Assembly (NCBI GenBank): GCA_963842395.1
Contig: CAWJGJ010000001.1
Span: 1,834,889 to 1,898,888, forward strand
Length of the DNA stretch: 64,000 bases
Direction of reading: 5' to 3'
DNA from: an uncultured Acidimicrobiales bacterium
GTDB taxonomy: Bacteria > Actinomycetota > Acidimicrobiia > Acidimicrobiales > VFJN01
The notes under the pieces: model-generated
Told to the model about the DNA's origin: nothing
Database searches by the model: none
What the model saw: the letters and a program-made list of their open reading frames with translations, nothing else
Part shown: positions 1 to 64,000 of the stretch, piece by piece
Numbering within the stretch: position 1 is the first letter of the stretch
Layout: each line of letters opens with the position of its first letter
Translations under genes and position numbers: made by a program

Positions 1-58
1 CACGACCCACCCCGAGAGCCCGACCGGCATCCGTCCCCGTCCCCCAGTCGACGCCGGG

Positions 59-1411
59 ATGGCCACGTTCCGGCGCCTGCTGGCCAACACCCTCGTCTCG
101 GGCGTCACCAGCTCGTTCCTGTGGTTCGCACTCACGTTCTGGGTCTACCTCGAGACCCGCTCCGTCGTGGCCACCGCGGTGGTCGGCGCCGCGTTCGCCC
201 TGTCCTCGGCCCTGTTCGGCCCCGTCTACGGCACCTATGTCGACGCTCACCGGAAGAAGGACGCCATGGTCCTGTCGACCGGCGTGTCGGCGGTGTGCTT
301 CACCGCCGCGACGGTCCTGTTCCTGGTGGCCGATGCCGGCGCGCTGCTGGACCTCACCAGCCCCTGGTTCTGGGCGCTGGTCGCCGTGACCCTGCTCGGC
401 TCTGTCGCCGGCCAGATGCGGGGCATCGCGCTCTCGACGACGGTCACCCTGCTGGTGCCCGAATCCCAGCGCGATCGTGCCAACGGCATGGTCGGCACCG
501 TCACCGGCATCTCCTTCGCCGTCACCTCGGTGTTCAGCGGCCTGGTCATCGGCCAGCTCGGCATGGGCTGGGCGCTGTACGGCGCGCTCGCCCTCACCGT
601 CGTCGCCCTCATCCACCTCGTCGGGATCGACGTGCCCGAGCCGGCCCCCACCGCCGGCGACGACGGTGCCCGGCCCCGCGTGGACATCCGGGGCGCGCTC
701 GAGGCGATCAGGGCCGTGCCGGGCCTGTGGATGCTGATCGGGCTGGCCGCGTTCAACAACCTGCTCGCCGGCGTGTTCATGTCGCTCACCGACGCCTACG
801 GCCTGTCGCTGGTGTCGGTGGAGACGTGGGGCTTCCTCTTCGGCTTCATCAGCCTGGCGTTCATCGCCGGCGGGCTGGTGGTCGCCAAGGTCGGGCTCGG
901 CTCCCGCCCGCTGCGGGTCATCCTCGTCGGCAACCTCGTGAACTGGACGGCGTGCGTCCTGTTCCCGGTGTGGCACTCGATCGTCCCGCTGGTGATCGGC
1001 ATGATCGTGTGGCTGGCGCTGATCCCCGCCATCGAGGCCGCCGAGCAGACCGTCCTGCAGCGGGCGATCCCCTTCGAGCGCCAGGGCCGGGTGTTCGGGT
1101 TCGCCCAGCTGGTCGAGAACGCGGCCGCTCCCGTCACCGCGCTGGCCATGGGTCCGCTGGCCGAGACGGTGTTCATGCCGTCGGCGACGGACGGCTGGAT
1201 CGCCGACACCATCGGCGGCTGGTGGGGGGTCGGCCCGGCACGGGGCCTGGCCGTGATGTTCGCCCTCGCCGGTCTCGTCGGCGTCGCCGTCACCGCCGTG
1301 GCCCGGATCTCGGCCGCCTACCGCCGGCTCGACGCCGACACGAGCACCGACGCCCCGTGCGGCGACCCGGCCGGCGACGCCGTGGTCGTGTGCGAGGCCC
1401 TCGCCGCCTGA
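59..1411 (+). CDS. MFS transporter
   Basis: 450-aa ORF, hydrophobic throughout with about 12 TM-like stretches. N-terminus LLANTLVSGVTSSFLWFALTFWVY resembles EntS/macrolide-efflux type MFS. GC3-rich codons. Confidence 0.8.
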   Translation: MATFRRLLANTLVSGVTSSFLWFALTFWVYLETRSVVATAVVGAAFALSSALFGPVYGTYVDAHRKKDAMVLSTGVSAVCFTAATVLFLVADAGALLDLTSPWFWALVAVTLLGSVAGQMRGIALSTTVTLLVPESQRDRANGMVGTVTGISFAVTSVFSGLVIGQLGMGWALYGALALTVVALIHLVGIDVPEPAPTAGDDGARPRVDIRGALEAIRAVPGLWMLIGLAAFNNLLAGVFMSLTDAYGLSLVSVETWGFLFGFISLAFIAGGLVVAKVGLGSRPLRVILVGNLVNWTACVLFPVWHSIVPLVIGMIVWLALIPAIEAAEQTVLQRAIPFERQGRVFGFAQLVENAAAPVTALAMGPLAETVFMPSATDGWIADTIGGWWGVGPARGLAVMFALAGLVGVAVTAVARISAAYRRLDADTSTDAPCGDPAGDAVVVCEALAA

Positions 1412-1476
1412 TCGACGCGTCGCCGGGGCACTTATGATGCGCCGGCCCGGCGACCGCTGAGCCGACCCGAGGAGGC

Positions 1477-2541
1477 GTGTTGATCCCGACCGAGCCCATC
1501 GGCAGCATCCCCCGACCCCAGGAACTGATCGACGGCATGGCGGCGCTCGGCCGAGGCGACATCCAGCCCGACCGGCTCCACGACCTCCAGGACCGTGCGC
1601 TCCGCGACACGATCGAGCGGTTCGAGGCCACGGGCTCACCCGTGATCTCGGACGGGGAGCAGACCAAGTCGAGCTTCGCGACCTATCCGCTCGAGGGCCT
1701 GGGGAACCTGGCGCCGGACGGCGCTGTGATCCCGTTCGCCGACGGTCACACCCGGCAGCTGCCGCGGCTCACGTCGGGACCGTTCCGGTTCGGCCGGCAC
1801 GCGGACGGCTACCTCGAGGCCGCACAGCGCTACGCGCACGTGCCGGTCAAGCAGGCCGTGATCGCCGCCTCCGCGCTGAGCCTGATCTACCCCCACGACG
1901 GTGTGGAGGGCTACGGGCGCGACGCGTTCCTGGACGACCTCGTGGATGCCTGCGAGCAGGACATCCGGCGCTCACTCGACCGGGGTGCCCACCGGGTGCA
2001 GATCGACTTCACCGAGGGTCGCCTGTCGATCAAGCTCGATCCCTCGGGCGGCCTGCTCCGGGACTTCGTGGCGCTCAACAACCGCGTCCTCGAACGCTTC
2101 TCCGACGACGAGCGTGCCCGGATCGGCGTGCACACCTGTCCCGGCGGCGACCAGGACTCCACCCACAGCGCAGATGTCGACTACGCCGAGTTGCTTCCCG
2201 AGCTGTTCGCGATGAACGTCGGCAACGTCTACGTGATGCTCGCCGGCGAGAAGGACCCCGCGGCGACGCTCGAGCTGATCGCCGAGCACCTGCGCCCCGA
2301 ACAGCGGGTCTTCGTGGGGGTGATCGATCCGATCGACCCACGCGTCGAGTCCGCCGAGGAGGTCCGCGACCGCGTCCTCGAGGCCGCCGGCGTCCTACCC
2401 CGCGACCGGTTCGGCACGACCGATGACTGCGGGTTCTCACCGTTCGCCGACGACACCTCGACATCCCGGGACGTGGCCTTCGCCAAGATCAGCGCGCGGA
2501 TCGACGGGACCCGACTCGCCTCCGAGCAGCTCGGCCTCTGA
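1477..2541 (+). CDS. cobalamin-independent methionine synthase (MetE C-terminal domain) family protein
   Basis: 354 aa. GTG/TTG start directly after GGAGG. Motifs GVHTCPGG and TDDCGFSPF match the Zn-ligand regions of the Meth_synt_2 fold. Confidence 0.75.
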   Translation: MLIPTEPIGSIPRPQELIDGMAALGRGDIQPDRLHDLQDRALRDTIERFEATGSPVISDGEQTKSSFATYPLEGLGNLAPDGAVIPFADGHTRQLPRLTSGPFRFGRHADGYLEAAQRYAHVPVKQAVIAASALSLIYPHDGVEGYGRDAFLDDLVDACEQDIRRSLDRGAHRVQIDFTEGRLSIKLDPSGGLLRDFVALNNRVLERFSDDERARIGVHTCPGGDQDSTHSADVDYAELLPELFAMNVGNVYVMLAGEKDPAATLELIAEHLRPEQRVFVGVIDPIDPRVESAEEVRDRVLEAAGVLPRDRFGTTDDCGFSPFADDTSTSRDVAFAKISARIDGTRLASEQLGL

Positions 2542-2584
2542 CCCGGACGCGGCCCGCGTTCGGGCGACCGGCCATACTGAACCG

Positions 2585-5500
2585 GTGACGGCGCCACGGG
2601 CCCTGCGGCTCGGCGGGACGGACTACCCGGTGCTGCTGCCGAGCCTGCGCGATCCACGCCTGCACCTCGCAGGCGTGATCATCTCGCTGCAGATCCTGGG
2701 GCAGGTCGCCTTCGACTTCCAGCTCTCGATCGCGCAGATCCTGATCTCGATCCTCACGTGCGCCGTGCTCGAGGTCGCGATCACCTTCAGGCGGCAGGGC
2801 GTGATCATGTGGCCCGCGAGCGCGATGCTGACCGGCAACGGCGTCGCGTTCATCCTCCGGGTCCCCGGCACCGAGCACGGCGACTGGTGGAGCCTGCGCG
2901 GGTGGTGGATCTTCGCCGGGACCGCGGCGGTCTCGCTGCTGTCCAAGTACCTGATCCGCTTCCGCGGCCGGCACGTCTTCAACCCGTCCAACTTCGGGCT
3001 CGTCGCATGCTTCCTGCTGCTCGGGCCCGCGCGGGCCGAGCCCCTCGACTTCTGGTGGGGGCCGATGTCGGTCTGGCTGGCACTGGCGCTGACCCTGATC
3101 GTCGCCGGCGGCTTCGCGATCCTCCGCCGGCTCCGCCTGGTGAGCGTCGCGCTCGGCTTCTGGCTCGTGTTCGCGGCCGGCATCGCGGTGCTCGCCACGA
3201 CCGAGCACGCGATGACCGCGCGCTGGCACCTCGGTCCGATCACGGGGGCGGAGCTGTGGCGGATCCTCGTGTTCTCCCCCGAGATCCTCGTCTTCCTGTT
3301 CTTCATGATCACGGACCCGAAGACGGTGCCCGCGTCCCGGCCCGCCCGGCGGGCCTTCGGCGCCGCGATCGGCCTGCTGTCAGTGCTCCTCATCGCCCCC
3401 CGGACCAGCGAGTTCGCGACGAAGGTGTCGGTCCTGGCGGCGCTCGCCCTGGTCTGCGCGGCGCGACCCCTCGTCGAGCTGGCGGCGTCGGCCGACCGGA
3501 CCCGCCCCGCCGTCGACCGCACGCGCCTCCGGCTCCGCTCGGCCGGTCGTGCGGCGGTGGGCGCGGTGACGGCCGGCGCCGTGGTCGCCGCGACCAGCCT
3601 CGTGTTCGTCGCCGGGACCGCCGCGCAGCCGAGCCTGGGCCCGGGCGGCACGGACACCCTGTCGAGCGGGGACCTGCCCCAGGTCCAGATACTGGCGTCC
3701 CACGGGGTCGCCACGCAGCTCGACCGCGGCGCTGCCGAGCAGATCGTGCTGGCGACCCTCGCGTGGGTCGGCGTCCCCGCCGGCGAGGTCGACCGCGCCG
3801 ACGTGACCCTCGAGCCGGGCGCGGGACAGGGCCCACCGATCGCCGTGGCCATGCTGTCCGGGTCGCAACCGCTGCGCTTCGAGCGCACGTTCGAGCTCTC
3901 GCTCCAGGACGGTGGGTTCACCGTGCTGCGCGAGCGGGACGCGCCGACCCGGCCGCCGTCGCCCGCCGGCGAGCCACCGGCCCGGTTGGACCCGACGGGC
4001 TTCGTGGCGCCCCAGCTGCACGATGTCGCCGACGAGGTGGGCCTGCGGTTCCGGCACGAGGCGTTCCGCTTCTCCGCCGGCTCGGACCCACCGGCGATGA
4101 TGGGCGGCGGGCTGTGCTGGCTCGACTACGACGCCGACGGGTGGCTCGACCTGTTCGCGGTCAACTCCTACGCCGAGCAGGACGTCGCCAGTTGGCGGGA
4201 GGCGGGCGACCTCCCGCGCAGCGCCCTCTTCCGCAACGACGGCGGGACGTTCACCGACGTCAGTCGCGGCTCGGGGGCGAACCTCGCGCTGCGCGGCAAC
4301 GGCTGCGTGGCGGCCGACGTCGACCTCGACGGCCGCACCGACCTCTACGTCACGTCGACCACCTACGACGCGCTGCTGTGGAACCGGGGGGACGGGACCT
4401 TCAGCGAGATCGCGCGGCCGGCGGGCATCGCCGCATACGGCTGGCACGCAGGCGCTGCCGTGGGCGACGTGAACGGTGACGGGCTCCCGGACATCTTCGT
4501 GGCCGGCTACACCGACCCGAACGCGCCGATCGCCGGCTCGTTCGACGGTTACCCCACGAACCACCGGGGCGTCCGCGACCTCCTCTACCTGAACCTGGGG
4601 ACCGACCCGAGCGGCCGGCCGCGGTTCCGCGAGGTGGGCGCGCTCGCCGGCGTCGACCCGGGCGACCCCGAGCACGGTCTCGGCGCGGTGATGGCCGACC
4701 TCGACGGCGACGGCCGCCTCGACGTGTACGTGGCGAACGACGAGGACCCGAACCGCCTGTACCGGAACGCGCCCTGGCCGGGAGGCGCCGCCGCGGATCC
4801 GGCGGGCCTCGGCTTCCGCCTGCGAGAGGTGGCGGGGCGCGCCGGCGTCGCCGACGCCCACGCCGGGATGGGGATCGCCGCCGCCGACTACGACGGCAAC
4901 GGACTGACCGACCTGTTCGTCTCCAACTCCCGGGGCCAGGGACACGCGGTGTACCGAGGGATGCCAGCGGGCCCCGGCTCCGGAGGCATCGGGTACGTGG
5001 ACGCCAGCGACGACTTCGTGGACACGCCGGCACGCACCGGCTGGGGCGGTTCCTGGGTGGACCTGGATCTGGACACCGACCTCGACCTCGTCCTGACGAA
5101 CGGCGACATCCCGGTCACGAGCCTGGTCGACGACGCGGAGCCGATCCAGGTCCTGGAGAACCGGTCGACCGGCGCGGCACTGCGGTTCACGGACCTGGGG
5201 CTCCGGGCCCGCGGGGAGGGCCGTCTGCGGACGAACGGCCGCGGCCTCGCGGCGGCCGACTACGACAACGACGGCGACCTGGACGTCGCGATCAACTCGA
5301 TCGGCGGGCCGCTGATCCTGCTCGAGAACACCACCCGCGGTGGGAACTGGCTGGCCGTCCAGCTGCCGGGGTTCCGGCCGGGGACGCGCGTCACCGCGGA
5401 GCTCCCGGACGGGACCATGCTGGTCCGACAGGCGCAGGCAGGTGGGAGCTACCTGTCGTCCGAGGACCCCCGCGTGCTGTTCGGCCTCGGGGACGCGGCG

Positions 5501-5602
5501 CGTGTGCCCGCCGTCGTGATCGAGTACCCGGACGGCACGGAGACCCGCCTCGAGGACGTCGCGGCAAACCAGTTGGTCGAGGCGCCCCGCCCCGCCGGCT
5601 AG
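2585..5602 (+). CDS. fusion protein: RnfD/NqrB-like polytopic membrane domain + FG-GAP/VCBS (CRTAC1, ASPIC/UnbV-type) domain
   Basis: One uninterrupted ORF. The tracked ORF starts at 2423 but overlaps the upstream gene; GTG at 2585 is the first start after its stop. N-terminal half has TM helices with FNPSNFGL and FFMITDPKT motifs. C-terminal half has repeated DxDxDG FG-GAP motifs (DYDADGWLD, DVDLDGRTD, DVNGDGLPD, DLDGDGRLD, DYDGNGLTD, DYDNDGDLD) and a UnbV_ASPIC-like tail (GGSYLSSEDPRVLFGLG). Confidence 0.7.
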   Translation: MTAPRALRLGGTDYPVLLPSLRDPRLHLAGVIISLQILGQVAFDFQLSIAQILISILTCAVLEVAITFRRQGVIMWPASAMLTGNGVAFILRVPGTEHGDWWSLRGWWIFAGTAAVSLLSKYLIRFRGRHVFNPSNFGLVACFLLLGPARAEPLDFWWGPMSVWLALALTLIVAGGFAILRRLRLVSVALGFWLVFAAGIAVLATTEHAMTARWHLGPITGAELWRILVFSPEILVFLFFMITDPKTVPASRPARRAFGAAIGLLSVLLIAPRTSEFATKVSVLAALALVCAARPLVELAASADRTRPAVDRTRLRLRSAGRAAVGAVTAGAVVAATSLVFVAGTAAQPSLGPGGTDTLSSGDLPQVQILASHGVATQLDRGAAEQIVLATLAWVGVPAGEVDRADVTLEPGAGQGPPIAVAMLSGSQPLRFERTFELSLQDGGFTVLRERDAPTRPPSPAGEPPARLDPTGFVAPQLHDVADEVGLRFRHEAFRFSAGSDPPAMMGGGLCWLDYDADGWLDLFAVNSYAEQDVASWREAGDLPRSALFRNDGGTFTDVSRGSGANLALRGNGCVAADVDLDGRTDLYVTSTTYDALLWNRGDGTFSEIARPAGIAAYGWHAGAAVGDVNGDGLPDIFVAGYTDPNAPIAGSFDGYPTNHRGVRDLLYLNLGTDPSGRPRFREVGALAGVDPGDPEHGLGAVMADLDGDGRLDVYVANDEDPNRLYRNAPWPGGAAADPAGLGFRLREVAGRAGVADAHAGMGIAAADYDGNGLTDLFVSNSRGQGHAVYRGMPAGPGSGGIGYVDASDDFVDTPARTGWGGSWVDLDLDTDLDLVLTNGDIPVTSLVDDAEPIQVLENRSTGAALRFTDLGLRARGEGRLRTNGRGLAAADYDNDGDLDVAINSIGGPLILLENTTRGGNWLAVQLPGFRPGTRVTAELPDGTMLVRQAQAGGSYLSSEDPRVLFGLGDAARVPAVVIEYPDGTETRLEDVAANQLVEAPRPAG

Positions 5603-5610
5603 CTGCGAGT

Positions 5611-5805
5611 TCAGCCTCCCGGAACCATGAGGCCCACGGCGGCGACGACCAACAGCAGAGCACCGGCCGCGATCGGGTAGCGGGCGAGGCGCCTCGGCGG
5701 GACCTGGGTGGGCATCCGCTCGTCCATGCCGCCCCACGCCATGAGGATCATCACCAGGCCCGCCGCGACCAGGACGCCCCCGACGACGCCAACGACCTCG
5801 TACAT
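5611..5805 (-). CDS. small two-TM membrane protein (hypothetical)
   Basis: 64-aa sub-ORF starting at ATG 5805 (MYEVVGVVGGVLVAAGLVMILMAWGG...). Two hydrophobic helices and strongly GC3-biased codons. No recognisable family. Confidence 0.45.
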   Translation of the reverse strand: MYEVVGVVGGVLVAAGLVMILMAWGGMDERMPTQVPPRRLARYPIAAGALLLVVAAVGLMVPGG

Positions 5806-5835
5806 GCCATCCACGAGGATCACTCTCGCGCGGCA

Positions 5836-5866
5836 CGAGCCCACGCCCGACCGGCAGCCGGGCGTG
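5836..5866. other. 11-bp perfect inverted repeat in a divergent intergenic region
   Basis: GCCCACGCCCG (5836-5846) / CGGGCGTGGGC (5856-5866), 9-nt loop. Function unknown. Confidence 0.4.
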
Positions 5867-5921
5867 GGCCCTCCAGATCTGCTGGCGTGGGGTACAAGCC
5901 GCGCAGGATTTCTCGTCGCTG

Positions 5922-5948
5922 GTGTCGATTCGGGATGGTGCGGCGCGT
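5922..5948 (+). promoter_or_regulatory. ECF-type promoter candidate TGTCGA-N17-CGTC upstream of the DGPF/ECF42 module
   Basis: TGTCGA (5922-5927), a 17-nt spacer, then CGTC (5945-5948), about 50 nt upstream of GTG 5997. It resembles the -35/-10 pattern I recall for ECF41/42-type sigma factors. Confidence 0.4.
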
Positions 5949-5996
5949 CATGGTGGTGCCGGTGGTGGTCGCCGGCCGTGACGTAGAGGAGTTGCT

Positions 5997-6350
5997 GTGA
6001 AGTACTTCGTTCTGCTTGCCGGCTTCGGTGAGCTGCCCGGGTGGGAGGAGCTGACGGCGGAGGAGCAGGAGGCGCAGATGGCCGAGCTCGGCGCCTTCGA
6101 TGAGGCATGCGCGGCCCGGCCGGGCGTGGAGATCCTGAGTGCGGAGGCGTTGGCGGATGGCTCGATGGCCACGACGCTGCGCACGCGGGGCGGCGAGATG
6201 ACCATCACCGACGGCCCGTTCGCCGAGGCGGCCGAGCAGATCGGTGGCTACTACCTTCTCGATGCGCCCGACCTCGACACCGTGATCGAGCTCTGCAGGG
6301 TCCTGCCCGCCTATGACATCGACATCCGACCGGTCCCCGACATGTCCTGA
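5997..6350 (+). CDS. YciI/DGPF-domain protein
   Basis: 117 aa, GTG start after GAGGAG. Contains the DGPF motif (TITDGPFAEAAEQIGGYYLLD), the hallmark of YCII-related proteins. Confidence 0.8.
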   Translation: MKYFVLLAGFGELPGWEELTAEEQEAQMAELGAFDEACAARPGVEILSAEALADGSMATTLRTRGGEMTITDGPFAEAAEQIGGYYLLDAPDLDTVIELCRVLPAYDIDIRPVPDMS

Positions 6351-7575
6351 CCGAGTCATCGAGCAGGTCTTCCGGGCCCACTGGGGCCGGCTGTTGTCGC
6401 TGCTGGTGTCGCGGACCCGTCGCCTCGACCTGGCCGAGGACGCCCTGGGCGAGGCCTTCGCCCGGGCGTCGGACCGCTGGCCCCGCGAGGGCGTGCCGGC
6501 CAATCCGGCCGGCTGGCTGTACGCCACCGCCTACCGCCACGTCGTCGGCCGACTGAGGGCCGAGGCCATCGCGGGCCGCAAGGCGGCGCTGCTCGCGGTC
6601 AGGCCCGGATGGGTGCCACCACCGGGAGATGCACAGGACGCGCTGGCCGACGATCGACTGCAGCTCATCCTGTTGTGCTGCCACCCGGCACTCCCGAGCG
6701 AATCGCGCTCCGCGCTGGCGCTCCGCCTCGTCATCGGGACACCGACCGATCAGATCGCCCGCCTGTTCCTCGTGCCGTCGTCGACGATGGCGGCACGTCT
6801 GACGCGGGCGAAGAAGAAGATCGTGCTCGCGGGCATCCCGATCGGCGCCCCGCTCGCCGACGAGCTCAGATCGCGCCTCGACGAGGTCTGTCGAACGATC
6901 TACCTCGCCTTCACCGCCGGGTACACCCCCGGCGCCGGGCCCGACCTGTTGCGTGCCGACCTGGCGGGAGACGCCGTGCGGCTCGCCGCCGTCCTCCACG
7001 ACCTCGTGCCCGACGCCACCCAGGTCCAGGCGATGCTCGCGCTCCTGGTGCTCCAACACTCGCGCCGCGCCGCCCGCCAGCGGCAGGGCCGCCTGGTGAC
7101 CCTCGCCGACCAGGACCGCTCGCTGTGGCATCACGACGAGATACGGGCCGGGCTCGGGCTCGCCGCCAGGCTCCGGCCCGAGGAGGGATTCGCCGACGAG
7201 CTCCGACTCCAGGCCCTCATCGCTGCCGAGCACGCGCGGGCGCCCACCGCCGGAGCGACGGACTGGACCGCGATCGCTGGCCACTACGCCCACCTCGAAG
7301 CACGAACCGGCTCCGCGATCGTCCGACTCAACCGCGCGGTCGCGATCGCCGAGGTCCAGGGTCCCCTGGCCGGCCTGGCCCTCATCGCGGGACTCGACGC
7401 GGTCCTGCCCGACAACCACCGCGTCCCCGCCGTCCGCGCCGACCTCGCACGCCGTGCCGGCGACACCGAGCTCGCCCGGACCTCCTACCGCACGGCGATC
7501 GGCCTGTGCGCCAACGACGTCGAACGGACCCATCTGAGAGCCCAGCTCGACGCGATCCACGCCGCCGACCCGTGA
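6313..7575 (+). CDS. ECF42-type RNA polymerase sigma factor with long C-terminal (TPR-like) extension
   Basis: 420 aa. Sigma-2-like N-terminus (LGEAFARA...PANPAGWLYATAYRHVVGRLR), a region 4, then about 230 aa of helical extension. Overlaps the DGPF gene by 38 nt. The start codon is uncertain. Confidence 0.8.
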   Translation: MTSTSDRSPTCPDRVIEQVFRAHWGRLLSLLVSRTRRLDLAEDALGEAFARASDRWPREGVPANPAGWLYATAYRHVVGRLRAEAIAGRKAALLAVRPGWVPPPGDAQDALADDRLQLILLCCHPALPSESRSALALRLVIGTPTDQIARLFLVPSSTMAARLTRAKKKIVLAGIPIGAPLADELRSRLDEVCRTIYLAFTAGYTPGAGPDLLRADLAGDAVRLAAVLHDLVPDATQVQAMLALLVLQHSRRAARQRQGRLVTLADQDRSLWHHDEIRAGLGLAARLRPEEGFADELRLQALIAAEHARAPTAGATDWTAIAGHYAHLEARTGSAIVRLNRAVAIAEVQGPLAGLALIAGLDAVLPDNHRVPAVRADLARRAGDTELARTSYRTAIGLCANDVERTHLRAQLDAIHAADP

Positions 7576-7596
7576 CCGACAGGAGCGCCGGGCCCG

Positions 7597-8130
7597 TCAG
7601 CTTCCGGGCGACGCTTCCAGGACCATCACGTGGATCCGCCGGTGATCGAGCCGGCGGGCATATGCCTGGTAGCCGGCGTAGATCTGGCACCCTCGCGTCC
7701 ACACGGCTTCGCGCTCGTCGCCCTCCGCCTCCCGCGCCACGACGGGCGCGGTCCGACCCCGATAGCTGACCTCTGCCCGGGGCTCGGCCCGCAGGTTGAA
7801 GTACCAGGCGGGCGTTCGGGCCTGGCCGAACCGCGTGCCGATGACCGCGATCTGGTCGCCGGACGGCACGCCGACCAACGGCACCTCCCGCCGCTGCCCA
7901 CTGCGCGCGCCGGTCGTTGCCAGGGTCAGCACAGGGAGGCCGGCGAGTACTCCCGGCACCGTCACACGCTGTCGGCTGAGCCGGAGCACCAACCGGTCGA
8001 TGTGATGGAGGGTCTTGGCGAAGCACCACGCGCCCGGCCGCGACGAGGACACCTTCCAGATGAGCCTCTGGAAGCGGTTGGCCTCGGACACCTGGTAGCC
8101 GATCTGATCGATCAATCCCACGACGACCAT
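7597..8130 (-). CDS. deazaflavin (F420)-dependent nitroreductase family (Ddn-like) oxidoreductase
   Basis: 177 aa. Motif block TTGARSGQRREVPLVGV...GQARTPAWYFNLRAEP is typical of the F420H2-dependent Ddn/PPOX-like family. Confidence 0.75.
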   Translation of the reverse strand: MVVVGLIDQIGYQVSEANRFQRLIWKVSSSRPGAWCFAKTLHHIDRLVLRLSRQRVTVPGVLAGLPVLTLATTGARSGQRREVPLVGVPSGDQIAVIGTRFGQARTPAWYFNLRAEPRAEVSYRGRTAPVVAREAEGDEREAVWTRGCQIYAGYQAYARRLDHRRIHVMVLEASPGS

Positions 8131-8207
8131 TGTCGCGGGCGCGAGCTCCCCCTGTCGCAGATGCCCCGATCGAGAAGCTGTCGTGGCCGCAGTCCCGTCC
8201 CCGACTC

Positions 8208-9338
8208 TCAGCTACCGACGGCCCGAGCGAGAAGTGCCCGGCGATTGCGCGTTCCGGTCTTCAGGAAGATCGACTTGAGGTGGTCCTGGACCGTGTTCTC
8301 CGAGAGGTACATCCGCTGCGCGATCTGGCGGGTGTCGGCGCCGGTCGAGAGGTGCGTCAGCAGCTCCGCCTCTCGGCGACTGAGCCCACACGCCCTGACG
8401 AAGAGCGACGTCCGCGCGGTCGGCGAGGTCGGTTCGATCGTCACCGCGACGTCCTGACCAACGTCCGACGCGACACCGCCGATGCGGGCGGCCCGCAGAG
8501 TCAGCCATGTCCCGCCGCCCATGTGGACGCGGGCGGAGGGTGGGTGGTCGTCGATGCCCGACTCCACCGCCAGGAGCTGCGCCGCCACGTTGTAGGCCCC
8601 GGCCGGGACGGGCGGCTGATCGAGCTCGGGTGGGACGAGTCGCCGGAGGTACCCCTCGGTCTCCGGGGTGTGGGACATGACCTGGAGCTGTGGTGAGAGG
8701 AGCAGGACGACCGGCCCCTCCCGGTCGAGATCGGTCCCGGCGCCGTCGAAGGTGCGGGCCTGGCACCGTCGCAGCGCCTCGGTGATCGCACCCGCGATCC
8801 GGGTCAGGACGTCCGCCTCCTGGTCGCTGAAGGTGGCTGCGGTGCCCATCCGCCATAGGTCGAGAAACCCCCAGCATCCGAACCGGTCGCGGAACACCAG
8901 CGACGCGACGTCGCCGACGTCGTAGTTGCGCTGCAGGTCCCGCCACACGAGGCTTCGTTCCCGGCGGCCACCGGTGGCCGCGCTGAGGAGGCCGAGGGGA
9001 CCGTCGAGCCCCGTCCAGCGGTTGATCCGCGTCAGGTACTTGAGGCGGACGAGACGTGGCAGCTCCGGCAGGCACGGCACTGCGGCGAGCGGCGCCACAC
9101 CCACCTCGGTCTCGGGGTCGGTGAGCAGCCATGCGTACGCGTCGAAGCCGACCACAGCCCGGACCTCGTCGAGCACCGCCAGCCGCAACGCGCGCTCCTC
9201 GTTGTGCGCACCGCAGGCTCGGATGACTCGCTCCGCCCCGGCACGCGCGGCAGGCGTGTTCACCCCACGGACGCTACGCCGCACCGAACGACCCACGGCA
9301 CCGACAAACCCAGGAACCTGGGATTGGCAGCGTCGCAC
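8208..9338 (-). CDS. LuxR-family transcriptional regulator with N-terminal GAF-like domain
   Basis: C-terminal HTH LSRREAELLTHLSTGADTRQIAQRMYLSENTVQDHLKSIF. The N-terminal part resembles a GAF sensor. The real start may be an internal GTG (for example 9263). Confidence 0.7.
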   Translation of the reverse strand: MRRCQSQVPGFVGAVGRSVRRSVRGVNTPAARAGAERVIRACGAHNEERALRLAVLDEVRAVVGFDAYAWLLTDPETEVGVAPLAAVPCLPELPRLVRLKYLTRINRWTGLDGPLGLLSAATGGRRERSLVWRDLQRNYDVGDVASLVFRDRFGCWGFLDLWRMGTAATFSDQEADVLTRIAGAITEALRRCQARTFDGAGTDLDREGPVVLLLSPQLQVMSHTPETEGYLRRLVPPELDQPPVPAGAYNVAAQLLAVESGIDDHPPSARVHMGGGTWLTLRAARIGGVASDVGQDVAVTIEPTSPTARTSLFVRACGLSRREAELLTHLSTGADTRQIAQRMYLSENTVQDHLKSIFLKTGTRNRRALLARAVGS

Positions 9339-9382
9339 GCCATCCGTAGCGTCCGACCGAAGGACCGCGACCGGGAGGAACC

Positions 9383-9667
9383 ATGCCCACCCTGCACATC
9401 GAGCACCCGATCACCGACTTCGAGACCTGGGTCGAAGCCTTCCGGCGGTTCGATGACATGCGCCGTCAGGCCGGCGTTCGTTCCCACCGGGTGCAGCGGC
9501 CCATCGACGACCTCTGCTACGTGCTCGTCGATCTGGAGTTCGACGACGTCGAGGCAGCCGAGTCGTTCCGCGACTTCCTGGAGACCCGGGTCTGGGCGAC
9601 CCCGGAGAGCTCCCCCGCGCTGAATGGCACACCCAGGACGCGGATCCTGACCGCCGCCGCGGTCTGA
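9383..9667 (+). CDS. small hypothetical protein (alpha/beta, unknown function)
   Basis: 94-aa ORF with ATG start and good codon bias, divergent from the LuxR gene. No motif I can name. Confidence 0.5.
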
Positions 9668-9739
9668 CACTGCGGGCCGTACCGGGAGCCGCCTCCCGTG
9701 CGCTGGCCACGGCGCGTCGTCCGGGTGTCGGGTGGGCCG

Positions 9740-10135
9740 TCAGCCCGGTCGTTGGGCGGTGTGATCCGTCGGCTGGGGGGTGACGCTGAGCACCTTGACG
9801 CCATCCGGCGTCTCGAACCGGTGCCAGGTGCCCTGCGGCACGATCACGAGATCGCCGGACCTGAGGCGAGCGGGCTGCTCGCCCTCCTCCCCGAGGAAGA
9901 AGATGGTCGTCTCGCCGTCGAGGACCATCACGATCTCGTCGGCGACGCCATGACGCTCCCACTCGCTGTCTCCGGCCCAGTGGCCGACGAACACGCCACC
10001 CTCCCGATACGGCGCCAACATGGCGAAGGCGTCGGCCGCCTCATCGTCCGTGGTGCCCGGCGAGCGATCAGCGAGGAACCGGAGACCCGAGAGGACGTCC
10101 GTGGTCGAGACCGGTTGTGGACGCGCTGGCTCCAT
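9740..10135 (-). CDS. cupin domain protein
   Basis: 131-aa sub-ORF from ATG 10135. Cupin motifs GDSEWERHGVADEIVMVLDGE and GDLVIVPQGTWHRF. TACATT lies 6 nt upstream of the ATG, which looks leaderless. Confidence 0.75.
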   Translation of the reverse strand: MEPARPQPVSTTDVLSGLRFLADRSPGTTDDEAADAFAMLAPYREGGVFVGHWAGDSEWERHGVADEIVMVLDGETTIFFLGEEGEQPARLRSGDLVIVPQGTWHRFETPDGVKVLSVTPQPTDHTAQRPG

Positions 10136-10271
10136 CGCCTGAATGTACTGCGGGGACGGACCGGCATGACCGGGCGACCAGACGGAAATGGGAGGGGCCC
10201 TGCCCGGCGCACCCGTAGGGAGCGGGCTACGCTCCGTGGAGTTCCGGGTTACGGCGGAGCAGGGGGATGTC

Positions 10272-11627
10272 ATGGCACTCGACCGAGGTCCGGGTGGGGC
10301 GCTCCGGCGTCCAGCCGCAGTGGCGGCGGCGGCGTTCGCTTTGGTGGCGACGGGGTGCTGGCCCCAGCCGGGAGGGGGGCCGGAGCACACGCGGGCCAAC
10401 ACCCTCGAGACCGGGTTGAACAGCGGGAACGTGTCCGGGTTGGCGGAGGCCTGGTCGGTGCCGACCGCGGCCCTCGCCTACGAGCCCGTGGTCGCGAACG
10501 GGCGGGTCGTCGTGTCGGAGGACGACTGGCCGGGCGACGGCTCCGTCCACGTCGAGGCCTTCTCGCCGGGCACCGGCGCCCGGCTGTGGCATCGCGTGCT
10601 GGTCGACAGCAGCGTGCGCCCGATTGTCAACCCCGTCGCCTTCTCGGGCGACGCCCTGGTGACCGGCTACGGCTGGGCCGGAGGGGTCAATCCGCCGCCG
10701 TCCTCGTGCCCGACCGGCATCGAGAGACTCGACCCCGCCACCGGGGCCCGGCTGTCCTTCGAGCCGGGCCGGAGGCCGATGGGGCCCGCGGTGACGAGCG
10801 GCGACCACGTGGCGGTGGTGACGCAGCCCATCGGCGCCGGCTGCGTGCCCGGCACGACGCTGCGCCTCGAGGTGCGGGACCGGGACACGCTGGCCATGCA
10901 GTACAGCTACACGCCGCCCGACGGCTCCCTCTCCTTCCTGCCGACGTTCGCCGGCGACAAGGTGATCATCCCCGACGGCTCGAGCCTGCTGGCCTTCCCG
11001 GCCGCAGGCTGCGGCGCCACGACCTGCTCCCCGGCGTGGACGGCGACGGTGCCCAGCAGCCCGCCGATCTCCGTGACCTCCTTCGGCGGCGCCGCCGTCG
11101 CCTCGAACGGCGTCCTCTTCGTGAAGACGACCACAACCCTCGCCGGGCGTCCGCCGACCATCTCCAGCGCCGTCCGGGCGTTCGACCCTGCCACCGGCGC
11201 CCAGCTCAGCGGCGTCGCCGACATCGGAAGCAACACCGGCGTGCTGGCCGTGCGGGGCTCGACGATCTACTACACGCAGGAGCCGGGGGCCGCGACCGAG
11301 GTGATCCACGTGCGGGCGATCGAGTACTGCGCGGACTGCGCCACGCCGTTCACGACCTCGTGGTCCGTCCCGATCCCGGCGAGGTTCTTCACCACCGAGG
11401 TGACCGTCGGCGGCGACGTCGTGTACGTCGGGGTGAACGACGTGTCGAGCGACGGTGTCGTCGTCGCGCTCGGTGCAGACGGGTGCGGGGCCGAGACCTG
11501 CAGCCCGTTGGCCACGGTCCCGGTCACCGGGTCCGCCCTCGAGCTCTCGGTGTCGGGCGGCCGCGTGTTCGCCGCCACCACCCTGGGCAACTTCAACTTC
11601 GCGCTCTCCGCCCTCGCCCTCCCCTGA
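10272..11627 (+). CDS. secreted PQQ-like beta-propeller repeat lipoprotein
   Basis: ATG 10272. Lipobox-like AFALVATGC. Repeated xxDxxTGxxLW blade motifs (FSPGTGARLWH, LDPATGARL, FDPATGAQL). Confidence 0.65.
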   Translation: MALDRGPGGALRRPAAVAAAAFALVATGCWPQPGGGPEHTRANTLETGLNSGNVSGLAEAWSVPTAALAYEPVVANGRVVVSEDDWPGDGSVHVEAFSPGTGARLWHRVLVDSSVRPIVNPVAFSGDALVTGYGWAGGVNPPPSSCPTGIERLDPATGARLSFEPGRRPMGPAVTSGDHVAVVTQPIGAGCVPGTTLRLEVRDRDTLAMQYSYTPPDGSLSFLPTFAGDKVIIPDGSSLLAFPAAGCGATTCSPAWTATVPSSPPISVTSFGGAAVASNGVLFVKTTTTLAGRPPTISSAVRAFDPATGAQLSGVADIGSNTGVLAVRGSTIYYTQEPGAATEVIHVRAIEYCADCATPFTTSWSVPIPARFFTTEVTVGGDVVYVGVNDVSSDGVVVALGADGCGAETCSPLATVPVTGSALELSVSGGRVFAATTLGNFNFALSALALP

Positions 11628-11816
11628 GACTCCGCCCCCCTGAGCCCGGGGCAACCGGCGAGCAACCTCCGAGCAACCCCGGCGTCGTTACCGTCACGCC
11701 CCAGCGGCCCCAGCCCGCGTCGAGGGCGAGACGACGAGCGGCGGACGGGCAGGCGCGGTCGGGGCAGACCGTGCGCTCACCGCCGCGCCCTCGTGGTGAC
11801 GAAGCGAGGAGCAGCC

Positions 11817-13379
11817 ATGAGATTCGGGCGGATCATCAGGACGACGGGCGCGGTGTGCGCACTCGCCGTCGTGGCCTTGGCCGCACCGGCGGACGCCGGG
11901 TCCGGCGGCGACCAGTGGACGAGCGCCGGAGGCAACCCGGCGAACACCCGGTTCCAGGCCTCGGAACACGAGATCTCCGTCGCCAACGCGGGTGACCTCG
12001 ACGTGGACTGGGTCGTGGAGACCGGCGGCGACGTCTCGGCGACCCCGGCGGTCGACGAGGACCGGGTGTACTTCCCCGACTGGGCCGGCAACCTCTACGC
12101 GGTCGACCGGGCCACCGGCGCCATCGCGTGGACGCGGACCATCACCAGCTACTCCGGCATCCCGGGCGACAAGGCGCGGGCGACGCCGGCGATCTCCGGC
12201 AACACCCTCGTCGTCGGCAACCAGGGCCCGCTGGGCGGCGGCGGCCGGGTGTTCGGGATCGACAAGAGGACCGGCGCGCTGCTGTGGGCGACGCAGGTCG
12301 ATCCCCATCCCGCCGCCATCATCACCCAGTCGGCCGTCATCCACGGTGGCGTGGCCTACGTCGGCGTCGCCTCCCAGGAGGAGCTGCTCGCCGCGATCGC
12401 CCCCGACTATCCCTGCTGCACGTTCCGGGGCAGCATGGCGGCCCTCGACATCAAGACCGGCAAGCTGTTGTGGACGACTTCGATGGCGCCCCCCGGCTAC
12501 AGCGGCAACGCCATCTGGGGCAGCTCCCCGGCCGTGGACACCCGGCGGGGCAACCTGTACATCGCCACCGGCAACAACTACTCCGTTCCGGACTCGGTCC
12601 TGCAGTGCGTCACCGACGCCGCGGGCGATCCCGAGACGACGGAGGCCTGCCTGCCCGCGGACGACTTCTTCGACGCCATCCTGGCGCTCGACCTCCGCAC
12701 CGGGCAGGTGAAGTGGGTGACCCGGGCGCTGCCCTTCGACGCCTGGACCGTCGACTGCATCCCGTTCCTCGGTGACGGGGGGAACTGCCCCGAGCCGGCG
12801 GGCCCCGACTACGACTTCGGCCAGGCGCCGGCGCTCTTCCAGGCCAAGGACGCGCAGGGACGGAAGGTCGACCTCGTCGGCGCCGGACAGAAGAGCGGCG
12901 TGTACTGGGCGCTCGATCCGGACACCGGCGCGGTGGTCTGGGAGACCCAGACCGGACCCGGGGGCACCGCCGGCGGGCTCCAGTGGGGATCGGCCGTCGA
13001 TGGCCGCCGGGTCTACACGGCGAACGCCAACAGCAACCTCGTCCCGTGGGGCCCCGACGACACGACCGCGGGCATGTGGGCCGGGCTCGACGCCGCCACC
13101 GGGGAGATCCTGTGGCAGACCGCACCGCCGCAGGGTGGCGGTGCCTCGGGGCCGGTGACCACCGCCAACGGCGTGGTGTTCGGGTGCAGCCTCGACGCAC
13201 TCGGTCACATGTACGCACTCGACGCCGCCAGCGGCGACGTCCTGTGGCAGTACGCGAGCGGTGGCTCGTGCCTGTCGGGCGCCGCCATCTCGAACGGGAC
13301 GCTGTACTGGGGCTCCGGCTACTCGAACTTCGGCTTCGGGACCCCCAACAACCAGCTGTACGCCTTCTCCGTCCACTGA
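11817..13379 (+). CDS. secreted PQQ-like beta-propeller repeat protein
   Basis: ATG 11817 after GAGGAG. Signal peptide ...ALAAPADAGS. Seven clear blade motifs (YAVDRATGAIAWT, FGIDKRTGALLWA, AALDIKTGKLLWT, LALDLRTGQVKWV, WALDPDTGAVVWE, AGLDAATGEILWQ, YALDAASGDVLWQ). Confidence 0.7.
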   Translation: MRFGRIIRTTGAVCALAVVALAAPADAGSGGDQWTSAGGNPANTRFQASEHEISVANAGDLDVDWVVETGGDVSATPAVDEDRVYFPDWAGNLYAVDRATGAIAWTRTITSYSGIPGDKARATPAISGNTLVVGNQGPLGGGGRVFGIDKRTGALLWATQVDPHPAAIITQSAVIHGGVAYVGVASQEELLAAIAPDYPCCTFRGSMAALDIKTGKLLWTTSMAPPGYSGNAIWGSSPAVDTRRGNLYIATGNNYSVPDSVLQCVTDAAGDPETTEACLPADDFFDAILALDLRTGQVKWVTRALPFDAWTVDCIPFLGDGGNCPEPAGPDYDFGQAPALFQAKDAQGRKVDLVGAGQKSGVYWALDPDTGAVVWETQTGPGGTAGGLQWGSAVDGRRVYTANANSNLVPWGPDDTTAGMWAGLDAATGEILWQTAPPQGGGASGPVTTANGVVFGCSLDALGHMYALDAASGDVLWQYASGGSCLSGAAISNGTLYWGSGYSNFGFGTPNNQLYAFSVH

Positions 13380-13404
13380 CGGTCCTGGCACCTGCAGGCC
13401 AGGT

Positions 13405-13436
13405 GGGGCGGTCGGGGCTCAGGCTCCGACCGCCCC
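13405..13436. terminator. GC-rich hairpin between convergent genes (bidirectional terminator candidate)
   Basis: Perfect 11-bp inverted repeat GGGGCGGTCGG (13405-13415) / CCGACCGCCCC (13426-13436) with a 10-nt loop. The regulator's stop codon lies in the loop. No clear U-tract. Confidence 0.5.
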
Positions 13437-16400
13437 CGCCGGCCCGTAGGCCGGGGCGATCGCAGGTCGGCGCGCGGCCGCCAGCCTGGCCTCCGAGCGG
13501 GCCGACCACGGGACGGCGCCGAAGGCGCGCTCGACCTCGCAGGCCCGCTCCAGGTAGCCCACCGCCTCGGCTCGCCGGCCGAGAGCGAGGGCCACGCAGC
13601 CGAGCTGGTGGGCGACGGAGCCCCACACGAGCCCGGGACCGGCCAGCGTCGCGAGGCGATCCGGGAACGGTGCCAGGGCGGTCGCACAGGCGGCCATCGC
13701 GTCGCCGTCGCCGACCAGGACCGCGGCCTCGGCGAGCGTGACGGCGCCGAGCAGCCACTGCGAGTCGTGGGGCAGCCGGTCGAGGCCGCCCGCGGCCAGG
13801 CGCGCCACGAGCGGCGCCGCGTCGTGCGTCCGGCCCGCTGCCGCCATCACGAGGGCGCGCGGGCCCAGCACGCCGGCGTTGCTCGGCCCCGTGGCCGCCG
13901 CCCGGTCGGCCATGTCGGCCACCTCGGCGGCCCGACCCTGGAGCAGGCGGAGCATGCAGAGCTGGGCACCGAAGGCGAGCAGGGCGTCCGGCGCCGGCTC
14001 GGCGTCCCACACGGCGAGCGCCGCGGCCGCCTGCGCCTCGGCGTCGTCCAGGTCTCCGGCGAGCGCCGCCACGACCGCATCCCACACCCGGGCCCGCCAG
14101 CGGGGGACGACGCCGCCCGCCTCCGCGGCGAGCGCCCGGCCGCGGGCGACCGCGTCGTCGAACGCCGCACGGTCGCCGAGCTCGCAGGCGTCGGCCGCCA
14201 GCCAGTCGAGGGCGTCGACCACGGCCGGCAGGTCTCCGACGGCCTCCGCGGCGCGGAGCCCGGCCCGCGCCCGGGCCCGGCGCACCTGGGCGTCACGCGG
14301 GTGCCAGTAGGCGACCCGGCTGGCGGGAAGGGCGGCCACCAGCGCCTCCTGCGTCCCCTCGGCGTCCGCGAGCGCGACGGCCTCACGCCCGAGCTCCCGG
14401 CGGCGGGGCCTGTCCTCCCGCCGGTAGGAGGCGAGGGCCAGCTCGCCCGTGACGCGGATCCGCAGGATCCGTTGGCCCGCGGGCAGAGCGACCCGGGCCT
14501 CCGCCAGCAGGCCGATCCGGGCGCGGTCTGCGATCCACCCGGAGACGCCGCGGCCGCCCACCGACGACCCGAGCGCCGCGCGGGCGAGGGTGACGGCGTC
14601 CCCGGTGGCGCGGGCCAGCGACGCGGCCTCGAGCAGCGCCGCCCGGCCCGCGGCGGCGTCGCCGGTCCCGGCGCGGGCGGTCGCCAGGTCGAGGAGAGCC
14701 GTCGACCGCCATGCCGGATCGCCGCGGGGCGCGATCGCCAGCGCGGTCGCCAGATGGTGTGCGGCGTCGTCGTACGCGAGCTGCTGCAGCGCCTGGCGCC
14801 CCACGCGCACGCTCCACTCGGCGGCCCGGCGCGCGTGGTCCGGGCCCGCACGGCGCCAGTGGTGGGCGATCTCGTCGGCCGGCCCGTCCCGGTCCTCGAG
14901 CGCCCTCGCCACCGCGGCGTGGACAGCCGCCCGGCGCGCCGCCGACTGGGCGTCGGCCACCGCGACCTGCACGATCCCGTGGACGAAGGCATAGCGGCCC
15001 CGCGCCCCGTCGACCTCGTGGAGCAGCCCGGCGGCGACGGCATCGTCGAGCGACGTGATCGTGTCGTCGTCGTCCCGAGCGAGGGCCGCGGCCACGGCTC
15101 CGACGTCGAACTCGATGCCGGCCACGGCGCCGACGCGCACGGCGTCGCGCACCGCCGCGGGCAGACGCTCGATCCTGGCCACGAGCACGTCCCTGATCGA
15201 CGGGGGCACGTCACCGCCCTCGAGCGCGCCGTAGCGGGCGAGCGCGGTGAGCAGGAACGGATTACCGGCGGTGGCGACGCGCAGCCGGTCGACATGCGGG
15301 GCCGATCCGTTGACGGTGCCCCGCTCGGCGGCCACGAACGCGCCGATGGCGTCGGCATCCAGGCCGGCGAGGTCGACCACCTCGACGCTGCCGTCGCGGT
15401 GCAGGTCGGCCACGAGACCGGTCACCAGGGCGCTGGCGTCCGGCGCGGTCGACCGGGCGGTGGCGAGCACCAGGACGGGCCGGTCGGCCAGGGCCCGGAC
15501 GACGTGCCGCGTGAGCATCGCAGTCGACGTGGTCGCCCAGTGCACGTCCTCCAGCACGACGACGGTCGGACCGATCCCCGCGACGGCGCGCAGCCAGCCC
15601 GCGACCGCATCGAACAGCCGGAGCCGCTGCGCCGCCGGGTCGATCCCGGAGGACGGCCGGCGGCCGGCCGGCAGGTGGCGCGCCAGCTCGGGTGCCAGGG
15701 CGGCGAGGGCCCCGGCGTCGTCGCCCAGCCGGGCGGCCAGGGTGTCGAGCGGCGCCCGGTCGGCCAACTCGCGCAGCGCGGCCACGAAGGGCTGGTACGG
15801 CGCACCGACGCCCTCGTCACACCGGCCGTAGAGGACGTTGGCCCCCAGGGCCAGCGCCCGGCCGCCGAACTCGGCCGCCAGCCGGGACTTGCCGATGCCC
15901 TGCTCGCCCCGCAGCACGACGAGGCGCGCACCGTCCGCCCCCGCGCCGTCGAGGGCCGCGTCGAGTCGCGCCAGCTCCCTGGTGCGTCCGACGAACGGGA
16001 TGTCCCCGCGCCGGCCTCGCAAGGCCCGGGGCAGGACCGTGGCGAACCCGATGCCGCGGAGCTGCGCCGGCCGGTCGTCGGGGCCGGCGGCGAGCGACGG
16101 GTCCTGGCGCAGGATGCGCCCCTCGAGCTCCGCCAGCTCCACACCCGGGTCGAGCCCCAGGTCGTCCACGAGCGCCGCGCTCGGCGCGCCGCTGCACGGC
16201 CAGAGCCTCGGCCTGGCGCCCGCTGCGGTAGAGGGCCGTGACGAGCTGGACCTGCAGCCGCTCGCGCAGCGGGTGTGCCGACGCGAGGGCACCGAGGGCC
16301 GGCACCAGCTCGGCGTGGCGCCCGACCGCGAGCTGCGCGTCGAACAACCGCTCCTGCGCGACGAGGCGCAGCTCGTCGAGCCGGATCGCGTCGTGCCGGG

Positions 16401-16818
16401 CCCAGCTCAGGTGCGCGAACTCCTCGAACGCGCCGCCCCGCCACTCGGCCAGCGCCGGGAGCAGCAGGCGCTCGACGTGGTCCGGCGCGCCCGTCGCCTC
16501 GCCCACCGACCGCTCGAACCGGGCGGCGTCGAGCGTGTCGGGCCCGGTGGCCAGGGCGTATCCACCGGGCGCGGACGACAGGAACTCGGCTCCTCCCGGC
16601 AGGAGCTGCCGGAGCTTGGCCACGTAGGTCCGCAACGTGGGCACCGACCGCCGCTCCGGATCGTCCTCCCACAGGTCGTCGGCCAACCGGTCCGACGGCA
16701 CCACGGACCCGTTGCTCAACGCAAGGCGCGCGATGAGCGCGCGCCGCCGGAACCCCGCCACGACGACATCCCGACCACCGACGGTCACCGCCAGAGGACC
16801 AAGCACTGCCACCCGCAC
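13419..16818 (-). pseudogene. AfsR/SARP-family regulator (OmpR-type wHTH + BTAD + P-loop NTPase + TPR), reading frame broken once
   Basis: The N-terminal frame (GTG about 16818) gives VRVAVLGPLAV...RTYVAKLR...LYRSGRQAEALAV. The C-terminal frame resumes with SAALVDDLGLDPGVELAELEGRILRQDP, then GEQGIGKSRL (Walker A) and a long TPR-like region. The frame switch is at about 16181-16210. Confidence 0.7.
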
Positions 16819-16910
16819 GACGCCCGGGGAGGACGTCCCTACTTCCGCCCGCACGCCGGAGACCGTAGTTGCCCGCCGCAACAAACGCGCAGAGTGACGG
16901 CTTCGCCGGG

Positions 16911-17366
16911 TCAGGTCGTGCTGGGCACCCTGAACTGCTCGCGCTCGTCGGGGTCGTCGAAGCCGATGATCGCCCAGGCCTGGCGCTTGCCGGTGCGTCG
17001 TAGGCCCTCGACCCGGTGGTTGCCGTCCTCGAGGAACAGCTCGCCGTCGCGATAGGACGCGATCACCGGCGGGGGCTCCCACCCCTCGCGCACGACCTGC
17101 TCGAGGTCGTCGACGTCGTCGCGCCAGTAGTCCTCGTCGACCGGGCACAGCACCGGCTCACCGGGAGGGCCGGCCAGGCGGTTCAGCTGCTGCAGCGGGA
17201 CCCGTACCGGACCGAGCCACCAGCGGGGCCGGCTGGTGAGGCGCGCGGCGAGCGCGCCGTTGTCGCTGCCCGGGCTGGCGAGGAACTCGGCGACCCAGTC
17301 CTCGAGCTCGTCGCGCTCCGCGGCGGCGCGCGCGGCATCGATCGAGTACCTGTCGTCGTCCGTCAT
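16911..17366 (-). CDS. ParB/sulfiredoxin-like nuclease-domain protein
   Basis: 151-aa sub-ORF from ATG 17366. The motif LFLEDGNHRVEGLRRTG (DGxHR) is characteristic of ParB-like N-terminal domains. Confidence 0.6.
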   Translation of the reverse strand: MTDDDRYSIDAARAAAERDELEDWVAEFLASPGSDNGALAARLTSRPRWWLGPVRVPLQQLNRLAGPPGEPVLCPVDEDYWRDDVDDLEQVVREGWEPPPVIASYRDGELFLEDGNHRVEGLRRTGKRQAWAIIGFDDPDEREQFRVPSTT

Positions 17367-17424
17367 GCCCCGATGCCTACCCCCGGGGACGGCGGTCCTA
17401 CCCGCGGGGCGTGCCCGCGGCGCG

Positions 17425-18060
17425 TCAGCCGGCGGCGAGCGGGAGGAGGTGGCTCGCCTCGTTGAACGAGTGCAGCGTCCACCGCCCGGGCTCCGGCTCC
17501 CACTCCCACTCGGTGAGCCCCGTGTTGCTCGGCGCCAGCCGTGCACCGGTCCCCGACCGGCCGATGCCGGCCAGCACCCGCATCGACGCCATGATCACGC
17601 CGGCGTGGCACACGGCCACGACCGTCCGCTCCCTGTACTCCCGCGCCAGCCTCTCGAGCACCTGCTGCACGCGCGCGTGGAAGCTGGTCCAGCTCTCCCC
17701 CTCCGGGGCGAACACCCGGTCCGGTTCGGCCTCCATGTCGAAGGATCCGTAGCGGACGCCCCACTCGGCCCACTCCAGGCCATCGGCGGCGCCGGTGTGC
17801 ACCTCGCAGAGGTCGCAGTCGCGGCCGAAGGTCTCGACTCCCAGGCCGGGGGCGATGATCTCTGCGGTCTCGATGGCCCGGGGGATGATGCTGGAGAGCA
17901 GGACGTCGGCCCGCAGGCGCCCCGACGCCGCGAGGTGGTCCCGCAGCGCTGCGGCCTGCCGGCGGCCGCGGTCGGTCAGGCCGGTGCAGCCGGCCGGTCC
18001 CCCGATGACGCCGTGGAAGCCGGCGTGTGCATGTCCGTGGCGGACGAGGATCAGACGCAT
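17425..18060 (-). CDS. histidine phosphatase family protein
   Basis: 211-aa sub-ORF from ATG 18060. RHG catalytic motif (MRLILVRHGHA) and second His region (VAVCHAGVI). Confidence 0.8.
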   Translation of the reverse strand: MRLILVRHGHAHAGFHGVIGGPAGCTGLTDRGRRQAAALRDHLAASGRLRADVLLSSIIPRAIETAEIIAPGLGVETFGRDCDLCEVHTGAADGLEWAEWGVRYGSFDMEAEPDRVFAPEGESWTSFHARVQQVLERLAREYRERTVVAVCHAGVIMASMRVLAGIGRSGTGARLAPSNTGLTEWEWEPEPGRWTLHSFNEASHLLPLAAG

Positions 18061-18160
18061 CACGAGCACCGTACGGCGGCGGAGCCGCACCGATGAGAAC
18101 CGGCGGCCGCCAGCGACGGTACCGACCTCGCTGCGGTGGGCCTGCCGGCGGGCGGCCTCC

Positions 18161-19084
18161 CTACCCGAAGTGGGATTCCCGCCGGCGGAGGATCGCGCAG
18201 AGCGTCGCGTTGTACGGCGTCTCGATGCCGACCTCGCGCCCCAGCTCGACGACGGCGCCGTTGATGACGTCCACCTCGGACGGCCGGCGGGCGAGGTGGT
18301 CGAGCCGCATCGACGGGCTGGCACCCGGGATCGTGCTCGCGAACTCGGTCACGTACCGGACCGGGTCGTCGAAGCGGAAGGGCACACCCTTCGCTCGGCC
18401 GACCTGCCACGCCTCCCTCGTGCACCCGAGGGCGACGGCCCAGGCCTCGGGGTCGGCCATCAGCTCACCGACCGTCACGTCGAACGCGGCGGTCGGGGCG
18501 CTGAGCGTGACGTTGCAGAGGAACTTCTCCCACACCATCAGATCGATGTCGTCGAACGCCTTGACGGTGAAGCCGGCGTCGCCCCAGGTCCGCTCGATCC
18601 GCTGCACCCGGTCGGACACACCACCGTGCATCTCGCCGATGCGGATCAGCCGCATGCCGTGGTGGTGCACGCGCCCCAGTCCCGGGATCGACGAGCCGAA
18701 GCCCTCGGCGATGCCGACGACCACGTGCTGGTCGGGAACCTGGCGGGCCACCCGCTCACCGGCGCCGAGGCCGTTCTGGAAGGCCATCACCACGTCGTCC
18801 GGGCGGAGCAGCGGGGCGATCTGCGCCGCGACGTCCTCGACGTCCGGCGCCTTCGTCCCGACGACCCACAGGTCGCAGGGCCCGGCGTCCCCCGGCTTGT
18901 ACCCGGTGTTGATGCCGGGCACCACGAAAGTGCCGCTGGCACCCGAGACCGCCAGCCCGTCACGCGCGATGGCGTCGACGTGCTCCTGCCAGGTGTCGAT
19001 CGCCCACACCTCGTGACCGGCCCGTCCCAGCAGCCCGGCGTAGAGGGAGCCCATCGCTCCGGTTCCGACGATTGCGACCTTCAT
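18161..19084 (-). CDS. ketopantoate reductase (ApbA/PanE) family oxidoreductase
   Basis: ATG 19084 preceded by GAGGAGGG. Rossmann motif MKVAIVGTGAMGSLYAGLL. The C-terminal helical domain is typical of the family. Confidence 0.75.
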   Translation of the reverse strand: MKVAIVGTGAMGSLYAGLLGRAGHEVWAIDTWQEHVDAIARDGLAVSGASGTFVVPGINTGYKPGDAGPCDLWVVGTKAPDVEDVAAQIAPLLRPDDVVMAFQNGLGAGERVARQVPDQHVVVGIAEGFGSSIPGLGRVHHHGMRLIRIGEMHGGVSDRVQRIERTWGDAGFTVKAFDDIDLMVWEKFLCNVTLSAPTAAFDVTVGELMADPEAWAVALGCTREAWQVGRAKGVPFRFDDPVRYVTEFASTIPGASPSMRLDHLARRPSEVDVINGAVVELGREVGIETPYNATLCAILRRRESHFG

Positions 19085-19218
19085 CCGCCCTCCTCGAGCA
19101 TTGCGGTCCGCAAGGGAAGAATCTTGACCGACCGCGGGCGACCGGAGGGAATCCGGACGCACGGGCGCGGTGGAGCACAAGGTCCGAACCCGGCGCTGCG
19201 AGCGAGGAACATGAGGTG

Positions 19219-20343
19219 ATGGATCCGCGCACCGATGCCGAGGTCATCGCGCGCTCGCTCACGTCGCCGGCCGCGTTCGGAGAGCTGTTCGACCGGCACG
19301 CAACGACGATGTTCCGGTACTTCGTGCGCCGGGTCGGCCCCGATGACGCCGACTCCCTGCTGGGGGAGCTCTTTCGCATCGCATTCGAGAAGCGGGCGGG
19401 CTTCGACACCGACCGCGCGGCGGCGCGGCCCTGGCTGTACGGCATCGCGAGCAACCTCCTGGCCCGCCACCGGCAGGGCGAGGCTCGCCGTCTCGACGCG
19501 ACCGCGCGGTTGGTGAACACGTCCGTGGCGGCGTCCGACCACTTCTCCGAGGTCGACGCTCGTCTCGACGCCTCGCGGCTTTGGGCCGACGTCGCCGCTG
19601 CGATCGCCACGCTCCCCCAGGGAGAACGCGACACCCTTCTGCTCTTCGCGTGGGAGGGCATGCCGTACGAGCAGATCGCCAGCGCGCTCGACGTTCCCGT
19701 GGGCACGGTGCGGTCGCGGCTGAACCGGGCGCGTGGCCGGCTCCGCGAACTCGTCGGCGAGAACGAGGAAGAACAGGTGACAGCCACGCTTCGCCCCGAC
19801 CGGGTCCTTCCGGTCGACGAGGGCGACCCCGGACTGTTCAAGCGCGAGAAGGAGCGACTCATGTCCACGATCGGAACGACGACACCCCAAGCTGAAGCGT
19901 GGAGCCGCACGCCGGCGATGTACCCGCGTCTCACCTATGCGGACGAGGTCGCCGCGCTCGAGTACCTCACCCGCGTGTTCCAGTTCACCGAGCGCCGCGA
20001 GGCCCGGATGGGTGGCGGCGATGACGACGAGGGCATGCTCGCCTGGCTCGAGTTCGGCGACGGCGTGGTCATGATCGGTCGTGCGACCGCAGCCGCGCGC
20101 GATGTCCACCACCTCTACAGCCCCGGTGATGTCGGCCACGCGACGGTGATGATCAACGTCGCGGTCAACGACATCGACGCGCACTACGAACACGCCCTCG
20201 GCGAGGGCGCCGCGATCACGATGCCGGTCGAGGACGCCTTCTACGGCTTCCGGCGCTACGAGGCCGACGATCTCGAAGGCCACCACTGGCACTTCCACGA
20301 GTCGCTCGAGTCGATCCGGGCGCGCGAGCAAGGTGCCGGCTGA
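19219..20343 (+). CDS. ECF sigma factor fused in frame to a VOC/glyoxalase-fold domain
   Basis: ATG 19219 after GAGGAA. Sigma-2 region (FGELFDRHATTMFRYFVRR) and sigma-4 region (YEQIASALDVPVGTVRSRLNRARGRL), then a linker, then a VOC-like domain (YPRLTYADEVAALEYLTRVFQF...EGHHWHF). No stop codon separates the parts. Confidence 0.7.
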   Translation: MDPRTDAEVIARSLTSPAAFGELFDRHATTMFRYFVRRVGPDDADSLLGELFRIAFEKRAGFDTDRAAARPWLYGIASNLLARHRQGEARRLDATARLVNTSVAASDHFSEVDARLDASRLWADVAAAIATLPQGERDTLLLFAWEGMPYEQIASALDVPVGTVRSRLNRARGRLRELVGENEEEQVTATLRPDRVLPVDEGDPGLFKREKERLMSTIGTTTPQAEAWSRTPAMYPRLTYADEVAALEYLTRVFQFTERREARMGGGDDDEGMLAWLEFGDGVVMIGRATAAARDVHHLYSPGDVGHATVMINVAVNDIDAHYEHALGEGAAITMPVEDAFYGFRRYEADDLEGHHWHFHESLESIRAREQGAG

Positions 20344-20355
20344 CAGCGGGACTGG

Positions 20356-21597
20356 TCAGCCGAAGCGCGCCGCGGCGAAGGCGGGGCAGCGCAGCGACTC
20401 GTCGACGATGTCGTCGGGCGCGAGCGGTTCGTCCACCTCGGCCGGGGTGGGGCCGTGGCGGTCGGCCAGGCGCTCGAGGTGGGCCCAGTCGAAGCCGTAG
20501 ACGTCCGCTGCGTTGCGGCCGACCAGGAGGCGGACCTCGTCCTGCGGGACGCCCGCGAACGCGAGGCGCAGGTGCTGTCGCGAGAACGGCCAGCACCCCT
20601 CGAGGTGGGGATAGTCGCTCCCCCACATGATCCGGTCGACCCCCACCCGGTCGCGCAGCCCGACCTCGTGGCGGCGGATGAAGCTGGAGCCGACGTGACA
20701 CTGGCGCTGCCAGTACTGCGACGGCGCCAGCGACAGCTGGTCGATGGCGCCCTCGCCGAACCGCGCCTCCTGGGAGTCGCCCGCACCCGACGCGCCGGAC
20801 AGGCGGCCCCGGTAGTAGTCGAGACGGGTGAGCTCCTCGGGGATCCACGCCGTGCCCTGCTCGGTGAACACGAACTGCAAGGTCGGGTGGCGTTCCATCA
20901 CCCCCGAGTAGATGAGGTGCCACAGCGCCCGGTGGGCCCACCACGTCACCTCGAGCAGGAACATCATCTGGGCCGAGGGGTACGGCCCCATGTCAGGCAC
21001 CGCGCTGCCGCTGTGGTGCGTGACCGGCATGCCGAGGTCCTCGCACGCGTCCCAGATGGGCTCGTAGTCGGGGGCGTACAGGGGCGGCACGCCCGACCCC
21101 GGTGGTGCGCCCGGTAGGAGGATCCCGCCGGTGAGCCCGTTGGCCTTGGCCCACGCGATCTCGCGCACCGACGCCTCGACGTCGTGGAGCATGATCTGGG
21201 CGATACCGGCGCGGCGCCCAGGTGCCTGGCTGCAGAAGTCCGCCAGCCAGCGGTTGTGCGCCTGCAGGCCGGCCCAACGCCGCTCGAGGTCGCCGTCCGT
21301 CGCCCCGGGCGGCTGGTGCACCAACGACACCTTGGGGAAGAAGGGCGGGATCGTGTTGGGGAACACGACCTCGGCGACGACGCCGTCCTCCTCCATCTCG
21401 TGCAGGCGGCGGTCCGAGCTCCAGTTGCGGTCGGCGTCGGCGCCCGTCGTGTCGTCGTACGGGTTGTCGAACTCCGCGGCCCAGCGGTCGAACTCCTCGT
21501 GGTACCGCGACGCCAGGTAGGGCTTGTACCCGGCGATGCTCGCCCCGCCGTGGCAATCGGCGGAGATCACGACGTAGCGGTCAGTGGTCGCGCCCAT
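20356..21597 (-). CDS. amidohydrolase-2 (ACMSD/LigW-like) family metallo-enzyme
   Basis: 413 aa. N-terminal VISADCHG metal motif and a C-terminal WGSDYPHLEG motif. Paralogue of 23233-24522. Confidence 0.8.
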   Translation of the reverse strand: MGATTDRYVVISADCHGGASIAGYKPYLASRYHEEFDRWAAEFDNPYDDTTGADADRNWSSDRRLHEMEEDGVVAEVVFPNTIPPFFPKVSLVHQPPGATDGDLERRWAGLQAHNRWLADFCSQAPGRRAGIAQIMLHDVEASVREIAWAKANGLTGGILLPGAPPGSGVPPLYAPDYEPIWDACEDLGMPVTHHSGSAVPDMGPYPSAQMMFLLEVTWWAHRALWHLIYSGVMERHPTLQFVFTEQGTAWIPEELTRLDYYRGRLSGASGAGDSQEARFGEGAIDQLSLAPSQYWQRQCHVGSSFIRRHEVGLRDRVGVDRIMWGSDYPHLEGCWPFSRQHLRLAFAGVPQDEVRLLVGRNAADVYGFDWAHLERLADRHGPTPAEVDEPLAPDDIVDESLRCPAFAAARFG

Positions 21598-21633
21598 GGC
21601 GGGCTCCCTTCGATCGTCCGGTCGTGGTCGTGG

Positions 21634-22398
21634 TCATCGCGGCAGCGGTCCCCCGCGCCGGCCGGGCCATCGGCTGCCGCCGATGACGTCGACGAACGGC
21701 CAGAAGGCGTCGGGGTCGAGCGGCCCGGCGTTCGCCAGCCGGCGCGAGGTGGGTCGCTGGGTGACCAGCAGCGCCGTGCCGGTCTCGCAGACCGGGAGAT
21801 GCCGGGCGATCGGGTCCCACGGGCTGTCGCGCAGCACGAGCTCGCCGTCGACGTCCTCGACGTGGCGCTGCTCGAAGGTCGTGGCCACGTCGACGACGTG
21901 CGGTGGGAAGTCGTACGCGCCCTCGGCGCCGCCGATGGCACGCGAGTACTTGGTCCACCACTCGTGCTCGACGATCTCGCCGTTGCGTGGCCGGGCCTCG
22001 CCGGCCGCGGTGCCGCTGAACTCGACGAACGTGTAGCCCTGGTGGCTGGCACGCGCCGTGACCCGATCGCCGAACCGGAAGTAGGCGATGTCGCACAGGA
22101 ACTTGGGCTGCCCGTTGGTCTCGCCGCTGACGTGGACGGCTGCCTCCTGGTCGATGCCGAGCCCGAGGTTGTACTGGCCGGCAACGCCCTTCCAGGCCGC
22201 CTCGACCTTGACGCTGACGCCGAGCTCGGGCTCGTCGAGCACCGGCACGCAGTAGAAGCCGACGGTGACGACGGGATCGAGTGGTTCGAGCCCGGGCGGC
22301 AGCAGGGCCGCCACCCCGGCCGGGTCGGTGGTGTAGGTGACCACGAGCTTGGGCCAGCCGGCGATCTCGCCCGGTCGGGTCGTCGGCGGTTCAGTCAT
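21634..22398 (-). CDS. acetoacetate decarboxylase (ADC)-family protein
   Basis: 254-aa sub-ORF from ATG 22398, 8 nt after the tetR stop. The overall pattern (YTTDPAGVAALLPPGLEP...) recalls the ADC family. This is a recognition-level call only. Confidence 0.5.
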   Translation of the reverse strand: MTEPPTTRPGEIAGWPKLVVTYTTDPAGVAALLPPGLEPLDPVVTVGFYCVPVLDEPELGVSVKVEAAWKGVAGQYNLGLGIDQEAAVHVSGETNGQPKFLCDIAYFRFGDRVTARASHQGYTFVEFSGTAAGEARPRNGEIVEHEWWTKYSRAIGGAEGAYDFPPHVVDVATTFEQRHVEDVDGELVLRDSPWDPIARHLPVCETGTALLVTQRPTSRRLANAGPLDPDAFWPFVDVIGGSRWPGRRGGPLPR

Positions 22399-22406
22399 CG
22401 GCTCGT

Positions 22407-23138
22407 TCACGTGTCTCCTCGGTCGGTCGGGCCCGACGCGTCCGGCGCCGGCACATGGTGGTCGACGACCGCCCGCAGGGTGGCGGCAGTGAGGGCGTCG
22501 AGGTCGGGATCGGCCCGCAGCGCGGTGCGCGTGGCGGGGGCGACGGGCGCGTCGGAGCCGGCCCACAACGCGCCCGAGCGGTAGGCCTCGGGGAACCGGG
22601 ACGGGTCCCGCAGCGCCAGGACGAGGGCGCCGGTGACGACCACCAGGATCGCCCGCACCGCGTCGGCGCACCCGTCGCCGACCAGGCCGGCGGCTTCGAC
22701 CTCGGCGACGAGCGCGGCTTCCAGGTGGTGCAGCAGCAGAGCATCCATGCCCGCCTGGTGCGCCAGCGACGTGATCGCCCGGTGCTCGATCGCGCCGGCG
22801 TAGATGTGGAGCGCGGCGGACAACACCCGATCACGACCGGTGGTGCCGGCGACCGGGCGCTCGGCGAGGCGCTCGGACTGGGTGCGGACGATGGCGGCCA
22901 CGAGCTCGTCGCGGCTGCCTACGTGCCAGTAGATCGTGGGCGTCCCGACGTCGAGCTCGGTGGCCAACCGCCGCATGGTGAGCGCCGCGGGGCCGTCCCG
23001 CACCACGAGATGGCGCGCGGCGGCGACCACGTCGACACGGTCGAGCCCCGTCCGGCGACCGGGTCCGGCATCGCTCGGGTCCCTGTCGTCAACCTCGACG
23101 GGCGCTGCCGCCGGTGGCTTCGTGGCCGTCTTCCGCAT
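22407..23138 (-). CDS. TetR-family transcriptional regulator
   Basis: ATG 23138. HTH LTMRRLATELDVGTPTIYWHVGSRDEL. First gene of a tetR-ADC-amidohydrolase operon, divergent from the amidohydrolase at 23233. Confidence 0.8.
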   Translation of the reverse strand: MRKTATKPPAAAPVEVDDRDPSDAGPGRRTGLDRVDVVAAARHLVVRDGPAALTMRRLATELDVGTPTIYWHVGSRDELVAAIVRTQSERLAERPVAGTTGRDRVLSAALHIYAGAIEHRAITSLAHQAGMDALLLHHLEAALVAEVEAAGLVGDGCADAVRAILVVVTGALVLALRDPSRFPEAYRSGALWAGSDAPVAPATRTALRADPDLDALTAATLRAVVDHHVPAPDASGPTDRGDT

Positions 23139-23232
23139 CTGGCGGTTGTGCTCCCCCGGGGCGTCTGTAACAGTGTCATAGTTGCATGTGAGCTCCGTCC
23201 CGGCAACGCGCACGGAACGGCGAGGGGGGCCA

Positions 23233-24522
23233 ATGTCCGATCCGGTGGAAGGCATCGACCAGAGCGACGCCCCGTACGTCATCGTCTCGTCCGACACCCA
23301 CGCAGGGCTGTTCGTTGAGGACTACCGCGACTACCTCGAGTCCTCGGTGCACCCCGAGTTCGACGAGTGGTTGGTCACCCGCCACCAGCACCGCACGATG
23401 GTCGAGGAGGTCAACGGCGCCTACGTCGAGCAGTGGGAGCGTGAGAACGAGACCGGGTTGCGCGGCGCCTACGACCCCGCCGTCCGGGACAAGGTGCTCG
23501 ACGCCGACGGCGTCGCCGGCGAGGTGATCTTCCCCGACGGCGACTCGGTCACCGGCATGGAGGCGCCACCGTTCGGCGCCGGCCTGCAGGCCGGCATGAT
23601 CACCGACCCGCGGCTCGCCTGGGCGGGCGCCCGCGCCCACAACCGCTGGCTCGTCGAGTTCTGCGCCACCAACCCGCCGCGCCGCGCCGGCGTGGCGCTC
23701 GTGCCCATCACCCACGGCATCGACGAGGCCGTGCGCGAGATCGGGACGCTCGCCGGGAAGCCCGGGATCAAGGGGATCCTGATCCCCACCATGTGGCACG
23801 ACCAGCCGTCGTACGGGCACCGGTCCTACGACCCGGTCTGGGCCGCCTGCGCGGAGGCCGGGCTCGTGGTGCACACGCACTCCGGCGAGGCCGACATGGC
23901 CTCGTACAACGAGAACATGCCCCAGTTCATGCTCGAGGTCGCGTTCTGGACCCACCGGGCGCTGTGGCAGCTCCTCCTGTCCGGCAAGTTCGACCGCTTC
24001 CCGAACCTCAAGTACGCGCCCGTCGAGTGCGGCTCCTGGTGGGTGGGCGACCTGCTCTTCAAGACGGACGTGATGTTCGGCGGCACGAACTGGAAGGTGA
24101 AGAAGATGGCCTCCCAGACGAGGAACGTGATCGAGCGGCTCCCGTCCGAGTACTTCGGGACCAACGTGTTCGTCGGGGCGTCCGCGATGAGCAAGCCCGA
24201 GATCCGCCGCCGCTACGCCAACGGCATCGACGCGCTCATGTGGGGCACCGACTACCCGCACCCCGAGGGCACGTGGCCGAACACGGTCGTGCGGCTCTCG
24301 ACGGACTTCCGCCAGGTCCCGGTGGAGGAGACGCGCCTCCTGCTCGGCCTCAACGCGGTGCGGTGCTACGACCTCGACCTCGACGCCCTGTCCAAGATCG
24401 CCGCCGAGATCGGGCCGACGCCCACGCAGCTCAACCAGGACCTCCACCGCCGCACGCCGCCCGACGCCGTGCGCGAGGCCCGCTTCTGGTTCGACGACTA
24501 CGGCATCGAGTGGAGAGGCTGA
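23233..24522 (+). CDS. amidohydrolase-2 family metallo-enzyme
   Basis: ATG 23233 after GAGGGGGG. Motifs VSSDTHAG and WGTDYPHPEG. Confidence 0.8.
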   Translation: MSDPVEGIDQSDAPYVIVSSDTHAGLFVEDYRDYLESSVHPEFDEWLVTRHQHRTMVEEVNGAYVEQWERENETGLRGAYDPAVRDKVLDADGVAGEVIFPDGDSVTGMEAPPFGAGLQAGMITDPRLAWAGARAHNRWLVEFCATNPPRRAGVALVPITHGIDEAVREIGTLAGKPGIKGILIPTMWHDQPSYGHRSYDPVWAACAEAGLVVHTHSGEADMASYNENMPQFMLEVAFWTHRALWQLLLSGKFDRFPNLKYAPVECGSWWVGDLLFKTDVMFGGTNWKVKKMASQTRNVIERLPSEYFGTNVFVGASAMSKPEIRRRYANGIDALMWGTDYPHPEGTWPNTVVRLSTDFRQVPVEETRLLLGLNAVRCYDLDLDALSKIAAEIGPTPTQLNQDLHRRTPPDAVREARFWFDDYGIEWRG

Positions 24523-24524
24523 CC

Positions 24525-25457
24525 GTGGCGGAGTCTCGTGGGGGGACGCCGGGCGCGGCGGCGACGGCGGATGCGCCACCGCTGGAGCTGGACGGCGCGG
24601 TCGCCGTGGTCACTGGCGGGGCGGGCGGCATCGGGCGAGGCATCGTCGGCGCACTGCTGCGCCGGGGCACGACCGTGGTGATCGCCGACGTCGAGGCCGG
24701 CGCCGTGACGTCCGCCGTCGACGATCTGCGGCCGCTCGGGAAGGTGACGGGTCGGTGCGTGGACATCACAGACGAGCTCGCAGTCGCCGACCTCGCCGAC
24801 GCCGTCTACGACGCGCACGGCGCGGTCCACCTGCTGTTCAACAACGCCGGCGTCACGTCCGGCGGAGGCGGCAAGCCGTGGCAGCAGGAACCGAACGACT
24901 GGCGCTGGTGCTTCGGCGTCAACGTGTTCGGGACGGCGATCTGCACGTCGACGTTCGTGCCCCGGATGATCGCCGGCGGCGAGCCCGGGCAGATCGTGAA
25001 CACCTCGTCGGGCGACGGCGGGTTCGCGCCGGTGCCCACGGCGTCGGTGTACGCAGCGTCCAAGGCGGCGGTGAGCTGCTTCACCGAGTCGCTCCACCAC
25101 AACCTGGTGTCCGAGGGCACCGCGCTGCGGGCCTCGGTCTTCTATCCCTCGGGCGGCCTGCTGCGCACCGGACTGTTCACGGCCGCCCGCAACCGCCCCG
25201 AGCACCTCGCCCGCCGCGGGCAGGCCACCGGCCGCCGGAGCATGACGTTCGACGAGATGAAGGGGATGCTCGCCGAGGCCGGGCGGGACGTCACCGAGGC
25301 CGACCTCGACGAGCTCGGCGACTTCGTCGTCACCGAGGCGGCGGCCCGGCGTTTCCTCATCGCCCGCGATCTCGACCGCACCGTCGAGCTGCTCCACCGC
25401 CGAGCGGACGCCATCGGTCGGCGCGACGTCCCGCCCCACCACGGCATGCCGCTGTAG
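24525..25457 (+). CDS. SDR-family oxidoreductase
   Basis: GTG 24525, 2 nt after the upstream stop. Motifs VVTGGAGGIGRG, NNAG and YAASKAAV (YxxxK). Confidence 0.8.
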   Translation: MAESRGGTPGAAATADAPPLELDGAVAVVTGGAGGIGRGIVGALLRRGTTVVIADVEAGAVTSAVDDLRPLGKVTGRCVDITDELAVADLADAVYDAHGAVHLLFNNAGVTSGGGGKPWQQEPNDWRWCFGVNVFGTAICTSTFVPRMIAGGEPGQIVNTSSGDGGFAPVPTASVYAASKAAVSCFTESLHHNLVSEGTALRASVFYPSGGLLRTGLFTAARNRPEHLARRGQATGRRSMTFDEMKGMLAEAGRDVTEADLDELGDFVVTEAAARRFLIARDLDRTVELLHRRADAIGRRDVPPHHGMPL

Positions 25458-25517
25458 CCCCTACCACCGGTCGAGTCCAGCGAGGCGACCGTCGTCGAGC
25501 TGAGCGCGGCCGCTGTG

Positions 25518-26456
25518 TCAGCCGTGGGACTCCCGTTCCCCGGACTGCGGCGTGACGGTGGCCAGCCGGGCGGGATCGCCGCGGAGCGAGCCCGGGCCCG
25601 GGAGGCCCATCACCCGACTCGCCACCCGCTGGAAGAGCCGGGCGGGCATGAGGCGACCGCCGACCGCCATCAGGCGCGCATCGGGCCCCACCGAGCGGCG
25701 GGCGAACGGGGCCCGGTCCGTCACGGCACGCGCCAGGGCCGGTGCAAACCGTTCGGGCGAGCGGGCCAGGCGCAGGATCCAGCGGCTGGCGCTGGCGAGC
25801 CCGGCATGGTGCGCCGCATAGGGCCCGTCTGCGTCGGCGTACGTCCGTGTCAGCTCGAGGATGTCGGTCTTGAACGTCCCGGCGACGAGGATCGTGACGC
25901 CGATGCCGAAGGGCGCGACCTCCGGGGACAGCGCCTCGGCCCACCGTTCGAGCGCCCCCTTGGCCGCCGAGTAGGCGCTGATCGTGGGCATGCCCCGGAC
26001 GCCGCCCTGGCTGGAGACGACGACGATCCGCCCGCGGCCGGCGGCGCGCATGGCCGGCAACAGCTCCTGGGTGAGCCGCACGGGACCGAAGAAGTTCGTC
26101 GAGAAGACCTCGGCGTACACGCTGGGCGGCGTCTCCTCGACGCAGCCGACGGCGGCGACGCCCGCATTGTGGACCAGCGCGTCGGGAGCGCCCACGGCCT
26201 CGCCGATCGCCTGGGCGGCGGCCGCGATCGACGCCGGGTCGTCGAGGTCGAGGCGGACGGCGACGAGGCGCGGATCGCCGGCATCGGCGCCGGTCGCGGC
26301 GCGCAGGCGCTCCAACGCGACGTCGGGCGAGCGCACCGCGGCGACGACCGTCCACCCCTGGCGGTGGAGGTGGGCGGCCGAGGCGAGGCCGAGGCCCCGT
26401 GACGCGCCGGTGACCACGACGCTCCCGGGTTCGCCCACCTTCGCTCTCGTAGCCAC
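25518..26456 (-). CDS. SDR-family oxidoreductase
   Basis: GTG 26456 preceded by GGGAGGGG; the tracked ORF start at 26498 is also GTG. Motifs VVTGASRGLG, HNAG and YSAAKGAL. Confidence 0.8.
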   Translation of the reverse strand: MATRAKVGEPGSVVVTGASRGLGLASAAHLHRQGWTVVAAVRSPDVALERLRAATGADAGDPRLVAVRLDLDDPASIAAAAQAIGEAVGAPDALVHNAGVAAVGCVEETPPSVYAEVFSTNFFGPVRLTQELLPAMRAAGRGRIVVVSSQGGVRGMPTISAYSAAKGALERWAEALSPEVAPFGIGVTILVAGTFKTDILELTRTYADADGPYAAHHAGLASASRWILRLARSPERFAPALARAVTDRAPFARRSVGPDARLMAVGGRLMPARLFQRVASRVMGLPGPGSLRGDPARLATVTPQSGERESHG

Positions 26457-26477
26457 GGGCTCGCCCCTCCCATTCGC

Positions 26478-26494
26478 GACCGAATATTTGTTCC
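26478..26494 (-). promoter_or_regulatory. AT-rich recurrent box, copy a (GACCGAATATTTGTTCC)
   Basis: 21 nt upstream of the SDR start at GTG 26456. Confidence 0.45.
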
Positions 26495-26538
26495 GCACGC
26501 TAGTCCCCGTGCCGGCGGCCCCGGCAATCGGCGCGGCC

Positions 26539-27336
26539 TCAGCCGTCCCCCTCGGGCAGGTAGGCGTCGATCATCTCGACCAGGCCCGCGGTCACCACGG
26601 GATCGTCGGTGAGCGGACCGGCGACCGCGGCCCGTGCGGCTTCCCGCGGAGGCAGGCCCTCGGCGACGAGGCGCCCCGCGGCGATCAGCACGCGGGTCGA
26701 CGCCACCTCCCGGAGCCCTGCGGTCTCCAGGCGGCGGATCGCCTGGCCGAGCAGCACAAGCTGCGCCGCCCTCTCGGGCTCGACGCCGGCCTCGTGCGAG
26801 ACGATCTTCTCCTCGACGTCGGGCGGCGGGAAGCCCAGCTCGATCGCGATCATGCGCTGGCGCGTCGAGTCCTTGAGGTCCTTGAGGACGCTCTGGTACC
26901 CGGGGTTGTAGGACACCACCAGGCAGAAGCCCGGAGCGGCGTCAAGGACCACGCCGAGGCGATCGATCGGCAGCTGGCGCCGGTGGTCGGCGAGCGGGTG
27001 GATCACCACGGTCGTGTCCTGCCGGGCCTCGACGACCTCGTCGAGGTAGCAGATAGCGCCCTCCCGCACGGCCCGGGTCAGCGGCCCGTCGACCCAGCGC
27101 GTCTCGCCGCCCTGGAGGAGGAAGCGCCCGACGAGGTCGGCGGTGGTGAGGTCGTCGTGGCACGACACCGTGACGAGCGGCCGATCGAGGTCGTGGGCCA
27201 TTGCCTCGACGAACCGGGTCTTCCCGCACCCGGTCGGCCCCTTCAGCATGACCGACAGCCCCTGCCGGAACGCCGCGGTGAACACCTGCTCCTCGCTGCC
27301 GACGGGCACATAGTAGGGCCGCGGCCCGGTGGTCAT
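26539..27336 (-). CDS. CbbQ/NirQ/NorQ/GvpN-family AAA+ (MoxR-class) ATPase
   Basis: 265-aa sub-ORF from ATG 27336. PYYVPVGSEE...LKGPTGCGKT (Walker A), ICYLDEV (Walker B) and CHDDLTTADLVGR are typical of the CbbQ/NorQ subfamily. An ATGA overlap links it to the upstream VWA gene. Confidence 0.8.
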   Translation of the reverse strand: MTTGPRPYYVPVGSEEQVFTAAFRQGLSVMLKGPTGCGKTRFVEAMAHDLDRPLVTVSCHDDLTTADLVGRFLLQGGETRWVDGPLTRAVREGAICYLDEVVEARQDTTVVIHPLADHRRQLPIDRLGVVLDAAPGFCLVVSYNPGYQSVLKDLKDSTRQRMIAIELGFPPPDVEEKIVSHEAGVEPERAAQLVLLGQAIRRLETAGLREVASTRVLIAAGRLVAEGLPPREAARAAVAGPLTDDPVVTAGLVEMIDAYLPEGDG

Positions 27337-29099
27337 GAGGTCCTCCTGTGAAGCTCGAGCCGCACCCGGCTGCGCTCCCTGCGCTGGAACACGCGGCGCT
27401 GCGCCTCCGCCGAACGCAGCGCGGCGCGCAGCAGCGGTCCGATCAGCTCCGGCAACTGCTCGGGGGTGGGGATCGTGGCGTGGGCCGCGGTGCCGAACAC
27501 CCGCCGGAGCGCCGCCGGCTCGGTGCCGGCCCCGATGCTGAGACAGAGGCAACCCGTGCCCCGGCGGCGGACCTCGGTGAGGGCGCGCCGTGCGTCGGCC
27601 TCGCCGTACGGGCCCTCGTAGCCGTGGTCGTACGCGAACCCGTCCGAGAGGACGAGGAGGACCCGGCGGGCGGTCCCGCCGCGCTCCTCCAGCACGGTCC
27701 CCCCGTGGCGGATGGCGGCGCCGAGCCTGGTGTAGGCCGCCGGCACGAGGCCGCCGAGGCGCCGGATGGCCCGGCCGTCGAGCTGGTCGTCGAACCGCTT
27801 CACCCGCGTGACGTGCACCGCCCGCCGGCCCTGGGAGTTGAAGGCGTACAGCGCCACGCGGTCGCCCAGGTCGTGGAGCGCGGTCGTCAGCGCCGCGGCG
27901 GCCGACCGCTGGTGCTCGTGCACCGTCCGGCCCGCCGCACCGGGCTCCCCCGCCGAGCCGGAGATGTCGAGCAGGACCAGGACGGCGAGGTCGCGTCGAC
28001 GGCGGAGGCTTTCGACGTAGACCGCGTCGTCGGGCGGCGAGCCCGCCAGCACCTCCACCCGGGCCTCGACCACGGCGTCGATGTCGATGTCGTCGCCCTG
28101 CATCTGCCGGTGGCTGCGGGTGAGGCCGGTGCCGAGGCGGGCGAGCGGTCGCCGCAGCGCCGCGCCGTCGGGCACATCCATCGGCGCCAGGTCGGCGGGA
28201 CGGGGGTCGCGCTCGTGCACGGTGCACCAGCCTGGGCGGTAGCGCCGCCGGTTGGCGTCCCACTCGGGATACGTCCTCGCCCGTGGCACGAACGCCTCGG
28301 TCGCGTCGTGCGCCTCCGGCACACCGTCGGCGTGCGCGGCCCGACGGCGGTCCCCGGGCCCGGCCCGGCCGGCATGGGTCGGCGTGTCCGCGCCCGCGGG
28401 ACCGCCGCCACCGCGCTCGCGCGTCGGGCTGAGCAGGCGCTGGAGCAGTCGCCCGAGCACTCCCCCGCCCCCCACCGGGCTCGACAACATGTGTCCCACG
28501 CTCGGCCCGTCACCGTCGTCGTCGAGATCGTCGTCGAGATCGTCGACGCCTGATCGGCCTGCCCCCGCCGGTGAGCCAGGAGCCTGGTCCGGCGACGGCC
28601 CGACGGCCTCGGCTCGTTCGAGTGCGGCGAGCAGCCGGCGCGGCCGGATCGTGCCGAAGGCTCCCGGCGGATCGTCGAGCACCCGGCCACCCCGGGCGAT
28701 CGCCAGCGAGGCCTCGGCCGCATCGGGCCCCGACCCGACCCCGCGGTCGGTCAACGCCCGCACGACCGGGGGGAGGAGCCCGTCGTTCGCCGCCAGAGCG
28801 CGGTGACCCTCCACGGCGAGATAGCGCCGGGCCAGCGCCGACCGGCGGCCGAGCTGCCGCACGACGCGCGCCTCGAGGCTCCCGGCGGCGAGGAGCGAGG
28901 CCTGCACCGCCACCATGCGGATCTGCTCGGTCGGGGTGGCCCGGGCGTCGACGAACACCGTCGTGCCGTCGGTCCAGGCGGGCTCGCCGGGGCCGCCGTC
29001 GGCGACCTCGAGCGTGCGCCCCCCGAGCGCCGACGCCAGCAGCCGGAGCCGATCGACGCCCGTGGCGTGGGCCGCGTCGTCCACTGCCAGACCTAACAT
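27333..29099 (-). CDS. NorD/CbbO-like von Willebrand factor A domain protein
   Basis: 588 aa. C-terminal VWA with MIDAS LLDISGS...LVLSDG, an acidic linker (DDLDDDLDDDGDG) and a long N-terminal region as in NorD/CbbO. The start could be ATG 29099 or GTG 29081 (ambiguous). Confidence 0.7.
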   Translation of the reverse strand: MLGLAVDDAAHATGVDRLRLLASALGGRTLEVADGGPGEPAWTDGTTVFVDARATPTEQIRMVAVQASLLAAGSLEARVVRQLGRRSALARRYLAVEGHRALAANDGLLPPVVRALTDRGVGSGPDAAEASLAIARGGRVLDDPPGAFGTIRPRRLLAALERAEAVGPSPDQAPGSPAGAGRSGVDDLDDDLDDDGDGPSVGHMLSSPVGGGGVLGRLLQRLLSPTRERGGGGPAGADTPTHAGRAGPGDRRRAAHADGVPEAHDATEAFVPRARTYPEWDANRRRYRPGWCTVHERDPRPADLAPMDVPDGAALRRPLARLGTGLTRSHRQMQGDDIDIDAVVEARVEVLAGSPPDDAVYVESLRRRRDLAVLVLLDISGSAGEPGAAGRTVHEHQRSAAAALTTALHDLGDRVALYAFNSQGRRAVHVTRVKRFDDQLDGRAIRRLGGLVPAAYTRLGAAIRHGGTVLEERGGTARRVLLVLSDGFAYDHGYEGPYGEADARRALTEVRRRGTGCLCLSIGAGTEPAALRRVFGTAAHATIPTPEQLPELIGPLLRAALRSAEAQRRVFQRRERSRVRLELHRRTS

Positions 29100-29106
29100 T
29101 TGTTCA
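29090..29106 (-). promoter_or_regulatory. AT-rich recurrent box, copy b (GACCTAACATTTGTTCA)
   Basis: Overlaps ATG 29099 of the NorD-like gene, in the region divergent from the amidohydrolase at 29205. Confidence 0.5.
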
Positions 29107-29204
29107 TACTGGTTCCCGCGGGTTCACGCCGTCAACGAACCCACCGTGAGCGGCAGCCGGCGCTCCCCGACCCGCGGGCGGTGACCCTGTGCGATCGTGT
29201 CGTG

Positions 29205-30205
29205 ATGACCGACGCACCCCCGGCGGGGACCGACGAGTGGCGGGCGCTGGTCGACGAGCCGATCGTCGATCCCGACCAGCGGATGGTTGACGCCCACCAC
29301 CACCTGTGGCGCCCGGGCGAGGGCATGGGCTACGGGTTGGCCGAGCTGCTCGCGGACGTCGGCAGCGGGCATGACGTGGCGCGGACGGTGTTCGTCGAAT
29401 GCGGGTCGTCCTACCCGCGGGTGGACCGCCGGAGCTGGCGCCCGTGGGAGAGACCGAGTTCGTGGCGGGCGCGGCCGCCGACAGCGGTGGCCTGATCGGG
29501 GGCATCGTCGCCCACGCCGACCTGCGGCTCGCCAAGCTCGACGACATCCTCGACGCCCACGTCGACGCAGGCCGGGGGCTCCTGCGGGGCATCCGCCACT
29601 CGCTGGCGCGCGGCGACCGGGCCGACGGGCTGACGATCCCCGGCCGGGCACCGGCGGGACTGTCGGAGGACCCCGGGTTCCGGGCCGGGGTGGCCCTGCT
29701 GGGCGCCCGCGGGCTCACCTACGACACCTGGCAGTACCACTACCAGGCCCGGGAGTTCCTCGACCTCGCCCGGGCGGTGCCCGACACGCTCATGGTGCTC
29801 GATCACTTCTGCACGCCCCTCGGGGTGGGCCGCTTCGCCGGCCGGCGCGACGAGCTCTTCGACGCCTGGCGGGACGACATCACGGAGATCGCCCGCTGCG
29901 ACAACGTGGTGGCCAAGCTCGGCGGTCTCGCCATGCCGGACAACGGCTTCGGCTGGCACACCCGCGCGCACCCACCCACCTCCGACGAGTTCGTCGCCGC
30001 CCAGGGCCGCTACTACCTCCACATGCTCGACTGCTTCGGCGCGGACCGCTGCCTGTTCGAGTCGAACTTCCCCGTCGACCGCCTCTCGCTGTCCTACCGG
30101 ACGCTGGGCAACGCGGTGAAGAAGGTCCTGCGCGACTGCTCGGCCGCCGAGCGCGACGCCGTCTTCCACGGCACCGCCACACGCGTCTATCGGCTCGACG
30201 TCTGA
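29205..30205 (+). pseudogene. amidohydrolase-2 family protein (COG3618-like), single frameshift
   Basis: Frame A gives MTDAPP...MVDAHHHLW...VFVECGSSY. Frame B continues AGGPPELAPVGETEFVAG...LDHFCTP...FESNFPVD. The switch is at the CCC run 29414-29416; one extra C would restore the frame. Confidence 0.7.
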
Positions 30206-30376
30206 CCGCCGGCCAACCGGGCGCCGGTGCCCGCCCGCCGGCGGGACGTGGGAAACGGTGCGGCCTCTGGCACACTGACGGCCGCCCGGCGCGAAGCGTC
30301 CCTGATTCAGCACGTCTCGTGTGATCCGCGCCGGCCTCCAGCGACGAACAACCGCCCCATGGAGAGGACTTGCCGC

Positions 30377-30955
30377 ATGGACGATCGACGTCGGGGCCGT
30401 TGGGCGGAGCAGGTGCTGGTCGAGCGTCTGTCCCGCGGCGACGAGACCGCCCTCGCCGACCTCTACGACCGCTATGCGGGCTTCGTGCACGCCCTGGCCC
30501 TGCGCGTCGTCGCCAACCGGCCCGCAGCCGAGGACATCACCCAGGACGTGTTCGTCTTCCTGTGGGAGCACCCGGAGCGGATCGAGCCCGGGCGGGGCAG
30601 CCTGCGGGGGTTCCTCGGGACCGTGACCCACCGCCGGGCCGTCGACGTCGTCCGGCGGGAGGAAGCCCGCAAGCGCCGCGAGGAGCGGGCCGGGCCGGGG
30701 GACGCCGTCCCGCCACCCGACGAGACCGAGGCGGTGATCCACTCCGACACCCGCGGCAAGGTTCGCACCGCGGTCGACCTCCTCCCCGAGGCGCAACGGC
30801 GAGCGGTCGAGCTCGCCTACTTCCACGGCTACACGTACCGGCAGGTCGCGGTGGCACTGGGCATACCCGAGGGCACCGCCAAGTCGCGGATGCGCCTGGC
30901 GCTGGCCCGGATCGCCGAGATCCTCCAACCCGAGCTGAGTGAGCGATGGACATGA
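30377..30955 (+). CDS. ECF sigma factor
   Basis: ATG 30377, 8 nt after GGAGAGGA. Sigma-2 region (DLYDRYAGFVHALALRV, DITQDVFVFLWE) and sigma-4 region (YRQVAVALGIPEGTAKSRMRLAL). Confidence 0.8.
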   Translation: MDDRRRGRWAEQVLVERLSRGDETALADLYDRYAGFVHALALRVVANRPAAEDITQDVFVFLWEHPERIEPGRGSLRGFLGTVTHRRAVDVVRREEARKRREERAGPGDAVPPPDETEAVIHSDTRGKVRTAVDLLPEAQRRAVELAYFHGYTYRQVAVALGIPEGTAKSRMRLALARIAEILQPELSERWT

Positions 30956-32022
30956 CCGACGACCCGCGTCCCCCGCTGTCCCCCGACGACCTGGCCGCCT
31001 ACGCCCTCGACGCCCACGAGCCCGAGGACGCGGCCACGGTGGCCGCCCATCTCGAGGCCGTGCCCGCGGCACGCCTCCAGGAGCGCGCCCTCCGGGCCGC
31101 CGCCGGCGAGCTCGCCGCCGCCGTCATCGACGACGTCCCGCCGCCCGCGGGCCTGCGGGCCCGGGTGCTGGGCGAGGCGCACCGGCGCCGGGCGCCGGCT
31201 GCCGTGGTGGCGGGCGCCTCGCCGATCGAGGCCCACCGCATCGAGTTGGCGCGCGCCCTGCTGCTGCTCCGCGACCTGGCGCCGGAGGAGTGGGCCCGAC
31301 CGGTCGATCCCCCCGAGTTCGCCGGCTGGACGGTGCACGACCTGGCTGTGCACCTGGTGGCCAACGAGTCCCTGCTCGCCCACCACCTGGGCGTGCCGGT
31401 GGCAGGGATCCCCGAGATCGCCACCGACAACGAGGGCCGCACCGCCGAGGCGCATCGCCGGCACCTGGACCTTCCCCCCGAGACCGCCGTCGCCGAGCTG
31501 GAGGAGGCGGCCGAGGCGGTCCACTCGGCGGTGGTCGCCCGCGGCGAGGACCACCTCGACGAGCAGATCGACTGGTGGGGCGTCCCGACGGCGATCGGGA
31601 TCGCGCTGCTGATACGGACCTTCGAGACCTGGACGCACGCCGACGACATCCGCCGCGCGGTCGGCACCGCGATGGCGGGACCGCCGGGGGCATCGCTGCT
31701 GACGATGGCCCACGCCGCGTGCGGGTTCGTCCCCGGCATGCTGGCGGCGCGCGCCGATCGCCGTCCGGGCCGGCTCGCCCGCTTCCGGTTCACCGACCTG
31801 GACGACGCGGCGTGGGACGTCGACCTCGGCGTCGTCGGCGGCGTGCGGCCCGCGGGCGACGGCACCGTCGACGTCGACGTCGAGATCGTGACAGAGGCGA
31901 TCGCCTTCTGCCGGGCCGCAAGCGCTCGCCTGCCCATCGACGAGCTCGACCACCGGGTGGAGGGGGACGAGGCCCTCGCGGCGGCGATCGTGGACGCCCT
32001 CCCGGCGCTGGCGGTGCTCTGA
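30946..32022 (+). CDS. putative anti-sigma factor with DinB/MDMPI_N (mycothiol maleylpyruvate isomerase-like) domain
   Basis: Overlaps the sigma gene by 10 nt. The N-terminal about 60 aa resembles an anti-sigma domain but lacks the HxxxCxxC zinc motif. It is followed by WTVHDLAVHLVANE...ETWTHADDI, typical of MDMPI_N/DinB. No TM segment. Confidence 0.6.
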   Translation: MDMTDDPRPPLSPDDLAAYALDAHEPEDAATVAAHLEAVPAARLQERALRAAAGELAAAVIDDVPPPAGLRARVLGEAHRRRAPAAVVAGASPIEAHRIELARALLLLRDLAPEEWARPVDPPEFAGWTVHDLAVHLVANESLLAHHLGVPVAGIPEIATDNEGRTAEAHRRHLDLPPETAVAELEEAAEAVHSAVVARGEDHLDEQIDWWGVPTAIGIALLIRTFETWTHADDIRRAVGTAMAGPPGASLLTMAHAACGFVPGMLAARADRRPGRLARFRFTDLDDAAWDVDLGVVGGVRPAGDGTVDVDVEIVTEAIAFCRAASARLPIDELDHRVEGDEALAAAIVDALPALAVL

Positions 32023-32087
32023 CCAGACCGCCTGCGCCTCCCGCAGCTACCGGGCCACGATCTCCGGCCTCGACCGCGCCCACACGG

Positions 32088-33308
32088 TCACGGCCCGCTC
32101 CCGGCGGGCGCGGCGACGGCGGTGTCGGGGATGCCGAACAGGGCGCGGGCGTTGCCGCCCAGGAAGAGCCGCCGGTCGCGCTCGTCCGGGAAGCCGTCGG
32201 CCAGGCCCTCGAGATCGTGGATGTACCCGGGCGTGTGATCGGGGTGGGGGAAGTCGGACGCCCACAGGAACCGATCGGCGCCGAACCGCTCGGCCAGGTG
32301 GGGGATGGTGCGCTCGTCCGGGTCGCAGGAGACCCACACCCGCTCGCGGAAGTAGTCGCTCGGCTTGTGCTCGAGTGGCACCCGGGTGCCGATCCAGGTG
32401 TGGCCGTAGACGGCGTCGATGCGGTCGAGCCAGTAGCCGATCCACCCGCCGCCCGACTCCAGGACCAGCACCTTCAAGCCGGGGAAGCGGTCGAAGACGC
32501 CGTAGTCGAACAGGGTGGTGAACTGCTGTCGCACGCCGTCGGAGGCGGTGACCGAGGCCAGGAGTCGCAGCTTGCGCACGTTCTCCCACCCGCCCATGCG
32601 GGTGCCCTTCGTCCACTGGGGCTCGAAGGTCGGGTGGATGGCGAACGGCACGCCGAGGTCCTGGGCCGCCGCGAACACCGGGTCGTTGTCGGGGTGGCCC
32701 AGGGGCCGCCCATCGTGGCTGAACGGGCACACGTAGGCGCCCCGGGCGCCCTCACCGACCGCCCGCTCCAGCTCGCGGGCTGCCGCGGCGGGGTCGGTCA
32801 GCGACAGGTGGGCGGTGGGCACGAGCCGGTCGTTGCCCGCGCAGAGCTCGCAGATCCAACGGTTGTAGGCCCGCGTGTAGGCCTGGCTCAGCTCGGGGTC
32901 GGTGAGCTCGGCCTCCCACAGCAGTCCGATCGTGGTGTAGAGGACGGCGGCGTCGATGCCCTCGGCGTCCAGCAGCTCGATCCGCTCGCCCGCGTCCATC
33001 GACCCGTAGGGCGCCTCGTCCAGGTAGGTCCGGTCGGGATCGAGCTGCATCGAGCGCAGGTCGGGGTCGCCCATGGCGCCGAGCACCGACACCGAGCCGC
33101 GGCTGCTCATCACCGACCGCTCGCCGCCGATCTCCAAGGCCTCCAGCCCGTCGTCGCCGACGACGATGCGCAAGGCCCGGTCGCGGTACCGGGGCTCGAG
33201 GTAGGTCTCCCACAGGTCCGGCGGCTCGAGGACGTGCCCGTCGGCGTCGACGGCTCCCGGGTAACGGAGCCGGGCGGTGGCGTGAAGGGGCTTCGTGCTC
33301 GTCGGCAT
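32088..33308 (-). CDS. amidohydrolase-2 family metallo-enzyme
   Basis: 406-aa sub-ORF from ATG 33308. Motifs VDADGHVLEP and WASDFPHPDH. Confidence 0.8.
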   Translation of the reverse strand: MPTSTKPLHATARLRYPGAVDADGHVLEPPDLWETYLEPRYRDRALRIVVGDDGLEALEIGGERSVMSSRGSVSVLGAMGDPDLRSMQLDPDRTYLDEAPYGSMDAGERIELLDAEGIDAAVLYTTIGLLWEAELTDPELSQAYTRAYNRWICELCAGNDRLVPTAHLSLTDPAAAARELERAVGEGARGAYVCPFSHDGRPLGHPDNDPVFAAAQDLGVPFAIHPTFEPQWTKGTRMGGWENVRKLRLLASVTASDGVRQQFTTLFDYGVFDRFPGLKVLVLESGGGWIGYWLDRIDAVYGHTWIGTRVPLEHKPSDYFRERVWVSCDPDERTIPHLAERFGADRFLWASDFPHPDHTPGYIHDLEGLADGFPDERDRRLFLGGNARALFGIPDTAVAAPAGSGP

Positions 33309-33310
33309 GG

Positions 33311-34093
33311 TCACCGTCCTCGGAAGTGGGGGTCCCGCCGCTCCAGGAACGCGGCGACGCCCTCGCGGTGGTCGTCGGTACCGAACAGCTCGGCCAGGCT
33401 GCGGCTCACCCAGGCGCCGAGCTCGGGCCAGTCCGGGTCGAGCGCCAGCCGCAGTCCCTGCTTGATCCGCTGGACCGCCAGCGGCGGGTTGGCGGCGATC
33501 TCGGCGGCGAGGCCCATCGCCGCCGGGAGCAGCTCGGCGTGGGGCACGACCCGCGACGCCAGGCCCATGGCGTGGGCCTCGGCGGCGTCGACGATGCGGC
33601 CGGTGAACAGCAGCTCGGCGGCCCGCTCCCGCCCCACGAGCTGGGCGAGCCGGCCGATGCCGGGGACGTCGGTGCAGAGACCCCGCTTCACGAACAGCTC
33701 GCCGAACCGGGCCCGCTCGGAAGCGACCCGGATGTCGGCCATCAGCGCCAGCTCCATGCCCCATCCCACCGCCGGTCCGTTGACGGCGGCGATCACCGGG
33801 ACGTCGGTGTGGAGGAGGGCGTCGGCGGCCGGCGTGAGGCGGGGCCGGGCGGCCAGGTCGGCGGACGTCCCCTTGCCGGCGTCGCGCATGATCTGCTTCA
33901 CGTCGTCGCCGGAGCAGAAGGCCGGGTCGGCCCCGGTGATCACGAGGCAGCGGGCGGTCGTGGACCGCACCACCTGCTCCAGCTCGGCGTAGGTGGTGAA
34001 CGTGAGGGCGTTGCGGGCCTCGGGCCGGTCGAGCGTCAGCACGCCGACGTGGTCGCGCTCCTCGTAGGTCAGCTCGGTGGGCTCAGCGGGCAC
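33311..34093 (-). CDS. enoyl-CoA hydratase/isomerase family protein
   Basis: GTG 34093 overlaps the ligase stop. Motifs ITGADPAFCSGDD and AAVNGPAVGWGMELALMADIRVA. Confidence 0.8.
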   Translation of the reverse strand: MPAEPTELTYEERDHVGVLTLDRPEARNALTFTTYAELEQVVRSTTARCLVITGADPAFCSGDDVKQIMRDAGKGTSADLAARPRLTPAADALLHTDVPVIAAVNGPAVGWGMELALMADIRVASERARFGELFVKRGLCTDVPGIGRLAQLVGRERAAELLFTGRIVDAAEAHAMGLASRVVPHAELLPAAMGLAAEIAANPPLAVQRIKQGLRLALDPDWPELGAWVSRSLAELFGTDDHREGVAAFLERRDPHFRGR

Positions 34094-35756
34094 GGGTCGC
34101 CGCCTCGGCCGCCAACTCGTCGCGGAGCTCCCGCTTGAGCACCTTTCCGGCCGCGTTGCGGGGTAGCGCCTCCCCGGTGAGGTGCACGACCGCCGGGACC
34201 TTGAACACTGCCAGGCGCTCGGCGACGTGGGCCCGGAGGCCGTCGGCGTCGACGGCGGCCCCGTCGCGCAGGCGGACCACGGCGGCGACCTCCTCGCCCA
34301 GGCGCTCGTGGGGCACACCGACGATGGCCGCCTCGGCCACGTCCGGGTGCTCGTACAGGGCGGCCTCCACCTCGGCGGCGTAGACGTTCTCCCCGCCCCG
34401 GATGACGACGTCCTTCATCCGGTCGGCGACGTAGAGGAACCCGTCGTCGTCGAGGCGGCCGGCGTCACCGGTGTGGAACCAGCCGTCGGTCAGGGCCGCG
34501 GCGGTGGCGTCGGCGTCGTCCCAGTAGCCCCGGATCACGGTCGGGCCCCTGACCCAGATCTCCCCCACCTCGCCGGTCGGTGCCGGCTGGCCGACGGGAT
34601 CGGCGATGCGGACCTCCATCACCGGCGAGACCGGCCGACCGACGCTGTCCGGGCGGGCCAGGTAGTCGGGCCCGCCGTTGACGACAGCGGCGCCCGACGT
34701 CTCCGTCAGCCCGTAGCCGTTGCCGGGCGCCGCCTTCGACGCCAGCTGCTCGTCGATGCGGTGGACCAGGGCCGGCGGCACGAGCGTCGCACCGGATGCC
34801 ACGCCCGTGAGCGTGGCGAGCGCCTCGGGCCGGCCCTGGCTGCGGGCCTCGTCGAACAGCTCGAACAGGGTGGTGGGCACGCCGCCGATGGCGCTGATCC
34901 GCTCGCGTTCGACCAGGTCGACGGCCCGGCGGGCGTCCCAGCGGTACATGAGGACGACCTTGCCGCCGACCGCCGTGTACGGGAGGAGGAACGAGTGGAA
35001 CCCGCCTACGTGGAAGAGGGGGAAGGTGAGCAGCGTGGCGGGCGGGCCGGGCGCGGCCTCGGCGCTGCTGCTGGTCGTCGTGCCCTGGGCCGCGACGTAG
35101 AGGGCGTTCATCAGGTGCGACGTGATGTTGCGATGCGTCCCCACCGCGCCCTTGGGGCGGCCGGTCGTGCCCGACGTGTACATGATCGTGCAGTCGTCGT
35201 CGGGGCCGATCTCGACCGCGGGCAGGCCGTCGCGGTCTGTGCCGGCGCCGGACGCGACGGCGTCGTCCCAGCGCACCGCCCCGGCGGGTAGGTCGTCGGT
35301 GCGGACCGCCACGACGCTGGACACGAGGCTGTCGCCCAGGTGGGGGGCCAGGCGCTCCAGGCGCTCGCCGTCGGCGAACAGCGCGGTCGCGCCGGAGTGG
35401 CCCAGGCCGTACGCCAGCTCCGGCCCGGTCCACCACGCGTTGAGGGGCACGACCACGGCCCCGACCGATGTCGCCGCCCAGAGGGTCACGGCCCACTCCG
35501 GGTAGTTGCGCATGGCGATGGCCACCCGGTCGCCCTTCGCCACGCCCAGCTCGTCGGCCAGGTACCGGGCCAGCCGGCCGACCGCGACGTGGGCGTCCGC
35601 GAAGGTCCAGCGGTCCTCCTCGTACACCAGGTAGGGCGCGTCGCCGTGCGCCGCGCTCCTCTCCCAGACCGCCCGCAACGAGGGTGGAGCGTTGGTGAAC
35701 ACCTTCGTCGGCGCCCCCCCGCCCGTGGCCTCACCGACCTCGAACATGTCCGACAT
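34083..35756 (-). CDS. AMP-dependent acyl-CoA synthetase/ligase
   Basis: 557 aa. AMP-binding motif IMYTSGTTGRPKGA and C-terminal GKVLKRELR. TAAGTT lies 6 nt upstream of ATG 35756, which looks leaderless. Confidence 0.85.
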   Translation of the reverse strand: MSDMFEVGEATGGGAPTKVFTNAPPSLRAVWERSAAHGDAPYLVYEEDRWTFADAHVAVGRLARYLADELGVAKGDRVAIAMRNYPEWAVTLWAATSVGAVVVPLNAWWTGPELAYGLGHSGATALFADGERLERLAPHLGDSLVSSVVAVRTDDLPAGAVRWDDAVASGAGTDRDGLPAVEIGPDDDCTIMYTSGTTGRPKGAVGTHRNITSHLMNALYVAAQGTTTSSSAEAAPGPPATLLTFPLFHVGGFHSFLLPYTAVGGKVVLMYRWDARRAVDLVERERISAIGGVPTTLFELFDEARSQGRPEALATLTGVASGATLVPPALVHRIDEQLASKAAPGNGYGLTETSGAAVVNGGPDYLARPDSVGRPVSPVMEVRIADPVGQPAPTGEVGEIWVRGPTVIRGYWDDADATAAALTDGWFHTGDAGRLDDDGFLYVADRMKDVVIRGGENVYAAEVEAALYEHPDVAEAAIVGVPHERLGEEVAAVVRLRDGAAVDADGLRAHVAERLAVFKVPAVVHLTGEALPRNAAGKVLKRELRDELAAEAATRAR

Positions 35757-35761
35757 GCCCC

Positions 35762-35782
35762 AAACTTAGCGAGCGTTCGGCG
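35762..35782. promoter_or_regulatory. TetR operator candidate, box 1 (AAACTTAGCGAGCGTTCGGCG)
   Basis: Lies between the divergent acyl-CoA ligase (ATG 35756) and tetR (35816). Contains the near-palindrome CGAGCGTTCG and the -10-like TAAGTT on the minus strand. Confidence 0.55.
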
Positions 35783-35815
35783 GGTGCGCGGGCGCAGTCG
35801 GCTAGCGTCGCGTCG

Positions 35816-36415
35816 GTGGAGGAGCGCCGCACGCGCCCAGGCCGGGTCAACCTCATGCGCACCGCCATCGCACTGATGGGCGAGCACGGCTACGAGGGCA
35901 CGTCGACCCGCGACATCGCGAGCGCCGCGGGCGTGAGCGTGGCAGCGCTCTACTACCACTTCCCGAGCAAGCTCGACCTGCTCCGCGAGTTCCTCCACGA
36001 GGCCCACGACGTCGTGGTCGGGCGGGTCGAGCGCGAGATCGCCGCTGCCGGCCCGACGGCCCGGGCCAGGCTCGACGCCGCCGTCGCCGCCCTGGTGTGG
36101 TCCAACATCCACGACGGTTGGGCCCGGCAGGCTGCGCTGGTCGCCTGGCGGGAGCAGGGCCGGCTCGACCTGCCCGACCAGAAGCTGATCGCGAAGAAGC
36201 GCCTGCAGTTGGTCGAGATGATCGGGCGCGTGCTGGAGGAGGGCGTCGCCGGCGGTGAGTTCGCCACCGGCGAGCCCAGCGAGGTCGCCCGCGCCATCCT
36301 CACGTTGTGCATCTCGGTGGCCGATCCCTTCGCCGAGCCTCAACCGGCCCTGGCCAGGGTCATCGAACTCCACCAGCGGCTCGCAGCCGCGCTCGCCGAC
36401 ACACCGCCCGCCTGA
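35816..36415 (+). CDS. TetR-family transcriptional regulator
   Basis: HTH TSTRDIASAAGVSVAALYYHFPSKLDL. Flanked on both sides by the same 20-nt dyad box. Confidence 0.8.
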   Translation: MEERRTRPGRVNLMRTAIALMGEHGYEGTSTRDIASAAGVSVAALYYHFPSKLDLLREFLHEAHDVVVGRVEREIAAAGPTARARLDAAVAALVWSNIHDGWARQAALVAWREQGRLDLPDQKLIAKKRLQLVEMIGRVLEEGVAGGEFATGEPSEVARAILTLCISVADPFAEPQPALARVIELHQRLAAALADTPPA

Positions 36416-36451
36416 CCCCGCCACGCACGAGGCGCGGCGCCTCGCGCGGGC

Positions 36452-36472
36452 GAACTTAGCGAGCGCTCGGCG
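36452..36472. promoter_or_regulatory. TetR operator candidate, box 2 (GAACTTAGCGAGCGCTCGGCG)
   Basis: Identical to box 1 at 19 of 20 positions, with a perfect 10-bp palindrome CGAGCGCTCG. Lies downstream of tetR and upstream of the SBP gene. Confidence 0.55.
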
Positions 36473-36539
36473 CTCGGGCCGAGCGGCCTGGCGGTATCAC
36501 TTGACTCCGCACCGGGGAAGGCGCAGTCTGCGCGGCGCA

Positions 36540-36556
36540 GAACCTAAGATTTGTTA
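36540..36556 (-). promoter_or_regulatory. AT-rich recurrent box, copy c (GAACCTAAGATTTGTTA)
   Basis: 36 nt upstream of SBP ATG 36593. Contains TAAGAT on the plus strand. Confidence 0.5.
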
Positions 36557-36592
36557 CGCGAGAGCCGTGTTCTCGCGCGACGGGGGGATCAC

Positions 36593-37900
36593 ATGGGAGT
36601 TTCGGGGGAAGCTTCGGGGCACGCCGGTCGGCACAGGCACGCACTGGCGATCGCAGCAGTGGGCACGCTGCTGCTCGGGGTCGTTGCATGCGGCGGCGAC
36701 GACACGTCGTCGCCGAGCCCGTCGGGCTCGGAGGACAGCCCGCCGGCGGACGAGCTGCTCGGGCCCGAGGAACCGGCATCCGGCGAGCCGCTGCGCATCG
36801 GGATGGTCTCGGACGGCCAGGCCCCGGCGTTCGACGCCCGGTCCGAGCTGCGGGCGGTCGAGGCGACGGTCGAGTACTGGAACGCCCACCGGGCTGGGAT
36901 CGGCGGCCGGCCGATCGAGCTGGTGACCTGCGAGACGCACGCCGATCCGGCCGGCGGCACGGACTGCGGCAACCAGATGGTCGAGGAGGACGTCGTCGCC
37001 GTCGCCCTCGGGCAGTCCACGGTGGCGGAGTCGGTCTGGGAGCCGCTGCACGAGGCCGGCATCCCCACGCTGTTCTCACTGGCCATCGGCGATGCCATGC
37101 TCGGCGACCCGGACACGAGCTTCGTGCTCTCCAACCCGCTCACCACGGCCTTCGGCCTCCCGATCTCCGTGGCCCAGGACGAGGGCGCCGACAAGGTCAC
37201 GTTCGTCCTCATCGACGTCCCCCAGGCGCTCACGGTGTTCGAAGGCGACAGCGCCGATCGCATCCTCGAGAACGCCGGGCTCGACTACGACGTCGTCAAG
37301 GTGCCGCCGGGAACCGCGGACATGACGTCGCAGATGGCCGAGGTCGTCGAGGGCGGTGCGGGGGTCGTGCAGGTGGTCGGCCACGACGCGTTCTGCATCT
37401 CCGCCCTGCAGGGGCTGCACAGCGTCGGGTACGAGGGCGCGATCACCGGGATCTCGCAGTGCTTCACGGACGCCACCCGGGAGGCGATCCCCGGCGACCA
37501 GCTCGAGGGGACCTACGTCACGTCCACCATCGCCCTCGGCGCGACCGACGACCCGACCTACCAGCTGTACGAGGCGGTCATGGATGCGTATGGAGACGAT
37601 GTCGAGGACGTCGACAACAACGTGCCCATGGCGGGTTACACCGTGATGGCATCCCTCGCGTCGGCCCTCGACGGGATCTCGGGCGACGTCACGCCGGCGA
37701 CGGTCACCGAGGCCATCAAGGCGATGCCGGAGCAGGAGATGCCCGGAGGGGGCGGCGCGAGCTTCCGATGTGGCGGGTCCGCCATGACGACGATGCCGGC
37801 GGTGTGCACCAACCAGTGGCTCCGGGCGACGCTCGACGCCGACGGGCAGCCGGCGGGCTACGAGGTCGTCGACTCGACGGAGATCCTCGCCGGGCTGTAG
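36593..37900 (+). CDS. ABC-transporter substrate-binding lipoprotein (LivK/Peripla_BP_6-like), orphan
   Basis: ATG 36593 after GGGGGGA. Lipobox LLLGVVACGGDD. The overall pattern matches branched-chain amino acid/amide type SBPs. No permease or ATPase gene is adjacent. Confidence 0.65.
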   Translation: MGVSGEASGHAGRHRHALAIAAVGTLLLGVVACGGDDTSSPSPSGSEDSPPADELLGPEEPASGEPLRIGMVSDGQAPAFDARSELRAVEATVEYWNAHRAGIGGRPIELVTCETHADPAGGTDCGNQMVEEDVVAVALGQSTVAESVWEPLHEAGIPTLFSLAIGDAMLGDPDTSFVLSNPLTTAFGLPISVAQDEGADKVTFVLIDVPQALTVFEGDSADRILENAGLDYDVVKVPPGTADMTSQMAEVVEGGAGVVQVVGHDAFCISALQGLHSVGYEGAITGISQCFTDATREAIPGDQLEGTYVTSTIALGATDDPTYQLYEAVMDAYGDDVEDVDNNVPMAGYTVMASLASALDGISGDVTPATVTEAIKAMPEQEMPGGGGASFRCGGSAMTTMPAVCTNQWLRATLDADGQPAGYEVVDSTEILAGL

Positions 37901-37987
37901 CCGTCAGCACCTCCGGAACCGCGCTGATCCTCGGCGTCGCCGTCCCCCCGAGGTGCCGACCGCATCAACGGCCCTGGCCGAGACCGG

Positions 37988-39277
37988 TCACGAGGTCACC
38001 TCGAGGTGGAGCGCCCGCAAGCCGCGGAGGACGTACGTCGGGTCGTATTCGTAGCGTCGGGCGCCGGGAGGGCCGTGCTCCGCCTCGGAGATGCGGATGT
38101 CGGACGTCCGATCGAAGAGGCGGTGGAGTGCGACCCGGGCCTCGACGCGCGCCAGGGGCCCTCCGGGGCACGAGTGGATGCCACGTCCGAATGCGACCTG
38201 CTCGCGCGCGTTCGGGCGGTCGACGTCGAGGTCGTCGGGCGCATCGAAGCGGCGGGGGTCGCGGTTCGCGGCGTGGGGGAACACGGCGACCGTGGCGCCT
38301 GCGGGGATGTCGACGCCCGCGAGCGTGGTGCTCACCCGAGCCAGCCGCGAGACCGTCTTGACCGCGCCCTCCAGCCGCAGCACCTCCTCCAGGAAGTCGG
38401 GAAGCCGATCCCGGTCTGTGCGCAGGCGGCGCTGGAGCGCAGGGTCGTCGCCGAGGATCCGCAGCGCAGCGGCGATGATGCGGGCCGTGGTGTCCTGACC
38501 CGCGGCGAAGAGGAACGTCGCCGTCCGCACGACGTCGATGACCTCGGGTAGGCGGCCGTCCGGATAGGTCGCGGTCGCCAGGTGGGTGAGGACGTCCCCG
38601 CGTGGGTTGCGGCGGCGATCCTCGACGTACGCGGTGAACGCGTCGTTCAGGAACGCCAGCGGATCGAGCAGCACGTCGGTCGCTTCGCCGCCGACCGCCG
38701 TCCCCCGGTCGACACCCAGCTGCCGGGCGAAGGTCCGGTGGTCCTCCTCGGGCACCCCGAGGAGGTCGGCGATGACGAGGGCCGCGAACGGCTGCGAGAA
38801 GTCCCTGATCACCTCGAACCGGCCGGCGGCCAGTGCGTGGTCGAGCTGGCGGTCGGCCAGCCGCCAGATGAACGCCTCGTTCTCCTGCAGGCGCTTCGGC
38901 GTGAACAGCCGCATGAGGAGACCGCGCAGCGCGGTGTGCGCGGGCTGGTCCTGCGTCACCAGGTACTCCCCCATCGGGAGCCCGGCGCGGTGCTCCTCGA
39001 TGACGTCGGTGATGTCGTCCCCGTGCGGGGTGACCGGCAGCCCGGGGAACGGGCCGGTCACCGCGATGCACGACGAGAACGTCCGGTGGTCGCGCCACAC
39101 GTCCAAGGCCTCGTCGTAGCCGGTGACGGCCACCACGCCGTGGTGAGGCAGAGGGGTCACGGGGTGCATCCGGCGCAGCCGGTCGAAGTACGGGAACGGG
39201 TCGTCGACCAGGGACAGGTCGGTGAAGATGTCGGGGACGTCGTCGTTCGTCATCTCGAGGCCGTCTCCGTCTGTCAC
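37988..39277 (-). CDS. cytochrome P450
   Basis: 429 aa. Heme-ligand loop FGRGIHSCPG and an EXXR motif. A GTGA overlap links it to the upstream ferredoxin gene. Confidence 0.85.
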   Translation of the reverse strand: MTDGDGLEMTNDDVPDIFTDLSLVDDPFPYFDRLRRMHPVTPLPHHGVVAVTGYDEALDVWRDHRTFSSCIAVTGPFPGLPVTPHGDDITDVIEEHRAGLPMGEYLVTQDQPAHTALRGLLMRLFTPKRLQENEAFIWRLADRQLDHALAAGRFEVIRDFSQPFAALVIADLLGVPEEDHRTFARQLGVDRGTAVGGEATDVLLDPLAFLNDAFTAYVEDRRRNPRGDVLTHLATATYPDGRLPEVIDVVRTATFLFAAGQDTTARIIAAALRILGDDPALQRRLRTDRDRLPDFLEEVLRLEGAVKTVSRLARVSTTLAGVDIPAGATVAVFPHAANRDPRRFDAPDDLDVDRPNAREQVAFGRGIHSCPGGPLARVEARVALHRLFDRTSDIRISEAEHGPPGARRYEYDPTYVLRGLRALHLEVTS

Positions 39278-39471
39278 GTCTCGGTCGAGAGTGCCTGCTC
39301 GGGGCAGCTCCGGACGGCGCGGGCCGCCTGCGCCTCATGGCGGTCCGGGACGTGCCCGTCGGGCACGACGAGGGCGACATGGCCCTCCTCGTCGGGACCG
39401 AAGATCTCGGGAGCCAGGTCGTAGCACCGCCCGTGGCCCTGGCAGCGTTCGTGGTCGACGACGATCTGCAC
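39274..39471 (-). CDS. small ferredoxin (3Fe-4S/4Fe-4S type, P450 redox partner)
   Basis: 65 aa. CQGHGRC...SCP cysteine pattern. GTG start with TACGCT 7 nt upstream, which looks leaderless. Confidence 0.75.
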   Translation of the reverse strand: MQIVVDHERCQGHGRCYDLAPEIFGPDEEGHVALVVPDGHVPDRHEAQAARAVRSCPEQALSTET

Positions 39472-39501
39472 GCCGGCGAGCGTAGCCCCGGGTTAGCTTG
39501 T

Positions 39502-39518
39502 GGACAAATGTTTGGTTT
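39502..39518 (+). promoter_or_regulatory. AT-rich recurrent box, copy d (GGACAAATGTTTGGTTT, opposite orientation)
   Basis: Lies between the ferredoxin-P450 operon (GTG 39471) and the tandem TetR gene (39658). Confidence 0.5.
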
Positions 39519-39657
39519 GCAGGTCGTCGGCGGAACCCGGGGTCGATCTGCTGGTGGGCCGCACCTCGTGGCGCGTCGCCACCGGCAGTACCGGCGCCGA
39601 CCAGGGCTAACATCCGCTCCACGTTCGGTACCGTCGCCGTCAGGTCGATGCCCAGGA

Positions 39658-40911
39658 GTGGACGCCGTGTCGGTAGACGGGGCCCGTAGAACCGAGATCC
39701 TCGAGACCGCCGCGAGCTTGTTCGCGTCCTCGGGGATCCGCACCTCGCTCAAGCAGATCGCCGACGCCTGCGGCATCCTGCCGGGCAGCCTCTACCACCA
39801 CTTCGAGTCCAAGGAAGCGATCATCGTCGAGCTGATCGAGCGGTACCGGGCCGACCTCGACGACATCGCCAAGACGGGGCTCGACGAGTTGCACGAGCCG
39901 GGGCGGGCGCCCGTCTCCGACAGGATCGTGGCGCTCAGCTCCGCCATCGCCGCCTGCGCCGTTCGGCATCGGGCCGCGGTGCTCCTGACCTTCTACGAGC
40001 CACCCTCGGGTTCGGGCGACGAGCTGGTGCGCGTCGCCCAGGGGACGCCGCTGGAGATCGAGGCCGTGATGCTCGAGATCCTCCGGGCCGGCCGGGAGAG
40101 CGGAGACATCCGACCGGGCATCGACCTCGAGACGCTGGCCGAGCGGCTCTGCCAGACACTGCTCTACATCAGCCTCGGCGTGTTCCGCGACGTCCGCGGC
40201 GCCGACCAGCTGCCGGCGATCAGGTGCCGCATCCTGCTGGAGGGCGTGGCCGTCGCGGCGCCGACGAACGCCGCGCTCGACGCGTCGAGCGCGTTCCTGG
40301 CCGCTCAGCAGGTGGTCGACTCCTGGGACAAGGCCGAGGACGAGGAGGACGAGCGGGTCGCGCAGCTCCGAGCCGTCGCCCGCGCCGAGTTCGGCCGGCG
40401 GGGCTACGAGGCCACCACGATCAGGGACATCGCCGCGGCCGCCGGGCTCAGCACCGGCAGCGTCTACCGCATGATCGGCTCCAAGGACGACCTCCTCGCG
40501 TCGATCATGCAGTCGATACCCACGAAGGTGCGATCGGCCTGGACGAGCGTGCTCGAGTCCGACGCCACGAGCGTCGAGAAGCTCGACGCTCTGATGTGGA
40601 CCAACATCAACGTCGTCGACCGGTTCCGCGACGAGTACAACATCCAGCTCGCCTGGCTGCGCGAGTCGCCGCCCACGTCCTCCGACCTCGGGCAGACCTT
40701 CTCGGCGCGCCTGAACGACCTCAAGACGCTGCTCGCCGACGGCACCCGTTCCGGCGAGCTCCACCTCGAGGGCCCGTCAGCCGACATCCGCACCTGGGCG
40801 CTGCTCGACCCCATGTGGATGCACGAGACCATCGTGCACAAGGTCGGTCCCCGCGCCGCCCTCGCGCTCGCCCGCGACACCGTCCTGCGCGGCGCCGCCC
40901 GGCGCCCCTGA
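39658..40911 (+). CDS. tandem (double) TetR-family regulator
   Basis: Two complete TetR units in one chain. The first HTH is SLKQIADACGILPGSLYHHFESKEAI and the second is TTIRDIAAAAGLSTGSVYRMIGSKDDL. Start is GTG 39658 or 39667, after AGGAG. Confidence 0.7.
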   Translation: MDAVSVDGARRTEILETAASLFASSGIRTSLKQIADACGILPGSLYHHFESKEAIIVELIERYRADLDDIAKTGLDELHEPGRAPVSDRIVALSSAIAACAVRHRAAVLLTFYEPPSGSGDELVRVAQGTPLEIEAVMLEILRAGRESGDIRPGIDLETLAERLCQTLLYISLGVFRDVRGADQLPAIRCRILLEGVAVAAPTNAALDASSAFLAAQQVVDSWDKAEDEEDERVAQLRAVARAEFGRRGYEATTIRDIAAAAGLSTGSVYRMIGSKDDLLASIMQSIPTKVRSAWTSVLESDATSVEKLDALMWTNINVVDRFRDEYNIQLAWLRESPPTSSDLGQTFSARLNDLKTLLADGTRSGELHLEGPSADIRTWALLDPMWMHETIVHKVGPRAALALARDTVLRGAARRP

Positions 40912-40973
40912 GTCAGCCGGCCGACCAGGCGGCGGACCCGACCTCCCGCGCACGGCGCCGATGACGACCCCGG

Positions 40974-42178
40974 TCAGGCAGTGCGGTGCAGCAGCATCGG
41001 GAAGCGCTCGAGCGTCCGGATCCCCGCCGTGTAGTTGAGCTCCACGCCCGGCTTCAGGCAGTAGTCGGGTATCCGCCGGTGCCACTCGCGCAGCGCGACG
41101 CGCAGCTCCAGGCGCGCCAGGTGCGACCCCAGGCAACGATGGATCCCTCCACCGAACGCGAGGTGGCGGTTGGTGTCCCGGTCCCACCTGAGCTCCCCCG
41201 CCTCGGGGAACTCGGCGTCGTCGACGTTGGCGGCGCCGATGATGGCCATCACGTGCTCGCCGGCACTGATCGGGCAACCGCCGACCTCGGCGTCGCCCGT
41301 GGCGATGCGGGCGACCGCCATGACCGGGGTCTCCCACCGGAGCAGCTCCTCGACCACCGTCGGGATCGTCTCCGGTTCGTCGACGAGCTTGCGGCGGGCG
41401 TCCGGATCCTGGGCGAGCCGGCCGAAGAAGCAGTCGAGCGACGCCGTCACCGTGTCGAGACCGGCGATCAGGAAGAGGAAGCAGATGTCGAGGATGTCCT
41501 CGCGGGTGAGCCGGTCACCGTCGACCTCGACGTGCAGGAAGTGACTGAGGAGGTCGTCGCGTCGCTCCCCGCGCGCTCGTCGAGCACGCGCTCGAAGTAG
41601 GCGTAGATCGAGTCCGCGGTCTGCTGCTGGTGCGCCTCGGTCTCGGGATGGCCGAACTCGTGCCCGACGACGACGTCGGGGCGGATCACGCCGTCCTTCA
41701 TGCGCACGAACGCCGGCAGCTCGTCGAGCGGGAGGCCGAACAGCGTGAGGAACACCTGGGACGGGAACGGCACCGAGAACTGCGCGGCGAAGTCGATCTC
41801 GTCATCGTCGACGAACGCATCGACGAGGTCGTTCACGAGCCGCGTGACCGGCTCCTCGAGCGCCTTCATCCGCTGCGGCGCGAACAGGGGGTCGAGGATC
41901 CTGCGGTAGGTCCGGTGCGCCGGCGGATCGATCTGCAGCGGGATCAGCGGCCGCCTGGTCTTCAGGTCGTGGGCCGACATGTTGGACGAGTACAGGTCGG
42001 GATGGCGGAGGACCTCGTCCACCCCCGACCGGGACGTGACGACGACACCGACCCCGTCGACGCGCAACACCGGGGCGCTCTCCCGGAGAGCCACGTAGGT
42101 CGGCTGCGGGTTCCGCGCCAGCTCGGGGCTCATCAGCTGAGCCATCGCAACCCCATCGGTCTGCGTCGGTTCGCGCAT
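40974..42178 (-). pseudogene. cytochrome P450, single frameshift
   Basis: The N-terminal frame (ATG 42178) reads up to ...YFERVLDERAG. The C-terminal frame continues ERRDDLLSHFLHVEVDGDRLTREDILDICFLFLIAGLDTVTASLD...FGGGIHRCLG. The switch is at the CCCC run 41567-41570 (plus strand); one extra base would restore the frame. Confidence 0.7.
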
Positions 42179-42197
42179 GGCCTGACCCTAGCAGCCA

Positions 42198-42214
42198 GAA
42201 CCTAATGTTTGTTC
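42198..42214 (-). promoter_or_regulatory. AT-rich recurrent box, copy e (GAACCTAATGTTTGTTC)
   Basis: 19 nt upstream of ATG 42178 of the frameshifted P450. Confidence 0.5.
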
Positions 42215-42222
42215 GGCGCGCC

Positions 42223-42558
42223 TCAGGCCCCCAGGACGTCGCGCAGGGCGGCCAGGCGGTCGGGCACGACGGTGCAGTTGACCCAGCGGCCCACCTTCTC
42301 CTTGGTGATGAGCCCGGCGTCGGCGAGCACGGCGAGGTGGTGGCTCACCGTGGGCTGGCTCTTGCCGACCGGGGCCTCCAGGTCGCAACTGCACGCGGTC
42401 CCGTCGGGCGCGGCGGCGATCAGGGAGAGCAACCGCAGCCGGACGGGGTCGGCCAGCGCCTTGAACGCTCCCGCCAGCTCCACGGCCGCGGGCTCGTCGA
42501 GCGGGGCGGCGAGCAGCGGCGGGCAGCAGCTGTCGATGGTGGTGACCGGCACGCGCAC
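42223..42558 (-). CDS. arsR: ArsR/SmtB-family metalloregulator
   Basis: HTH LADPVRLRLLSLI...CSCDL...SQPTVSHHLAVLADAGLI. I prefer GTG 42558, 4 nt after AAGGAGG; the tracked ORF start is 42609. Confidence 0.8.
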   Translation of the reverse strand: MRVPVTTIDSCCPPLLAAPLDEPAAVELAGAFKALADPVRLRLLSLIAAAPDGTACSCDLEAPVGKSQPTVSHHLAVLADAGLITKEKVGRWVNCTVVPDRLAALRDVLGA

Positions 42559-42570
42559 GAGACCTCCTTG

Positions 42571-42612
42571 CACAAATCGACAATCATCGATATATTCACC
42601 GTTGTCCATACG
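42571..42612. promoter_or_regulatory. AT-rich arsR/arsI divergent control region with a TCGA-N6-TCGA dyad
   Basis: cacaaATCGAcaatcATCGATATattcaccgttgtccata stands out against the GC-rich background, between divergent arsR and arsI/cadI starts. Confidence 0.5.
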
Positions 42613-42630
42613 TTACCGGAGGAACCCACC

Positions 42631-43107
42631 ATGTCCCGTGTCCAGCTCGCCCTGAACGTCGCCGACGTCGACCAGGCCGTCGACTTCTACACCAAGCTCT
42701 TCAAGGTCGAGCCGGCCAAGCGCCGCCCGGGCTACGCCAACTTCGCAGTCGACTCGCCGCCCCTCAAGCTCGTGCTCATCGAGAACCCCGAGGCCACCGG
42801 GCGCCTCAACCACCTGGGCGTCGAGGTGTTCTCCACCGAGGAGGTGTCCGCCGCCCAGGCGCGGCTGGCGGGCGACGGGCTGGCCACCGCCAGCGAGGAC
42901 GACGTGACGTGCTGCTACGCCCGCCAGGACAAGGTGTGGGTCGACGACCCCGACGGCGCCCCGTGGGAGATCTACACCGTGCTGGCGGACAGCGACGCCC
43001 CCGCCGGCGAGCTCCGCAGCGTCGACACCTGCGGTGCCGGCGCCTGCGCCACGACCGAGCTGCCCGCGGACCAGGCCGGCGACGCCACCGTGGCCGGCTG
43101 CTGCTGA
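42631..43107 (+). CDS. ArsI/CadI-family VOC metalloenzyme (C-As lyase-like)
   Basis: ATG 42631 after GGAGGA. Glyoxalase fold with vicinal cysteines (DVTCCYARQDKVWV) and a Cys-rich tail (CGAGAC...AGCC). Confidence 0.7.
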   Translation: MSRVQLALNVADVDQAVDFYTKLFKVEPAKRRPGYANFAVDSPPLKLVLIENPEATGRLNHLGVEVFSTEEVSAAQARLAGDGLATASEDDVTCCYARQDKVWVDDPDGAPWEIYTVLADSDAPAGELRSVDTCGAGACATTELPADQAGDATVAGCC

Positions 43108-43148
43108 CGACTCCCATCGACCGGGCGGGGGGCCCGCCCGGTCACGAC

Positions 43149-43967
43149 TCATGGATCGTCCGGCGTCCCCCCGTGGGGCAAGATCACGTCCCCGGCGATC
43201 TCGTCCACATGCGGGTACAGCACGAGGATCAGGCCCGTCGCCACCGCGGCACCGGCCAGCTGGGCGACGACGAACATCGGCACCGACGCCGGCGCGATGC
43301 CCGCGAACGTGTCGCTGAACGCCCGCCCGATCGTCACCGCCGGGTTGGCGAAGCTGGTCGAGGACGTGAAGAAGTAGGCGCCCCCGATGTAGCCGGCGAC
43401 CGCGAACGCCACCACCGCCCCCCGGCCCGAGCGCACGACACCGAAGATCACGACCAGGAGCCCCAGGGTGGCGACCCCCTCGGCGAGCCACTGGTTCCCA
43501 CCCGACCGGACCGTCGTGGACCACTCGACCAGGGGCAGGTCGAACATGGCGTTGGCCACCACGCACCCGAGGACCGCCCCGGCGACCTGCGCGACGACAT
43601 AGCAGGCCGCAGTCGTCGTCCCGATGCCCCCGAACGCCCGGTCGACCAGCGTGACCGCGGGGTTGAAGTGTGCGCCCGACGCCGGCCCCAACGCGAGGAT
43701 CAGCGCCACCAGCACGCCGGCCGTCGCCCCCGCGTTCACGAGGAGCTGGAGCCCGCGGTCCTCGCTGAGGCGCTGGGCCATGATCCCCGACCCGACCACG
43801 CCCGCCACCAGGAACGCCGTGCCGACGAGCTCGGCCGTGAGACGCCGCACCAGCGGCGGCACCGACGCCGTCAGTCCCGTCGTCCGAGTCTGGCGCGCGC
43901 TGCGCCCGTCGCCGCCATCGGCCGGCACGGCGGCCGCGGTCGGCGGATGTTCGCCCGTCCCGGTCAC
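43149..43967 (-). CDS. MIP-family aquaglyceroporin (AqpS/GlpF-like)
   Basis: Two NPA boxes (HFNPAVT, FANPAVT) and six TM stretches. A GTGA overlap links it to the upstream arsC. Confidence 0.8.
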   Translation of the reverse strand: MTGTGEHPPTAAAVPADGGDGRSARQTRTTGLTASVPPLVRRLTAELVGTAFLVAGVVGSGIMAQRLSEDRGLQLLVNAGATAGVLVALILALGPASGAHFNPAVTLVDRAFGGIGTTTAACYVVAQVAGAVLGCVVANAMFDLPLVEWSTTVRSGGNQWLAEGVATLGLLVVIFGVVRSGRGAVVAFAVAGYIGGAYFFTSSTSFANPAVTIGRAFSDTFAGIAPASVPMFVVAQLAGAAVATGLILVLYPHVDEIAGDVILPHGGTPDDP

Positions 43968-44380
43968 GCCCGCGCCGGGACGCCCAGCTCGGCGATCAGC
44001 GTGCGCACCCGGGCCTCGATGTCGTCACGGACACGACGGACGACCTCGATCGGCTGCCCGGCCGGGTCGGTGAGCTCCCAGTCCACGTAGCGCGTGCCGG
44101 GGAACACCGGGCAGGTGTCGCCACAGCCCATCGTGACGACCACGTCGGCGGCGCCCACGATCTCGTCGGTCCACCTCCGGGGCGACTGGTCGCCGATGTC
44201 GATGCCGACCTCGTGCATGGCCACGACGGCCGCGGGGTTGACCTGTGCTCCTGGCTCCGAGCCGGCGGAGAACACCTCCACGGCGTCACCGGCCAGGTGA
44301 CGCAACCAGCCGGCGGCCATCTGGGATCTCCCTGCGTTGTGGACGCACAGGAACAGCACCGCCGGCCGGCGGTCGGCCAT
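43964..44380 (-). CDS. arsC: arsenate reductase, LMW-PTPase type
   Basis: 138-aa sub-ORF from ATG 44380. CX5R P-loop VLFLCVHNAGRSQMA and GCGDTCP. Confidence 0.8.
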   Translation of the reverse strand: MADRRPAVLFLCVHNAGRSQMAAGWLRHLAGDAVEVFSAGSEPGAQVNPAAVVAMHEVGIDIGDQSPRRWTDEIVGAADVVVTMGCGDTCPVFPGTRYVDWELTDPAGQPIEVVRRVRDDIEARVRTLIAELGVPARA

Positions 44381-44424
44381 GCGGCGCCCCGGCTCGCCGT
44401 CCGGTGCCGCCTGATCGTCCCGGG

Positions 44425-45120
44425 TCACGGTCGTCCTCGCTCGCTGGGGGTGGGCACGGACGCGGCGACGGTGGTGATGCGGTCGTCGAGCTCGGCCAGC
44501 GCCGCGTCGAATGCCCTCGCCCGCCCCGCCTCCACGGGATCGGGGACCGACCAGTGCCACCACTCGACCGGAGGGTCGAGCTCCTCGTGGGCCCGGTCGC
44601 ACACGGTCACGACGACGTCGACCCGGGTGTCCGCCCGGTCGAGGGGGCGTGGCCCAGCGGCCGTGAGGTCGAGGCCGGCACGCCTGGCGGCGGCCACGGC
44701 GCCCGGGTGCACACGGTCGGCCGGATGGGTGCCGGCGCTGTCGGCCCCGTCGCCGGTGCGCGCCCGCCACAGCGCGGCCGCCAGCTGCGAACGTGCCGAG
44801 TTGTGGGTGCAGATGAACAGCGCGCGCCCGGCGCGGGGGCGGTCGAGCAGGGCCAGGTCGCGCAGCACCTGGTGGCGAAGCCGCACGTACCGGCGCCGCC
44901 GGTCCCCGGAGGAGGTGTGGCGATCGATCACGCCCGCGCGCTCCAGGACGTCCAGGTGATGGGCGAGGAGGTTCCCCGGCAGCCCGAATCGGGCGGCCAG
45001 CACCGAGGGGGCGCGGTCCGAGCACCGGAGGTCGTCGACGATGGCGAGCCGCACCGGCTCGCCCAGGGCCGCGTGCACCGCCGCCCGTCGTTCGATCGCC
45101 CCGTCCCCCGACCCGTCCAT
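44425..45120 (-). CDS. ArsR HTH domain fused to an LMW-PTPase (ArsC-like) domain
   Basis: N-terminal GEPVRLAIVDDL...LLAHHLDVLERAGVI (ArsR wHTH). C-terminal ALFICTHNSARSQLA (CX5R) ...VVTVCD. Confidence 0.75.
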   Translation of the reverse strand: MDGSGDGAIERRAAVHAALGEPVRLAIVDDLRCSDRAPSVLAARFGLPGNLLAHHLDVLERAGVIDRHTSSGDRRRRYVRLRHQVLRDLALLDRPRAGRALFICTHNSARSQLAAALWRARTGDGADSAGTHPADRVHPGAVAAARRAGLDLTAAGPRPLDRADTRVDVVVTVCDRAHEELDPPVEWWHWSVPDPVEAGRARAFDAALAELDDRITTVAASVPTPSERGRP

Positions 45121-45135
45121 CGACCGACGATAAGC

Positions 45136-45157
45136 CTCAATGACTATTGAGTCAATG
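45136..45157. promoter_or_regulatory. inverted repeat CTCAAT-N4-ATTGAG upstream of the arsR-arsC fusion gene (operator candidate)
   Basis: Perfect 6-bp arms at 45136-45141 and 45146-45151 in an AT-rich patch, 16 nt upstream of ATG 45120. Confidence 0.5.
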
Positions 45158-45183
45158 TTGCCTGAGAGAAACCCACCTGGGCT

Positions 45184-46380
45184 TCAGGTGCCGCCGGGAC
45201 CGCACCGGCCCCCGTCGGCCGGTGGCTGCACGTCCGGACGTCCATCCGGCTGAGCGCTCATCCACGACGACCAGATGCCCTCCGAGTACGGGCCCGGCTG
45301 GCCGTTCTCCTCGTAGAACCCCTGCGGGTCGTAGACCTTGGCTTCCGGATACGGCCACGGGCACGCCACCGAGGTGGCGACCCTGGTGTCGCGGATGATG
45401 CCGAAGGCCAGGAAGTACCCGAGGTAGGCGACGTTCAGGATCGCGAGCATCACCAGGAAGGTGCCGAGCGCCGGGCGCCCGGCGAAGATCCGCACCCGCT
45501 GGGCCAGCTTCTCCGCGACGGTCCGGCCGGTGTCGTCCCGGTAGAGCAGCACCCCGGCGGGGATCATCACCAGGGTGACGAGCGAGGACTCCCACAGCAG
45601 CGGGAACTGGAAGGCGGTGCCCGTGAACACCGACCCGAACGGGATGACCTGCGTGTAGATGTACAGGCCGGTGCGGATGCACAGGATCTCGAGGACGGCG
45701 TCGAAGACGAACCCGATCGGGTAGATCAGCAACGACAGGCTGATGAGCGGGTGGCGTGACACGAAGGAGTCGGTGGGCCGACGGGCCTGGAGCCTGCGCA
45801 GGATCCACGATGCCGGGAAGAACGGGGTCACGTAGAAGAGCGCGTACCCGATGACGACGAGCGGCTCGACCACGGGCGCGATCGAGAACAGCGGCCAATC
45901 CTCGGGCCAGTGCCACAGCTCGGGGTTGTAGGCGGCGTACGGCGACCAGTTCACGAGCGGATCCCACCAGACGATCCCGGTGGCGGCGATGACCATCAGC
46001 AGGATGGGGTGGCGGGGGTACCGCCGCCAGGCGAGCACCACGCTCCCCACGAGCAGCACCATGCTGACGAGGGTCCCGACCTGCAGGATCGTCACCCAGT
46101 TGGTCCAGCCGAACAGGTAGGTCACCGGTCGCGGCGCGCCGGTCACCTCCGGGTTGCGCACGCGGTCGGACGACTCGACCCCCGTGCGGGCGTAGTAGGC
46201 GATGACGCAGATGAGCGCGAAGGCGAGCGCCCAACCCCCGATCACGAGCCGGCGCTTCGCGACGGGGCCCGTGCCGTGGTCCCGGGTCGGCGTCGTCAGG
46301 CCGGCCTCGACGCCAGGGCTCCCGACCGGGGCGCTCGAGCCTGGGTGTTCCCGAACATCGGCTTCGCTGGGATGGCTCAC
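45184..46380 (-). CDS. polytopic membrane protein, possibly AveC (spirocyclase)-family
   Basis: 398 aa, about 7-8 TM, Trp-rich loops (WWDPLVNWSPYAAYNPELWHWPEDWP; AFQFPLLWES) that I recall from AveC-like proteins. GTG start 6 nt after TAGGTT with TTGACG 16 nt further upstream. Confidence 0.55.
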   Translation of the reverse strand: MSHPSEADVREHPGSSAPVGSPGVEAGLTTPTRDHGTGPVAKRRLVIGGWALAFALICVIAYYARTGVESSDRVRNPEVTGAPRPVTYLFGWTNWVTILQVGTLVSMVLLVGSVVLAWRRYPRHPILLMVIAATGIVWWDPLVNWSPYAAYNPELWHWPEDWPLFSIAPVVEPLVVIGYALFYVTPFFPASWILRRLQARRPTDSFVSRHPLISLSLLIYPIGFVFDAVLEILCIRTGLYIYTQVIPFGSVFTGTAFQFPLLWESSLVTLVMIPAGVLLYRDDTGRTVAEKLAQRVRIFAGRPALGTFLVMLAILNVAYLGYFLAFGIIRDTRVATSVACPWPYPEAKVYDPQGFYEENGQPGPYSEGIWSSWMSAQPDGRPDVQPPADGGRCGPGGT

Positions 46381-46385
46381 GGGGC

Positions 46386-46402
46386 CAACCTAACATTTGT
46401 TT
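46386..46402 (-). promoter_or_regulatory. AT-rich recurrent box, copy f (CAACCTAACATTTGTTT), part of a full promoter
   Basis: On the minus strand: TTGACG-N16-TAGGTT-N6-GTG(46380). The box covers the spacer plus the -10. Confidence 0.6.
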
Positions 46403-46669
46403 CGGACCCGTCAAGCGCCGGACGGCCCTGCGAGGCACATGGTGACCACGCGCACGGGGCCCGCATGTGCTCCTCAGCGACGTGCACCCGGCGAGAGCGC
46501 CGAATTTCCGCATCCGACAGCGTCATAGTCGGCCGCCGCCGCCCTCTCAGTGCGCAACAGGGGGCGGACGTGGAGACAGACGATGAACGCCATGGCGCCC
46601 GGCAACGTGGCAGTCGGGCCAGGGTGCGACGCCGTACCCGGCGTCTCTGTCCTGTGAGACGGAGATCGC

Positions 46670-48238
46670 ATGGGAGGCGCTGAACACATGGAGCAGGCCA
46701 GAGGCCCGGCTCGTCGCGCCCGGCACTCCGATGATCCCGTGGTTGGCGCGGGCCCGGTCCGGGACGCCCGGCTCCGGACCGCGGGCGTCACCCTGGCGAT
46801 CGTCGCCCTCGTCCTGATCCCCGTGAGCCGGCTCGCCGCCGGCACCGCCGACACCGATGTCCTCTCCCTGGTCGGCGCGTCCCTGGCGGCTCTGCTGCTG
46901 TTCGCCTCGGCCTGGCTCGATGTCATCGTCTGGCGCCTCACCGGGGATGCGAGGTCGGTGTACCTGGCGGCCGCCACCCTGAGCCTGGGCGCCGTCCCGG
47001 TCGTGCTGGGCGTGATCGTGCCCGGGCTGGGCGTGATCGTGCCCGGGCTGGCCGAGTCCGCCGTGCTCGATCAGGCCCGGCCCGCGGTCGCCCTCGCAGG
47101 TATTCCGGCCCTCGTCGTGCTCACTGTCGCGGCGCGCACCGCGGCGACGCTCACCGTCCGCAGCGTCAGGTTCGTGATCGGCGTCCTCATGGCCGTCACG
47201 GCCGGCGTGGCGGTCGCCCTCGCCGTGCCGGGGCTCCGCACCCTGACCCACGAGCACGGGATCTCGCTGCCGCTGGCCGGGCCCGCCAGGTCCATCGCTC
47301 TCGCCTCGGCGTTCGCGGTGGTGGCCGCCATCCACGCCGGCGCCACCCGCCGCCGATCGGGTCGACTCCTATCGTGGTCGGGGCTCGCCCTGGCCGGTGT
47401 CGGCGTCGCCTACGCGATCGACGCGGTCGGCGGCGACATGGCCCAGCCCGCGGCCTGGCTGATGACGTCGGCCGCGGTGGCCGTCGGCCTCTACGGCACG
47501 TCGGTCGAGCTGCAGCGCACGCACGACGCCGAGCAACGCGAAGCACGGGATGCGGTCGCCGTCGCCTCCGTCACCGCATCGCGAGCCATGGCCGTTCACG
47601 AGATCCATCAGGAGCACCGGCACGAGGCCCGGGCCGCCCTGCTCGGAATCGAAGCGGCGGCCCAGTGCCTGAGCCGGCACCGTCTCCGGCTCACCGCCGA
47701 CGAGCAGCGGGAGCTCTCCTCGGGGCTGGTGGCCGAGATCCAGCGGCTGCGGTCCCTCGTCGAGGACGCGGCCCGCCGTTCGACCGCGTTCGACCTCCGC
47801 GAGGCGATCATGCCGGTGGTGAGCTGCAGCCGTGCCGACGGGCTCACGGTGCGGGCCGACATCCCGGCCGGGCTCGAGGTCGAAGGCGTCCCCGAGAGCA
47901 CGGCCCAGGTCGTCCTCTCCCTGCTGACCAACGCCCGGTGCCACGCACCCGGCTCGGCCGTCGAGCTACGCGCCGAACCGGGCGAGCGGGAGATCGCCCT
48001 CTTCGTCGAGGATCGCGGCCCCGGCATTCCCGATGCCCTCGAGGACCCGGTGTTCGAGCGCGCGGCGCGCGGCCCGGGCAGCCGCGGGTCGGGGCTCGGG
48101 CTGTTCGTCGCTCGCCGGTTGATGGCCCGGCAGCGGGGTTCGATCGACGTCGGCCGGCGGCCGGGCGGCGGAAGCTCGTTCGTCGTGCGCCTGCCCAGGT
48201 CCCAACGCCCGGCGGAATCCGTCGGGGCGGCCTCCTGA
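46670..48238 (+). CDS. sensor histidine kinase with multi-TM N-terminal domain
   Basis: ATG after GGAGA. About 8 TM segments. H-box HEHRHEARAALLGIEAAAQ. ATP-lid GSGLGLFVARRL. Confidence 0.8.
   Translation: MGGAEHMEQARGPARRARHSDDPVVGAGPVRDARLRTAGVTLAIVALVLIPVSRLAAGTADTDVLSLVGASLAALLLFASAWLDVIVWRLTGDARSVYLAAATLSLGAVPVVLGVIVPGLGVIVPGLAESAVLDQARPAVALAGIPALVVLTVAARTAATLTVRSVRFVIGVLMAVTAGVAVALAVPGLRTLTHEHGISLPLAGPARSIALASAFAVVAAIHAGATRRRSGRLLSWSGLALAGVGVAYAIDAVGGDMAQPAAWLMTSAAVAVGLYGTSVELQRTHDAEQREARDAVAVASVTASRAMAVHEIHQEHRHEARAALLGIEAAAQCLSRHRLRLTADEQRELSSGLVAEIQRLRSLVEDAARRSTAFDLREAIMPVVSCSRADGLTVRADIPAGLEVEGVPESTAQVVLSLLTNARCHAPGSAVELRAEPGEREIALFVEDRGPGIPDALEDPVFERAARGPGSRGSGLGLFVARRLMARQRGSIDVGRRPGGGSSFVVRLPRSQRPAESVGAAS
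47006..47047 (+). repeat. perfect 21-bp tandem duplication inside the kinase gene
   Basis: CTGGGCGTGATCGTGCCCGGG occurs twice back to back (47006-47026, 47027-47047). It is in frame and duplicates LGVIVPG in a TM segment. Confidence 0.9.
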
Positions 48239-48951
48239 TGCACCGGATCCTCATCGTCGACGACCACCCCCTCGTCGCCATCGGCCTCCGGCTGGCGCTG
48301 CGGTCGCGGGGCTGGGACGTCGAGGTCGCCGACGGGCCGACCGTCGACGCCGTGCTCGATCGGGCCCGGGCCTTCGAGCCCGAGTGCGTGCTGCTCGACC
48401 TCCACCTCGGTGAGCTCGGCAACGGCCGCGACCTGATCGGTCCCCTGCTGGAGACGAGCCGGGCGGTGGTGATGCTGACCGGTGAGACCGATCGCCTCCT
48501 GCTCGCCGCCTGCCTCGAGGCCGGAGCCGACGGCTGGATCGGCAAGGGCGCGTTCCTCGACGACATCGTCGTCCAGGTCGAGGACGCCCTCGCTGGACGA
48601 CCGATCGTCGGGGTGGCGAGGCGCCAGGAGCTGCTGGACGACCTGCGGGTGCACCGAGCGAGCCTGGAGCGGTCCCGGTCGCCGTTCGAGCGCCTGACGC
48701 TCCGCGAGCAACGGGTGTTGGGGGCGCTCGTCAACGGGCTGTCCGGCGAGGAGATCGCTGCGGCCCACTTCGTGGCGGTGACCACCGTGCGCACCCAGGT
48801 CCGAGGGATCCTCCAGAAGCTCGGCGTCCGCTCGCAGCTCGCGGCTGTCGCCACCGCCAACCGGGCCGGCTGGACGGCGCCGATCGACGACGCCGAGGCC
48901 GCCGAGCCCAGCCGAACCGACGACGACGCCCGGCGACCGGTGTCCCTCTGA
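48238..48951 (+). CDS. NarL/LuxR-family response regulator
   Basis: A TGATG overlap links it to the kinase. Receiver domain (ILIVDDHPLV...VLLDLHL...MLTGE...GKGA) plus LuxR HTH (LTLREQRVLGALVNGLSGEEIAAAHFVAVTTVRTQVRGIL). Confidence 0.85.
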   Translation: MHRILIVDDHPLVAIGLRLALRSRGWDVEVADGPTVDAVLDRARAFEPECVLLDLHLGELGNGRDLIGPLLETSRAVVMLTGETDRLLLAACLEAGADGWIGKGAFLDDIVVQVEDALAGRPIVGVARRQELLDDLRVHRASLERSRSPFERLTLREQRVLGALVNGLSGEEIAAAHFVAVTTVRTQVRGILQKLGVRSQLAAVATANRAGWTAPIDDAEAAEPSRTDDDARRPVSL

Positions 48952-48967
48952 CAGATCTCGGGTCCGT

Positions 48968-48987
48968 CGATTCGTCAATCGTGATGA
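48968..48987 (+). promoter_or_regulatory. conserved box upstream of flp-1 (CGATTCGTCAATCGTGATGA)
   Basis: Shares an identical 10-mer TCAATCGTGA, plus a CGATT flank, with the box upstream of flp-2. Confidence 0.5.
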
Positions 48988-49045
48988 TGACGACCCGCCG
49001 GGGCCGGCGGATGCTGACGACTCGACTCTGACCGGAGTGTCCCGA

Positions 49046-49222
49046 ATGAACGTCTTCACCCTCCTTCACAGGCTGGGCGCGCGGGTCCGCAAGGACGACA
49101 AGGGCGCCCTCATGGCCGAGTACGGCCTGGTGGCCGTTGGCATCGCCGTGCTCGCGGCTCCCGCCGTCTGGGCGCTGGGCGCGGTGGTTCTCCCTCTCTA
49201 CGACCTTCCTGGCCCGTTCTGA
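49046..49222 (+). CDS. flp: Flp-family type IVb pilin
   Basis: 58 aa. Prepilin motif KG/ALMAEYGLVAVGIAVL (G-x4-EY) followed by a hydrophobic helix. Confidence 0.75.
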   Translation: MNVFTLLHRLGARVRKDDKGALMAEYGLVAVGIAVLAAPAVWALGAVVLPLYDLPGPF

Positions 49223-49234
49223 TCGCAGGCCGCA

Positions 49235-49255
49235 CGATTTCATCAATCGTGAGGA
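49235..49255 (+). promoter_or_regulatory. conserved box upstream of flp-2 (CGATTTCATCAATCGTGAGGA)
   Basis: Second copy of the TCAATCGTGA box, 88 nt upstream of ATG 49340. Confidence 0.5.
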
Positions 49256-49339
49256 AGCGGCTCGCGGAACGTTCACCCAGACTTGCATCATCTCCTCCGC
49301 AACGGGCGGAGGTGCGGATATCAGGAGATTCATCTTTCA

Positions 49340-49522
49340 ATGCTGAGCATCATTTCGTTCATCCAGACGTTCTTCGCTGACCGCCGTGACGACGACAAGG
49401 GCGCCGCGATGGTCGAGTACGGCCTCCTCGTGGCCGGCATCGCCGTGGTCGTCGGTGCTGCCGCCGTCCTTCTTGGCGGTGCGATCACCGGCCTCTTCAA
49501 CGACGTCATCGCCGCGCTCTGA
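49340..49522 (+). CDS. flp: Flp-family type IVb pilin
   Basis: 60 aa. KG/AAMVEYGLLVAGIAVVVGAA (G-x4-EY). Confidence 0.8.
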   Translation: MLSIISFIQTFFADRRDDDKGAAMVEYGLLVAGIAVVVGAAAVLLGGAITGLFNDVIAAL

Positions 49523-49536
49523 TAAGCGCAGGGATC

Positions 49537-49572
49537 GGCGGGAGCGGGCGTCCGACGATGCCCGCTCCCGCC
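49537..49572 (+). terminator. strong hairpin after the pilin genes (terminator/attenuator candidate)
   Basis: Perfect 13-bp stem GGCGGGAGCGGGC / GCCCGCTCCCGCC with a 10-nt loop, 15 nt after the flp-2 stop. No U-tract. Confidence 0.55.
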
Positions 49573-49608
49573 TCCCACAAACCTCTTACCGAAGCTCGGA
49601 GAAGCTCG

Positions 49609-49980
49609 ATGATGTCCAGAATCAAGCGTGACGACCGGGGTGCGGCGATGGTGGAGTTCGCCATCGTGCTGCCGGTCCTGGTGCTGATCCTGCTGGGCAT
49701 CATCGAGTTCGGCCGGGCCTACAACGCCCAGGTGTCGATCCAGGCCGCCGCCCGAGAGGGCGCCCGGGAGCTCGCCCTGCGCCACAGCTCGACCGAGGTG
49801 GAGAGCGCCACCCGCGACGGAGCCCCCACGGTGACCATCGACGGCATCGCCCAGAGCCCCTGCCCGGCGACGGGCGACGGCAAGGCGAAGGTGACGATCA
49901 CCGAGTCGTTCTCGTTCATGGTCCTGCCGTTCGGAGCGCTCGACCTCACTGCCACGGGAGCCATGCGATGCGGTCTCTGA
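49609..49980 (+). CDS. tadE: TadE-like pseudopilin
   Basis: ATG 49609 after GGAGAAG. RG/AAMVEFAIVLPVLVLILLGIIEFG is the TadE/TadF N-terminal signature. Confidence 0.8.
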   Translation: MMSRIKRDDRGAAMVEFAIVLPVLVLILLGIIEFGRAYNAQVSIQAAAREGARELALRHSSTEVESATRDGAPTVTIDGIAQSPCPATGDGKAKVTITESFSFMVLPFGALDLTATGAMRCGL

Positions 49981-50978
49981 TCCGATCCCGAACCCGCCGC
50001 GACGACGCCGGCGCGGTAATGGTCTTCGTCGGGATCATGATGGTCGTCCTGCTCGGCATGGGCGCCCTCGTCATCGACGTCGGCCAGCTCTACGCCGAGC
50101 GCCGCGAGCTCCAGAACGGCGCCGACGCCGCCGCGCTGGCGGTGGCCCAGGACTGCGCCGGTGGCGACTGCCTCGACGAGCCGACCACCGCCGGCACGTA
50201 CGCCGACGAGAACGCCCACGACGGCAACGCCGCCGTAGAGGAGGTCTGCGGATCCGGCCCCGGGCTCACCGCCTGCGCCACACCCACTGCGGACGTCCCG
50301 GCCAGCAACTGGGTGAAGGTCACCACCGTGACGCCCGACGACGACAAGGTCGACTTCGCCTTCGCCCCGATCCTCGGCCACGACGCCGGGACGGTCGACG
50401 CCACCGCGCTGGCTGCGTGGGGCGCTGTCGGCGGGGCGACGACCCTGCCCGTCACCTTCTCCGAGTGCGAGTACCTCGAGCTCGGCGGCGACGTCGACGC
50501 CGGCACCTTCCCGAGCGGGCTCAACTACATCTACTTCCACGACAACGACGACGCCGGCACATGCCCGGCGGGCCCGTCCGGGGCAGACCTCCCCGGCGGC
50601 TTCGGCTGGCTCGACAGCTCGGACGAGTGCGGCGTCGAGGTGACGGCCGACGGCTGGATCGACGACAAGACCGGCAACGGGGTTCCCAACGACTGTGAGC
50701 CGTCCGACTGGCGGTCCGCCGAGGTCCTGGTCCCCATATTCGATCGCACGAATGACCTCAATGGATCCAATGGCGAATACCACGTTGCCGGCTTCGTCGG
50801 CTTCCGCGTATCCGGCTACCGGTTCCCCGGAAACGAGTGGCAGAACGGCTTCCCGTGCGGACCAAAGCCCAAGGGCGGCACGACCTACCTCTGCGGCGAG
50901 TTCACGCAGGTGGTCACCACCGGCGAGATCAGCAATGGCCCCGACTACGGCGCTCGCGCCATCGAAATGATCGGCTAA
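49968..50978 (+). CDS. tadG: TadG-like (Tad_N) minor pilin/pilus assembly protein
   Basis: N-terminus RRDDAGAVMVFVGIMMVVLLGMGALVIDVGQLYAERRELQNGADAAALA is typical of TadG/Tad_N proteins. The extracellular part is Cys-containing. Confidence 0.7.
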   Translation: MRSLIRSRTRRDDAGAVMVFVGIMMVVLLGMGALVIDVGQLYAERRELQNGADAAALAVAQDCAGGDCLDEPTTAGTYADENAHDGNAAVEEVCGSGPGLTACATPTADVPASNWVKVTTVTPDDDKVDFAFAPILGHDAGTVDATALAAWGAVGGATTLPVTFSECEYLELGGDVDAGTFPSGLNYIYFHDNDDAGTCPAGPSGADLPGGFGWLDSSDECGVEVTADGWIDDKTGNGVPNDCEPSDWRSAEVLVPIFDRTNDLNGSNGEYHVAGFVGFRVSGYRFPGNEWQNGFPCGPKPKGGTTYLCGEFTQVVTTGEISNGPDYGARAIEMIG

Positions 50979-51022
50979 CCGGTCATGTCTCCCCAGCACA
51001 CCATCACAAGGACACCCACCCC

Positions 51023-51805
51023 ATGAAGCGCAAGATCATCGGCGTCCTGGCCGCCCTGCTGCTGGCCGGCATCGGTACCACCGCCCTCGTCGTCTACGTG
51101 GAATCGGCCAAGGACAAGGCTGTCGCCGCCGAGGCGCTGGTCGACGTCTACGTGGTCAGCGAGACTGTCCCGAAGGGCACGCCCGTCAGCGAGCTCGCCC
51201 AGTCGGTCGAGGTGACCGAGGTGCCGGCGAAGGTGCTGGCCGACGACGCCGTCACCGACCTGGACGCCCTCGACGAGGGCCTCACGGCCGCCGTCGACCT
51301 CGAGGCCGGCGAGCAGCTGCTCAGCAGCCGGCTCGTGGCCGCCAACCAGCTCGGCCGGGCCTCGGTGCCCGCCGGGCTCCAGGAGCTGACCGTCTCCCTC
51401 GACCCCACCCGGGCCGTGGGCGGGGCGCTCAACGTCGGTGACACGGTCGGCGTCGTCCTCTCCTTCGAGCCGTTCGACCTTCCCCGCACCGAGGACCAGT
51501 CGCCCAGCACGACCCACCTCACCTTCCACAAGGTCCTGGTGACCGCGGTCCAGTTCGCTGAGGGCGACGGCCAGGGCACGACCGCCGCCACCGACGACGA
51601 AGACAGCGACGACACGGACGCCGAGCCGGCGCCCAGCAACCAGGTGCTCGTGACGCTGGCCCTGTCCTCTCCCCAGGTCGAGCAGGTCGTGTTCGGCGCC
51701 GAGTTCGGCCACATCTGGCTGACGGCGGAGAACGCCGACGCCGACGAGGCCGGCACCCGGATCGTCACCCTCGGCGAGGCCTACGAGCCGGCGACGGCAC
51801 GATGA
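51023..51805 (+). CDS. cpaB: CpaB/RcpC Flp pilus assembly protein (SAF domain)
   Basis: N-terminal TM (IIGVLAALLLAGIGTTALVVYV) followed by a SAF-like segment (VDVYVVSETVPKGTPVS). Confidence 0.75.
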   Translation: MKRKIIGVLAALLLAGIGTTALVVYVESAKDKAVAAEALVDVYVVSETVPKGTPVSELAQSVEVTEVPAKVLADDAVTDLDALDEGLTAAVDLEAGEQLLSSRLVAANQLGRASVPAGLQELTVSLDPTRAVGGALNVGDTVGVVLSFEPFDLPRTEDQSPSTTHLTFHKVLVTAVQFAEGDGQGTTAATDDEDSDDTDAEPAPSNQVLVTLALSSPQVEQVVFGAEFGHIWLTAENADADEAGTRIVTLGEAYEPATAR

Positions 51806-53010
51806 CCGTCGCCCTCGTCACCGAGAGCTACGAGCTGGCCGACCGGGTCCGGTCGCTGACCGGCACCGATCGTCCGCTGCACCTCCAGGCGTGGCGCAAC
51901 GGCCAGGCGTTCGACGCCGAGCGCATCGTGCGCGAGGTCGACGCCGAGACCGCATCCGTCGTGTGCATCGGCGACGACGTCCCGCTGGACCTCGCCATCC
52001 AGGTGGCGGCCGTCGCCGACCGTGACCACCGGGCCGACATGCCGGTCGTGCTGGTGGCGACCCCGTCGAACGATCTCTGGCGCGACGCAGTGCGGGCCGG
52101 GGTGCGCGACATCGTCGATCCTCACCTGGTCGACGCCGAGCTCGAGCCCGCGCTGGGGCGGGCTCTGGAGTGGACGGCCCGCCTGCGGGCGGGTGGGCCG
52201 TCCGCTCCGCCTCCTCCCCCCAAGTCGGGACGGGTCATCGTCGTGCTCTCCCCCAAGGGGGGCTCGGGCAAGACGATGGTGGCGTCCAACCTCACCGCCG
52301 CCCTCGCCCAACAGGTCGACGGATCGGTCGCCCTCGTCGACCTCGACGTGCAGTTCGGCGATGCCGCCTACGCGCTCGGGCTGGTTCCCGAGCACACCAT
52401 CGGCCAGCTGGCGGCGGCGCCCACGCTCGACGCCACGGCCCTCAAGGTCTTCCTCACCCGCCACGACCCGTCGGGGGCCTACGTGCTCTGCGGCGCGGAG
52501 TCGCCAGAGGAGGGCGAGGCCGTCACCGACGAGCTCGCGTGCCGGGTCGTCGAGCTGCTCGCCCGCGACGTCGCCTACGTCGTCGTCGACACGCCGGCGG
52601 GGCTCGATGAGCGCACGCTCAGCGTGCTCGCGCTGGCCACCGACGTCGTCCTCGTGTCGAGCCTCGACGTCTCGAGCATCCGCAACCTGGGCAAGGAGAT
52701 CGACGTCCTCGAGCGCGTCGGCCTGCTGCCGGAGTCGCGCCACTTCGTGCTCAACCGCTCCGACGCCCGGGTGGGCATCGAACCCGCCGACGTCGAGGCG
52801 GCCCTCGGGATGAAGATCGACACCGCAGTCCCGAGCTCACGGGCGATCCCGTTCTCGATGAACCAGGGACGCCCGATCGTCATCGAGGAGCCGAACTCGC
52901 ACGCGGCGCGGGCGCTGACGGCGTTCACGCGCCGGTTCGTGGACGTCGGGGCAACCGAGACCGCACCGGAGCCCCGGACGGGGTTCCTCCGCCGGAAGAA
53001 GGATCGATGA
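51802..53010 (+). CDS. tadZ: TadZ/CpaE ParA-MinD-like ATPase with N-terminal receiver-like domain
   Basis: Deviant Walker A VLSPKGGSGKTMVASNL. ATGA overlap with cpaB. Confidence 0.8.
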   Translation: MTVALVTESYELADRVRSLTGTDRPLHLQAWRNGQAFDAERIVREVDAETASVVCIGDDVPLDLAIQVAAVADRDHRADMPVVLVATPSNDLWRDAVRAGVRDIVDPHLVDAELEPALGRALEWTARLRAGGPSAPPPPPKSGRVIVVLSPKGGSGKTMVASNLTAALAQQVDGSVALVDLDVQFGDAAYALGLVPEHTIGQLAAAPTLDATALKVFLTRHDPSGAYVLCGAESPEEGEAVTDELACRVVELLARDVAYVVVDTPAGLDERTLSVLALATDVVLVSSLDVSSIRNLGKEIDVLERVGLLPESRHFVLNRSDARVGIEPADVEAALGMKIDTAVPSSRAIPFSMNQGRPIVIEEPNSHAARALTAFTRRFVDVGATETAPEPRTGFLRRKKDR

Positions 53011-54398
53011 GCCTGTCCGAGAGGCTGCGCGAGCAGACCGACACCGCCCCCGAGCGCTCCGCACTCGACTTCAGCTCGCCGCGTTCGGCGGCCGAGCCCG
53101 TCGCCGTCGACGCGGTGACCGAGATGAAGACCCGGGCCCACGATGCGCTGTTCGCCCGGCTCGGCCTCCGGCTGTTCGACTCGACGCTGAGCCAGGAACA
53201 GCTCCACACCTACGTCGCCCAGGAGATCGGCGACCTGATGGCGTCCGCCCCCGCGCTCCTGTCGGCGGCCGAGCGGCAGCAGCTCGTCGCGGAGATCATG
53301 GACGACGTCGTCGGCCTCGGTCCCATCGAACGGCTCCTCGACGACCCCACGATCTCCGAGGTGATGGTCAACGCCACCGACTTCATCTACGTCGAGCGTC
53401 ACGGCGTGATCGAGTCGACCGACGCCCGCTTCCTCTCCAGCGACCACCTCCGGCGGGTCATCGAGCGCATCGTCGCCCAGGTGGGGCGGCGCATCGATGA
53501 GTCGTCGCCGATGGTCGACGCCCGCCTGGCCGACGGCTCCCGCGTGAACGCGGTGATCCCGCCGCTGGCCGTCGACGGGCCCATGCTCACCATCCGCAAG
53601 TTCTCCCGCGACCCGCTGCAGGTCGACGACCTCGTCGGGCTCGGCACCCTCACGCCGGCGCTCGCCGAGCTGATCTCGGCCTGCGTCCGCGGCGGCCTGA
53701 ACATCCTCGTGTCCGGCGGGACCGGCACCGGCAAGACGACGCTGCTCAACGTGCTGTCGTCGTTCGTGCCCGACACCGAGCGCATCGTCACGATCGAGGA
53801 CGCGGTGGAGCTCCAGCTCCGCCAGCGCCACGTGATCCGCCTCGAGAGCCGTCCCCCCAACGTGGAGGGCCGAGGCGAGGTCAAGATCCGCGACCTGGTC
53901 CGCAACTCCCTGCGCATGCGGCCCGACCGGATCATCGTCGGCGAGGTCCGCGGGGCCGAGACGCTCGACATGCTCCAGGCCATGAACACCGGGCACGACG
54001 GATCGATCTCGACCGTCCACGCCAACTCTCCCCGGGACGCGTTGTCCCGGCTCGAGACGATGGTGCTGATGGCAGGGTTCGACCTGCCCACCCGCGCCAT
54101 CCGGGAGCAGGTCGCGTCCGCCGTGCACCTCATCATCCACCTGCAGCGGTTCCGCGACGGCAGCCGCCGCGTGTCGCAGGTGTCGGAGGTGGTCGGCATG
54201 GAGGGCGAGGTCATCACCCTGTCCGACCTCTACACGTTCGACCACGGCGCCGGCATCGACGCCGACGGTCGCTTCCTGGGCCGCGTCCGGCCCACCGGCA
54301 TCCGCCCCACGTTCTCGGACCACCTCGGCGAGCTCGGCATCGAGCTGCCGGCCGAGATGTTCGGCGAGACCGACCTCTTCCTCGCCGGTCGGCTGTGA
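53007..54398 (+). CDS. tadA: TadA/CpaF secretion ATPase
   Basis: Walker A VSGGTGTGKTTLLN, Asp box, Walker B IIVGEVRGAE, His box NTGHDGSISTVHAN. Confidence 0.9.
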   Translation: MSLSERLREQTDTAPERSALDFSSPRSAAEPVAVDAVTEMKTRAHDALFARLGLRLFDSTLSQEQLHTYVAQEIGDLMASAPALLSAAERQQLVAEIMDDVVGLGPIERLLDDPTISEVMVNATDFIYVERHGVIESTDARFLSSDHLRRVIERIVAQVGRRIDESSPMVDARLADGSRVNAVIPPLAVDGPMLTIRKFSRDPLQVDDLVGLGTLTPALAELISACVRGGLNILVSGGTGTGKTTLLNVLSSFVPDTERIVTIEDAVELQLRQRHVIRLESRPPNVEGRGEVKIRDLVRNSLRMRPDRIIVGEVRGAETLDMLQAMNTGHDGSISTVHANSPRDALSRLETMVLMAGFDLPTRAIREQVASAVHLIIHLQRFRDGSRRVSQVSEVVGMEGEVITLSDLYTFDHGAGIDADGRFLGRVRPTGIRPTFSDHLGELGIELPAEMFGETDLFLAGRL

Positions 54399-56284
54399 GC
54401 CCGATGCGCAACGTGACCACGGTCCTCGGCGCGCTCGTCGCCGCCGTCCTCCTCGCGGGGACGCCCGCCGGCGCCCAGCCGGCGGACGCGCTCGACATCA
54501 CCTCGGTCGACACCGCCGGCTACCCGGCCGTCACCGCCGTCGTCACCGCGCCTCCGGGCCTGCGTGGCGCCGGCTACCCGGCGTCGGCCTTCGAGGTGAC
54601 CGAGGACGGCGAGCCGGTCGACTTCACCGTGCAGCGGGTGCCCACGTCGAGCCTCGAGATCATGCTCGTGGTCGACACGTCCGGCAGCATGGTGGGGGCG
54701 CCGATCGAGGCCGCCCGCGCCGCGGCCAACGAGTTCCTCTCCGTGCTCCCCGCCGACACCCGCGTCGGCGTCGTGGCCTTCGGGTCGGAGCCCTCGCTCA
54801 TCGCCCGACCGACCACCGACCGGGCCCTGCTCGGGTCGCGGGTCGCCCGGCTGACGGCGTCCGGCGAGACCGCGCTCTACGACGCGGTCGCCTTCACCAA
54901 GTCACAGTTCACCGCCGATGCCCGCGACCGGGCGATCGTCCTGCTGTCCGACGGTGGCGACACCGCGAGCACCACGACCCTCGACCAGGCGGCGGCTGCC
55001 GGGATACGGACCAACGTGATCGAGCTCGTCACCGGCGAGAGCAACCGCGCCGTCCTCGGCCGCCTGGCCGCCGCCGGCGGCGGCAGCGTGTCCTCGGTCG
55101 CCGACCCCGCCGCCCTGGCCGGTCTCTACCGCGCCGCGGCCGCCAGCCTCGCCAACCAGTACCGGGTCACCTACGAGACGTCGAGTCACGGCCCCGTGGC
55201 GCTGACCGTGCAGGTCACGACCCCGGACGGGACTCTGGATACCACGACCGACGTCGACCTCCCGGCCGCGGCAACGCCGGCGGCTGCCAGCTCTCCGACC
55301 TCCAGTACGGCGCCGACGGCGGACGGCACCGGGCTGGAGCCGGGGCAGGTCGCCCTCATCGTCGGCGCCGCCGCCATCTTCCTGGCGCTGGTGACCCTGA
55401 CCCTGGTCGGCCTGTCGGTCGACCGCAGGAGCCGCAACGCCCGGGCCCAGCTCGGCGTGCAGCGGAGCCACCTAAGCGGGCCGGCCGTCACCCACCTGGC
55501 CGACCGCATGACGGCGGCGGCCGACGGCTACCTCGAACGGCGCGACCAGCGCCGCACCCTGGCCGCCGCCCTCGAGTCGGCCAGCATCTCGCTGCGGCCG
55601 GGCGAGTTCATCGTGCTGGCCGGCATCGCCACGCTGCTCGCCGGCCTCGCCGGCCTCGCGCTCGGCGGCCCGCTCGTCGGCATCCTCCTGGCCGTCCTGG
55701 TGCCGCTCGTCGCCCGGTTCGTGGTCGGCCACCTCGCCGAGCGGCGACGGGACAAGTTCGCCGAGATGCTGCCCGACACCCTCCAGATGCTGACGAGCAC
55801 CCTCCGGTCGGGCTACGCCCTGCTCCAGGCGCTCGACAGCGTGGCCCAGGAGGCCGCCGAACCGGCCCGGAGCGAGTTCCGCCGGGTGCTGCTCGAGATC
55901 CGCGTGGGACGCGACCTGTCGGCCGCGCTGCGCGCCCTCTCCGACCGCATGCGGAACAAGGACTTCGCCTGGGTGGTCGGCGCCATCGAGATCAACCGGG
56001 AGGTCGGCGGCGACCTGGCCGCCGTGCTCGAGAGCACGGCGGACACGATCCGGGAGCGCCAGCGCGTCTTCCGGCAGATGCGGGCCCTCACCGCCGAGGG
56101 CCGCCTCTCGGGCGTCATCCTCACCGCACTGCCGGTCGTCGTCGCCCTGGCGATGAAGTTCATCAACCCGGCGGCCTTCGCCCAGCTCACCTCGGGCCTC
56201 GGCCTGATGATGTCGGCGGGATGCGGCGTCCTCCTGGCCGTCGGGTGGTTCTGGATGAAGATGTTGAACCGGATCGAGTTCTGA
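54395..56284 (+). CDS. tadB: secreted VWA domain fused to TadB (T2SSF) platform protein
   Basis: Signal peptide (LGALVAAVLLAGTPAGAQPADA). VWA MIDAS VVDTSGSM...GETALYDA...LLSDGGDT. Pro/Ala/Ser/Thr linker, then a TM, then a T2SSF domain (LPDTLQMLTSTLRSGYALLQAL...). Confidence 0.8.
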   Translation: MSPMRNVTTVLGALVAAVLLAGTPAGAQPADALDITSVDTAGYPAVTAVVTAPPGLRGAGYPASAFEVTEDGEPVDFTVQRVPTSSLEIMLVVDTSGSMVGAPIEAARAAANEFLSVLPADTRVGVVAFGSEPSLIARPTTDRALLGSRVARLTASGETALYDAVAFTKSQFTADARDRAIVLLSDGGDTASTTTLDQAAAAGIRTNVIELVTGESNRAVLGRLAAAGGGSVSSVADPAALAGLYRAAAASLANQYRVTYETSSHGPVALTVQVTTPDGTLDTTTDVDLPAAATPAAASSPTSSTAPTADGTGLEPGQVALIVGAAAIFLALVTLTLVGLSVDRRSRNARAQLGVQRSHLSGPAVTHLADRMTAAADGYLERRDQRRTLAAALESASISLRPGEFIVLAGIATLLAGLAGLALGGPLVGILLAVLVPLVARFVVGHLAERRRDKFAEMLPDTLQMLTSTLRSGYALLQALDSVAQEAAEPARSEFRRVLLEIRVGRDLSAALRALSDRMRNKDFAWVVGAIEINREVGGDLAAVLESTADTIRERQRVFRQMRALTAEGRLSGVILTALPVVVALAMKFINPAAFAQLTSGLGLMMSAGCGVLLAVGWFWMKMLNRIEF

Positions 56285-56291
56285 CGGAGAC

Positions 56292-57215
56292 ATGACGATG
56301 AACATTTCCCTTCTCATCGGCTCCGCGGCCGTCCTCGGCTCCCTCCTCGCCCTCTGGTGGGCGGTGACCGGGGCGCGGCCCGCCCGAGCCGGCGTCGATC
56401 TCGGCGGTGTCCGCCGACCGGCGGACCTCGACCTGCGGGCCGCCACGCTCCAGCGGGACGTGGGCGAGCGGACCCTCGTGCCGCTCGTCGCCCGCCTCGC
56501 CGGGCTGACCCGGCGGTACACCCCGCGGGCGCGGATCGCCGGCCTCGAGCAGCGGCTGCTGCTGGCCGGCGCGTCCGGCGGCTGGACCCTGGAGCGGGTC
56601 CTGGCTGTCAAGGCGCTGTTCGCCCTGGCCGGCGCGGCCCTCGCCCTGCTCCGTCTGATGGCGGCCCCCAGCTTCGTCGGCGTGCTGCTCTCGCTGGGGC
56701 TCGGTGTCTTCGGCTTCTTCCTCCCGGACGTCCTGCTGCGCATCAAGACCGACAATCGCCAGAAGGTCATCCGGCGGGAACTGGCCGACACCGTCGACCA
56801 GCTCACGATCGCCGTCCAGGCCGGCCTCGGTCTCGACGCCGCCATCGCCCGCCTGGGCGTCACCGGCGAGGGACCGCTCGCCGCCGAGTTCGCCCGGGTG
56901 AGCCAGGACGTGCGGGCGGGCATGCGCCGGGGCAACGCGCTGCTGACGATGTCCGACCGCGTGCAGCTCCCCGAGCTCCGGCAGCTCGTCGTGGCCCTGG
57001 CCCAGGCCGAGAAGCTGGGCGTGCCGATCGCTCAGACGATGAAGGTGCAGGCCGCCGAGCTGCGCCTGAAGCGGCGGCAGCACGCCGAGGAGCAGGCGAT
57101 GAAGCTGCCCGTCAAGATCCTCTTGCCCATGATGTTCTGCATCCTGCCCTGCCTGTTCGTCGTGATCCTGGGCCCGGCGGCGATGAGCATCTTCGAAACC
57201 CTCTCTCAAGGCTGA
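56292..57215 (+). CDS. tadC: TadC (T2SSF) platform protein
   Basis: 307 aa. T2SSF domain (LADTVDQLTIAVQAGLGLDAAI...) with terminal TM helices. Confidence 0.8.
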   Translation: MTMNISLLIGSAAVLGSLLALWWAVTGARPARAGVDLGGVRRPADLDLRAATLQRDVGERTLVPLVARLAGLTRRYTPRARIAGLEQRLLLAGASGGWTLERVLAVKALFALAGAALALLRLMAAPSFVGVLLSLGLGVFGFFLPDVLLRIKTDNRQKVIRRELADTVDQLTIAVQAGLGLDAAIARLGVTGEGPLAAEFARVSQDVRAGMRRGNALLTMSDRVQLPELRQLVVALAQAEKLGVPIAQTMKVQAAELRLKRRQHAEEQAMKLPVKILLPMMFCILPCLFVVILGPAAMSIFETLSQG

Positions 57216-57218
57216 CCC

Positions 57219-58250
57219 ATGAGCTCGACCATCACGTCAACCAACGGCCGCGCCCGCCGGGGGGAGATGCGCACCGCGCTCACCACCCTGGCCGAGCTGC
57301 ACGAGGCCACGATCGACGGCCCGTACGACTCGTCGTGCGCCACCGGGTTCAGCCCCCTCGACGAGGTGCTGTCCGGCGGCATCCGTCCCGGGGAGGTGCT
57401 CCTCGTCGGGGGCAAGCCCGGCGTCGGCAAGACCATCGCCTGCCTCCAGTGGGCGAGGAACATGGCCCGGCAAGGGATCGTCGCCGTCTACCTCTGCTAC
57501 GAGCACGACCCGCTCACCCTCCTGGCCCGGCTGCTCGCCTGCGAGCTCGGTGAGGTCGCCCGCGCCGCGGGCCGCCATCTCGACCTCGGCATCGAGGAGC
57601 TGCAGGGCCGGCTGCGCGACGTCGCCGCCGGCGTGCTGACGCTGCGCGACGCGCTCGACTCCGACCCGATGCTCGAGGAGGCCGAGCGCCAGTTCGTCGC
57701 CTACGCGGACCGCCTCGTCCTGTTCCAGGGCTCCGGCGCCCGCACCAACGTTCCGTCCATCGGCGATGCGTTGAGCAGGTACATCGGCGAGCCGATCGTC
57801 CTGTTCGTCGACTACGTGCAGAAGGTGCCGGTGGTGCCCGAGATCGCCACGGAGTCGGAGCGGGTGAGCCGGGTGATCGAGAGCCTCAAGGAGCTCGCCC
57901 TCGAGCAGAACATCGGCGTCGTGGCCGTGGCCGCCGCCGACCAGGACGGCCTCACCGCCCGGCGCCTGCACCTGCACCACTTCCGGGGCTCGACCGCCCT
58001 CGCCTACGAGGCGGACGGCGTGATCGTGCTCAACGAGAAGCTGGCCGTCGTGTCTCGGGCGCACGCCGCCTACGCGCCGACCCGGATCGAGGAGTTCCGC
58101 AGCCAGGTCGTCTTCTCCGTGGAGAAGAACCGCAGCGGCGCCGCCGACATCGACCTCGAGTTCACCAAGGACTTCACCCACTACCGGTTCGACCCCAAGG
58201 GCACCTGGGCGGCCGACCGGTTGTGGACCGAGGGATCCGTCGAGACGTGA
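57219..58250 (+). CDS. RecA-superfamily ATPase, KaiC/RadA/DnaB_C-like, inside the Tad operon
   Basis: 343 aa. TGFSPLDEVLSGGIRPGEVLLVGGKPGVGKT (Walker A with the KaiC/RadA-type LD..L.GGI lead-in) and Walker B-like IVLFVDYVQKV. 3 nt after the tadC stop, with a GTGA overlap to the peptidase gene. Confidence 0.7.
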   Translation: MSSTITSTNGRARRGEMRTALTTLAELHEATIDGPYDSSCATGFSPLDEVLSGGIRPGEVLLVGGKPGVGKTIACLQWARNMARQGIVAVYLCYEHDPLTLLARLLACELGEVARAAGRHLDLGIEELQGRLRDVAAGVLTLRDALDSDPMLEEAERQFVAYADRLVLFQGSGARTNVPSIGDALSRYIGEPIVLFVDYVQKVPVVPEIATESERVSRVIESLKELALEQNIGVVAVAAADQDGLTARRLHLHHFRGSTALAYEADGVIVLNEKLAVVSRAHAAYAPTRIEEFRSQVVFSVEKNRSGAADIDLEFTKDFTHYRFDPKGTWAADRLWTEGSVET

Positions 58251-58912
58251 TCGGCGTCCTGGTCGCCCTGTGTGCCGTGGCCGGGTGGGCGATCGGCATC
58301 CTCCTCCGGCCGGTCGTCGACCGGGTGACGGCCGAGCGAGCCCCCGGCCGCGCGCCGACGGGGCGCTCCCGCCTCGTCGCGCCGGTCACCGGCGTGCTGT
58401 TCGGGGCGACGGCGTGGGGCTTCGGCTGGACGTGGTCCCTCCCGGCCTACCTGGCGCTCGCCGCCTTCCTGGTCGTGCTCACGTTCATCGATCTCGACAC
58501 CAAGACTCTGCCCCGGCGCATGGTCTGGGCCGCCGGCGCCACCGGCGTCGGGCTGCTGGCCGGGGCGGCGATCGCCGCCGGCGAGCCCCAGCGGATCATC
58601 ACGGCCGCCGTCGGGGCGGTGATCGCGTACGTGCTCCTGTGTGCGCTGCACATCCTGACCCCGGGAGGCCTCGGGTACGGCGACGTCCGGCTCGGCGCGG
58701 TCCTCGGCTGGTACCTCGGGTGGCAGAGCCTGTCGCTGGTGATCACGGGCCTGCTGGCCGCGTTCGTGGTGGGCGCGGCCATCGGCGTCGTCCTCATGGT
58801 CGTCGGTCGGGCGGGTCGGCGGACCGAGGTCCCCTTCGGTCCCGCCCTGGCGATCGGGGCCTTCCTCGTGCTCCTCGCCACCCCCGTCGCCGGCTCGACC
58901 CCACTCCTCTGA
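58247..58912 (+). CDS. tadV: A24-family prepilin peptidase (TadV/CpaA)
   Basis: Polytopic. Catalytic Asp motifs FIDLDTKTLP and GGLGYGDVRLG. GTG 58247 is preferred; the tracked ORF start is 58223. Confidence 0.8.
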   Translation: MIGVLVALCAVAGWAIGILLRPVVDRVTAERAPGRAPTGRSRLVAPVTGVLFGATAWGFGWTWSLPAYLALAAFLVVLTFIDLDTKTLPRRMVWAAGATGVGLLAGAAIAAGEPQRIITAAVGAVIAYVLLCALHILTPGGLGYGDVRLGAVLGWYLGWQSLSLVITGLLAAFVVGAAIGVVLMVVGRAGRRTEVPFGPALAIGAFLVLLATPVAGSTPLL

Positions 58913-58965
58913 CCCGACCGCGCCCACCGATCCCGGGGGCGCTCCAGCGATCGGTCGCGGCGCAC

Positions 58966-59823
58966 TCAGGGCGCGGGCGAGCCGAGGCCCGCGTGCGGGC
59001 TCCGGGGATGCTGCTCGTGAAACGCCATGAGGCGAGCGACCCACTCCTCGGGGTGGGTGGCGTGGGGGAGGTGACCGGCTCCCTCGAGGACCTCCACCCG
59101 CGCCGTGGGCACCAGCTTCCCGAGCTCGGCGATCACGGCAGCGAACAGCCCGGGGCTCTCGGTGCCGTGCGTCAGCAACAGGGGCACCGCCGTCCTCGCC
59201 AGCGCGGCGGTGTCGATCGACAGGGCGGTCTGGTCATCGAGCTCGTCGAGGAAGGTGGGGGCGTTCGCCTCCAGCACGGCCCTGAACGGCTCCGGGAGGT
59301 CATTCCACGTACCCGGCCCCAGAGCGACGTGCTCGACGAAGTGTTCGGCCGCATCGCGGTGGTCCCCCGAATCGATCAGGTCCCGCACGACCGCGAGGGC
59401 GGCGTCAGCGGCCGCCAGCTCGTCGACGAGAGCCTGCTCGCGCGTCCCCTCGAGAAGGCCCCACAGCGGCGGCTCGTGGACCGTGGCGGTGGCGACCAGC
59501 TCGGGGCGTGCGGTGAGGAGCGTCAAGGTGACGATCGCGCCGTACGAGTTGCCGGCGACGTGCACGGGTTCGTCACTCACATGCTCGATCAACCCCGCGA
59601 GGTCAGCAGCATCCTCGGCGCGACTGCCGGGCCCGTCGCCCGCCTGGCTGCGCGAGTGACCGCGCCGGTCCCAGACCACGACCTCGTACCGCTCGGCCAG
59701 CCGGGCCGCGGCCCGGTCCCAACCGGTCCCGTCGGTCCACGACCCGTGGGTCAGGACGACGCAGTCCCCGGTCCCGCTGATCTCGTGGTAGAGCTCGACA
59801 CCGTTCACCATCGTGGTCGCCAT
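58966..59823 (-). CDS. alpha/beta-fold hydrolase
   Basis: ATG 59823. Motifs VVLTHGSW (HG), the nucleophile elbow VAGNSYG and C-terminal GAGHLPH. Confidence 0.8.
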   Translation of the reverse strand: MATTMVNGVELYHEISGTGDCVVLTHGSWTDGTGWDRAAARLAERYEVVVWDRRGHSRSQAGDGPGSRAEDAADLAGLIEHVSDEPVHVAGNSYGAIVTLTLLTARPELVATATVHEPPLWGLLEGTREQALVDELAAADAALAVVRDLIDSGDHRDAAEHFVEHVALGPGTWNDLPEPFRAVLEANAPTFLDELDDQTALSIDTAALARTAVPLLLTHGTESPGLFAAVIAELGKLVPTARVEVLEGAGHLPHATHPEEWVARLMAFHEQHPRSPHAGLGSPAP

Positions 59824-59913
59824 CGCCCCTGTCCTTCCGTCGCTCGTCGGGCGCGACCACCATCGCCCAGGTCGGCGGCCGGGCACATCGGGCGTTCACC
59901 CCATCACCGCGTG

Positions 59914-60585
59914 TCACTCGTCAGCCGCGAGCCAGGCCTCGTACTCGTCGACCTGCGCGGGCCCGTAGGTGCCCCAACCGTCGACTCCGAGGCAGAACGG
60001 ATGTCCGGCGGGGTCGGCGTACACGAGGTTGTCCGGGCGCTCCGGCATCGGCAGGTGCACGGCTCCGAGGCGCTCGCCGCGCTCACGGACCGAGGGGTCG
60101 GCGAACGCCAGGTCCAGGTGGATCTGGGCCGGGTACGCCGGGTCCGGCCACCTCGGTGGCTGATGGGCGCCGTGATCATCGCCCGGTCTCACACCGCCAT
60201 CCAGGTAGAGGCAGAAGGGATGGCCGACCGCATCGGCGAGGACCCGATGGTCCGCCAGCTCCTCGAGCTTCGTCGCGCCGCATGACAGCACGAGGTCTTC
60301 GGCGCTGTCGAGGTCCCGTACACCGATGTCGAGGTGCACCTGGTGGGGACGGTCGGGGTCCCGCCACCTGGGCGGCGGATCCCGAGGCGCGTGCTCGAAG
60401 CCGATCTCCGGGGTGCGCCCGTCCTCGTGGATCAGCTTGTGGTAGCCGACGAAGATGTGCCGCATGCCGAGGAGCTCGCCGTACATCGCCGCGAGCGACG
60501 CGCCGCGCCCGGTGGTCCAGTAGTCGTCGCTCTCCGCTTCCGGGCCGGGATGCCCGATCTGGATGATGCCGATCAGCCCGCGCAT
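59914..60585 (-). CDS. tandem VOC/glyoxalase-like domain protein
   Basis: Two repeats ending ...LADAVGHPFCL and ...YADPAGHPFCL. The start at ATG 60585 is assumed; the tracked ORF start is 60648. Confidence 0.6.
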   Translation of the reverse strand: MRGLIGIIQIGHPGPEAESDDYWTTGRGASLAAMYGELLGMRHIFVGYHKLIHEDGRTPEIGFEHAPRDPPPRWRDPDRPHQVHLDIGVRDLDSAEDLVLSCGATKLEELADHRVLADAVGHPFCLYLDGGVRPGDDHGAHQPPRWPDPAYPAQIHLDLAFADPSVRERGERLGAVHLPMPERPDNLVYADPAGHPFCLGVDGWGTYGPAQVDEYEAWLAADE

Positions 60586-60727
60586 CCGGGCAGTGCCCCG
60601 TCCATGGACGTTCGTCTCGTCACGTCGTGTCAGGTTCGTCGCTGGCAAGGACGCAGGAGGAAGGCGCAGCCGTAGCTGCGGCGACGACGAGGACGCCGCC
60701 AGCGGCGGACCTGGCCGGCGTGGCGGG

Positions 60728-60745
60728 GCGCAAACGTTTGTGGAC
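60728..60745 (-). promoter_or_regulatory. AT-rich recurrent box, weaker copy g (GCGCAAACGTTTGTGGAC)
   Basis: Shares CAAAC-TTTGT-AC with copy d. Lies between the carboxypeptidase stop and the VOC gene. Confidence 0.3.
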
Positions 60746-60751
60746 GGGGCA

Positions 60752-62587
60752 CTAGGTCTGTTGGGTGATGCGGACGTCGTCGACGCCGGCCTCGACGAGG
60801 CTGGCGGTCGCGGCGTCCGTGGCCTCGATCAGCAGGCGGACGGACTGGCCGCGGTACGTCGACAGGTCCACCGTCGCCGTGCCCCAGGTGCCGGCTCGAT
60901 TGCTGGCGGCGCCGAGCTGCTGGAACACCGTGGTCGTGGTGGTCCCCGCCACCACCCGGATGCGGAAGGCGTCGGCAGTGGACGAGTTGTTGAGGTGGGC
61001 CAGATACCACCGGGCCGACAGCGTGAGCGTGCCGGTCCCCGGCAGCGTGATGACCGGCGAGCGGACGCTCGTCAGGCCGCCGTCGACGTCGTTGGCGCCG
61101 GCGCTCGCCCCGGCCGTGGCGCCGGTGACCAGGTCGTTCGCGCCGCTGGTCGTGGTGCCCAGCTGCAGTGCCACGCCGGAGCTGGTGGCGGCCGGGTCGG
61201 CGCGCTGCCACGCCCCGCTGGTGGCCGTGTCGGTGGCGGTCGGGTTGGTCACCCAGCCGGTCGCCGCCTCGAAGTCGTCGGCGTACACGGTGGTCGGCGG
61301 GTTCCCGGTGCCGCAGGTGCCGCCGATGATCCGGTACGGGCAGTCGGCGAAGTCGATGAACGTGCGGACGGCGGCATCGTTGCGGGACGTCTCCCGGGTG
61401 ATGAAGGCGTCGTCGGGGTAGAAGCCGCCCTGGCCCGACTCGGGGAACATCTCGAACGTGTAGCTGAAGATGCGGTGCTGGCCCCACATCCAGTCGCCGA
61501 TCGAGCCGTCGGTGATGTACAGGTCGCTGGCCTGCTGGGGCGTGTAGCCGTTGGTGTTCGCCATGGAGGTGCCGAGAGCGGCGAACGCCTGGCGGTCGGT
61601 GGCGTTCAGTCCCGGCGCGGTGTCCGCGAACGTGTAGCCGAAGGGCCAGAGCACGAGCTCGCCGTAGGTGTGCCAGTCGATGTGCGAGGTGATGCGCTGG
61701 ACGCCGCCGATCACCCGCGAGTCCACGAAGCGCGCTACGACCCGCACCTCGGGGGCGGACTCCGGCGACGGGCCGCGGTATGTCTCGCTCGACGTCGAGC
61801 CCGAGGAGCCGCCGCAGCACCCCCAGTTGAAGGCCCAGTTGCGGTTGAGGTCGGTGCCGATCGCGGAGGACCCCGCGTTGGGCTGCCGGTTCTTGCGCCA
61901 CGAGCGGAACCCGGTGGTCGTCTTGTCGTACTCGCTGCCGTCGGGGTTGACGTTGGGGACGATCCAGATGACCCGGCTGTTCACCGCCTGGGTGACCTGC
62001 GGGTCGGTGCCGTAGCCGTCGGTGTAGGTGCGGAGGATCCGCAGCGCCATCTCGACCGTCAACACCTCGCGGGCGTGCTGGGAGGCGGTGAAGAGGACCT
62101 CCGGCTCGCCCTCCTCGGCGGCCACGTTGTCGCTGATCCTGAGGGCGACGATCTCGCGGCCCTGGTGCGAGGTGCCGATCACCCGCCGCTGCAGGATGGT
62201 CGGGTGATCCGCCACCGCCTGCGCGATCTCCGCGTTCATCTCGGCGAAGTCGTGGTACAGCTCGAAGCCGGGCGGCAGGACCAGGGCGGTGACCTCGTCC
62301 AGCGGCTCGACGGCGTAGCCGAGGGCGGCGATGGCCCGAGCCTCGCGGGGTGTGGCGGTCACCACCACGCCGTCGTCCTGCACCTCGTCGATGGCGGCGC
62401 CGGTGCGGGCCACGGCGGACCGCTGGCGGGCCGTGACCGGCCCGGCCACGTCGTAGCGGTCCGACGGCGACGGCTCAGGGTCGGGCGTCTGCGCTCCCGT
62501 CGGTTCGACGAGCGAGCCGGCCATCAGTGCAACCGCGGCCAGCGCGGCGATGAAGACGTGTCGTCTCACGACCATCCTCCAAACCAT
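60752..62587 (-). CDS. secreted M14 zinc carboxypeptidase with C-terminal accessory domain
   Basis: Signal peptide. Zn motif SQHAREVLTVE, NPDGSEY, WRKNR and HTYGELVLWPFGY. About 190 aa of Thr/Gly-rich beta-type C-terminal domain. The start is ambiguous (62569-62587). Confidence 0.8.
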   Translation of the reverse strand: MVWRMVVRRHVFIAALAAVALMAGSLVEPTGAQTPDPEPSPSDRYDVAGPVTARQRSAVARTGAAIDEVQDDGVVVTATPREARAIAALGYAVEPLDEVTALVLPPGFELYHDFAEMNAEIAQAVADHPTILQRRVIGTSHQGREIVALRISDNVAAEEGEPEVLFTASQHAREVLTVEMALRILRTYTDGYGTDPQVTQAVNSRVIWIVPNVNPDGSEYDKTTTGFRSWRKNRQPNAGSSAIGTDLNRNWAFNWGCCGGSSGSTSSETYRGPSPESAPEVRVVARFVDSRVIGGVQRITSHIDWHTYGELVLWPFGYTFADTAPGLNATDRQAFAALGTSMANTNGYTPQQASDLYITDGSIGDWMWGQHRIFSYTFEMFPESGQGGFYPDDAFITRETSRNDAAVRTFIDFADCPYRIIGGTCGTGNPPTTVYADDFEAATGWVTNPTATDTATSGAWQRADPAATSSGVALQLGTTTSGANDLVTGATAGASAGANDVDGGLTSVRSPVITLPGTGTLTLSARWYLAHLNNSSTADAFRIRVVAGTTTTTVFQQLGAASNRAGTWGTATVDLSTYRGQSVRLLIEATDAATASLVEAGVDDVRITQQT

Positions 62588-62756
62588 CGACTTGCCCAGT
62601 GGGCTCGCCCGCTACCGGCGATCGTAGGGAATACAGCGCCGCTCTGCCCGCGAAACGTACGGACCTACCTACAAAGCGAGGTCAGAGGGCCCAATCCGCC
62701 GGTCGACCAGACAGCGACGCGCATCGGTGTCGGGCTCACGTACTCCATCCCCGCGA

Positions 62757-64000
62757 TCACCGGGTCTTGCCGGTCACCGACTTCGACATCTCGCCGATGT
62801 TGAGGGCCTCGGCCTCGACGCGGCCCCGGCCCATCGAGCGGACCGCGATGTCGTGGCCCTCGGCCCGCCTCCGGAGCGCGGCCACCGTCGCGTCCTCCCG
62901 GGGAACGTGGGGGAACGGGTCGTAGCCGAACCAGCGCATCGCCGTGCGGTGGGTGATGTTGTCGACGTCGCGCTCCCCGAGGCCGGCGGCGGTGATGTCG
63001 CGGGCGAGGTCCTCGGGCCCTGTGGGCCACGACGAATCGGAGTGGGGGTAGTCCATCTCCCAGGCGACGTTCTCCGAGCCGATCCGATCGACCAGCTGTA
63101 CGCCCACCGGATCGGAGATGAAGCACAGCAGGACGTTGCGGAGGAATCGCTCGGTGGGGGTCAGGTCGCCGAGATCCTGGCCGGTCCAGTGGTGGTGCAT
63201 GTCGTAGGTGCGCTCGATGCGGTCGAGGAAGTACGGCACCCATCCGATGCCCCCCTCGGACAGCGCGATCTTGATGTCCGGGAACTCCTTCAGCACCCGG
63301 CTCCACACCAGATCGGCGGCGGCCTGCACGATGGTCATGGGTTGCAGGGTGATCAGGACGTCGACGGGGGCATCGGGCGTGGTCATCGCCAACTTCGACG
63401 ACGAACCGATGTGCATGCAGATCACCGTCCCGCGCTCCTCGGCGGCGCGCCAGAACGGGTCCCAGTACGGGTCGTGGAGCGACGGCGCGTCGAGCGGCGC
63501 CGGGTTCTCCGGGAAGGTGATGGCGTGACAGCCCATGTCCGCCAGTCGATGCACCTCGGCGGCCGTCTGCTCGGCGCTCCAGATCATGGGCAGGCCGAGC
63601 GGGATGAACCGGCCGGGATGCCTGCCGCACCACTCGTGGACGTGCCAGTCGTTGTAGGCCCTCACCATGGCGGCGGCGATGTCGTCGTCCCTGGCCGAGG
63701 CGAAGACGCGACCGGCGAAGCCCGGCATCGAGGGGAAGCACAGCGAACCCAGGACGCCCCCGGCGTTCATGTCCTTGATGCGCTCGTCGACGTCCCAACA
63801 GCCCTGGCGCATCTCGTCGAGGCGGGTCGGCTCGATGCCGTACTCCTCCCTCGGCCGACCAGCGACGGCGTTGAGGCCGACGTTGGTGATCTCGTGCTCG
63901 TAGTAGTACCAGGCGAGTGTGCCGTCCTCGCGCTCCCTCAACTTCGGCGCGAACTCCTGGTACTTCGCGGGCAGATGCTTCTCGAACACGTCCGGCGGCT
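62757..64000 (-). CDS. amidohydrolase-2 family metallo-enzyme (N-terminus probably beyond the window edge)
   Basis: Motifs CMHIGSS and WEMDYPHSDSSWP. The reading frame is still open at position 64000. Confidence 0.75.
   Translation of the reverse strand, partial: PPDVFEKHLPAKYQEFAPKLREREDGTLAWYYYEHEITNVGLNAVAGRPREEYGIEPTRLDEMRQGCWDVDERIKDMNAGGVLGSLCFPSMPGFAGRVFASARDDDIAAAMVRAYNDWHVHEWCGRHPGRFIPLGLPMIWSAEQTAAEVHRLADMGCHAITFPENPAPLDAPSLHDPYWDPFWRAAEERGTVICMHIGSSSKLAMTTPDAPVDVLITLQPMTIVQAAADLVWSRVLKEFPDIKIALSEGGIGWVPYFLDRIERTYDMHHHWTGQDLGDLTPTERFLRNVLLCFISDPVGVQLVDRIGSENVAWEMDYPHSDSSWPTGPEDLARDITAAGLGERDVDNITHRTAMRWFGYDPFPHVPREDATVAALRRRAEGHDIAVRSMGRGRVEAEALNIGEMSKSVTGKTR

Follow-up and report, generated by a model that had tools for sequence, protein, structure and literature searches.

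A conserved 16–18 bp box as the predicted operator of a double-domain TetR-family repressor in an Acidimicrobiales genome

Why does one short AT-rich box recur beside the starts of several genes in otherwise GC-rich actinobacterial DNA, and which regulator would read it? The window analysed here, a 64,000-nucleotide stretch from an uncultured Acidimicrobiales bacterium, contains six such boxes, a to f (26478, 29090, 36541, 39502 in inverted orientation, 42199 and 46387), which share the core RACCWAAYATYTGTTC over 16–18 bp. The pattern ACCTAACATTTGTTC, allowing up to three mismatches, matches exactly these six positions in the window, against an expectation of 0.06 from dinucleotide shuffles, a frequency that the first-pass annotation had proposed to compute. 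A PWM trained on boxes a–f scores them at 28–34 bits and the next unrelated window position at 11.5 bits; retrained on 315 unique sites, nearly all of other genomes, the PWM gives 21.5–27.7 bits for the six boxes and 2.2 bits for the next-best position. That annotation had counted seven copies, of which a–f stand; the candidate g at 60728 reaches no more than background under either PWM (7.4 bits under the first, -8 bits under the retrained one) and was rejected as a member. The boxes are all intergenic by GC3-based gene calls and Pfam, as had been claimed, and lie 5–36 nt from a start codon, within the 0–36 nt originally reported.

Box a (26478..26493, plus strand; GACCGAATATTTGTTC; 24.1 bits, this and the following scores being from the retrained PWM) is placed between the stop of a NorQ gene at 26539 and the start of an SDR gene on the minus strand (25518..26456; Pfam adh_short, 3e-43), whose GTG at 26456 is 21 nt from the box edge with a GGGAGGGG SD in that gap. 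Read in the direction of the SDR, the arrangement is TAGCGT-GCG-GAACAAATATTCGGTC. Box a occupies the ancestral position of a post-NorQ box found in five other loci (L003, L023, L081, L132 and L191). Box b (29090..29105, plus strand; GACCTAACATTTGTTC; 27.7 bits) lies 5 nt from the GTG at 29084 of a minus-strand pair assigned by Pfam, comprising a NorD-like VWA protein (27333-29084) followed by a NorQ/CbbQ-type AAA+ ATPase (26539-27336), the ATG of which overlaps the NorD stop and the product of which is 78–89% identical in other loci; in gene direction it reads TTGACG-N18-CAGTAT-GAACAAATGTTAGGTC-N5-GTG. Box c (36541..36556, plus strand; AACCTAAGATTTGTTA; 25.6 bits) is located 36 nt upstream of the ATG at 36593 of a plus-strand gene for a Peripla_BP_6 lipoprotein (36593..37900; Pfam, 2.2e-34) with a lipobox-like LLLGVVAC in its translation, and it faces its gene in the opposite orientation to boxes a, b, e and f.

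Box d (39502..39517, minus strand; AACCAAACATTTGTCC on that strand; 21.5 bits) is found in a divergent region, 30 nt from the GTG of a ferredoxin gene at 39471 (minus strand) and 149 nt from the GTG of a double TetR gene at 39667 (plus strand). The ferredoxin (39274-39471, minus strand; Pfam Fer4_15) is followed by the cytochrome P450b (37988-39277, minus strand; Pfam p450), homologues of which, with 47–57% identity, adjoin boxes in L139, L164, L181 and L191. Box e (42199..42214, plus strand; AACCTAATGTTTGTTC; 26.4 bits) sits within a 44-nt gap from the stop of an ArsR gene to the start of P450a (40989..42178, minus strand), 20 nt from the ATG at 42178. P450a, detected by tblastn, is broken into two frames near 41560-41575, with residues 9–223 of the P450 of locus L034 aligning to 42214-41567 and residues 229–416 to 41552-40989 at 81–84% identity, and is either a pseudogene or the product of a sequence error. 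Box f (46387..46402, plus strand; AACCTAACATTTGTTT; 24.6 bits) precedes, by 6 nt, the GTG at 46380 of a gene for an AveC-like membrane protein (45184..46380, minus strand; Pfam AveC_like PF17198, 2e-67). It supplies the spacer and -10 of TTGACG-N16-TAGGTT-N6-GTG exactly as described in the first-pass annotation, and the arrangement looks leaderless; this promoter was not called by an E. coli-type consensus scan because it agrees with the consensus at only 8 of 12 positions.

We compared the window with 80 loci retrieved purely by homology to the double TetR, the orthologues of which are 53–77% identical. Over these loci and the window (1.52 Mb) the box is matched 349 times at 16 bits or more as against 0–2 times in composition-preserving shuffles, though the loci are mostly mycobacterial and share common ancestry, so that site counts overstate the independent evidence. 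Most of the target gene families are grouped beside the double TetR orthologue in these 80 genomes, and the box, the TetR and the same families occur together in Acidimicrobiia, Mycobacterium, Mycolicibacterium, Nocardia and Frankia as well as in contigs labelled Alphaproteobacteria and Binatia. Counting a box as upstream when it lies between -250 and +30 of the start, it precedes 64 of 69 orthologous NorD genes and 57 of 67 genes for a cytoplasmic PBP; it is also present at most 250 nt upstream of 63 of 83 TetR orthologues, mostly in the orientation of box d, which points to autoregulation. AveC-like orthologues are present in 65 of the 80 loci. For example, in L034, which has a box at 18240, an operon headed by the P450a orthologue runs P450-NorD-NorQ-PBP-AveC-SDR, and neighbours of the cluster in relatives include acyl-CoA dehydrogenase and SDRs. 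Boxes a, b, d, e and f precede orthologues of this one TetR-adjacent cluster, to whose SDR genes the window SDR is 52–81% identical; the lipoprotein behind box c belongs to the same Pfam family as the cytoplasmic PBP of the operon and is not its orthologue (BLASTP E=0.013). Most of the boxed genes in the window are parts of a single conserved operon that have become scattered. In a motif-first metagenome scan, the regulon families immediately adjoin the box in 12 of the 18 high-GC contigs in which it was matched exactly. The idea of a single regulon, put forward in the first-pass annotation, is thus borne out by the association of the box with the same families across genomes, but its extension to the whole catabolic island is not, as five Amidohydro_2 genes, an acyl-CoA ligase, an enoyl-CoA hydratase and other regulators in the window are box-less. 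The genes under the box form a conserved and functionally uncharacterised set of oxidation genes that extends from Acidimicrobiia to Mycobacterium.

The double (tandem) TetR-family regulator (39667..40911, plus strand; 414 aa) contains two TetR_N stretches detected by Pfam with different recognition helices, HTH1 being LPGSLYHHFESKE and HTH2 STGSVYRMIGSKD, and both hardly vary between Acidimicrobiia and Mycobacterium. Its AF2 model, calculated from an alignment of 27 sequences, none below 66% identity to the query, has a pLDDT of 87 and a pTM of 0.86. In the PDB the fold is matched best by Mce3R (9b7y_A), whose match extends along the entire protein with TM 0.66/0.70, and each of the remaining matches spans only half of the protein. 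The two halves of the box likewise differ consistently: 88% of the 315 unique sites have C at position 3, and 88% have T at the mirror position 14, the latter corresponding to A in the other half-site (ACC in one half and AAC in the other). When the search pattern was made strand-symmetric, asymmetric sites were obtained 314 times against about 60 expected. This consistent difference between half-sites matches the two different HTHs predicted within a single chain. Imperfect palindromes are common and homodimeric TFRs are also able to bind such sites, and the asymmetry is therefore suggestive rather than proof.

Based on these observations, we consider it probable that RACCWAAYATYTGTTC is the operator of this double-domain TetR-family repressor. 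The polypeptide is predicted to fold as a pseudo-dimer like Mce3R, in which two different helix-turn-helix motifs would face two half-sites that resemble each other without being identical: RACCWAA and, opposite it, TYTGTTC, whose reverse complement is GAACARA. The operators appear to cover the -10/spacer or the transcription start of six promoters, and a repressor bound at such positions would block RNA polymerase. A ligand would be expected to release the repressor; given the resemblance of its N-terminal half to KstR2 and FadR-type regulators, we guess an acyl-CoA-type metabolite. The putative regulon would comprise the P450, the NorD/NorQ pair (VWA and AAA+), the Peripla_BP_6 protein, the AveC-like membrane protein, the SDR, the ferredoxin-P450 and the repressor itself, arranged as one to three operons in relatives and as scattered units, each with its own operator, in the window.

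The box could instead be a promoter element, either a generic or extended -10 or the site read by an alternative sigma factor, for instance the ECF sigma encoded at 30227-30955, given that TANNNT-like hexamers are present on both of its strands (TAACAT or TAAGAT; TAGGTT) and that TAGGTT in copy f lies 16 nt past TTGACG and 6 nt ahead of GTG. The role of spacer and -10 holds for copy f and perhaps for box e, but not for boxes a, b and d (in the TetR direction), which are abutted by a separate TANNNT-like hexamer. The orthologous NorD promoters are informative in this respect, as 54 of the 69 have the layout TTGACY-N17/18-TACGNT-N1/2-box, shared by window box b, in which a -35 and a separate -10 precede the box, so that the box covers the start site. 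Since it follows the -10 in some promoters and overlies the spacer and -10 in another, the position of the box speaks for an operator and against a promoter element, in agreement with the shared operator overlapping promoters that had been proposed. The box also occurs in only six intergenic regions of 64 kb, its offset from the -35-like TTGAC hexamers varies among copies b, c and f, its orientation to the gene varies between targets while being constant within each target, and its conserved base pairs form one uninterrupted run of 16–18, where a sigma motif would be bipartite. Homologues of the ECF sigma are absent from the related loci and the motif-first scan returns a narrow set of gene families, which together make a promoter element very improbable. 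That the boxes share no regulation and are relics of a dispersed repeat, a small mobile element or a recent duplication of a promoter cassette might be suspected from the clear rearrangement of the operon in the window genome, where each fragment has a copy of the box. However, the boxes are 75–88% identical to each other and their 40-nt flanks on each side only 31%, against 30% expected at random, information content over the 315 unique sites is zero outside positions -1 to +17, and the 16-mer is kept at orthologous promoters across classes while the adjoining intergenic DNA is not. Unrelated flanks argue that the boxes are not a dispersed repeat, and we regard this origin as hardly credible.

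An operator of a different regulator, with the double TetR a mere passenger, is a more serious though still unlikely alternative. The candidates are the TetR proteins encoded at 35816-36415 and 22407-23297 or a regulator encoded elsewhere. As box, operon and TetR are inherited together, co-occurrence by itself cannot part the TetR from an operon travelling with it, and an unlinked regulator is formally conceivable; about a quarter of the TetR orthologues (~20 of 83) have no box reaching 17 bits in the 250 nt before their start, and in five high-GC metagenomic contigs, all of them short, the box stands by genes unrelated to the regulon, namely an MBL-fold gene and an unknown one, and no TetR is seen. 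Against this, neither of the two other TetR proteins nor the ECF sigma has homologues in any of the 80 loci retrieved by TetR homology, and among the regulators of the window the double TetR alone has homologues that adjoin boxes in other genomes, from Acidimicrobiia to Mycobacteriales, so that sequence conservation favours the tandem TetR named as prime candidate in the first-pass annotation. Its HTHs, like the box, are nearly invariant, and the asymmetric half-sites suit a pseudo-dimer with two HTHs. In L098, a distantly related double-TetR paralogue (32% identity) also has a box 148 nt away.

The predicted regulator has its closest structural precedent in Mce3R (Rv1963c) of Mycobacterium tuberculosis; this double TFR acts as a pseudo-dimer on an operator that is itself asymmetric (PMC11667970). 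In each case a single chain of about 410 aa contains two TetR units with different HTHs, and the predicted fold and 9b7y can be superposed from end to end (TM 0.66–0.70). Neither the Mce3R operator nor the box is a true palindrome, and in both systems sites occur upstream of the regulator gene or in its divergent region as well as at several lipid or oxidation operons, with paired sites some tens of bp apart in some loci. The double TetR is nevertheless not an orthologue of Mce3R, the two being 18% identical with a sequence match (E=4e-9) confined to the N-terminal DNA-binding region. Mce3R sites are described as about 25 bp long and without palindromic character (PMC11667970), whereas the box is a compact quasi-palindrome of 16–18 bp with halves that differ mainly at one position. 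An Mce3R operator probe scored for the box gave no match (best -6 bits), and the target genes differ as well, there being no mce3 operon here.

KstR and KstR2 are TetR repressors of actinobacterial cholesterol catabolism with operators conserved across genera, TnnAACnnGTTnnA and AnCAAGnnCTTGnT, respectively. The present system resembles them in pairing a conserved TFR with a conserved short operator that recurs in front of numerous P450, SDR and CoA-thioester metabolism genes, across Mycobacterium, Nocardia and relatives, and the N-terminal half of the double TetR has its nearest counterparts, by sequence and by fold, in KstR2 (4w1u/4w97) and the RHA1 homologue 2ibd. KstR and KstR2 are, however, single-domain homodimers with palindromic operators; the box, AAY-N4-GTT inside ACC-N9-GTT, fits neither operator, and the NCBIfam KstR model scores 28 bits on the double TetR against a cutoff of 280. 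Each half of the AF2 model also resembles acyl-CoA-responsive TFRs (FadR of Bacillus/Thermus, FasR, AibR and PfmR; TM-to-target 0.6–0.74), which are homodimers, unlike the double TetR, and an acyl-CoA ligand is here only surmised.

A candidate weak seventh site (GGGCTAACATCCGCTC) is present at 39604..39619 (plus strand), 48 nt before the start codon of the TetR gene. It includes a TAACAT -10-like hexamer and ranks seventh in the whole window, with only 2.2 bits under the retrained PWM; we tentatively consider it an additional weak box. Weak sites are seen at the same relative position in the closest relatives (L001, 9933, AAGCTAACATTCGTTC; L034, 9934, AAGCTAACATCCGTTC).

The seven AT-rich sequences that the first-pass annotation had put forward as copies of one box are all present in the window, which has a G+C content of 72.6%, at positions 26478 (box a), 29090 (b), 36541 (c), 39502 (d, inverted), 42199 (e), 46387 (f) and 60728 (g). 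When the window is searched with ACCTAACATTTGTTC and at most three mismatches are allowed, boxes a-f and no other positions are found, as compared to 0.06 matches in dinucleotide shuffles. A position weight matrix (PWM) built from these six boxes gives them 28-34 bits, as against 11.5 bits for the highest-scoring unrelated position in the window and 7.4 bits for box g. After retraining of the PWM on 315 unique sites, which come almost entirely from outside this genome, the corresponding scores are 21.5-27.7 bits for a-f, 2.2 bits for the next position in the window and -8 bits for g. Boxes a-f are real and far above chance; the supposedly weaker seventh copy, g, was dropped as a site, since it scores at background level with both matrices. 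The cores of the six copies are 75-88% identical and their 40-nt flanks 31% identical, the level expected at random. This flank identity, along with zero information in the logo outside positions -1 to +17, rules out a dispersed repeat or MITE as the source of the copies: with only the core in common, the box is not a repeat element.

The logo of the 315 sites reads T-n-R-A-C-C-W-A-A-Y-A-T-Y-T-G-T-T-C-C and has a quasi-palindromic informative core of 16-18 bp, which is the short, dyad-like form of the operators of TetR-family regulators (TFRs). Its halves, RACCWAA on the left and, in the reading of the other strand, GAACARA on the right, have the same base at 5-6 of seven positions, with position 3 being C in 88% of the sites and its mirror position 14 being T, that is A on the other strand, in 88%. 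Upon counting with a strand-symmetric search pattern, asymmetric sites were observed 314 times (about 60 expected), symmetric AAC...GTT sites 54 times (15 expected) and symmetric ACC...GGT sites 80 times (57 expected), and the box is in this respect asymmetric, as would be expected of an operator for a double TFR.

Genes in the window were called from codon-position GC, Pfam matches and inspection of start codons. Box a precedes an SDR gene (25518-26456, minus strand), box b a NorD-like VWA protein (27333-29084, minus) followed by a NorQ/CbbQ AAA+ ATPase (26539-27336, minus), box c a Peripla_BP_6 lipoprotein (SBP; 36593-37900, plus), box e a second P450 (42178-40989, minus) and box f an AveC-like membrane protein (45184-46380, minus). 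Box d lies between a ferredoxin and P450 pair (39471-37988, minus) and the divergent double TetR, a tandem TetR-family regulator of 414 aa (39667-40911, plus), so that a TFR gene lies next to, and divergent from, a copy of the box. The boxes lie 5-36 nt from the gene starts; only for the double TetR is the distance larger, at 149 nt from box d. The P450 of box e has a frameshift near 41560-41575 and is spread over two reading frames, with full-length similarity to its orthologue in the Acidimicrobiales locus L034 (81-84% identity); it is either a pseudogene or the product of a single-base assembly error. Directly after box c, within what is presumably the 5' leader of the SBP gene, an inverted repeat, GCGAGA-N7-TCTCGC (36558-36578), may form an RNA hairpin or act as a second operator. 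Five paralogues of Amidohydro_2 and a sigma-70-like protein with a fused glyoxalase-type domain are also encoded in the window (19072-20343, 20356-21597, 23182-24522, 29375-30205, 32088-33764 and 62757-63989), and none of these genes has a box.

The double TetR has many close relatives, with 66-87% identity, in metagenomic Acidimicrobiia. Scanning one genome per species with this protein gave 471 relatives, and the best 80 of the 471 loci, with identities of 53-77%, belong to Acidimicrobiia, Mycobacterium, Mycolicibacterium, Nocardia, Frankia and a few contigs labelled Alphaproteobacteria or Binatia. In these 80 loci, which were picked by the presence of the TetR and the majority of which are from related mycobacteria, taken together with the window, 349 box matches of at least 16 bits occur in 1.52 Mb, with nearly every locus having several, and block shuffles that keep the local composition give 0-2. 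As seen by tblastn with the window proteins, the TetR is accompanied almost throughout by NorQ, NorD, the AveC-like protein, the SDR, P450s and a cytoplasmic Peripla_BP_6 protein (PBP). Counting boxes of at least 17 bits between -250 and +30 of the gene start, a box is present at 64 of 69 NorD starts, 57 of 67 PBP starts and 63 of 83 double TetR starts (orthologues with a box at most 250 nt upstream), and at 43 of 67 NorQ starts, where the site is internal.

In L034 (11260-18279, minus), a box heads the single operon P450-NorD-NorQ-PBP-AveC-SDR; a further example of the conserved set is L023:519-6480. The same genes form two or three units in mycobacteria and are scattered in the window (25518-29084, 40989-42178 and 45184-46380), where every unit has its own box. 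Box a directly follows the NorQ stop, a position that in the relatives holds the box preceding the PBP-AveC-SDR unit. No homologue of the cytoplasmic PBP could be found in the 64-kb window (tblastn, E<1e-5; query L023:2616-3734), and the SBP of box c is not its orthologue, as the two have only the Pfam family in common (E=0.013). An arsenic-type cassette (42223-45120, minus) lies between the units of boxes e and f, with genes for an ArsR (42223-42609), for a channel of the MIP family (43149-43967) and for a fusion of an ArsR-HTH with a low-molecular-weight phosphatase/ArsC-like domain (44425-45120); it has the appearance of an insertion in the broken operon.

The double TetR has two TetR_N stretches in one chain (Pfam, 1.6e-28), with the HTHs at about residues 27-50 and 250-273. 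The two recognition helices, LPGSLYHHFESKE and STGSVYRMIGSKD, differ from each other, and both are nearly invariant across Acidimicrobiia, Mycobacterium, Nocardia, Frankia and a Binatia-labelled contig, which explains the strong conservation of the operator. An AlphaFold2 model (pLDDT 87, pTM 0.86) predicts an intramolecular pseudo-dimer fold, and the best Foldseek match to this model is the cryo-EM structure of Mce3R (PDB identifier 9b7y_A), which aligns over the whole chain with 428 columns and TM scores of 0.66/0.70; all other PDB matches cover one half of the protein only. Mce3R has been shown to form an intramolecular pseudo-dimer, whose two HTHs are not identical and are placed on an operator that is asymmetric (PMC11667970). 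About 200 double TFRs have been predicted in actinomycetes (PMC3711444), among which Mce3R is the sole characterised double TetR repressor that we found (PMC3711444, PMC11667970), and our search for tandem or double TetRs in the literature returned nothing beyond this line of work. The double TetR is not an orthologue of Mce3R (Rv1963c), given that phmmer aligns residues 10-107 only (E=4e-9), limiting the sequence similarity to the N-terminal DNA-binding region, and that structural identity is 18%. Likewise, the box PWM scores at most -6 bits on Mce3R operator probe A, which contains nothing box-like. The nearest proteins to the N-terminal half of the double TetR are KstR2 and acyl-CoA-binding TFRs, a likeness that prompts the idea of an acyl-CoA-type ligand without proving it.

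The first-pass annotation had also argued that the box is a shared operator overlapping promoters. Our promoter readings are based on the actinobacterial TANNNT rule and cross-genome conservation; a consensus promoter scan called no box promoter. The upstream regions of NorD have, in 54 of 69 cases, the layout TTGACY-N17/18-TACGNT-N1/2-GAACAGATATTTGGTC, in which TTGACY and TACGNT would form a good -35 and an actinobacterial-type -10, and the adjoining box would cover the transcription start. Copy b follows this NorD-type layout (TTGACG-N18-CAGTAT-box), copy a is abutted by TAGCGT and copy d, towards the TetR, by TAGCTT. Copy f starts 5 nt after TTGACG and itself supplies TAGGTT 6 nt before the GTG, in a leaderless-like TTGACG-N16-TAGGTT arrangement, and copy c is inverted with respect to its gene and lies 11 nt after a possible TTGACT-N17-CAGTCT. 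How the box is placed and oriented with respect to the core promoter differs from target to target and is kept within each target, and the box therefore behaves as a repressor operator. If the box were instead a generic or extended -10, or a sigma-specific element, it would have to be reconciled with six sites in 64 kb, a variable offset from the -35/-10 and an orientation that depends on the target, and we reject this reading. In a reverse test, 120 loci with an exact match to ACCTAAYATTTGTTC were found among metagenome contigs. Of these, 102 are AT-rich, with a median G+C content of 34%, and chance matches are to be expected there; the other 18 have at least 58% G+C, with 12 of the 18 having a NorD, NorQ, PBP, AveC, SDR, P450 or double-TetR gene directly beside the box. 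This result ties the box to a narrow gene set and not to a general promoter feature.

Known operators of other regulators account poorly for the site. The LexA SOS box of Gram-positives and actinobacteria is GAAC-N4-GTTC, of which the GTTC half alone fits; the other half is WAAY, the conserved ACC falls outside, and no DNA-repair genes were found beside box copies, either among the Pfam calls in the window or by tblastn at related loci. The IdeR/DtxR iron box, TTAGGTTAGGCTAACCTAA, is a palindrome of 19 bp whose two halves both contain AACCTAA, as against the box, which has AACCTAA in one half only and TYTGTTC in the other. None of the KstR, KstR2, LexA/Cheo, IdeR, ECF -35/-10 and gamma-butyrolactone-receptor ARE motifs fits the logo, and six exact box substrings are absent from the relevant open-access literature. 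With respect to the regulators encoded in the window, neither the TetRs at 35816 and 22407 nor the ECF sigma factor at 30227 has a homologue in any of the 80 loci, and the tandem TetR, already singled out by the first-pass annotation, appears to be the best explanation for the box.

Based on these sequence comparisons and the structural model, the boxes most likely serve as the operator for the double TetR next to them, and the annotation was probably right in substance that they are a shared operator marking one regulon. The chief uncertainty is that box, operon and TetR are inherited together, which cannot by itself prove which protein binds. The regulon would be a TFR regulon with the Mce3R-type double architecture, and plausibly the second such family. 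Sixteen box pairs, separated by 39-110 nt without a constant spacing and differing in their orientations (for example, L011:9816/9916, L030:15896/16004, L077:18292/18376 and L079:19674/19784), recall the two-site operator of Mce3R and its dimer of pseudo-dimers. A degenerate box, GGGCTAACATCCGCTC, at 39604-39619, which is the seventh-best PWM position of the window at 2.2 bits, lies 48 nt before the start of the TetR, at a distance of 102 nt from box d, and may be a low-affinity autoregulatory site; the closest relatives have weak sites at the same relative place (L001 9933, L034 9934).

Between Acidimicrobiia and Mycobacterium, NorQ has an identity of 78-89%, much above that of the TetR (53-60%). 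None of the proteins of the cluster is named by an NCBIfam equivalog, as no cutoff was passed, and a literature search found no functional study of the AveC-like family. The pairing of a MoxR-type ATPase with a VWA protein suggests maturation of a metalloenzyme. A tentative reading, in which we place limited confidence, is that the double TetR and its box constitute a previously undescribed cross-class regulon switching on an unknown system, composed of the AveC-like and cytoplasmic PBP-like proteins and the NorQ/NorD (MoxR-VWA) maturation pair, with P450s and an SDR, and acting on a lipid- or terpenoid-like substrate. If so, derepression would offer a handle on the substrate of the AveC-like/NorQD system. 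The hundreds of natural sites, whose halves differ at essentially one position, are a clean set for studying half-site logic, and this could become the first double TFR with each HTH assigned to its own half-site; an operator so sharply defined and well conserved can test the generality of 'one chain, two HTHs, two half-sites'. The box links genes that lack a curated family name and that are widespread in soil Acidimicrobiia and non-tuberculous mycobacteria, and its PWM allows cheap assignment of scattered genes to the regulon, as in the broken operon of the window.

Five others of the high-GC metagenomic contigs have a box followed by a conserved TCTCTAYGNNCGTA (L122:3127, L124:769, L183:1559, L185:2221 and L186:6925). 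In L122, L124 and L186 it is flanked by an MBL-fold-like gene on one side and a gene of unknown family on the other, and in L185 it precedes a P450; these loci may contain additional members of the regulon at a distance from the TetR. The TetR, boxes and parts of the operon also occur on contigs with non-actinobacterial labels, namely a 3.9-Mb contig labelled Alphaproteobacteria (L008), two labelled Binatia/'Deltaproteobacteria' (L037, L020) and one labelled 'Sericytochromatia' (L071), which would reflect either joint horizontal transfer of regulator and operator or mislabelled bins. Locus L044 encodes two paralogous double TetRs (10001-11221 and 13785-14993), with 53% and 48% identity to the query, and in genomes with such paralogues, box variants are seen near extra P450 and AveC-like paralogues. 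A double TetR of only 32% identity (L098:1972-3180) lies 148 nt from a perfect box, and this box type may be common to a wider double-TetR subfamily.

What the first reader, a model, noticed from the sequence alone, without database searches (positions are those of the whole stretch)
26539..29099. NorD/NorQ (CbbO/CbbQ)-type VWA + AAA+ pair with no NOR or RuBisCO nearby, in reversed gene order, among amidohydrolases
Seen: a 588-aa VWA protein (MIDAS LLDISGS) is coupled by an ATGA overlap to a 265-aa CbbQ/NorQ-type AAA+ ATPase (GPTGCGKT, ICYLDEV). The order here is D then Q, whereas known systems are usually Q then D. An SDR gene follows. A (frameshifted) amidohydrolase is divergent, and copies of the AT-rich box sit at both ends of the unit.

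Established: Q/D(O) pairs are client-specific remodellers. NorQD inserts the non-heme iron into cNOR, and CbbQO reactivates RuBisCO.

Neither norBC nor cbbLS/M, nor gas-vesicle genes, are in this 64-kb window. Inference: the client is something else. The surrounding metal-dependent amidohydrolase-2 enzymes are the obvious candidates. That would be a new client class for this chaperone family.
Basis: partly seen in the sequence, partly recalled or inferred. Interest (0 to 1): 0.6.

Follow-up and report, generated by a model that had tools for sequence, protein, structure and literature searches.

The report
NorQ/NorD-like chaperone pair, AveC-linked clade
This is a real NorQ/NorD-type ATPase + VWA chaperone pair, but it belongs to a large uncharacterised clade that almost always sits beside a seven-helix AveC-like membrane protein and a cytoplasmic binding-protein-like partner, so those, not the nearby amidohydrolases, are its likely client.

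Summary
A 588-aa VWA protein (D, 27333-29099, minus strand) overlaps a 265-aa AAA_5+CbbQ_C ATPase (Q, 26539-27336) by ATGA. An SDR gene follows, a two-frame amidohydrolase is divergent, and the AT-rich boxes are real. No NOR, RuBisCO or gas-vesicle gene is in the window.

The amidohydrolase-client idea is not supported. Of 64 related genomic loci with enough flank:
- all 64 keep D then Q, and all 64 have an AveC-like (PF17198) 7-TM protein;
- 63 have a cytoplasmic Peripla_BP_6-like protein, and 59 have the orthologous SDR;
- only 9 have any amidohydrolase.

The usual operon is D-Q-PBP-AveC-SDR-ALDH-P450. In a search seeded with AveC, 23 of 25 loci had a D relative by BLAST. One of the two exceptions carries a more divergent D-Q pair.

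The AT-rich box is a conserved operator-like motif (GAAC-N9-GTTC). It occurs six times in the window, in front of D, the SDR, the AveC-like gene, two P450 genes/the double TetR, and a PBP gene. It recurs in 78 of 80 related loci.

This window is a rearranged copy. The native PBP-AveC pair is missing between Q and the SDR, and a divergent AveC-like gene lies 16 kb away.

Q is about as far from NorQ (59%) and CbbQ (54-56%) as those are from each other. The D N-terminal domain is clade-specific. I found no published characterisation.

The parts
27333..29099 (-). D: NorD-like VWA partner, 588 aa. It has a clade-specific N-terminal domain (about residues 8-165), a disordered linker (about 166-272), a TYPEWD hairpin, a finger region, a VWA domain with MIDAS residues D378/S380/S382/T457/D486, and an extra C-terminal helix (549-587). 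The true start is probably a few codons downstream of 29099.
   Evidence: NorD 9qhd_G E 3.5e-43 over residues 252-551; AF2 model; Foldseek NorD VWA E 9e-16; N-terminal domain found in only 440 representative clusters
26539..27336 (-). Q: CbbQ/NorQ-type MoxR AAA+ ATPase, 265 aa. It has Walker A GPTGCGKT, Walker B YLDEV, and the H2i motif GRFLLQGGET. It overlaps D by ATGA.
25518..26498 (-). SDR oxidoreductase, orthologue of the SDR that ends the D-Q-PBP-AveC-SDR core in relatives (88% identical to L083). The likely true start is the GTG at about 26438, downstream of the box.
26474..26495 (+). Operator box between Q and the SDR. In relatives the equivalent box precedes the PBP-like gene.
29086..29107 (+). 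Operator box at the D 5' end, in the region shared with the divergent frameshifted amidohydrolase.
45184..46389 (-). AveC-like (PF17198) 7-TM membrane protein, the constant genomic partner of this D/Q clade. Here it is a divergent copy displaced 16 kb from Q.
   Evidence: (AveC_like 2e-67)
46383..46404 (+). Operator box at the 5' end of the AveC-like gene.
39226..40911 (+). Double-TetR regulator (two TetR_N domains), 74-77% identical to the regulator of related clusters. Candidate binder of the box. The aligned part starts at about 39613.
39500..39521 (-). Operator box in the divergent region between a P450 gene and the double-TetR gene.
37988..39334 (-). Cytochrome P450, orthologue of a recurrent cluster P450 (52% identical to the L017 copy).
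40977..42178 (-). Cytochrome P450 that in the closest relatives lies directly upstream of D (85% identical to the L001 copy). It is interrupted by a 1-nt deletion in a G run near 41560.
42195..42216 (+). Operator box upstream of that P450 gene.
36548..37900 (+). Peripla_BP_6 protein, 450 aa, of a different type from the cytoplasmic PBP-like partner. It recurs next to the double TetR in some relatives.
36537..36558 (+). Operator box at the 5' end of that PBP gene.
29205..30205 (+). Divergent Amidohydro_2 gene (fuconolactonase-like) split by a frame change near 29410-29420. It shares the D promoter/operator region and is not a conserved neighbour of the clade.

Best explanation
D and Q form an ATP-driven MoxR/VWA remodelling complex of the NorQD/CbbQO type. 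They belong to a third clade, distinct from both NorQD and CbbQO.

By analogy with NorQD (inferred, not shown here), Q forms a hexamer, the D VWA finger inserts into the pore via the Q H2i loops, and the MIDAS face and the clade-specific N-terminal domain engage the client.

The client I think most likely is the AveC-like seven-helix membrane protein, probably together with the cytoplasmic binding-protein-like subunit that normally lies between Q and AveC. The four genes are the invariant core of a catabolic cluster for an unidentified hydrophobic substrate. That cluster also holds SDR, aldehyde dehydrogenase, P450 and acyl-CoA dehydrogenase genes, is often next to Mce transporter genes, and carries an operator-like box that a double-TetR repressor probably binds. 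Whether the action is metal insertion, assembly of the membrane complex, or substrate handling is unknown.

In this window the cluster has been rearranged:
- the native PBP-AveC pair between Q and the SDR is gone, leaving the operator box in place;
- a divergent AveC-like gene with its own box sits 16 kb away next to arsenic-resistance genes;
- D, Q and the SDR remain intact.

Steps shown: family identity, synteny, reciprocal linkage, the shared operator motif, and the rearrangement. Steps inferred: physical interaction with AveC/PBP, the mode of action, and the identity of the regulator.
For: Identity:
- Q has AAA_5+CbbQ_C and matches NorQ at 2e-94 and CbbQ at 1e-87.
- Q carries GRFLLQGGET, which fits the NorQ H2i motif GRxLL/IxxxxT (PMC13036017).
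- The D VWA, finger region and MIDAS residues align with NorD. Foldseek's top hits are NorD VWA domains, E 9e-16.

Distinct clade:
- Q identity is at least 72.5% within the clade, 59% to NorQ and 54-56% to CbbQ. NorQ and CbbQ are 54% identical to each other. The clade is monophyletic in a neighbour-joining tree.
- The D N-terminal domain does not match NorD. It occurs in only 440 representative clusters out of 1.84 billion, and in the 150 hits listed it lies at or near the N-terminus in nearly all.

Synteny:
- At least 401 genomic relatives were found.
- Of 64 loci with at least 6 kb downstream, the counts are Q 64, AveC-like 64, PBP-like 63, SDR 59, ALDH 52, and amidohydrolase 9.
- The hosts are Mycobacterium, Mycolicibacterium, Pseudofrankia, Aldersonia, Nocardia, Acidimicrobiia, Binatia and some Proteobacteria.

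Reciprocal test seeded with AveC in metagenomes:
- Of 25 loci with enough upstream sequence, 23 have D, 22 have Q and 23 have PBP.
- One apparent exception, L085, carries a more divergent pair in D-then-Q order (Q 52% identical) beside an Mce operon.

Shared operator motif:
- There are six boxes in the window, each at the 5' end of a cluster gene, and no other site scores above the threshold.
- The same motif is in 78 of 80 related loci, with 189 hits against 2 in a reversed-sequence control.

Rearrangement:
- The closest relative L083 keeps P450-D-Q-PBP-AveC-SDR.
- Against L083, dS is 0.26-0.28 for D, Q and the SDR but 0.63 for AveC. AveC is 68% identical to L083, whereas D is 84% and the SDR 88%.

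Constraint: pairwise dN/dS is 0.33 for D and 0.12 for Q.
Against: - All evidence for the client is genomic association. No interaction, expression or biochemical data exist.
- The AveC-like protein shows no clear metal site. The two histidines conserved in the main clade are not kept in a paralogous AveC-like group. Characterised AveC is, to my knowledge, cofactor-independent. A NorQD-style metal insertion therefore has no direct support.
- The AveC model is weak in its most conserved loops (pLDDT below 50) and has no PDB fold match.
- In this window the PBP-like gene is absent. The AveC-like copy is not the native one and has substitutions at positions at least 95% conserved elsewhere, for example Q142W. 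The pair here might therefore lack its proper client.
- The N-terminal domains of the two AveC-linked D clades are not alignable, which weakens the idea that this domain recognises AveC.
- The rest of the 3.3-Mb genome could not be searched for norB, RuBisCO or the PBP-like gene.
Confidence: 0.6

Rival explanations
1. One reading: the pair matures or loads metal into the neighbouring metal-dependent amidohydrolase-2 enzymes.
For: - The window holds five Amidohydro_2 genes.
- One of them is divergent from D and shares its operator region.
- In Nocardia nova an Amidohydro_2 gene lies between Q and the SDR.
- Another amidohydrolase family recurs in 8 of 80 loci.
Against: - Only 9 of 64 full loci have any homologue within +/-10 kb, against 64 of 64 for the AveC-like protein.
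- The amidohydrolases that do occur belong to different subfamilies and sit at variable positions.
- The other four amidohydrolase genes in the window have no operator box and sit in separate operons with their own TetR, ADC, CoA-ligase and hydratase genes.
Confidence: 0.05
2. The client is another conserved cluster member rather than AveC. One version: the cytoplasmic PBP-like protein is a substrate-carrying subunit, in the manner of a chelatase, with Q/D in the role of BchI/BchD or CobS/CobT and the PBP-like protein in the role of the H/N subunit. Another version: the client is the SDR or a P450.
For: - The PBP-like protein is present in 63 of 64 loci and the SDR in 59 of 64.
- The strongest operator copy precedes the PBP gene.
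- AAA_5/VWA pairs drive chelatases through a third, ligand-carrying subunit (established knowledge; bioRxiv 10.64898/2026.07.21.739949).
Against: - The PBP-like gene is missing in this window and in L071 and L046, while the AveC-like gene is kept.
- The divergent D-Q clade in L085 is linked to AveC with no PBP-like homologue detected by BLAST.
- The P450 and ALDH genes are variable.
Confidence: 0.17
3. In this particular genome the pair is an orphaned remnant. It lost its native PBP-AveC client genes in a recent deletion and no longer has a function, or is on the way to decay.
For: - PBP-AveC is missing exactly between Q and the SDR, whereas L083, L082 and L001 keep these genes.
- The AveC-like copy present has a different history.
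- Two cluster-associated genes carry frameshifts.
- Decayed clusters exist elsewhere, for example L165 with an AveC-like gene plus a truncated SDR and no D/Q.
Against: - D, Q and the SDR are full-length, and D keeps the residues invariant among its closest homologues.
- Pairwise dN/dS is 0.12-0.33.
- All six operator boxes and the regulator are intact.
- Both frameshifts are 1-nt changes, one of them clearly in a homopolymer run, and could be sequencing errors.
Confidence: 0.13
4. It is an ordinary NorQD or CbbQO whose cNOR or RuBisCO operon lies outside the 64-kb window.
For: - Source pipelines label members of this clade 'nitric oxide reductase NorD/NorQ protein'.
- The rest of the genome could not be inspected.
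Against: - Q is as far from NorQ and CbbQ as they are from each other.
- The D N-terminal domain is unrelated to that of NorD.
- The gene order is inverted.
- None of 80 genomic and 80 metagenomic loci shows a NOR or RuBisCO neighbour.
- The clade is common in mycobacteria and Nocardia, which are not known cNOR denitrifiers (established knowledge).
- The GvpN model scores 80 bits against a cut-off of 267.
Confidence: 0.03

Closest known systems
NorQ/NorD (cNOR FeB-insertion chaperone; PDB 9qh4-9qhg; PMC9976466, PMC13036017)
   Same: - Q is 59% identical to NorQ and has the same AAA_5+CbbQ_C architecture and the H2i GRxLLxxxxT motif.
- D shares the TYPEWD segment, the finger region, the VWA domain and the MIDAS DxSxS-T-D, with 33-34% identity over about 300 residues.
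- D has the same overall layout: N-terminal domain, disordered linker, VWA domain.
- If AveC is the client, both systems act on an integral membrane protein.
   Different: - The gene order is D then Q rather than norCBQD.
- There is no norCB neighbour.
- The D N-terminal domain is not detectably related to that of NorD.
- D has about 35 extra C-terminal residues, predicted as a helix, where the NorD C-terminus contacts the post-sensor-1 loop.
- The conserved neighbours are AveC-like and PBP-like genes.
- No evidence exists for metal insertion.
CbbQ/CbbO (RuBisCO activase; PDB 6l1q, 5c3c; PMC5437159)
   Same: Q is 54-56% identical to CbbQ and shares motifs such as ARQDTTVVIHPLxDHRR and YQSxxKDLKxST. 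It has a VWA partner with a MIDAS site.
   Different: - There are no cbbLS/M genes.
- D is 588 aa, shorter than CbbO (a figure from my own knowledge; I did not compare sequences).
- D was not compared with CbbO directly. No CbbO chain was among its PDB sequence matches.
- The gene order is reversed.
AAA+/VWA chelatase motors (BchI/BchD, CobS/CobT)
   Same: An AAA_5-type or related ATPase works with a VWA/MIDAS partner and a third, ligand-carrying subunit. CobS gives a weak NCBIfam hit to Q (5e-6).
   Different: No tetrapyrrole pathway genes are present, similarity is much lower than to NorQ/CbbQ, and the third component here would be a PBP-like protein plus a membrane protein.
AveC / MeiC spirocyclase family (PF17198) of avermectin-type polyketide clusters
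   Same: The constant partner gene belongs to this Pfam family (2e-67 to 1e-77).
   Different: The members here sit in catabolic-looking clusters rather than PKS clusters. They have seven predicted TM helices and are tied to a D/Q chaperone and a cytoplasmic PBP-like protein. Their function is unknown.

Membership tests
CbbQ/GvpN/NorQ-type MoxR AAA+ ATPase (Q) | AAA_5 ATPase domain followed by a CbbQ_C lid domain in a single module of about 260-270 aa | tested here: met
   Pfam AAA_5 3.3e-33 (residues 29-162) and CbbQ_C 1.6e-27 (residues 175-258)
CbbQ/GvpN/NorQ-type MoxR AAA+ ATPase (Q) | Walker A, Walker B and the helix-2-insert motif GRxLL/IxxxxT that grips the VWA finger | tested here: met
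   GPTGCGKT, ICYLDEV and GRFLLQGGET are read directly. The motif is as defined in PMC13036017.
CbbQ/GvpN/NorQ-type MoxR AAA+ ATPase (Q) | Close full-length similarity to solved NorQ and CbbQ | tested here: met
   9qhd_A 2.3e-94, 9qh4_A 2.2e-89, 6l1q_C 1.3e-87, 5c3c_A 2.8e-87
NorD/CbbO-type VWA partner (D) | C-terminal VWA domain with a complete MIDAS (DxSxS...T...D) | tested here: met
   D378-I-S380-G-S382, T457 (YTRLGAAIRH, identical to NorD) and D486, aligned to NorD. Foldseek NorD VWA E 9e-16.
NorD/CbbO-type VWA partner (D) | Finger insertion that enters the AAA+ pore | tested here: inconclusive
   The segment aligned to the region holding PdNorD finger residues 403-448 is present and conserved (GDDIDIDAVVEARVEVLAG...). 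In the AF2 model that region has pLDDT below 50 (residues 310-368), so its shape is untested.
NorD/CbbO-type VWA partner (D) | C-terminal residues that bind the post-sensor-1 loop of the ATPase | tested here: inconclusive
   The alignment to NorD ends at D residue 551-553, which corresponds to 9-12 residues before the NorD C-terminus. D continues for about 35 residues as a predicted basic helix (549-587) that is conserved in the clade to about residue 573.
NorQD system (cNOR maturation) | N-terminal domain of the VWA protein homologous to that of NorD | tested here: not met
   phmmer gives no significant N-terminal match (-1.3 and -4.0 bits). The D N-terminal domain is restricted to 440 representative clusters.
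NorQD system (cNOR maturation) | Genomic linkage to norCB, in the order Q then D | tested here: not met
   No NOR domain was found in the window's called genes or among the recurrent gene families of the 80 loci that were annotated. The order is D then Q in 78 of 80 loci.
CbbQO system (RuBisCO activase) | Genomic linkage to cbbLS/cbbM and a CbbO-type partner | tested here: not met
   No RuBisCO domain was found in the window or among the recurrent neighbours (same calls). The partner is 588 aa. No CbbO chain was among D's PDB sequence matches, and D was not compared with CbbO directly.
GvpN (gas vesicle) | Score above the GvpN equivalog cut-off and gvp gene neighbours | tested here: not met
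   TIGR02640 scores 80.1 bits against a cut-off of 266.8. There are no gvp genes.
D-Q-PBP-AveC module (clade defined here) | D then Q, adjacent or overlapping | tested here: met
   ATGA overlap. The same 4-nt overlap is seen in L081, L082 and L083.
D-Q-PBP-AveC module (clade defined here) | Cytoplasmic Peripla_BP_6-like gene directly after Q | tested here: not met
   There is no tblastn match in the window better than E 0.1, whereas 63 of 64 relatives have it.
D-Q-PBP-AveC module (clade defined here) | AveC-like (PF17198) membrane protein in the same operon | tested here: inconclusive
   It is present in the window at 45184-46389, but 16 kb away and of different ancestry. It shares the operator box.
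D-Q-PBP-AveC module (clade defined here) | Orthologous SDR downstream and the conserved GAAC-N9-GTTC operator box | tested here: met
   The SDR is 88% identical to that of L083. There are six boxes in the window and the motif is conserved in 78 of 80 loci.

The most novel reading that the evidence does not exclude
Q, D, the cytoplasmic binding-protein-like subunit and the seven-helix AveC-like protein together form a previously undescribed four-component membrane machine. In this reading a NorQD-type AAA+/VWA motor activates, assembles, or feeds substrate to an AveC-family membrane enzyme. That enzyme would start the breakdown of a hydrophobic compound in mycobacteria, Nocardia, Frankia, Acidimicrobiia and Binatia. 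This would be a third client class for CbbQ/NorQ-type chaperones and the first physiological role for non-polyketide AveC-like proteins.
Probability: 0.4. Interest if true: 0.75.

Novelty: new variant of a known kind. Interest (0 to 1): 0.6.

Why it matters
NorQD and CbbQO are the two well-studied examples of CbbQ/NorQ-type MoxR/VWA chaperones, and each serves one dedicated client.

This clade has at least 401 genomic relatives among species-representative genomes and thousands of metagenomic proteins. Some source pipelines label its members 'nitric oxide reductase NorD/NorQ', even though it has no link to NOR.

Its obligate partners point to a new client and to a function for AveC-like membrane proteins outside antibiotic biosynthesis. 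The setting is a regulated lipid- or hydrocarbon-type catabolic cluster that is common in environmental and non-tuberculous mycobacteria.

The conserved operator and its double-TetR regulator give a direct experimental route to the inducer and therefore to the substrate.

For this window specifically, the result corrects the proposed client and shows that the locus is a rearranged copy.

Tried and rejected
- Amidohydrolase as the client: rejected on synteny.
- Fold search of the AveC-like model against the PDB: no match (best E 1.8). The model is weak in its conserved loops.
- Profile search of the AveC-like family against PDB sequences: nothing found.
- PBP-like protein against PDB sequences: only distant ABC substrate-binding proteins (E at least 1e-4), so no hint of the ligand.
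- Alignment of the N-terminal domains of the two AveC-linked D clades by hhalign: only the VWA part aligns.
- Structural comparison of the D N-terminal domain with that of NorD: the Foldseek hits cover only the VWA region.
- Literature searches for NorQ/NorD/CbbQ together with spirocyclase/AveC/DUF5135/actinobacteria: no functional study was found. One paper only lists these annotations together in an M. avium strain-specific island (PMC10876796).
The host genome therefore could not be identified or searched for norB, RuBisCO or the PBP-like gene.
- Sigma-70 promoter and terminator scan of the unit: nothing found.
- A second D/Q pair in the window: none.

Full report
**1. What is in the sequence**

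The window has about 72% G+C, so I called genes by third-position GC.

- D: the ORF 27333-29099 (minus strand) encodes 588 aa containing LLDISGS.
- Q: the ORF 26539-27336 (minus strand) encodes 265 aa containing GPTGCGKT and ICYLDEV.
- The two ORFs overlap by ATGA, and a GGAGGA lies 8 nt before the Q start.
- Pfam gives VWA_2/VWA for D and AAA_5 + CbbQ_C for Q.
- An SDR gene (25518-26498, minus strand) follows Q.
- The divergent Amidohydro_2 gene is split between two frames near 29410-29420.
- An ECF sigma/anti-sigma pair follows the amidohydrolase.
- Pfam scans of the remaining called genes found no NOR, RuBisCO or gas-vesicle domain in the 64 kb.

**2. Family identity**

- Q matches solved NorQ (E 2e-94 and 2e-89) and CbbQ (E 1e-87 and 3e-87) over its full length.
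- Q carries GRFLLQGGET. This fits the GRxLL/IxxxxT helix-2-insert motif that grips the NorD finger in the 2026 cryo-EM structures (PMC13036017).
- D matches NorD only from residue about 250 onward (E 3.5e-43). The match covers the TYPEWD segment, the finger region, the MIDAS residues D378/S380/S382/T457/D486 and the rest of the VWA domain.
- An AF2 model of D shows these parts:
  - a confident N-terminal domain (residues 8-165, pLDDT about 90);
  - a disordered linker (166-272);
  - the VWA domain;
  - a C-terminal helix (549-587) that NorD lacks.
- Foldseek's best hits are the NorD VWA domains (E 9e-16).
- The N-terminal domain, which Kahle et al. (PMC9976466) proposed confers client specificity, has no detectable similarity to that of NorD.
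- An exhaustive HMMER search found this N-terminal domain in only 440 representative clusters out of 1.84 billion. In the 150 hits listed it lies at or near the N-terminus in nearly all, and the full-length ones are about 560-600 aa.

**3. A separate clade with a fixed D-then-Q order**

I examined the best 80. The hosts are Acidimicrobiia, many Mycobacterium, Mycolicibacterium and Mycolicibacter species, Pseudofrankia, Aldersonia, Streptosporangiaceae, Binatia and a few Proteobacteria.

- Q follows D in 78 of 80 loci by BLAST, and the other two are short contigs.
- Q sequences within the clade are at least 72.5% identical. They are 59% identical to NorQ and 54-56% to CbbQ.
- NorQ and CbbQ are 54% identical to each other.
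- The clade is monophyletic in a neighbour-joining tree. This tree had only four reference sequences, so it is limited.

**4. Conserved neighbourhood: the key result**

In most loci about 2.3 kb separate Q from the orthologous SDR. That gap holds two genes:
- a 370-aa Peripla_BP_6 protein with no signal peptide;
- a protein of about 380 aa with an AveC_like domain (PF17198, E 1e-77).

De novo clustering of ORFs from all loci gives the recurrent order D-Q-PBP-AveC-SDR-ALDH-P450(s). Upstream lie an SDR, a double-TetR regulator and acyl-CoA dehydrogenases. Mce proteins recur among the neighbours in some loci.

Counted by tblastn, the 64 loci with at least 6 kb downstream of D contain:

| Gene | Loci with it (of 64) |
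|---|---|
| Q | 64 |
| AveC-like | 64 |
| PBP-like | 63 |
| SDR | 59 |
| ALDH | 52 |
| Any Amidohydro_2 homologue | 9 |

Amidohydrolases do occur as sporadic accessories. One example is between Q and the SDR in Nocardia nova SH22a.

**5. Reciprocal test**

I seeded a metagenome scan with the AveC-like alignment.
- Of 25 loci with at least 4.3 kb upstream of AveC, 23 have D, 22 have Q and 23 have the PBP-like gene.
- One apparent exception, L085, has a more divergent pair 3 kb away, again in D-then-Q order, next to an Mce operon. Its VWA protein is 32% identical to D in the VWA region, and its ATPase is 52% identical to Q.
- A similar second pair lies near an AveC-like gene in L071.
- The other exception, L106, was not examined further.

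The link between the AveC-like protein and a D/Q pair therefore spans two D/Q clades. Rare solitary AveC-like genes do exist. L165, for example, has one next to a truncated SDR.

**6. The AT-rich box is a conserved operator-like motif**

- Extended to about 22 nt (consensus GAACCTAAyATTTGTTC, with inverted GAAC/GTTC ends), it has six copies and no other site above the score threshold. The copies are:
  - 26474, between Q and the SDR;
  - 29086, at the D 5' end, shared with the divergent amidohydrolase;
  - 36537, at a PBP_6 gene;
  - 39500, between a P450 gene and the double-TetR gene;
  - 42195, upstream of a P450 gene;
  - 46383, at the AveC-like gene.
- A matrix built from these six sites finds the motif in 78 of 80 related loci. 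There are 189 hits against 2 in a reversed-sequence control.
- In relatives it lies in front of D, Q, PBP, P450, TetR and luciferase-like genes, and the strongest copy is between Q and the PBP gene.
- This ties the D-Q-SDR unit in the window to the distant AveC-like gene by shared regulation.
- That the double TetR binds the box is my inference.

**7. This window is a rearranged copy**

- The AveC-like gene is at 45184-46389 (minus strand), 16 kb from Q. It is followed by ArsR-ArsC, an aquaglyceroporin and ArsR genes, and then by the P450 that in relatives lies directly upstream of D.
- No cytoplasmic PBP-like gene is in the window.
- The closest relatives keep the canonical order. L083 has P450-D-Q-PBP-AveC-SDR, and L082 has D-Q followed by a gene cut off at the contig end.
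- Against L083, dS is 0.26-0.28 for D, Q and the SDR, but 0.63 for the AveC-like gene. Protein identities are 84%, 94%, 88% and 63-68% respectively.
- The native PBP-AveC pair was therefore lost from between Q and the SDR, leaving the box, and the AveC-like gene present has a different history.
- D and Q remain intact, with pairwise dN/dS of 0.33 and 0.12.
- Two cluster-associated genes carry 1-nt frameshifts, one of them clearly in a homopolymer run. These may be sequencing errors.

**8. What the partner proteins look like**

- The AveC-like protein has seven predicted helices.
- By the positive-inside rule the N-terminus is cytoplasmic and the C-terminus is outside. The most conserved loops and an invariant Cys pair lie outside. 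The invariant basic or acidic cytoplasmic loops are WRRxPRHP, RRxQARRP...RHP and YRDDTGR.
- The model is poor in the conserved loops, and no PDB fold or sequence match exists.
- No clear metal site emerges. The conserved histidines are not kept in a paralogous AveC-like group.
- I therefore do not claim metal insertion.
- The PBP-like protein is only remotely similar to solved ABC substrate-binding proteins.

**9. Interpretation**

The best-supported reading is that D/Q is a dedicated remodelling or assembly factor for the AveC-like membrane protein. It probably acts together with the PBP-like subunit, within a co-regulated oxidative catabolic cluster that the double TetR probably controls. 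Mechanistic detail is inferred by analogy with NorQD.

Rivals, in order of weight:
- the PBP-like protein or another cluster enzyme is the true client;
- the pair in this genome is an orphaned remnant;
- the amidohydrolase proposal;
- a conventional NorQD or CbbQO with a distant operon.

**10. Novelty**

Five full-text searches found no study of this module. [quoted passage not shown] Some source pipelines label members of the clade 'nitric oxide reductase NorD/NorQ protein'.

I rate it a new variant of a known kind: a third clade of CbbQ/NorQ-type chaperones with an inverted gene order and a new presumptive client.

Caveat: older comparative surveys of MoxR subfamilies in subscription journals were not searchable here and may have noted this group.

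Noticed in passing
window 42223-45183: An arsenic-resistance block (ArsR-ArsC fusion 44425-45183, MIP/aquaglyceroporin 43149-44024, ArsR 42223-42612) sits between the AveC-like gene and the P450 that normally precedes D. It looks like an insertion associated with the rearrangement of the cluster.
   Followed up: partly
window ~41560 and ~29410-29420: Two single-base frameshifts: one in the P450 gene (four G where the reading frame of relatives needs five), and one in the divergent amidohydrolase. Both are 1-nt changes typical of long-read assembly errors, so pseudogene status is uncertain.
   Followed up: partly
L085 14050-16421; L071 3368-5220: A second, more divergent VWA + CbbQ-type pair (Q about 51-52% identical, D about 32% in the VWA region), also in D-then-Q order and also near an AveC-like gene. 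In L085 it lies beside an Mce (MlaD x3) operon. The AveC to D/Q link therefore spans two clades.
   Followed up: partly
L081 (Nocardia nova SH22a CP006850.1 3254092-3275234): Variant order PBP-AveC-D-Q-Amidohydro_2-SDR, followed by a 192-aa AveC-like fragment on the opposite strand, then ALDH. An MlaE-family gene is cut at the upstream end of the locus.
   Followed up: no
L045, L020, L026, L074, L075, L077 (ORF cluster 28): A shorter paralogous AveC-like membrane protein (about 270 aa) occurs in six clusters in addition to the main AveC-like gene. It lacks the HWPE histidine of the main clade.
   Followed up: no
many mycobacterial loci, e.g. L017 11667, L009 11670: In mycobacteria D and Q are separated by 45-250 nt, and this gap contains a weaker copy of the operator box (CTTGAACCAAACATCTGTTCCG). 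In Acidimicrobiia and Nocardia the two genes overlap by ATGA.
   Followed up: no
window 30227-32022: A SigK-like ECF sigma factor with an overlapping anti-sigma factor. The anti-sigma factor carries a mycothiol maleylpyruvate isomerase N-terminal (DinB-like, metal-binding) domain.
   Followed up: no
window 13419-16406 (-): A 995-aa protein with an AAA_16 domain, in a stretch of 79% G+C, the highest in the window.
   Followed up: no
window 49632-58250: A Tad/Flp pilus-type cluster (TadE/G-like, RcpC/CpaB, ParA-like ATPase, T2SSE ATPase, T2SSF) followed by a KaiC/DnaB_C-like ATPase.
   Followed up: no
window 2324-5602: A 1092-aa ORF combining FG-GAP repeats and an ASPIC/UnbV domain, with a weak NQR2/RnfD-like match in its N-terminal part. 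It may be two genes merged by the stop-to-stop call.
   Followed up: no
window 20356-24522, 32088-35756, 62757-63998: Four further Amidohydro_2 genes lie in separate operons with an acetoacetate-decarboxylase-like gene, TetR regulators, an enoyl-CoA hydratase and an acyl-CoA ligase. None has the operator box. The copy at 62757-63998 is 42% identical to the amidohydrolase that recurs in 8 related clusters.
   Followed up: partly
protein collection, clusters of P0005-P0120 and P0243-P0255: JGI/IMG names members of this clade 'nitric oxide reductase NorD protein' or 'NorQ protein' (some D members 'Mg-chelatase subunit ChlD'). This naming by homology has no support from gene context.
   Followed up: partly

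Follow-up and report, generated by a model that had tools for sequence, protein, structure and literature searches.

A stand-alone DnaB-type ATPase encoded in a Tad pilus operon of Acidimicrobiia-like Actinomycetota

In the current view, a single bifunctional ATPase (CpaF/TadA), positioned by TadZ, drives Tad pili. The window analyzed here, a stretch of 64,000 nucleotides, harbors a Tad operon in which a further ATPase gene lies between tadC and the prepilin peptidase gene tadV. This raises the questions of what kind of ATPase the gene encodes, whether its place in the operon is more than chance, and what role the protein may have in the pilus machine.

An ATPase gene inside a complete Tad operon

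The gene is an ORF with an ATG start that encodes 343 amino acids (Table 1). The stop codon of tadC (TGA, 57213 to 57215) is followed by CCC and then by this ATG at 57219, which leaves a gap of +3 nt, and the stop codon of the ATPase gene (TGA, 58248 to 58250) overlaps the GTG at 58247 of the Peptidase_A24 ORF (GTGA; -4 nt). This placement, on which the initial annotation had been built, can be read directly in the letters. The gene junctions from CpaB to TadV measure -4, -4, -4, +7, +3, and -4 nt, and no terminator-like site was found between tadC and the ATPase gene. The GC content by codon position is 0.69/0.46/0.97 in the ATPase ORF, at a window GC content of 72.6%. A 314-aa antisense ORF opposite the ATPase gene, in which the codon-position GC pattern is mirrored, was discarded as an artifact. 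The Tad set is complete in one cluster, namely, Flp, the TadE/G pseudopilins, CpaB, TadZ, TadA, TadB, TadC, and the A24 peptidase, each with a Pfam match. The ORF is a real gene inside this complete operon, of which it is a member, and its start and stop are coupled with tadC and tadV.

With respect to the canonical Tad/Flp (type IVc) system, the locus in the window contains the monoderm-type set from Flp to TadV but adds the DnaB C-terminal-domain (CTD)-type ATPase, a vWA-TadB fusion, and an upstream pair of a kinase and a LuxR-type regulator. The published list of Tad components includes no DnaB- or KaiC-like ATPase (PMC3244431), in agreement with the initial statement that the canonical set lacks such a protein. 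Similarly, no such ATPase was found as a Tad component in the accessible part of PMC6668835, and nothing relevant was found in the literature on DnaB-like, KaiC-like, or RecA-like genes in Tad loci. Around the ATPase gene, the window has no phage genes, and Pfam analysis revealed neither competence nor DNA-processing genes adjoining its Tad locus. A reading as a defense system was rejected, the single PADLOC match being below threshold (E 7e-4).

Table 1. Genes of the Tad locus and its upstream regulators, with positions in the window
Feature	Coordinates	Strand	Evidence	Remark
Histidine kinase, HATPase_c, upstream of operon	46670..48238	+	Pfam	
LuxR-type response regulator, REC + GerE	48235..48951	+	Pfam	ATG overlaps kinase stop
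Flp pilin, Flp_Fap	49283..49522	+	Pfam	True start probably inside listed ORF
TadE-like pseudopilin	49558..49980	+	Pfam	
TadG-like pseudopilin, Tad domain	49968..50978	+	Pfam	
cpaB/rcpC, SAF + RcpC domains	50837..51805	+	Pfam	True start probably internal, near 51020
tadZ/cpaE, ParA/MinD-type ATPase	51802..53010	+	Pfam	
tadA/cpaF secretion ATPase, T2SSE	53007..54398	+	Pfam	
vWA domain + TadB (T2SSF) fusion	54395..56284	+	Pfam	Predicted signal peptide, read from sequence
tadC, T2SSF platform protein	56292..57215	+	Pfam	
Stand-alone DnaB-C-terminal-domain-type RecA ATPase, 343 aa	57219..58250	+	Pfam, profile, fold, motifs	
tadV prepilin peptidase, Peptidase_A24	58247..58912	+	Pfam	Alternative in-frame GTG start 58223

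Domain type, fold, and active site

The protein had initially been described as a KaiC/DnaB_C-like ATPase. It matched the Pfam family DnaB_C (PF03796) with an E-value of 8.5e-20 (71.6 bits; cut-off, 27), and its best PHROG match was PHROG 19, a DnaB-like helicase family (1.9e-28 over residues 41 to 331). The match to the Pfam KaiC 'ATPase' family (1.2e-9; 38.3 bits versus a gathering score of 26.6) covered residues 41 to 102 only, and KaiC chains of the PDB aligned to the profile of the ATPase family only at positions 30 to 100. The model of replicative DnaB (TIGR00665) gave 60.8 bits, far below its cut-off of 385.25, the FlaH model NF006320 gave 13.6 bits (E 0.038; cut-off, 215), and the window ATPase stayed below the cut-off of each of the 25 families listed for it. 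Among 92 family members, DnaB models outscored FlaH in all 92 (best E-value, 4e-28), whereas the FlaH model NF004723 matched 48 of them weakly (best E-value, 8.5e-9). The DnaB part of the initial description thus holds, the protein being of the DnaB-CTD type, whereas the KaiC/ArlH part, taken in the narrow sense, does not, as reflected in the scores of the window ATPase for DnaB and FlaH (60.8 versus 13.6 bits).

The ATPase consists of a DnaB-type C-terminal domain of RecA fold, standing alone, and a linker-aligned segment; the N-terminal domain is missing. The family profile matched Geobacillus DnaB at 1e-30 in an alignment that takes in the linker region, to which helix 20-29 of the ATPase aligns. 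The protein begins approximately 40 residues ahead of the RecA core and has no Pfam match to the N-terminal DnaB domain (PF00772), nor was such a domain found to be encoded anywhere in the 64-kb window. Circadian KaiC is built of two RecA domains in tandem and has autokinase sites; the 343-aa ATPase is a single RecA domain without this two-domain build. An AlphaFold2 model based on the 92-sequence alignment had a mean pLDDT of 94.1; an earlier model from a 20-sequence alignment (pLDDT 65.9, C-terminus unmodelled) was discarded. The initial annotation had proposed a structure search against ArlH, KaiC, RadA, and the DnaB C-terminal domain, and the outcome favored DnaB: all 50 of the Foldseek PDB matches listed were DnaB-family helicases (DnaB, G40P, T4 gp41, and T7 gp4), with no KaiC or FlaH chain among them, and the best had TM-scores of 0.68 normalized to the query and 0.80 normalized to the G40P ATPase domain. 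Compared with DnaB (PF03796; Geobacillus DnaB, 2VYE/4ESV; SPP1 G40P, 3BH0), the Tad ATPase is collinear over the whole C-terminal domain and linker and possesses Walker A, the H1a catalytic Glu, the Walker B 'VDYxQ', an H4-like motif, and the K-x-R finger. It differs in the absence of the N-terminal domain, a changed motif H3, a score of 60.8 versus 385 bits, and its encoding in a pilus operon rather than in a replication context.

Both motifs cited in the initial annotation, TGFSPLDEVLSGGIRPGEVLLVGGKPGVGKT (residues 42 to 72) and IVLFVDYVQ (residues 193 to 201), are present. Walker A corresponds to G65-T72, with K71 kept in 91/92 members; the catalytic E95 lies in CYEHD (85/92), the Walker B D198 in VDYVQK (92/92), and the Lys/Arg finger K303/R305 in EKNRSG (both 92/92; family pattern EKNRxG). 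Conservation of these five residues among the 92 aligned members is thus 92 to 100%, and all residues predicted from the alignment to serve ATP binding, hydrolysis, and the trans-acting Lys/Arg finger are near-invariant. K303/R305 presumably correspond to K418/R420 of Geobacillus DnaB, as judged by the DnaB sequence pattern, since the printed alignment ends before this motif. The H4-like motif FRGSTALAYEAD contains D266 and keeps R256-G257-S258, so that part of the DnaB DNA-binding loop is retained (R256 in 61/92 members, or 66%; G257 in 78/92). The Gln of motif H3 (SQLSR), whose role in DnaB/RecA-type motors is to connect ATP with DNA binding, is lost: where DnaB has 'SQ', the family has 'AA(A)D', with A239, A240, and D241 at the aligned positions (A in 75/92, A in 48/92, and D in 55/92).

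The closest outgroup proteins to the family, P0170 and P0178, are uncharacterized, divergent, full-length DnaB-like proteins that, unlike the window ATPase, possess the N-terminal domain. They share with the family the H3 variant and the EHD, VDYLQKVP, and EKNR motifs, and in its C-terminal domain P0170 shares 44% identity with the window ATPase; their context is housekeeping and not a Tad locus. The family illustrates how the motor domain of a helicase is put to new use once the N-terminal domain has been lost, and its identity corrects a widespread misannotation, the JGI name of its members being 'replicative DNA helicase'.

Linkage to Tad loci and distribution

We found 365 relatives of the ATPase in species-representative genomes, most of them linked to Tad genes, so the observation in the window is more than chance. 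The family comprises approximately 260 clusters at 50% identity (261 at E <= 1e-30), mostly of approximately 320 to 350 aa. Its members here come solely from metagenome-assembled genomes and metagenomes, and experiments would therefore need heterologous reconstitution. Among 67 assessable genome loci, Tad genes were located within 10 kb of the ATPase gene in 59; they were absent from this distance in 8 ATPase loci with adequate flanks. The tadC gene was directly upstream on the same strand in 48/67 loci, with gaps of approximately 6 to 180 nt, and in another 11/67 an inverted Tad cluster adjoined the ATPase gene. Even members of just 30% identity are within Tad loci, in two distinct gene orders. 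The initial claim that the gene is hard-wired into Tad loci is therefore borne out, by the 48 loci directly after tadC and by the adjacency that persists despite changed gene order.

The ATPase and the Tad machine also appear to have been inherited together. Three assemblies contain two Tad loci with a separate ATPase paralogue in each, and in L004/L018 the nearest relative of each paralogue is the copy whose TadA/TadC type matches. Pairwise identities of the ATPases correlate with those of TadA and of TadC (r = 0.73 each). The gene is nevertheless not a general trait of actinobacterial Tad loci: in a sample of 80 loci drawn through TadA, just 2 have it, and even some Tad loci with a TadA of 62 to 66% identity are without it. 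In a neighbor-joining tree of TadA, which has no support values and combines positive and negative loci from different samplings, the positives formed two pure clades (35/35 and 7/7 assessable leaves), and all 31 ATPase-negative loci fell outside both. The strong Tad linkage, the low frequency among TadA-sampled loci, and the pure TadA clades identify the ATPase as a lineage-specific accessory, co-inherited with one Tad (type IVc) sub-lineage in Acidimicrobiia-like Actinomycetota. Because most Tad loci are devoid of the gene, it is not needed for Tad function generally.

The vWA-TadB fusion was considered as a predictor of the ATPase and dismissed, as several fusion-bearing loci are without the ATPase gene. 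Among the longer family members checked, P0029, considered as an informative fusion, turned out to result from reading through the C-terminus of TadC. P0174 is extended at its N-terminus, where only a weak DUF4388 match was seen, and the neighbors of P0159 were uninformative.

Possible role of the ATPase

The genes of the archaellum are arranged in the order arlH-arlI-arlJ. Like ArlH/FlaH, the Tad ATPase is a lone RecA-fold protein whose gene shares an operon with those for a TadA/ArlI-type ATPase and a TadB/C/ArlJ-type platform, and it is a plausible ring former. However, within the RecA superfamily it falls into another branch, its linker region is DnaB-like, and its gene follows tadC, whereas arlH precedes the ATPase gene. 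FlaH is a ring-forming RecA-fold protein that binds FlaI in an ATP-dependent manner and lacks ATP-hydrolyzing activity in vitro (PMC5019145); since the Tad ATPase has a full catalytic set, the parallel may be a loose one. In archaea, type IV pilus loci repeatedly contain KaiC-type ATPases (PMC4858521).

On balance, the reading that we favor over the others, with about even weight for and against, is the proposal that the ATPase is a second, accessory NTPase ring on the Tad motor, an analogue of ArlH independently recruited from DnaB. The protein would assemble into a ring, probably hexameric, in which the ATP sites lie at the subunit interfaces, and would dock on the Tad machine at its cytoplasmic side, on the TadA hexamer and/or the TadB/TadC platform. 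The docked ring might gate or bias assembly, as a functional analogue of archaellum ArlH/FlaH taken from DnaB rather than KaiC stock; because the ATPase is of the DnaB-CTD type, any such role would be convergent and not derived from an archaeal ancestor. More tentatively, the ATPase could be an integral second ring that is stacked, at the TadB/C platform, on or beneath the TadA hexamer, forming a two-ring motor convergent with ArlH-ArlI. A conserved second ATPase with intact catalytic residues that is co-inherited with one Tad lineage is a concrete new component to test, and this bacterial pilus may resemble the archaeal flagellum in having a second ATPase. Should the ATPase dock on the motor, type IV filament machines would have acquired RecA-superfamily rings at least two times, as the KaiC-type ArlH in archaea and as a DnaB-type ATPase in bacteria, which would bear on the evolution of the archaellum-type motor architecture.

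Two further explanations concern the origin of the gene. The initial annotation had named beforehand a truncated replicative or prophage DnaB as the finding that would speak against its proposal, and the JGI name as well as the DnaB-like best PHROG match would fit a fragment that came by chance to lie in a Tad operon. The conservation data already refute such an accident: the ATPases form a discrete family whose length is uniform and whose catalytic residues hardly vary, their gene position is kept in dozens of species, and the GC3 of the ORF is 0.97, with neither phage genes nearby nor a DnaB N-domain in the window. A prophage DnaB was also rejected on the grounds that the PHROG matches cover the helicase domain alone. 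It is highly improbable that the ATPase is a true ArlH/FlaH orthologue kept from an Epd-like archaeal ancestor of Tad. PMC6668835 describes Tad as derived from an Epd-like archaeal system, as the initial annotation had stated, and FlaH as the secondary ATPase of Epd pili; the gathering score of the Pfam KaiC family is passed, and about half of the members match FlaH weakly. Against this, the KaiC match is restricted to a short segment, DnaB models win in every member (best, 4e-28 versus 8.5e-9), the 50 Foldseek matches listed include no KaiC or FlaH structure, the closest out-of-family relatives carry the DnaB N-domain, and the gene is limited to a derived Tad sub-lineage, being neither basal nor widespread.

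Other explanations assign the ATPase a function away from the pilus motor. A nucleic-acid substrate is conceivable because its closest relatives are DNA motors and part of the DNA loop is kept, and a DnaB-derived ring might translocate single-stranded DNA and tie the Tad machinery to the uptake or export of DNA. The nearest relatives in sequence and structure are indeed all SF4 helicases, the Lys/Arg finger and the H4-like motif with R256-G257-S258 are retained, and the closest outgroup is full-length DnaB-like. We nonetheless consider a DNA motor quite improbable, given the missing N-terminal domain, the H3 Gln replaced by Ala/Asp throughout the family, and a DNA-loop Arg conserved in just 66% of members; competence or DNA-processing genes were not seen beside the window locus, and no conserved DNA-related gene was present among the ATPase neighbors checked. 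It is unlikely, although somewhat less so, that the ATPase is a KaiC-like switch that acts on the histidine kinase/LuxR regulator and controls tad transcription instead of the motor. In its favor, the kinase and regulator are encoded directly upstream of Flp in the window, a kinase of this type is located upstream of many ATPase-positive Tad loci, and in L052, L078, and L015, three of the eight ATPase loci that are without Tad genes over 10 kb, the ATPase gene has the kinase close by (a response regulator beside the kinase was confirmed by Pfam in L052 alone of these three). The kinase was found in 0/80 TadA-sampled, mostly ATPase-negative loci, but the upstream flanks of the negatives are often short, which makes this absence weak evidence. 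Moreover, the ATPase is of the DnaB and not the KaiC type, its gene is mostly at the operon end, far from the two-component system and tightly coupled to tadC, and each duplicated Tad locus retains its own paralogue, all of which argues against a signaling switch. As a side observation, the kinase-adjacent ATPase loci without Tad genes hint at a signaling role.

The ATPase gene and the identity of its product

As initially annotated, a 343-amino-acid ORF lies between tadC and tadV (see table). After the tadC stop, with its last base at 57215, come CCC and the ATG of the ORF, whose own TGA (58248-58250) overlaps a GTG at 58247 that is in frame with the Peptidase_A24 gene; both motifs quoted at that stage were located as well, at residues 42-72 and 193-201. 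The GC contents of 0.69/0.46/0.97 at the three codon positions, in a window with 72.6% GC, identify the ORF as a real gene. An antisense ORF at 57237-58181 (-) was rejected as a high-GC artefact, its values (GC1 0.97, GC3 0.72) being the mirror of those of the real gene. Many other long overlapping antisense ORFs, on both strands of the window, are high-GC artefacts too.

Genes at the Tad locus of the window
Feature	Position	Strand	Source	Place
Histidine kinase	46670-48238	+		just upstream of Flp/Tad operon
LuxR-type response regulator	48235-48951	+		just upstream of Flp/Tad operon
Flp pilin	49283-49522	+	Pfam	
TadE	49558-49980	+	Pfam	
TadG-like	49968-50978	+	Pfam	
CpaB/RcpC	about 51020-51805	+	Pfam	
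TadZ	51802-53010	+	Pfam	
TadA	53007-54398	+	Pfam	
vWA-TadB fusion	54395-56284	+	Pfam	
TadC	56292-57215	+	Pfam	
ATPase	57219-58250	+		between tadC and tadV
TadV	58247-58912	+	Pfam	
Alpha/beta hydrolase	58966-59886	-		downstream of tadV
Glyoxalase_6-domain protein	59914-60648	-		downstream of tadV
M14 zinc carboxypeptidase	60752-62587	-		downstream of tadV

The gene junctions from CpaB to TadV measure -4, -4, -4, +7, +3 and -4 nt, and no terminator-like site was found between tadC and the ATPase gene. The three opposite-strand genes beyond tadV appear to be unrelated to the Tad cluster and to mark the operon end. The N-terminal vWA domain of the window TadB lies behind a putative signal peptide; such fusions are common among related loci and alone do not predict the ATPase gene.

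In Pfam searches, the window protein matched DnaB_C (8.5e-20) and, over residues 41-102 only, the KaiC family (1.2e-9). DnaB models also ranked top in NCBIfam (TIGR00665, 60.8 bits), followed by RadA (41.6), archaeal KaiC (about 37) and FlaH (13.6); no model, DnaB included, reached its cut-off. DnaB models matched all 92 aligned family members (best 4e-28), and a FlaH model matched 48 of them (best 8.5e-9). Against PDB sequences, the family profile aligned with Geobacillus DnaB (1e-30) in two stretches, the first of which pairs profile positions 11-112 with DnaB residues 156-261, linker region included; KaiC (2e-21) and RadA (3e-16) were aligned only around the Walker A third. The match to PHROG 19 (DnaB-like helicase) was continuous over residues 41-331. 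A poor structure model from 20 sequences was replaced by one from 92 sequences (pLDDT 94.1, pTM 0.92), for which the 50 Foldseek matches listed from the PDB were all DnaB, G40P, T4 gp41 or T7 gp4, with a best TM-score of about 0.68 when query-normalised and 0.80 when normalised to the isolated G40P ATPase domain. These results make the window protein a DnaB C-terminal domain with a linker-region segment; no DnaB N-terminal domain was found in it or encoded within the window. By the NCBIfam scores and the Foldseek matches, only the DnaB_C part of the KaiC/DnaB_C-like identity given in the initial annotation stands, and the protein is not of the KaiC/ArlH type. The protein belongs to the DnaB_C domain family, yet it is not a replicative DnaB, and it lies outside the ArlH family, to whose members it may at best be functionally analogous.

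Asp198 of Walker B ('VDYLQK'), Asp266 of the H4-like motif and both Lys303 and Arg305 of 'EKNRxG' are present in 92/92 members, and Walker A Lys71, Walker A Thr72 and the catalytic Glu95 in 'CYEHD' in 91, 86 and 85, respectively. We take 'EKNRxG' to be the counterpart of the DnaB K-x-R finger 'KQRNG', which acts across subunit interfaces. This finger-like motif and the conserved catalytic residues argue that selection maintains an oligomeric ATPase capable of hydrolysis.

Linkage to Tad loci

A scan of species-representative genomes yielded 365 relatives, and 80 loci were inspected. The gene lay directly downstream of tadC on the same strand at 48 loci (47 by script class plus L079, where the genes overlap) and beside an inverted Tad cluster at 11, 12 were classed as without Tad genes, 8 of them assessable (upstream flank of at least about 5 kb), and 9 had no upstream flank. 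Tad genes were thus found within 10 kb at 59 of the 67 assessable loci. TadV follows the ATPase gene only in close relatives of the window locus, and Tad linkage persists in members at only 30% identity, as in P0269 (TadG-RcpC-TadZ-TadA-vWA/TadB-TadC-ATPase) and P0255, which is encoded near an Flp gene and directly ahead of TadE-TadG-RcpC. In three assemblies Tad loci come as a pair, and every locus of a pair has an ATPase paralogue of its own: L004/L018 (DASRJN01), L038/L079 (JBFJZV01) and L049/L080, which are in tandem on contig CAYFYE010000061.1. For L004/L018, the nearest copy of each paralogue came from a locus of matching TadA/TadC type. Pairwise identities of the ATPase correlated with those of TadA and TadC (r = 0.73 each; TadA versus TadC, 0.86). 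The ATPase-Tad association is solid and unreported: in agreement with the initial annotation, the Tad component list of PMC3244431 does not contain the ATPase, PMC6668835 assigns FlaH to Epd pili as secondary ATPase and TadZ to Tad in its stead, PMC4858521 reports KaiC-type ATPases only from type IV pilus loci of archaea, and no description of an ATPase gene of this kind in Tad loci was found in the literature searched. Two tandem Tad loci also occur at L092, outside these three pairs.

The gene was present in only 2 of 80 metagenome loci sampled by TadA (51-67% identical to window TadA), negative loci being those with no copy within the locus DNA examined. It is not a general Tad component, even among actinobacterial loci. 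In a TadA neighbour-joining tree without support values, whose positives and negatives were drawn from different samplings, positive loci formed two pure clades, one with 36 leaves (35 positive, 1 with a flank too short to assess) and one with 7 (all positive). Both TadA-sampled positives fell within these clades, and all 31 assessable negatives outside, some in sister clades. The gene has a narrow distribution, and all carriers known are uncultured.

Family extent and origin

When 1.84 billion representatives were searched exhaustively with the family profile, there were 261 clusters at E <= 1e-30 and 9,865 at 1e-10, the latter including DnaB, KaiC, RadA and other relatives; this jump marks the family as discrete. 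Members are mostly about 320-350 amino acids long, and named ones derive solely from metagenome-assembled genomes of Acidimicrobiales, Acidimicrobiia, Nitriliruptorales and unclassified Actinomycetota. NCBI labels them 'DnaB-like helicase C-terminal domain-containing protein'. The JGI label 'replicative DNA helicase' for members of ~340 amino acids without the N-domain (P0003, P0005, P0006 and many others) is a systematic misannotation.

Two full-length DnaB-like proteins, P0170 (L085, 2231-3706) and P0178 (L087, 8001-9560), which were among the longer of the high-ranking hits of this search, carry the DnaB N-domain and share the H3 variant of the window protein, with the H3 Gln absent, which points to an origin of the Tad-linked family from a divergent DnaB paralogue through N-domain loss. 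In its C-terminal domain, P0170 shares 44% identity with the window protein. P0170 and P0178 are encoded in housekeeping gene contexts, and their scores fall well short of the replicative DnaB cut-offs; they may stand for a DnaB paralogue lineage that is uncharacterised and that probably gave rise to the family.

Possible roles of the ATPase

We consider it about an even bet, and the best supported of the readings, that the protein is a ring ATPase which serves the machine of this Tad sub-lineage at its cytoplasmic face, as an accessory NTPase and the second of the motor. The observations behind this reading are the coupling within the operon, the conserved linkage to Tad, the fold and the conserved active site. 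From DnaB architecture and the precedent of FlaH, which has a RecA fold, forms a ring and binds FlaI in an ATP-dependent manner (PMC5019145), the protein would form a ring and would dock on TadA or TadB/C. The function is thus only inferred, as a testable hypothesis. Retention of an ArlH orthologue is improbable, as the DnaB models outscored FlaH. An accidental or truncated DnaB is the least credible explanation, given a discrete family with conserved linkage.

A DNA translocase linking Tad to DNA uptake or export would agree with the helicase fold, and we regard it as unlikely; where DnaB helicases have H3 'SQ' the family has 'AA(A)D', and in place of the DNA-loop 'RESG' it has 'RGS', with the Arg in only 61/92 members. 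Slightly less doubtful is a signalling ATPase that works through the kinase/regulator pair. The same kinase type is found upstream of many positive loci with sufficient flank, and none was seen in the 80 TadA-sampled loci. This role stays alive because three loci pair the ATPase gene with a nearby kinase (L052, 7229-9496; L078, 7316-8872; L015, 7594-8163) and lack Tad genes within 10 kb; among them, a LuxR-type regulator between kinase and ATPase gene was confirmed (Pfam) only in L052. They show that retention of the gene does not require a Tad operon next to it. At L015, a 114-nt TadZ-like fragment (8761-8874, -; 63% protein identity) just upstream of the intact ATPase gene may be what is left of an inverted Tad cluster that was lost.

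The family member P0174 (L088, 1265-2620) has an N-terminal extension of roughly 120 amino acids with LGxxLxxxGxxxxxxLxxALxxQ-like repeats, which to us recall the MshEN/PilB N-terminal c-di-GMP-binding motif; its sole profile match was a weak one to DUF4388 (E 0.003). About 400 nt further downstream is a gene for an Flp pilin.
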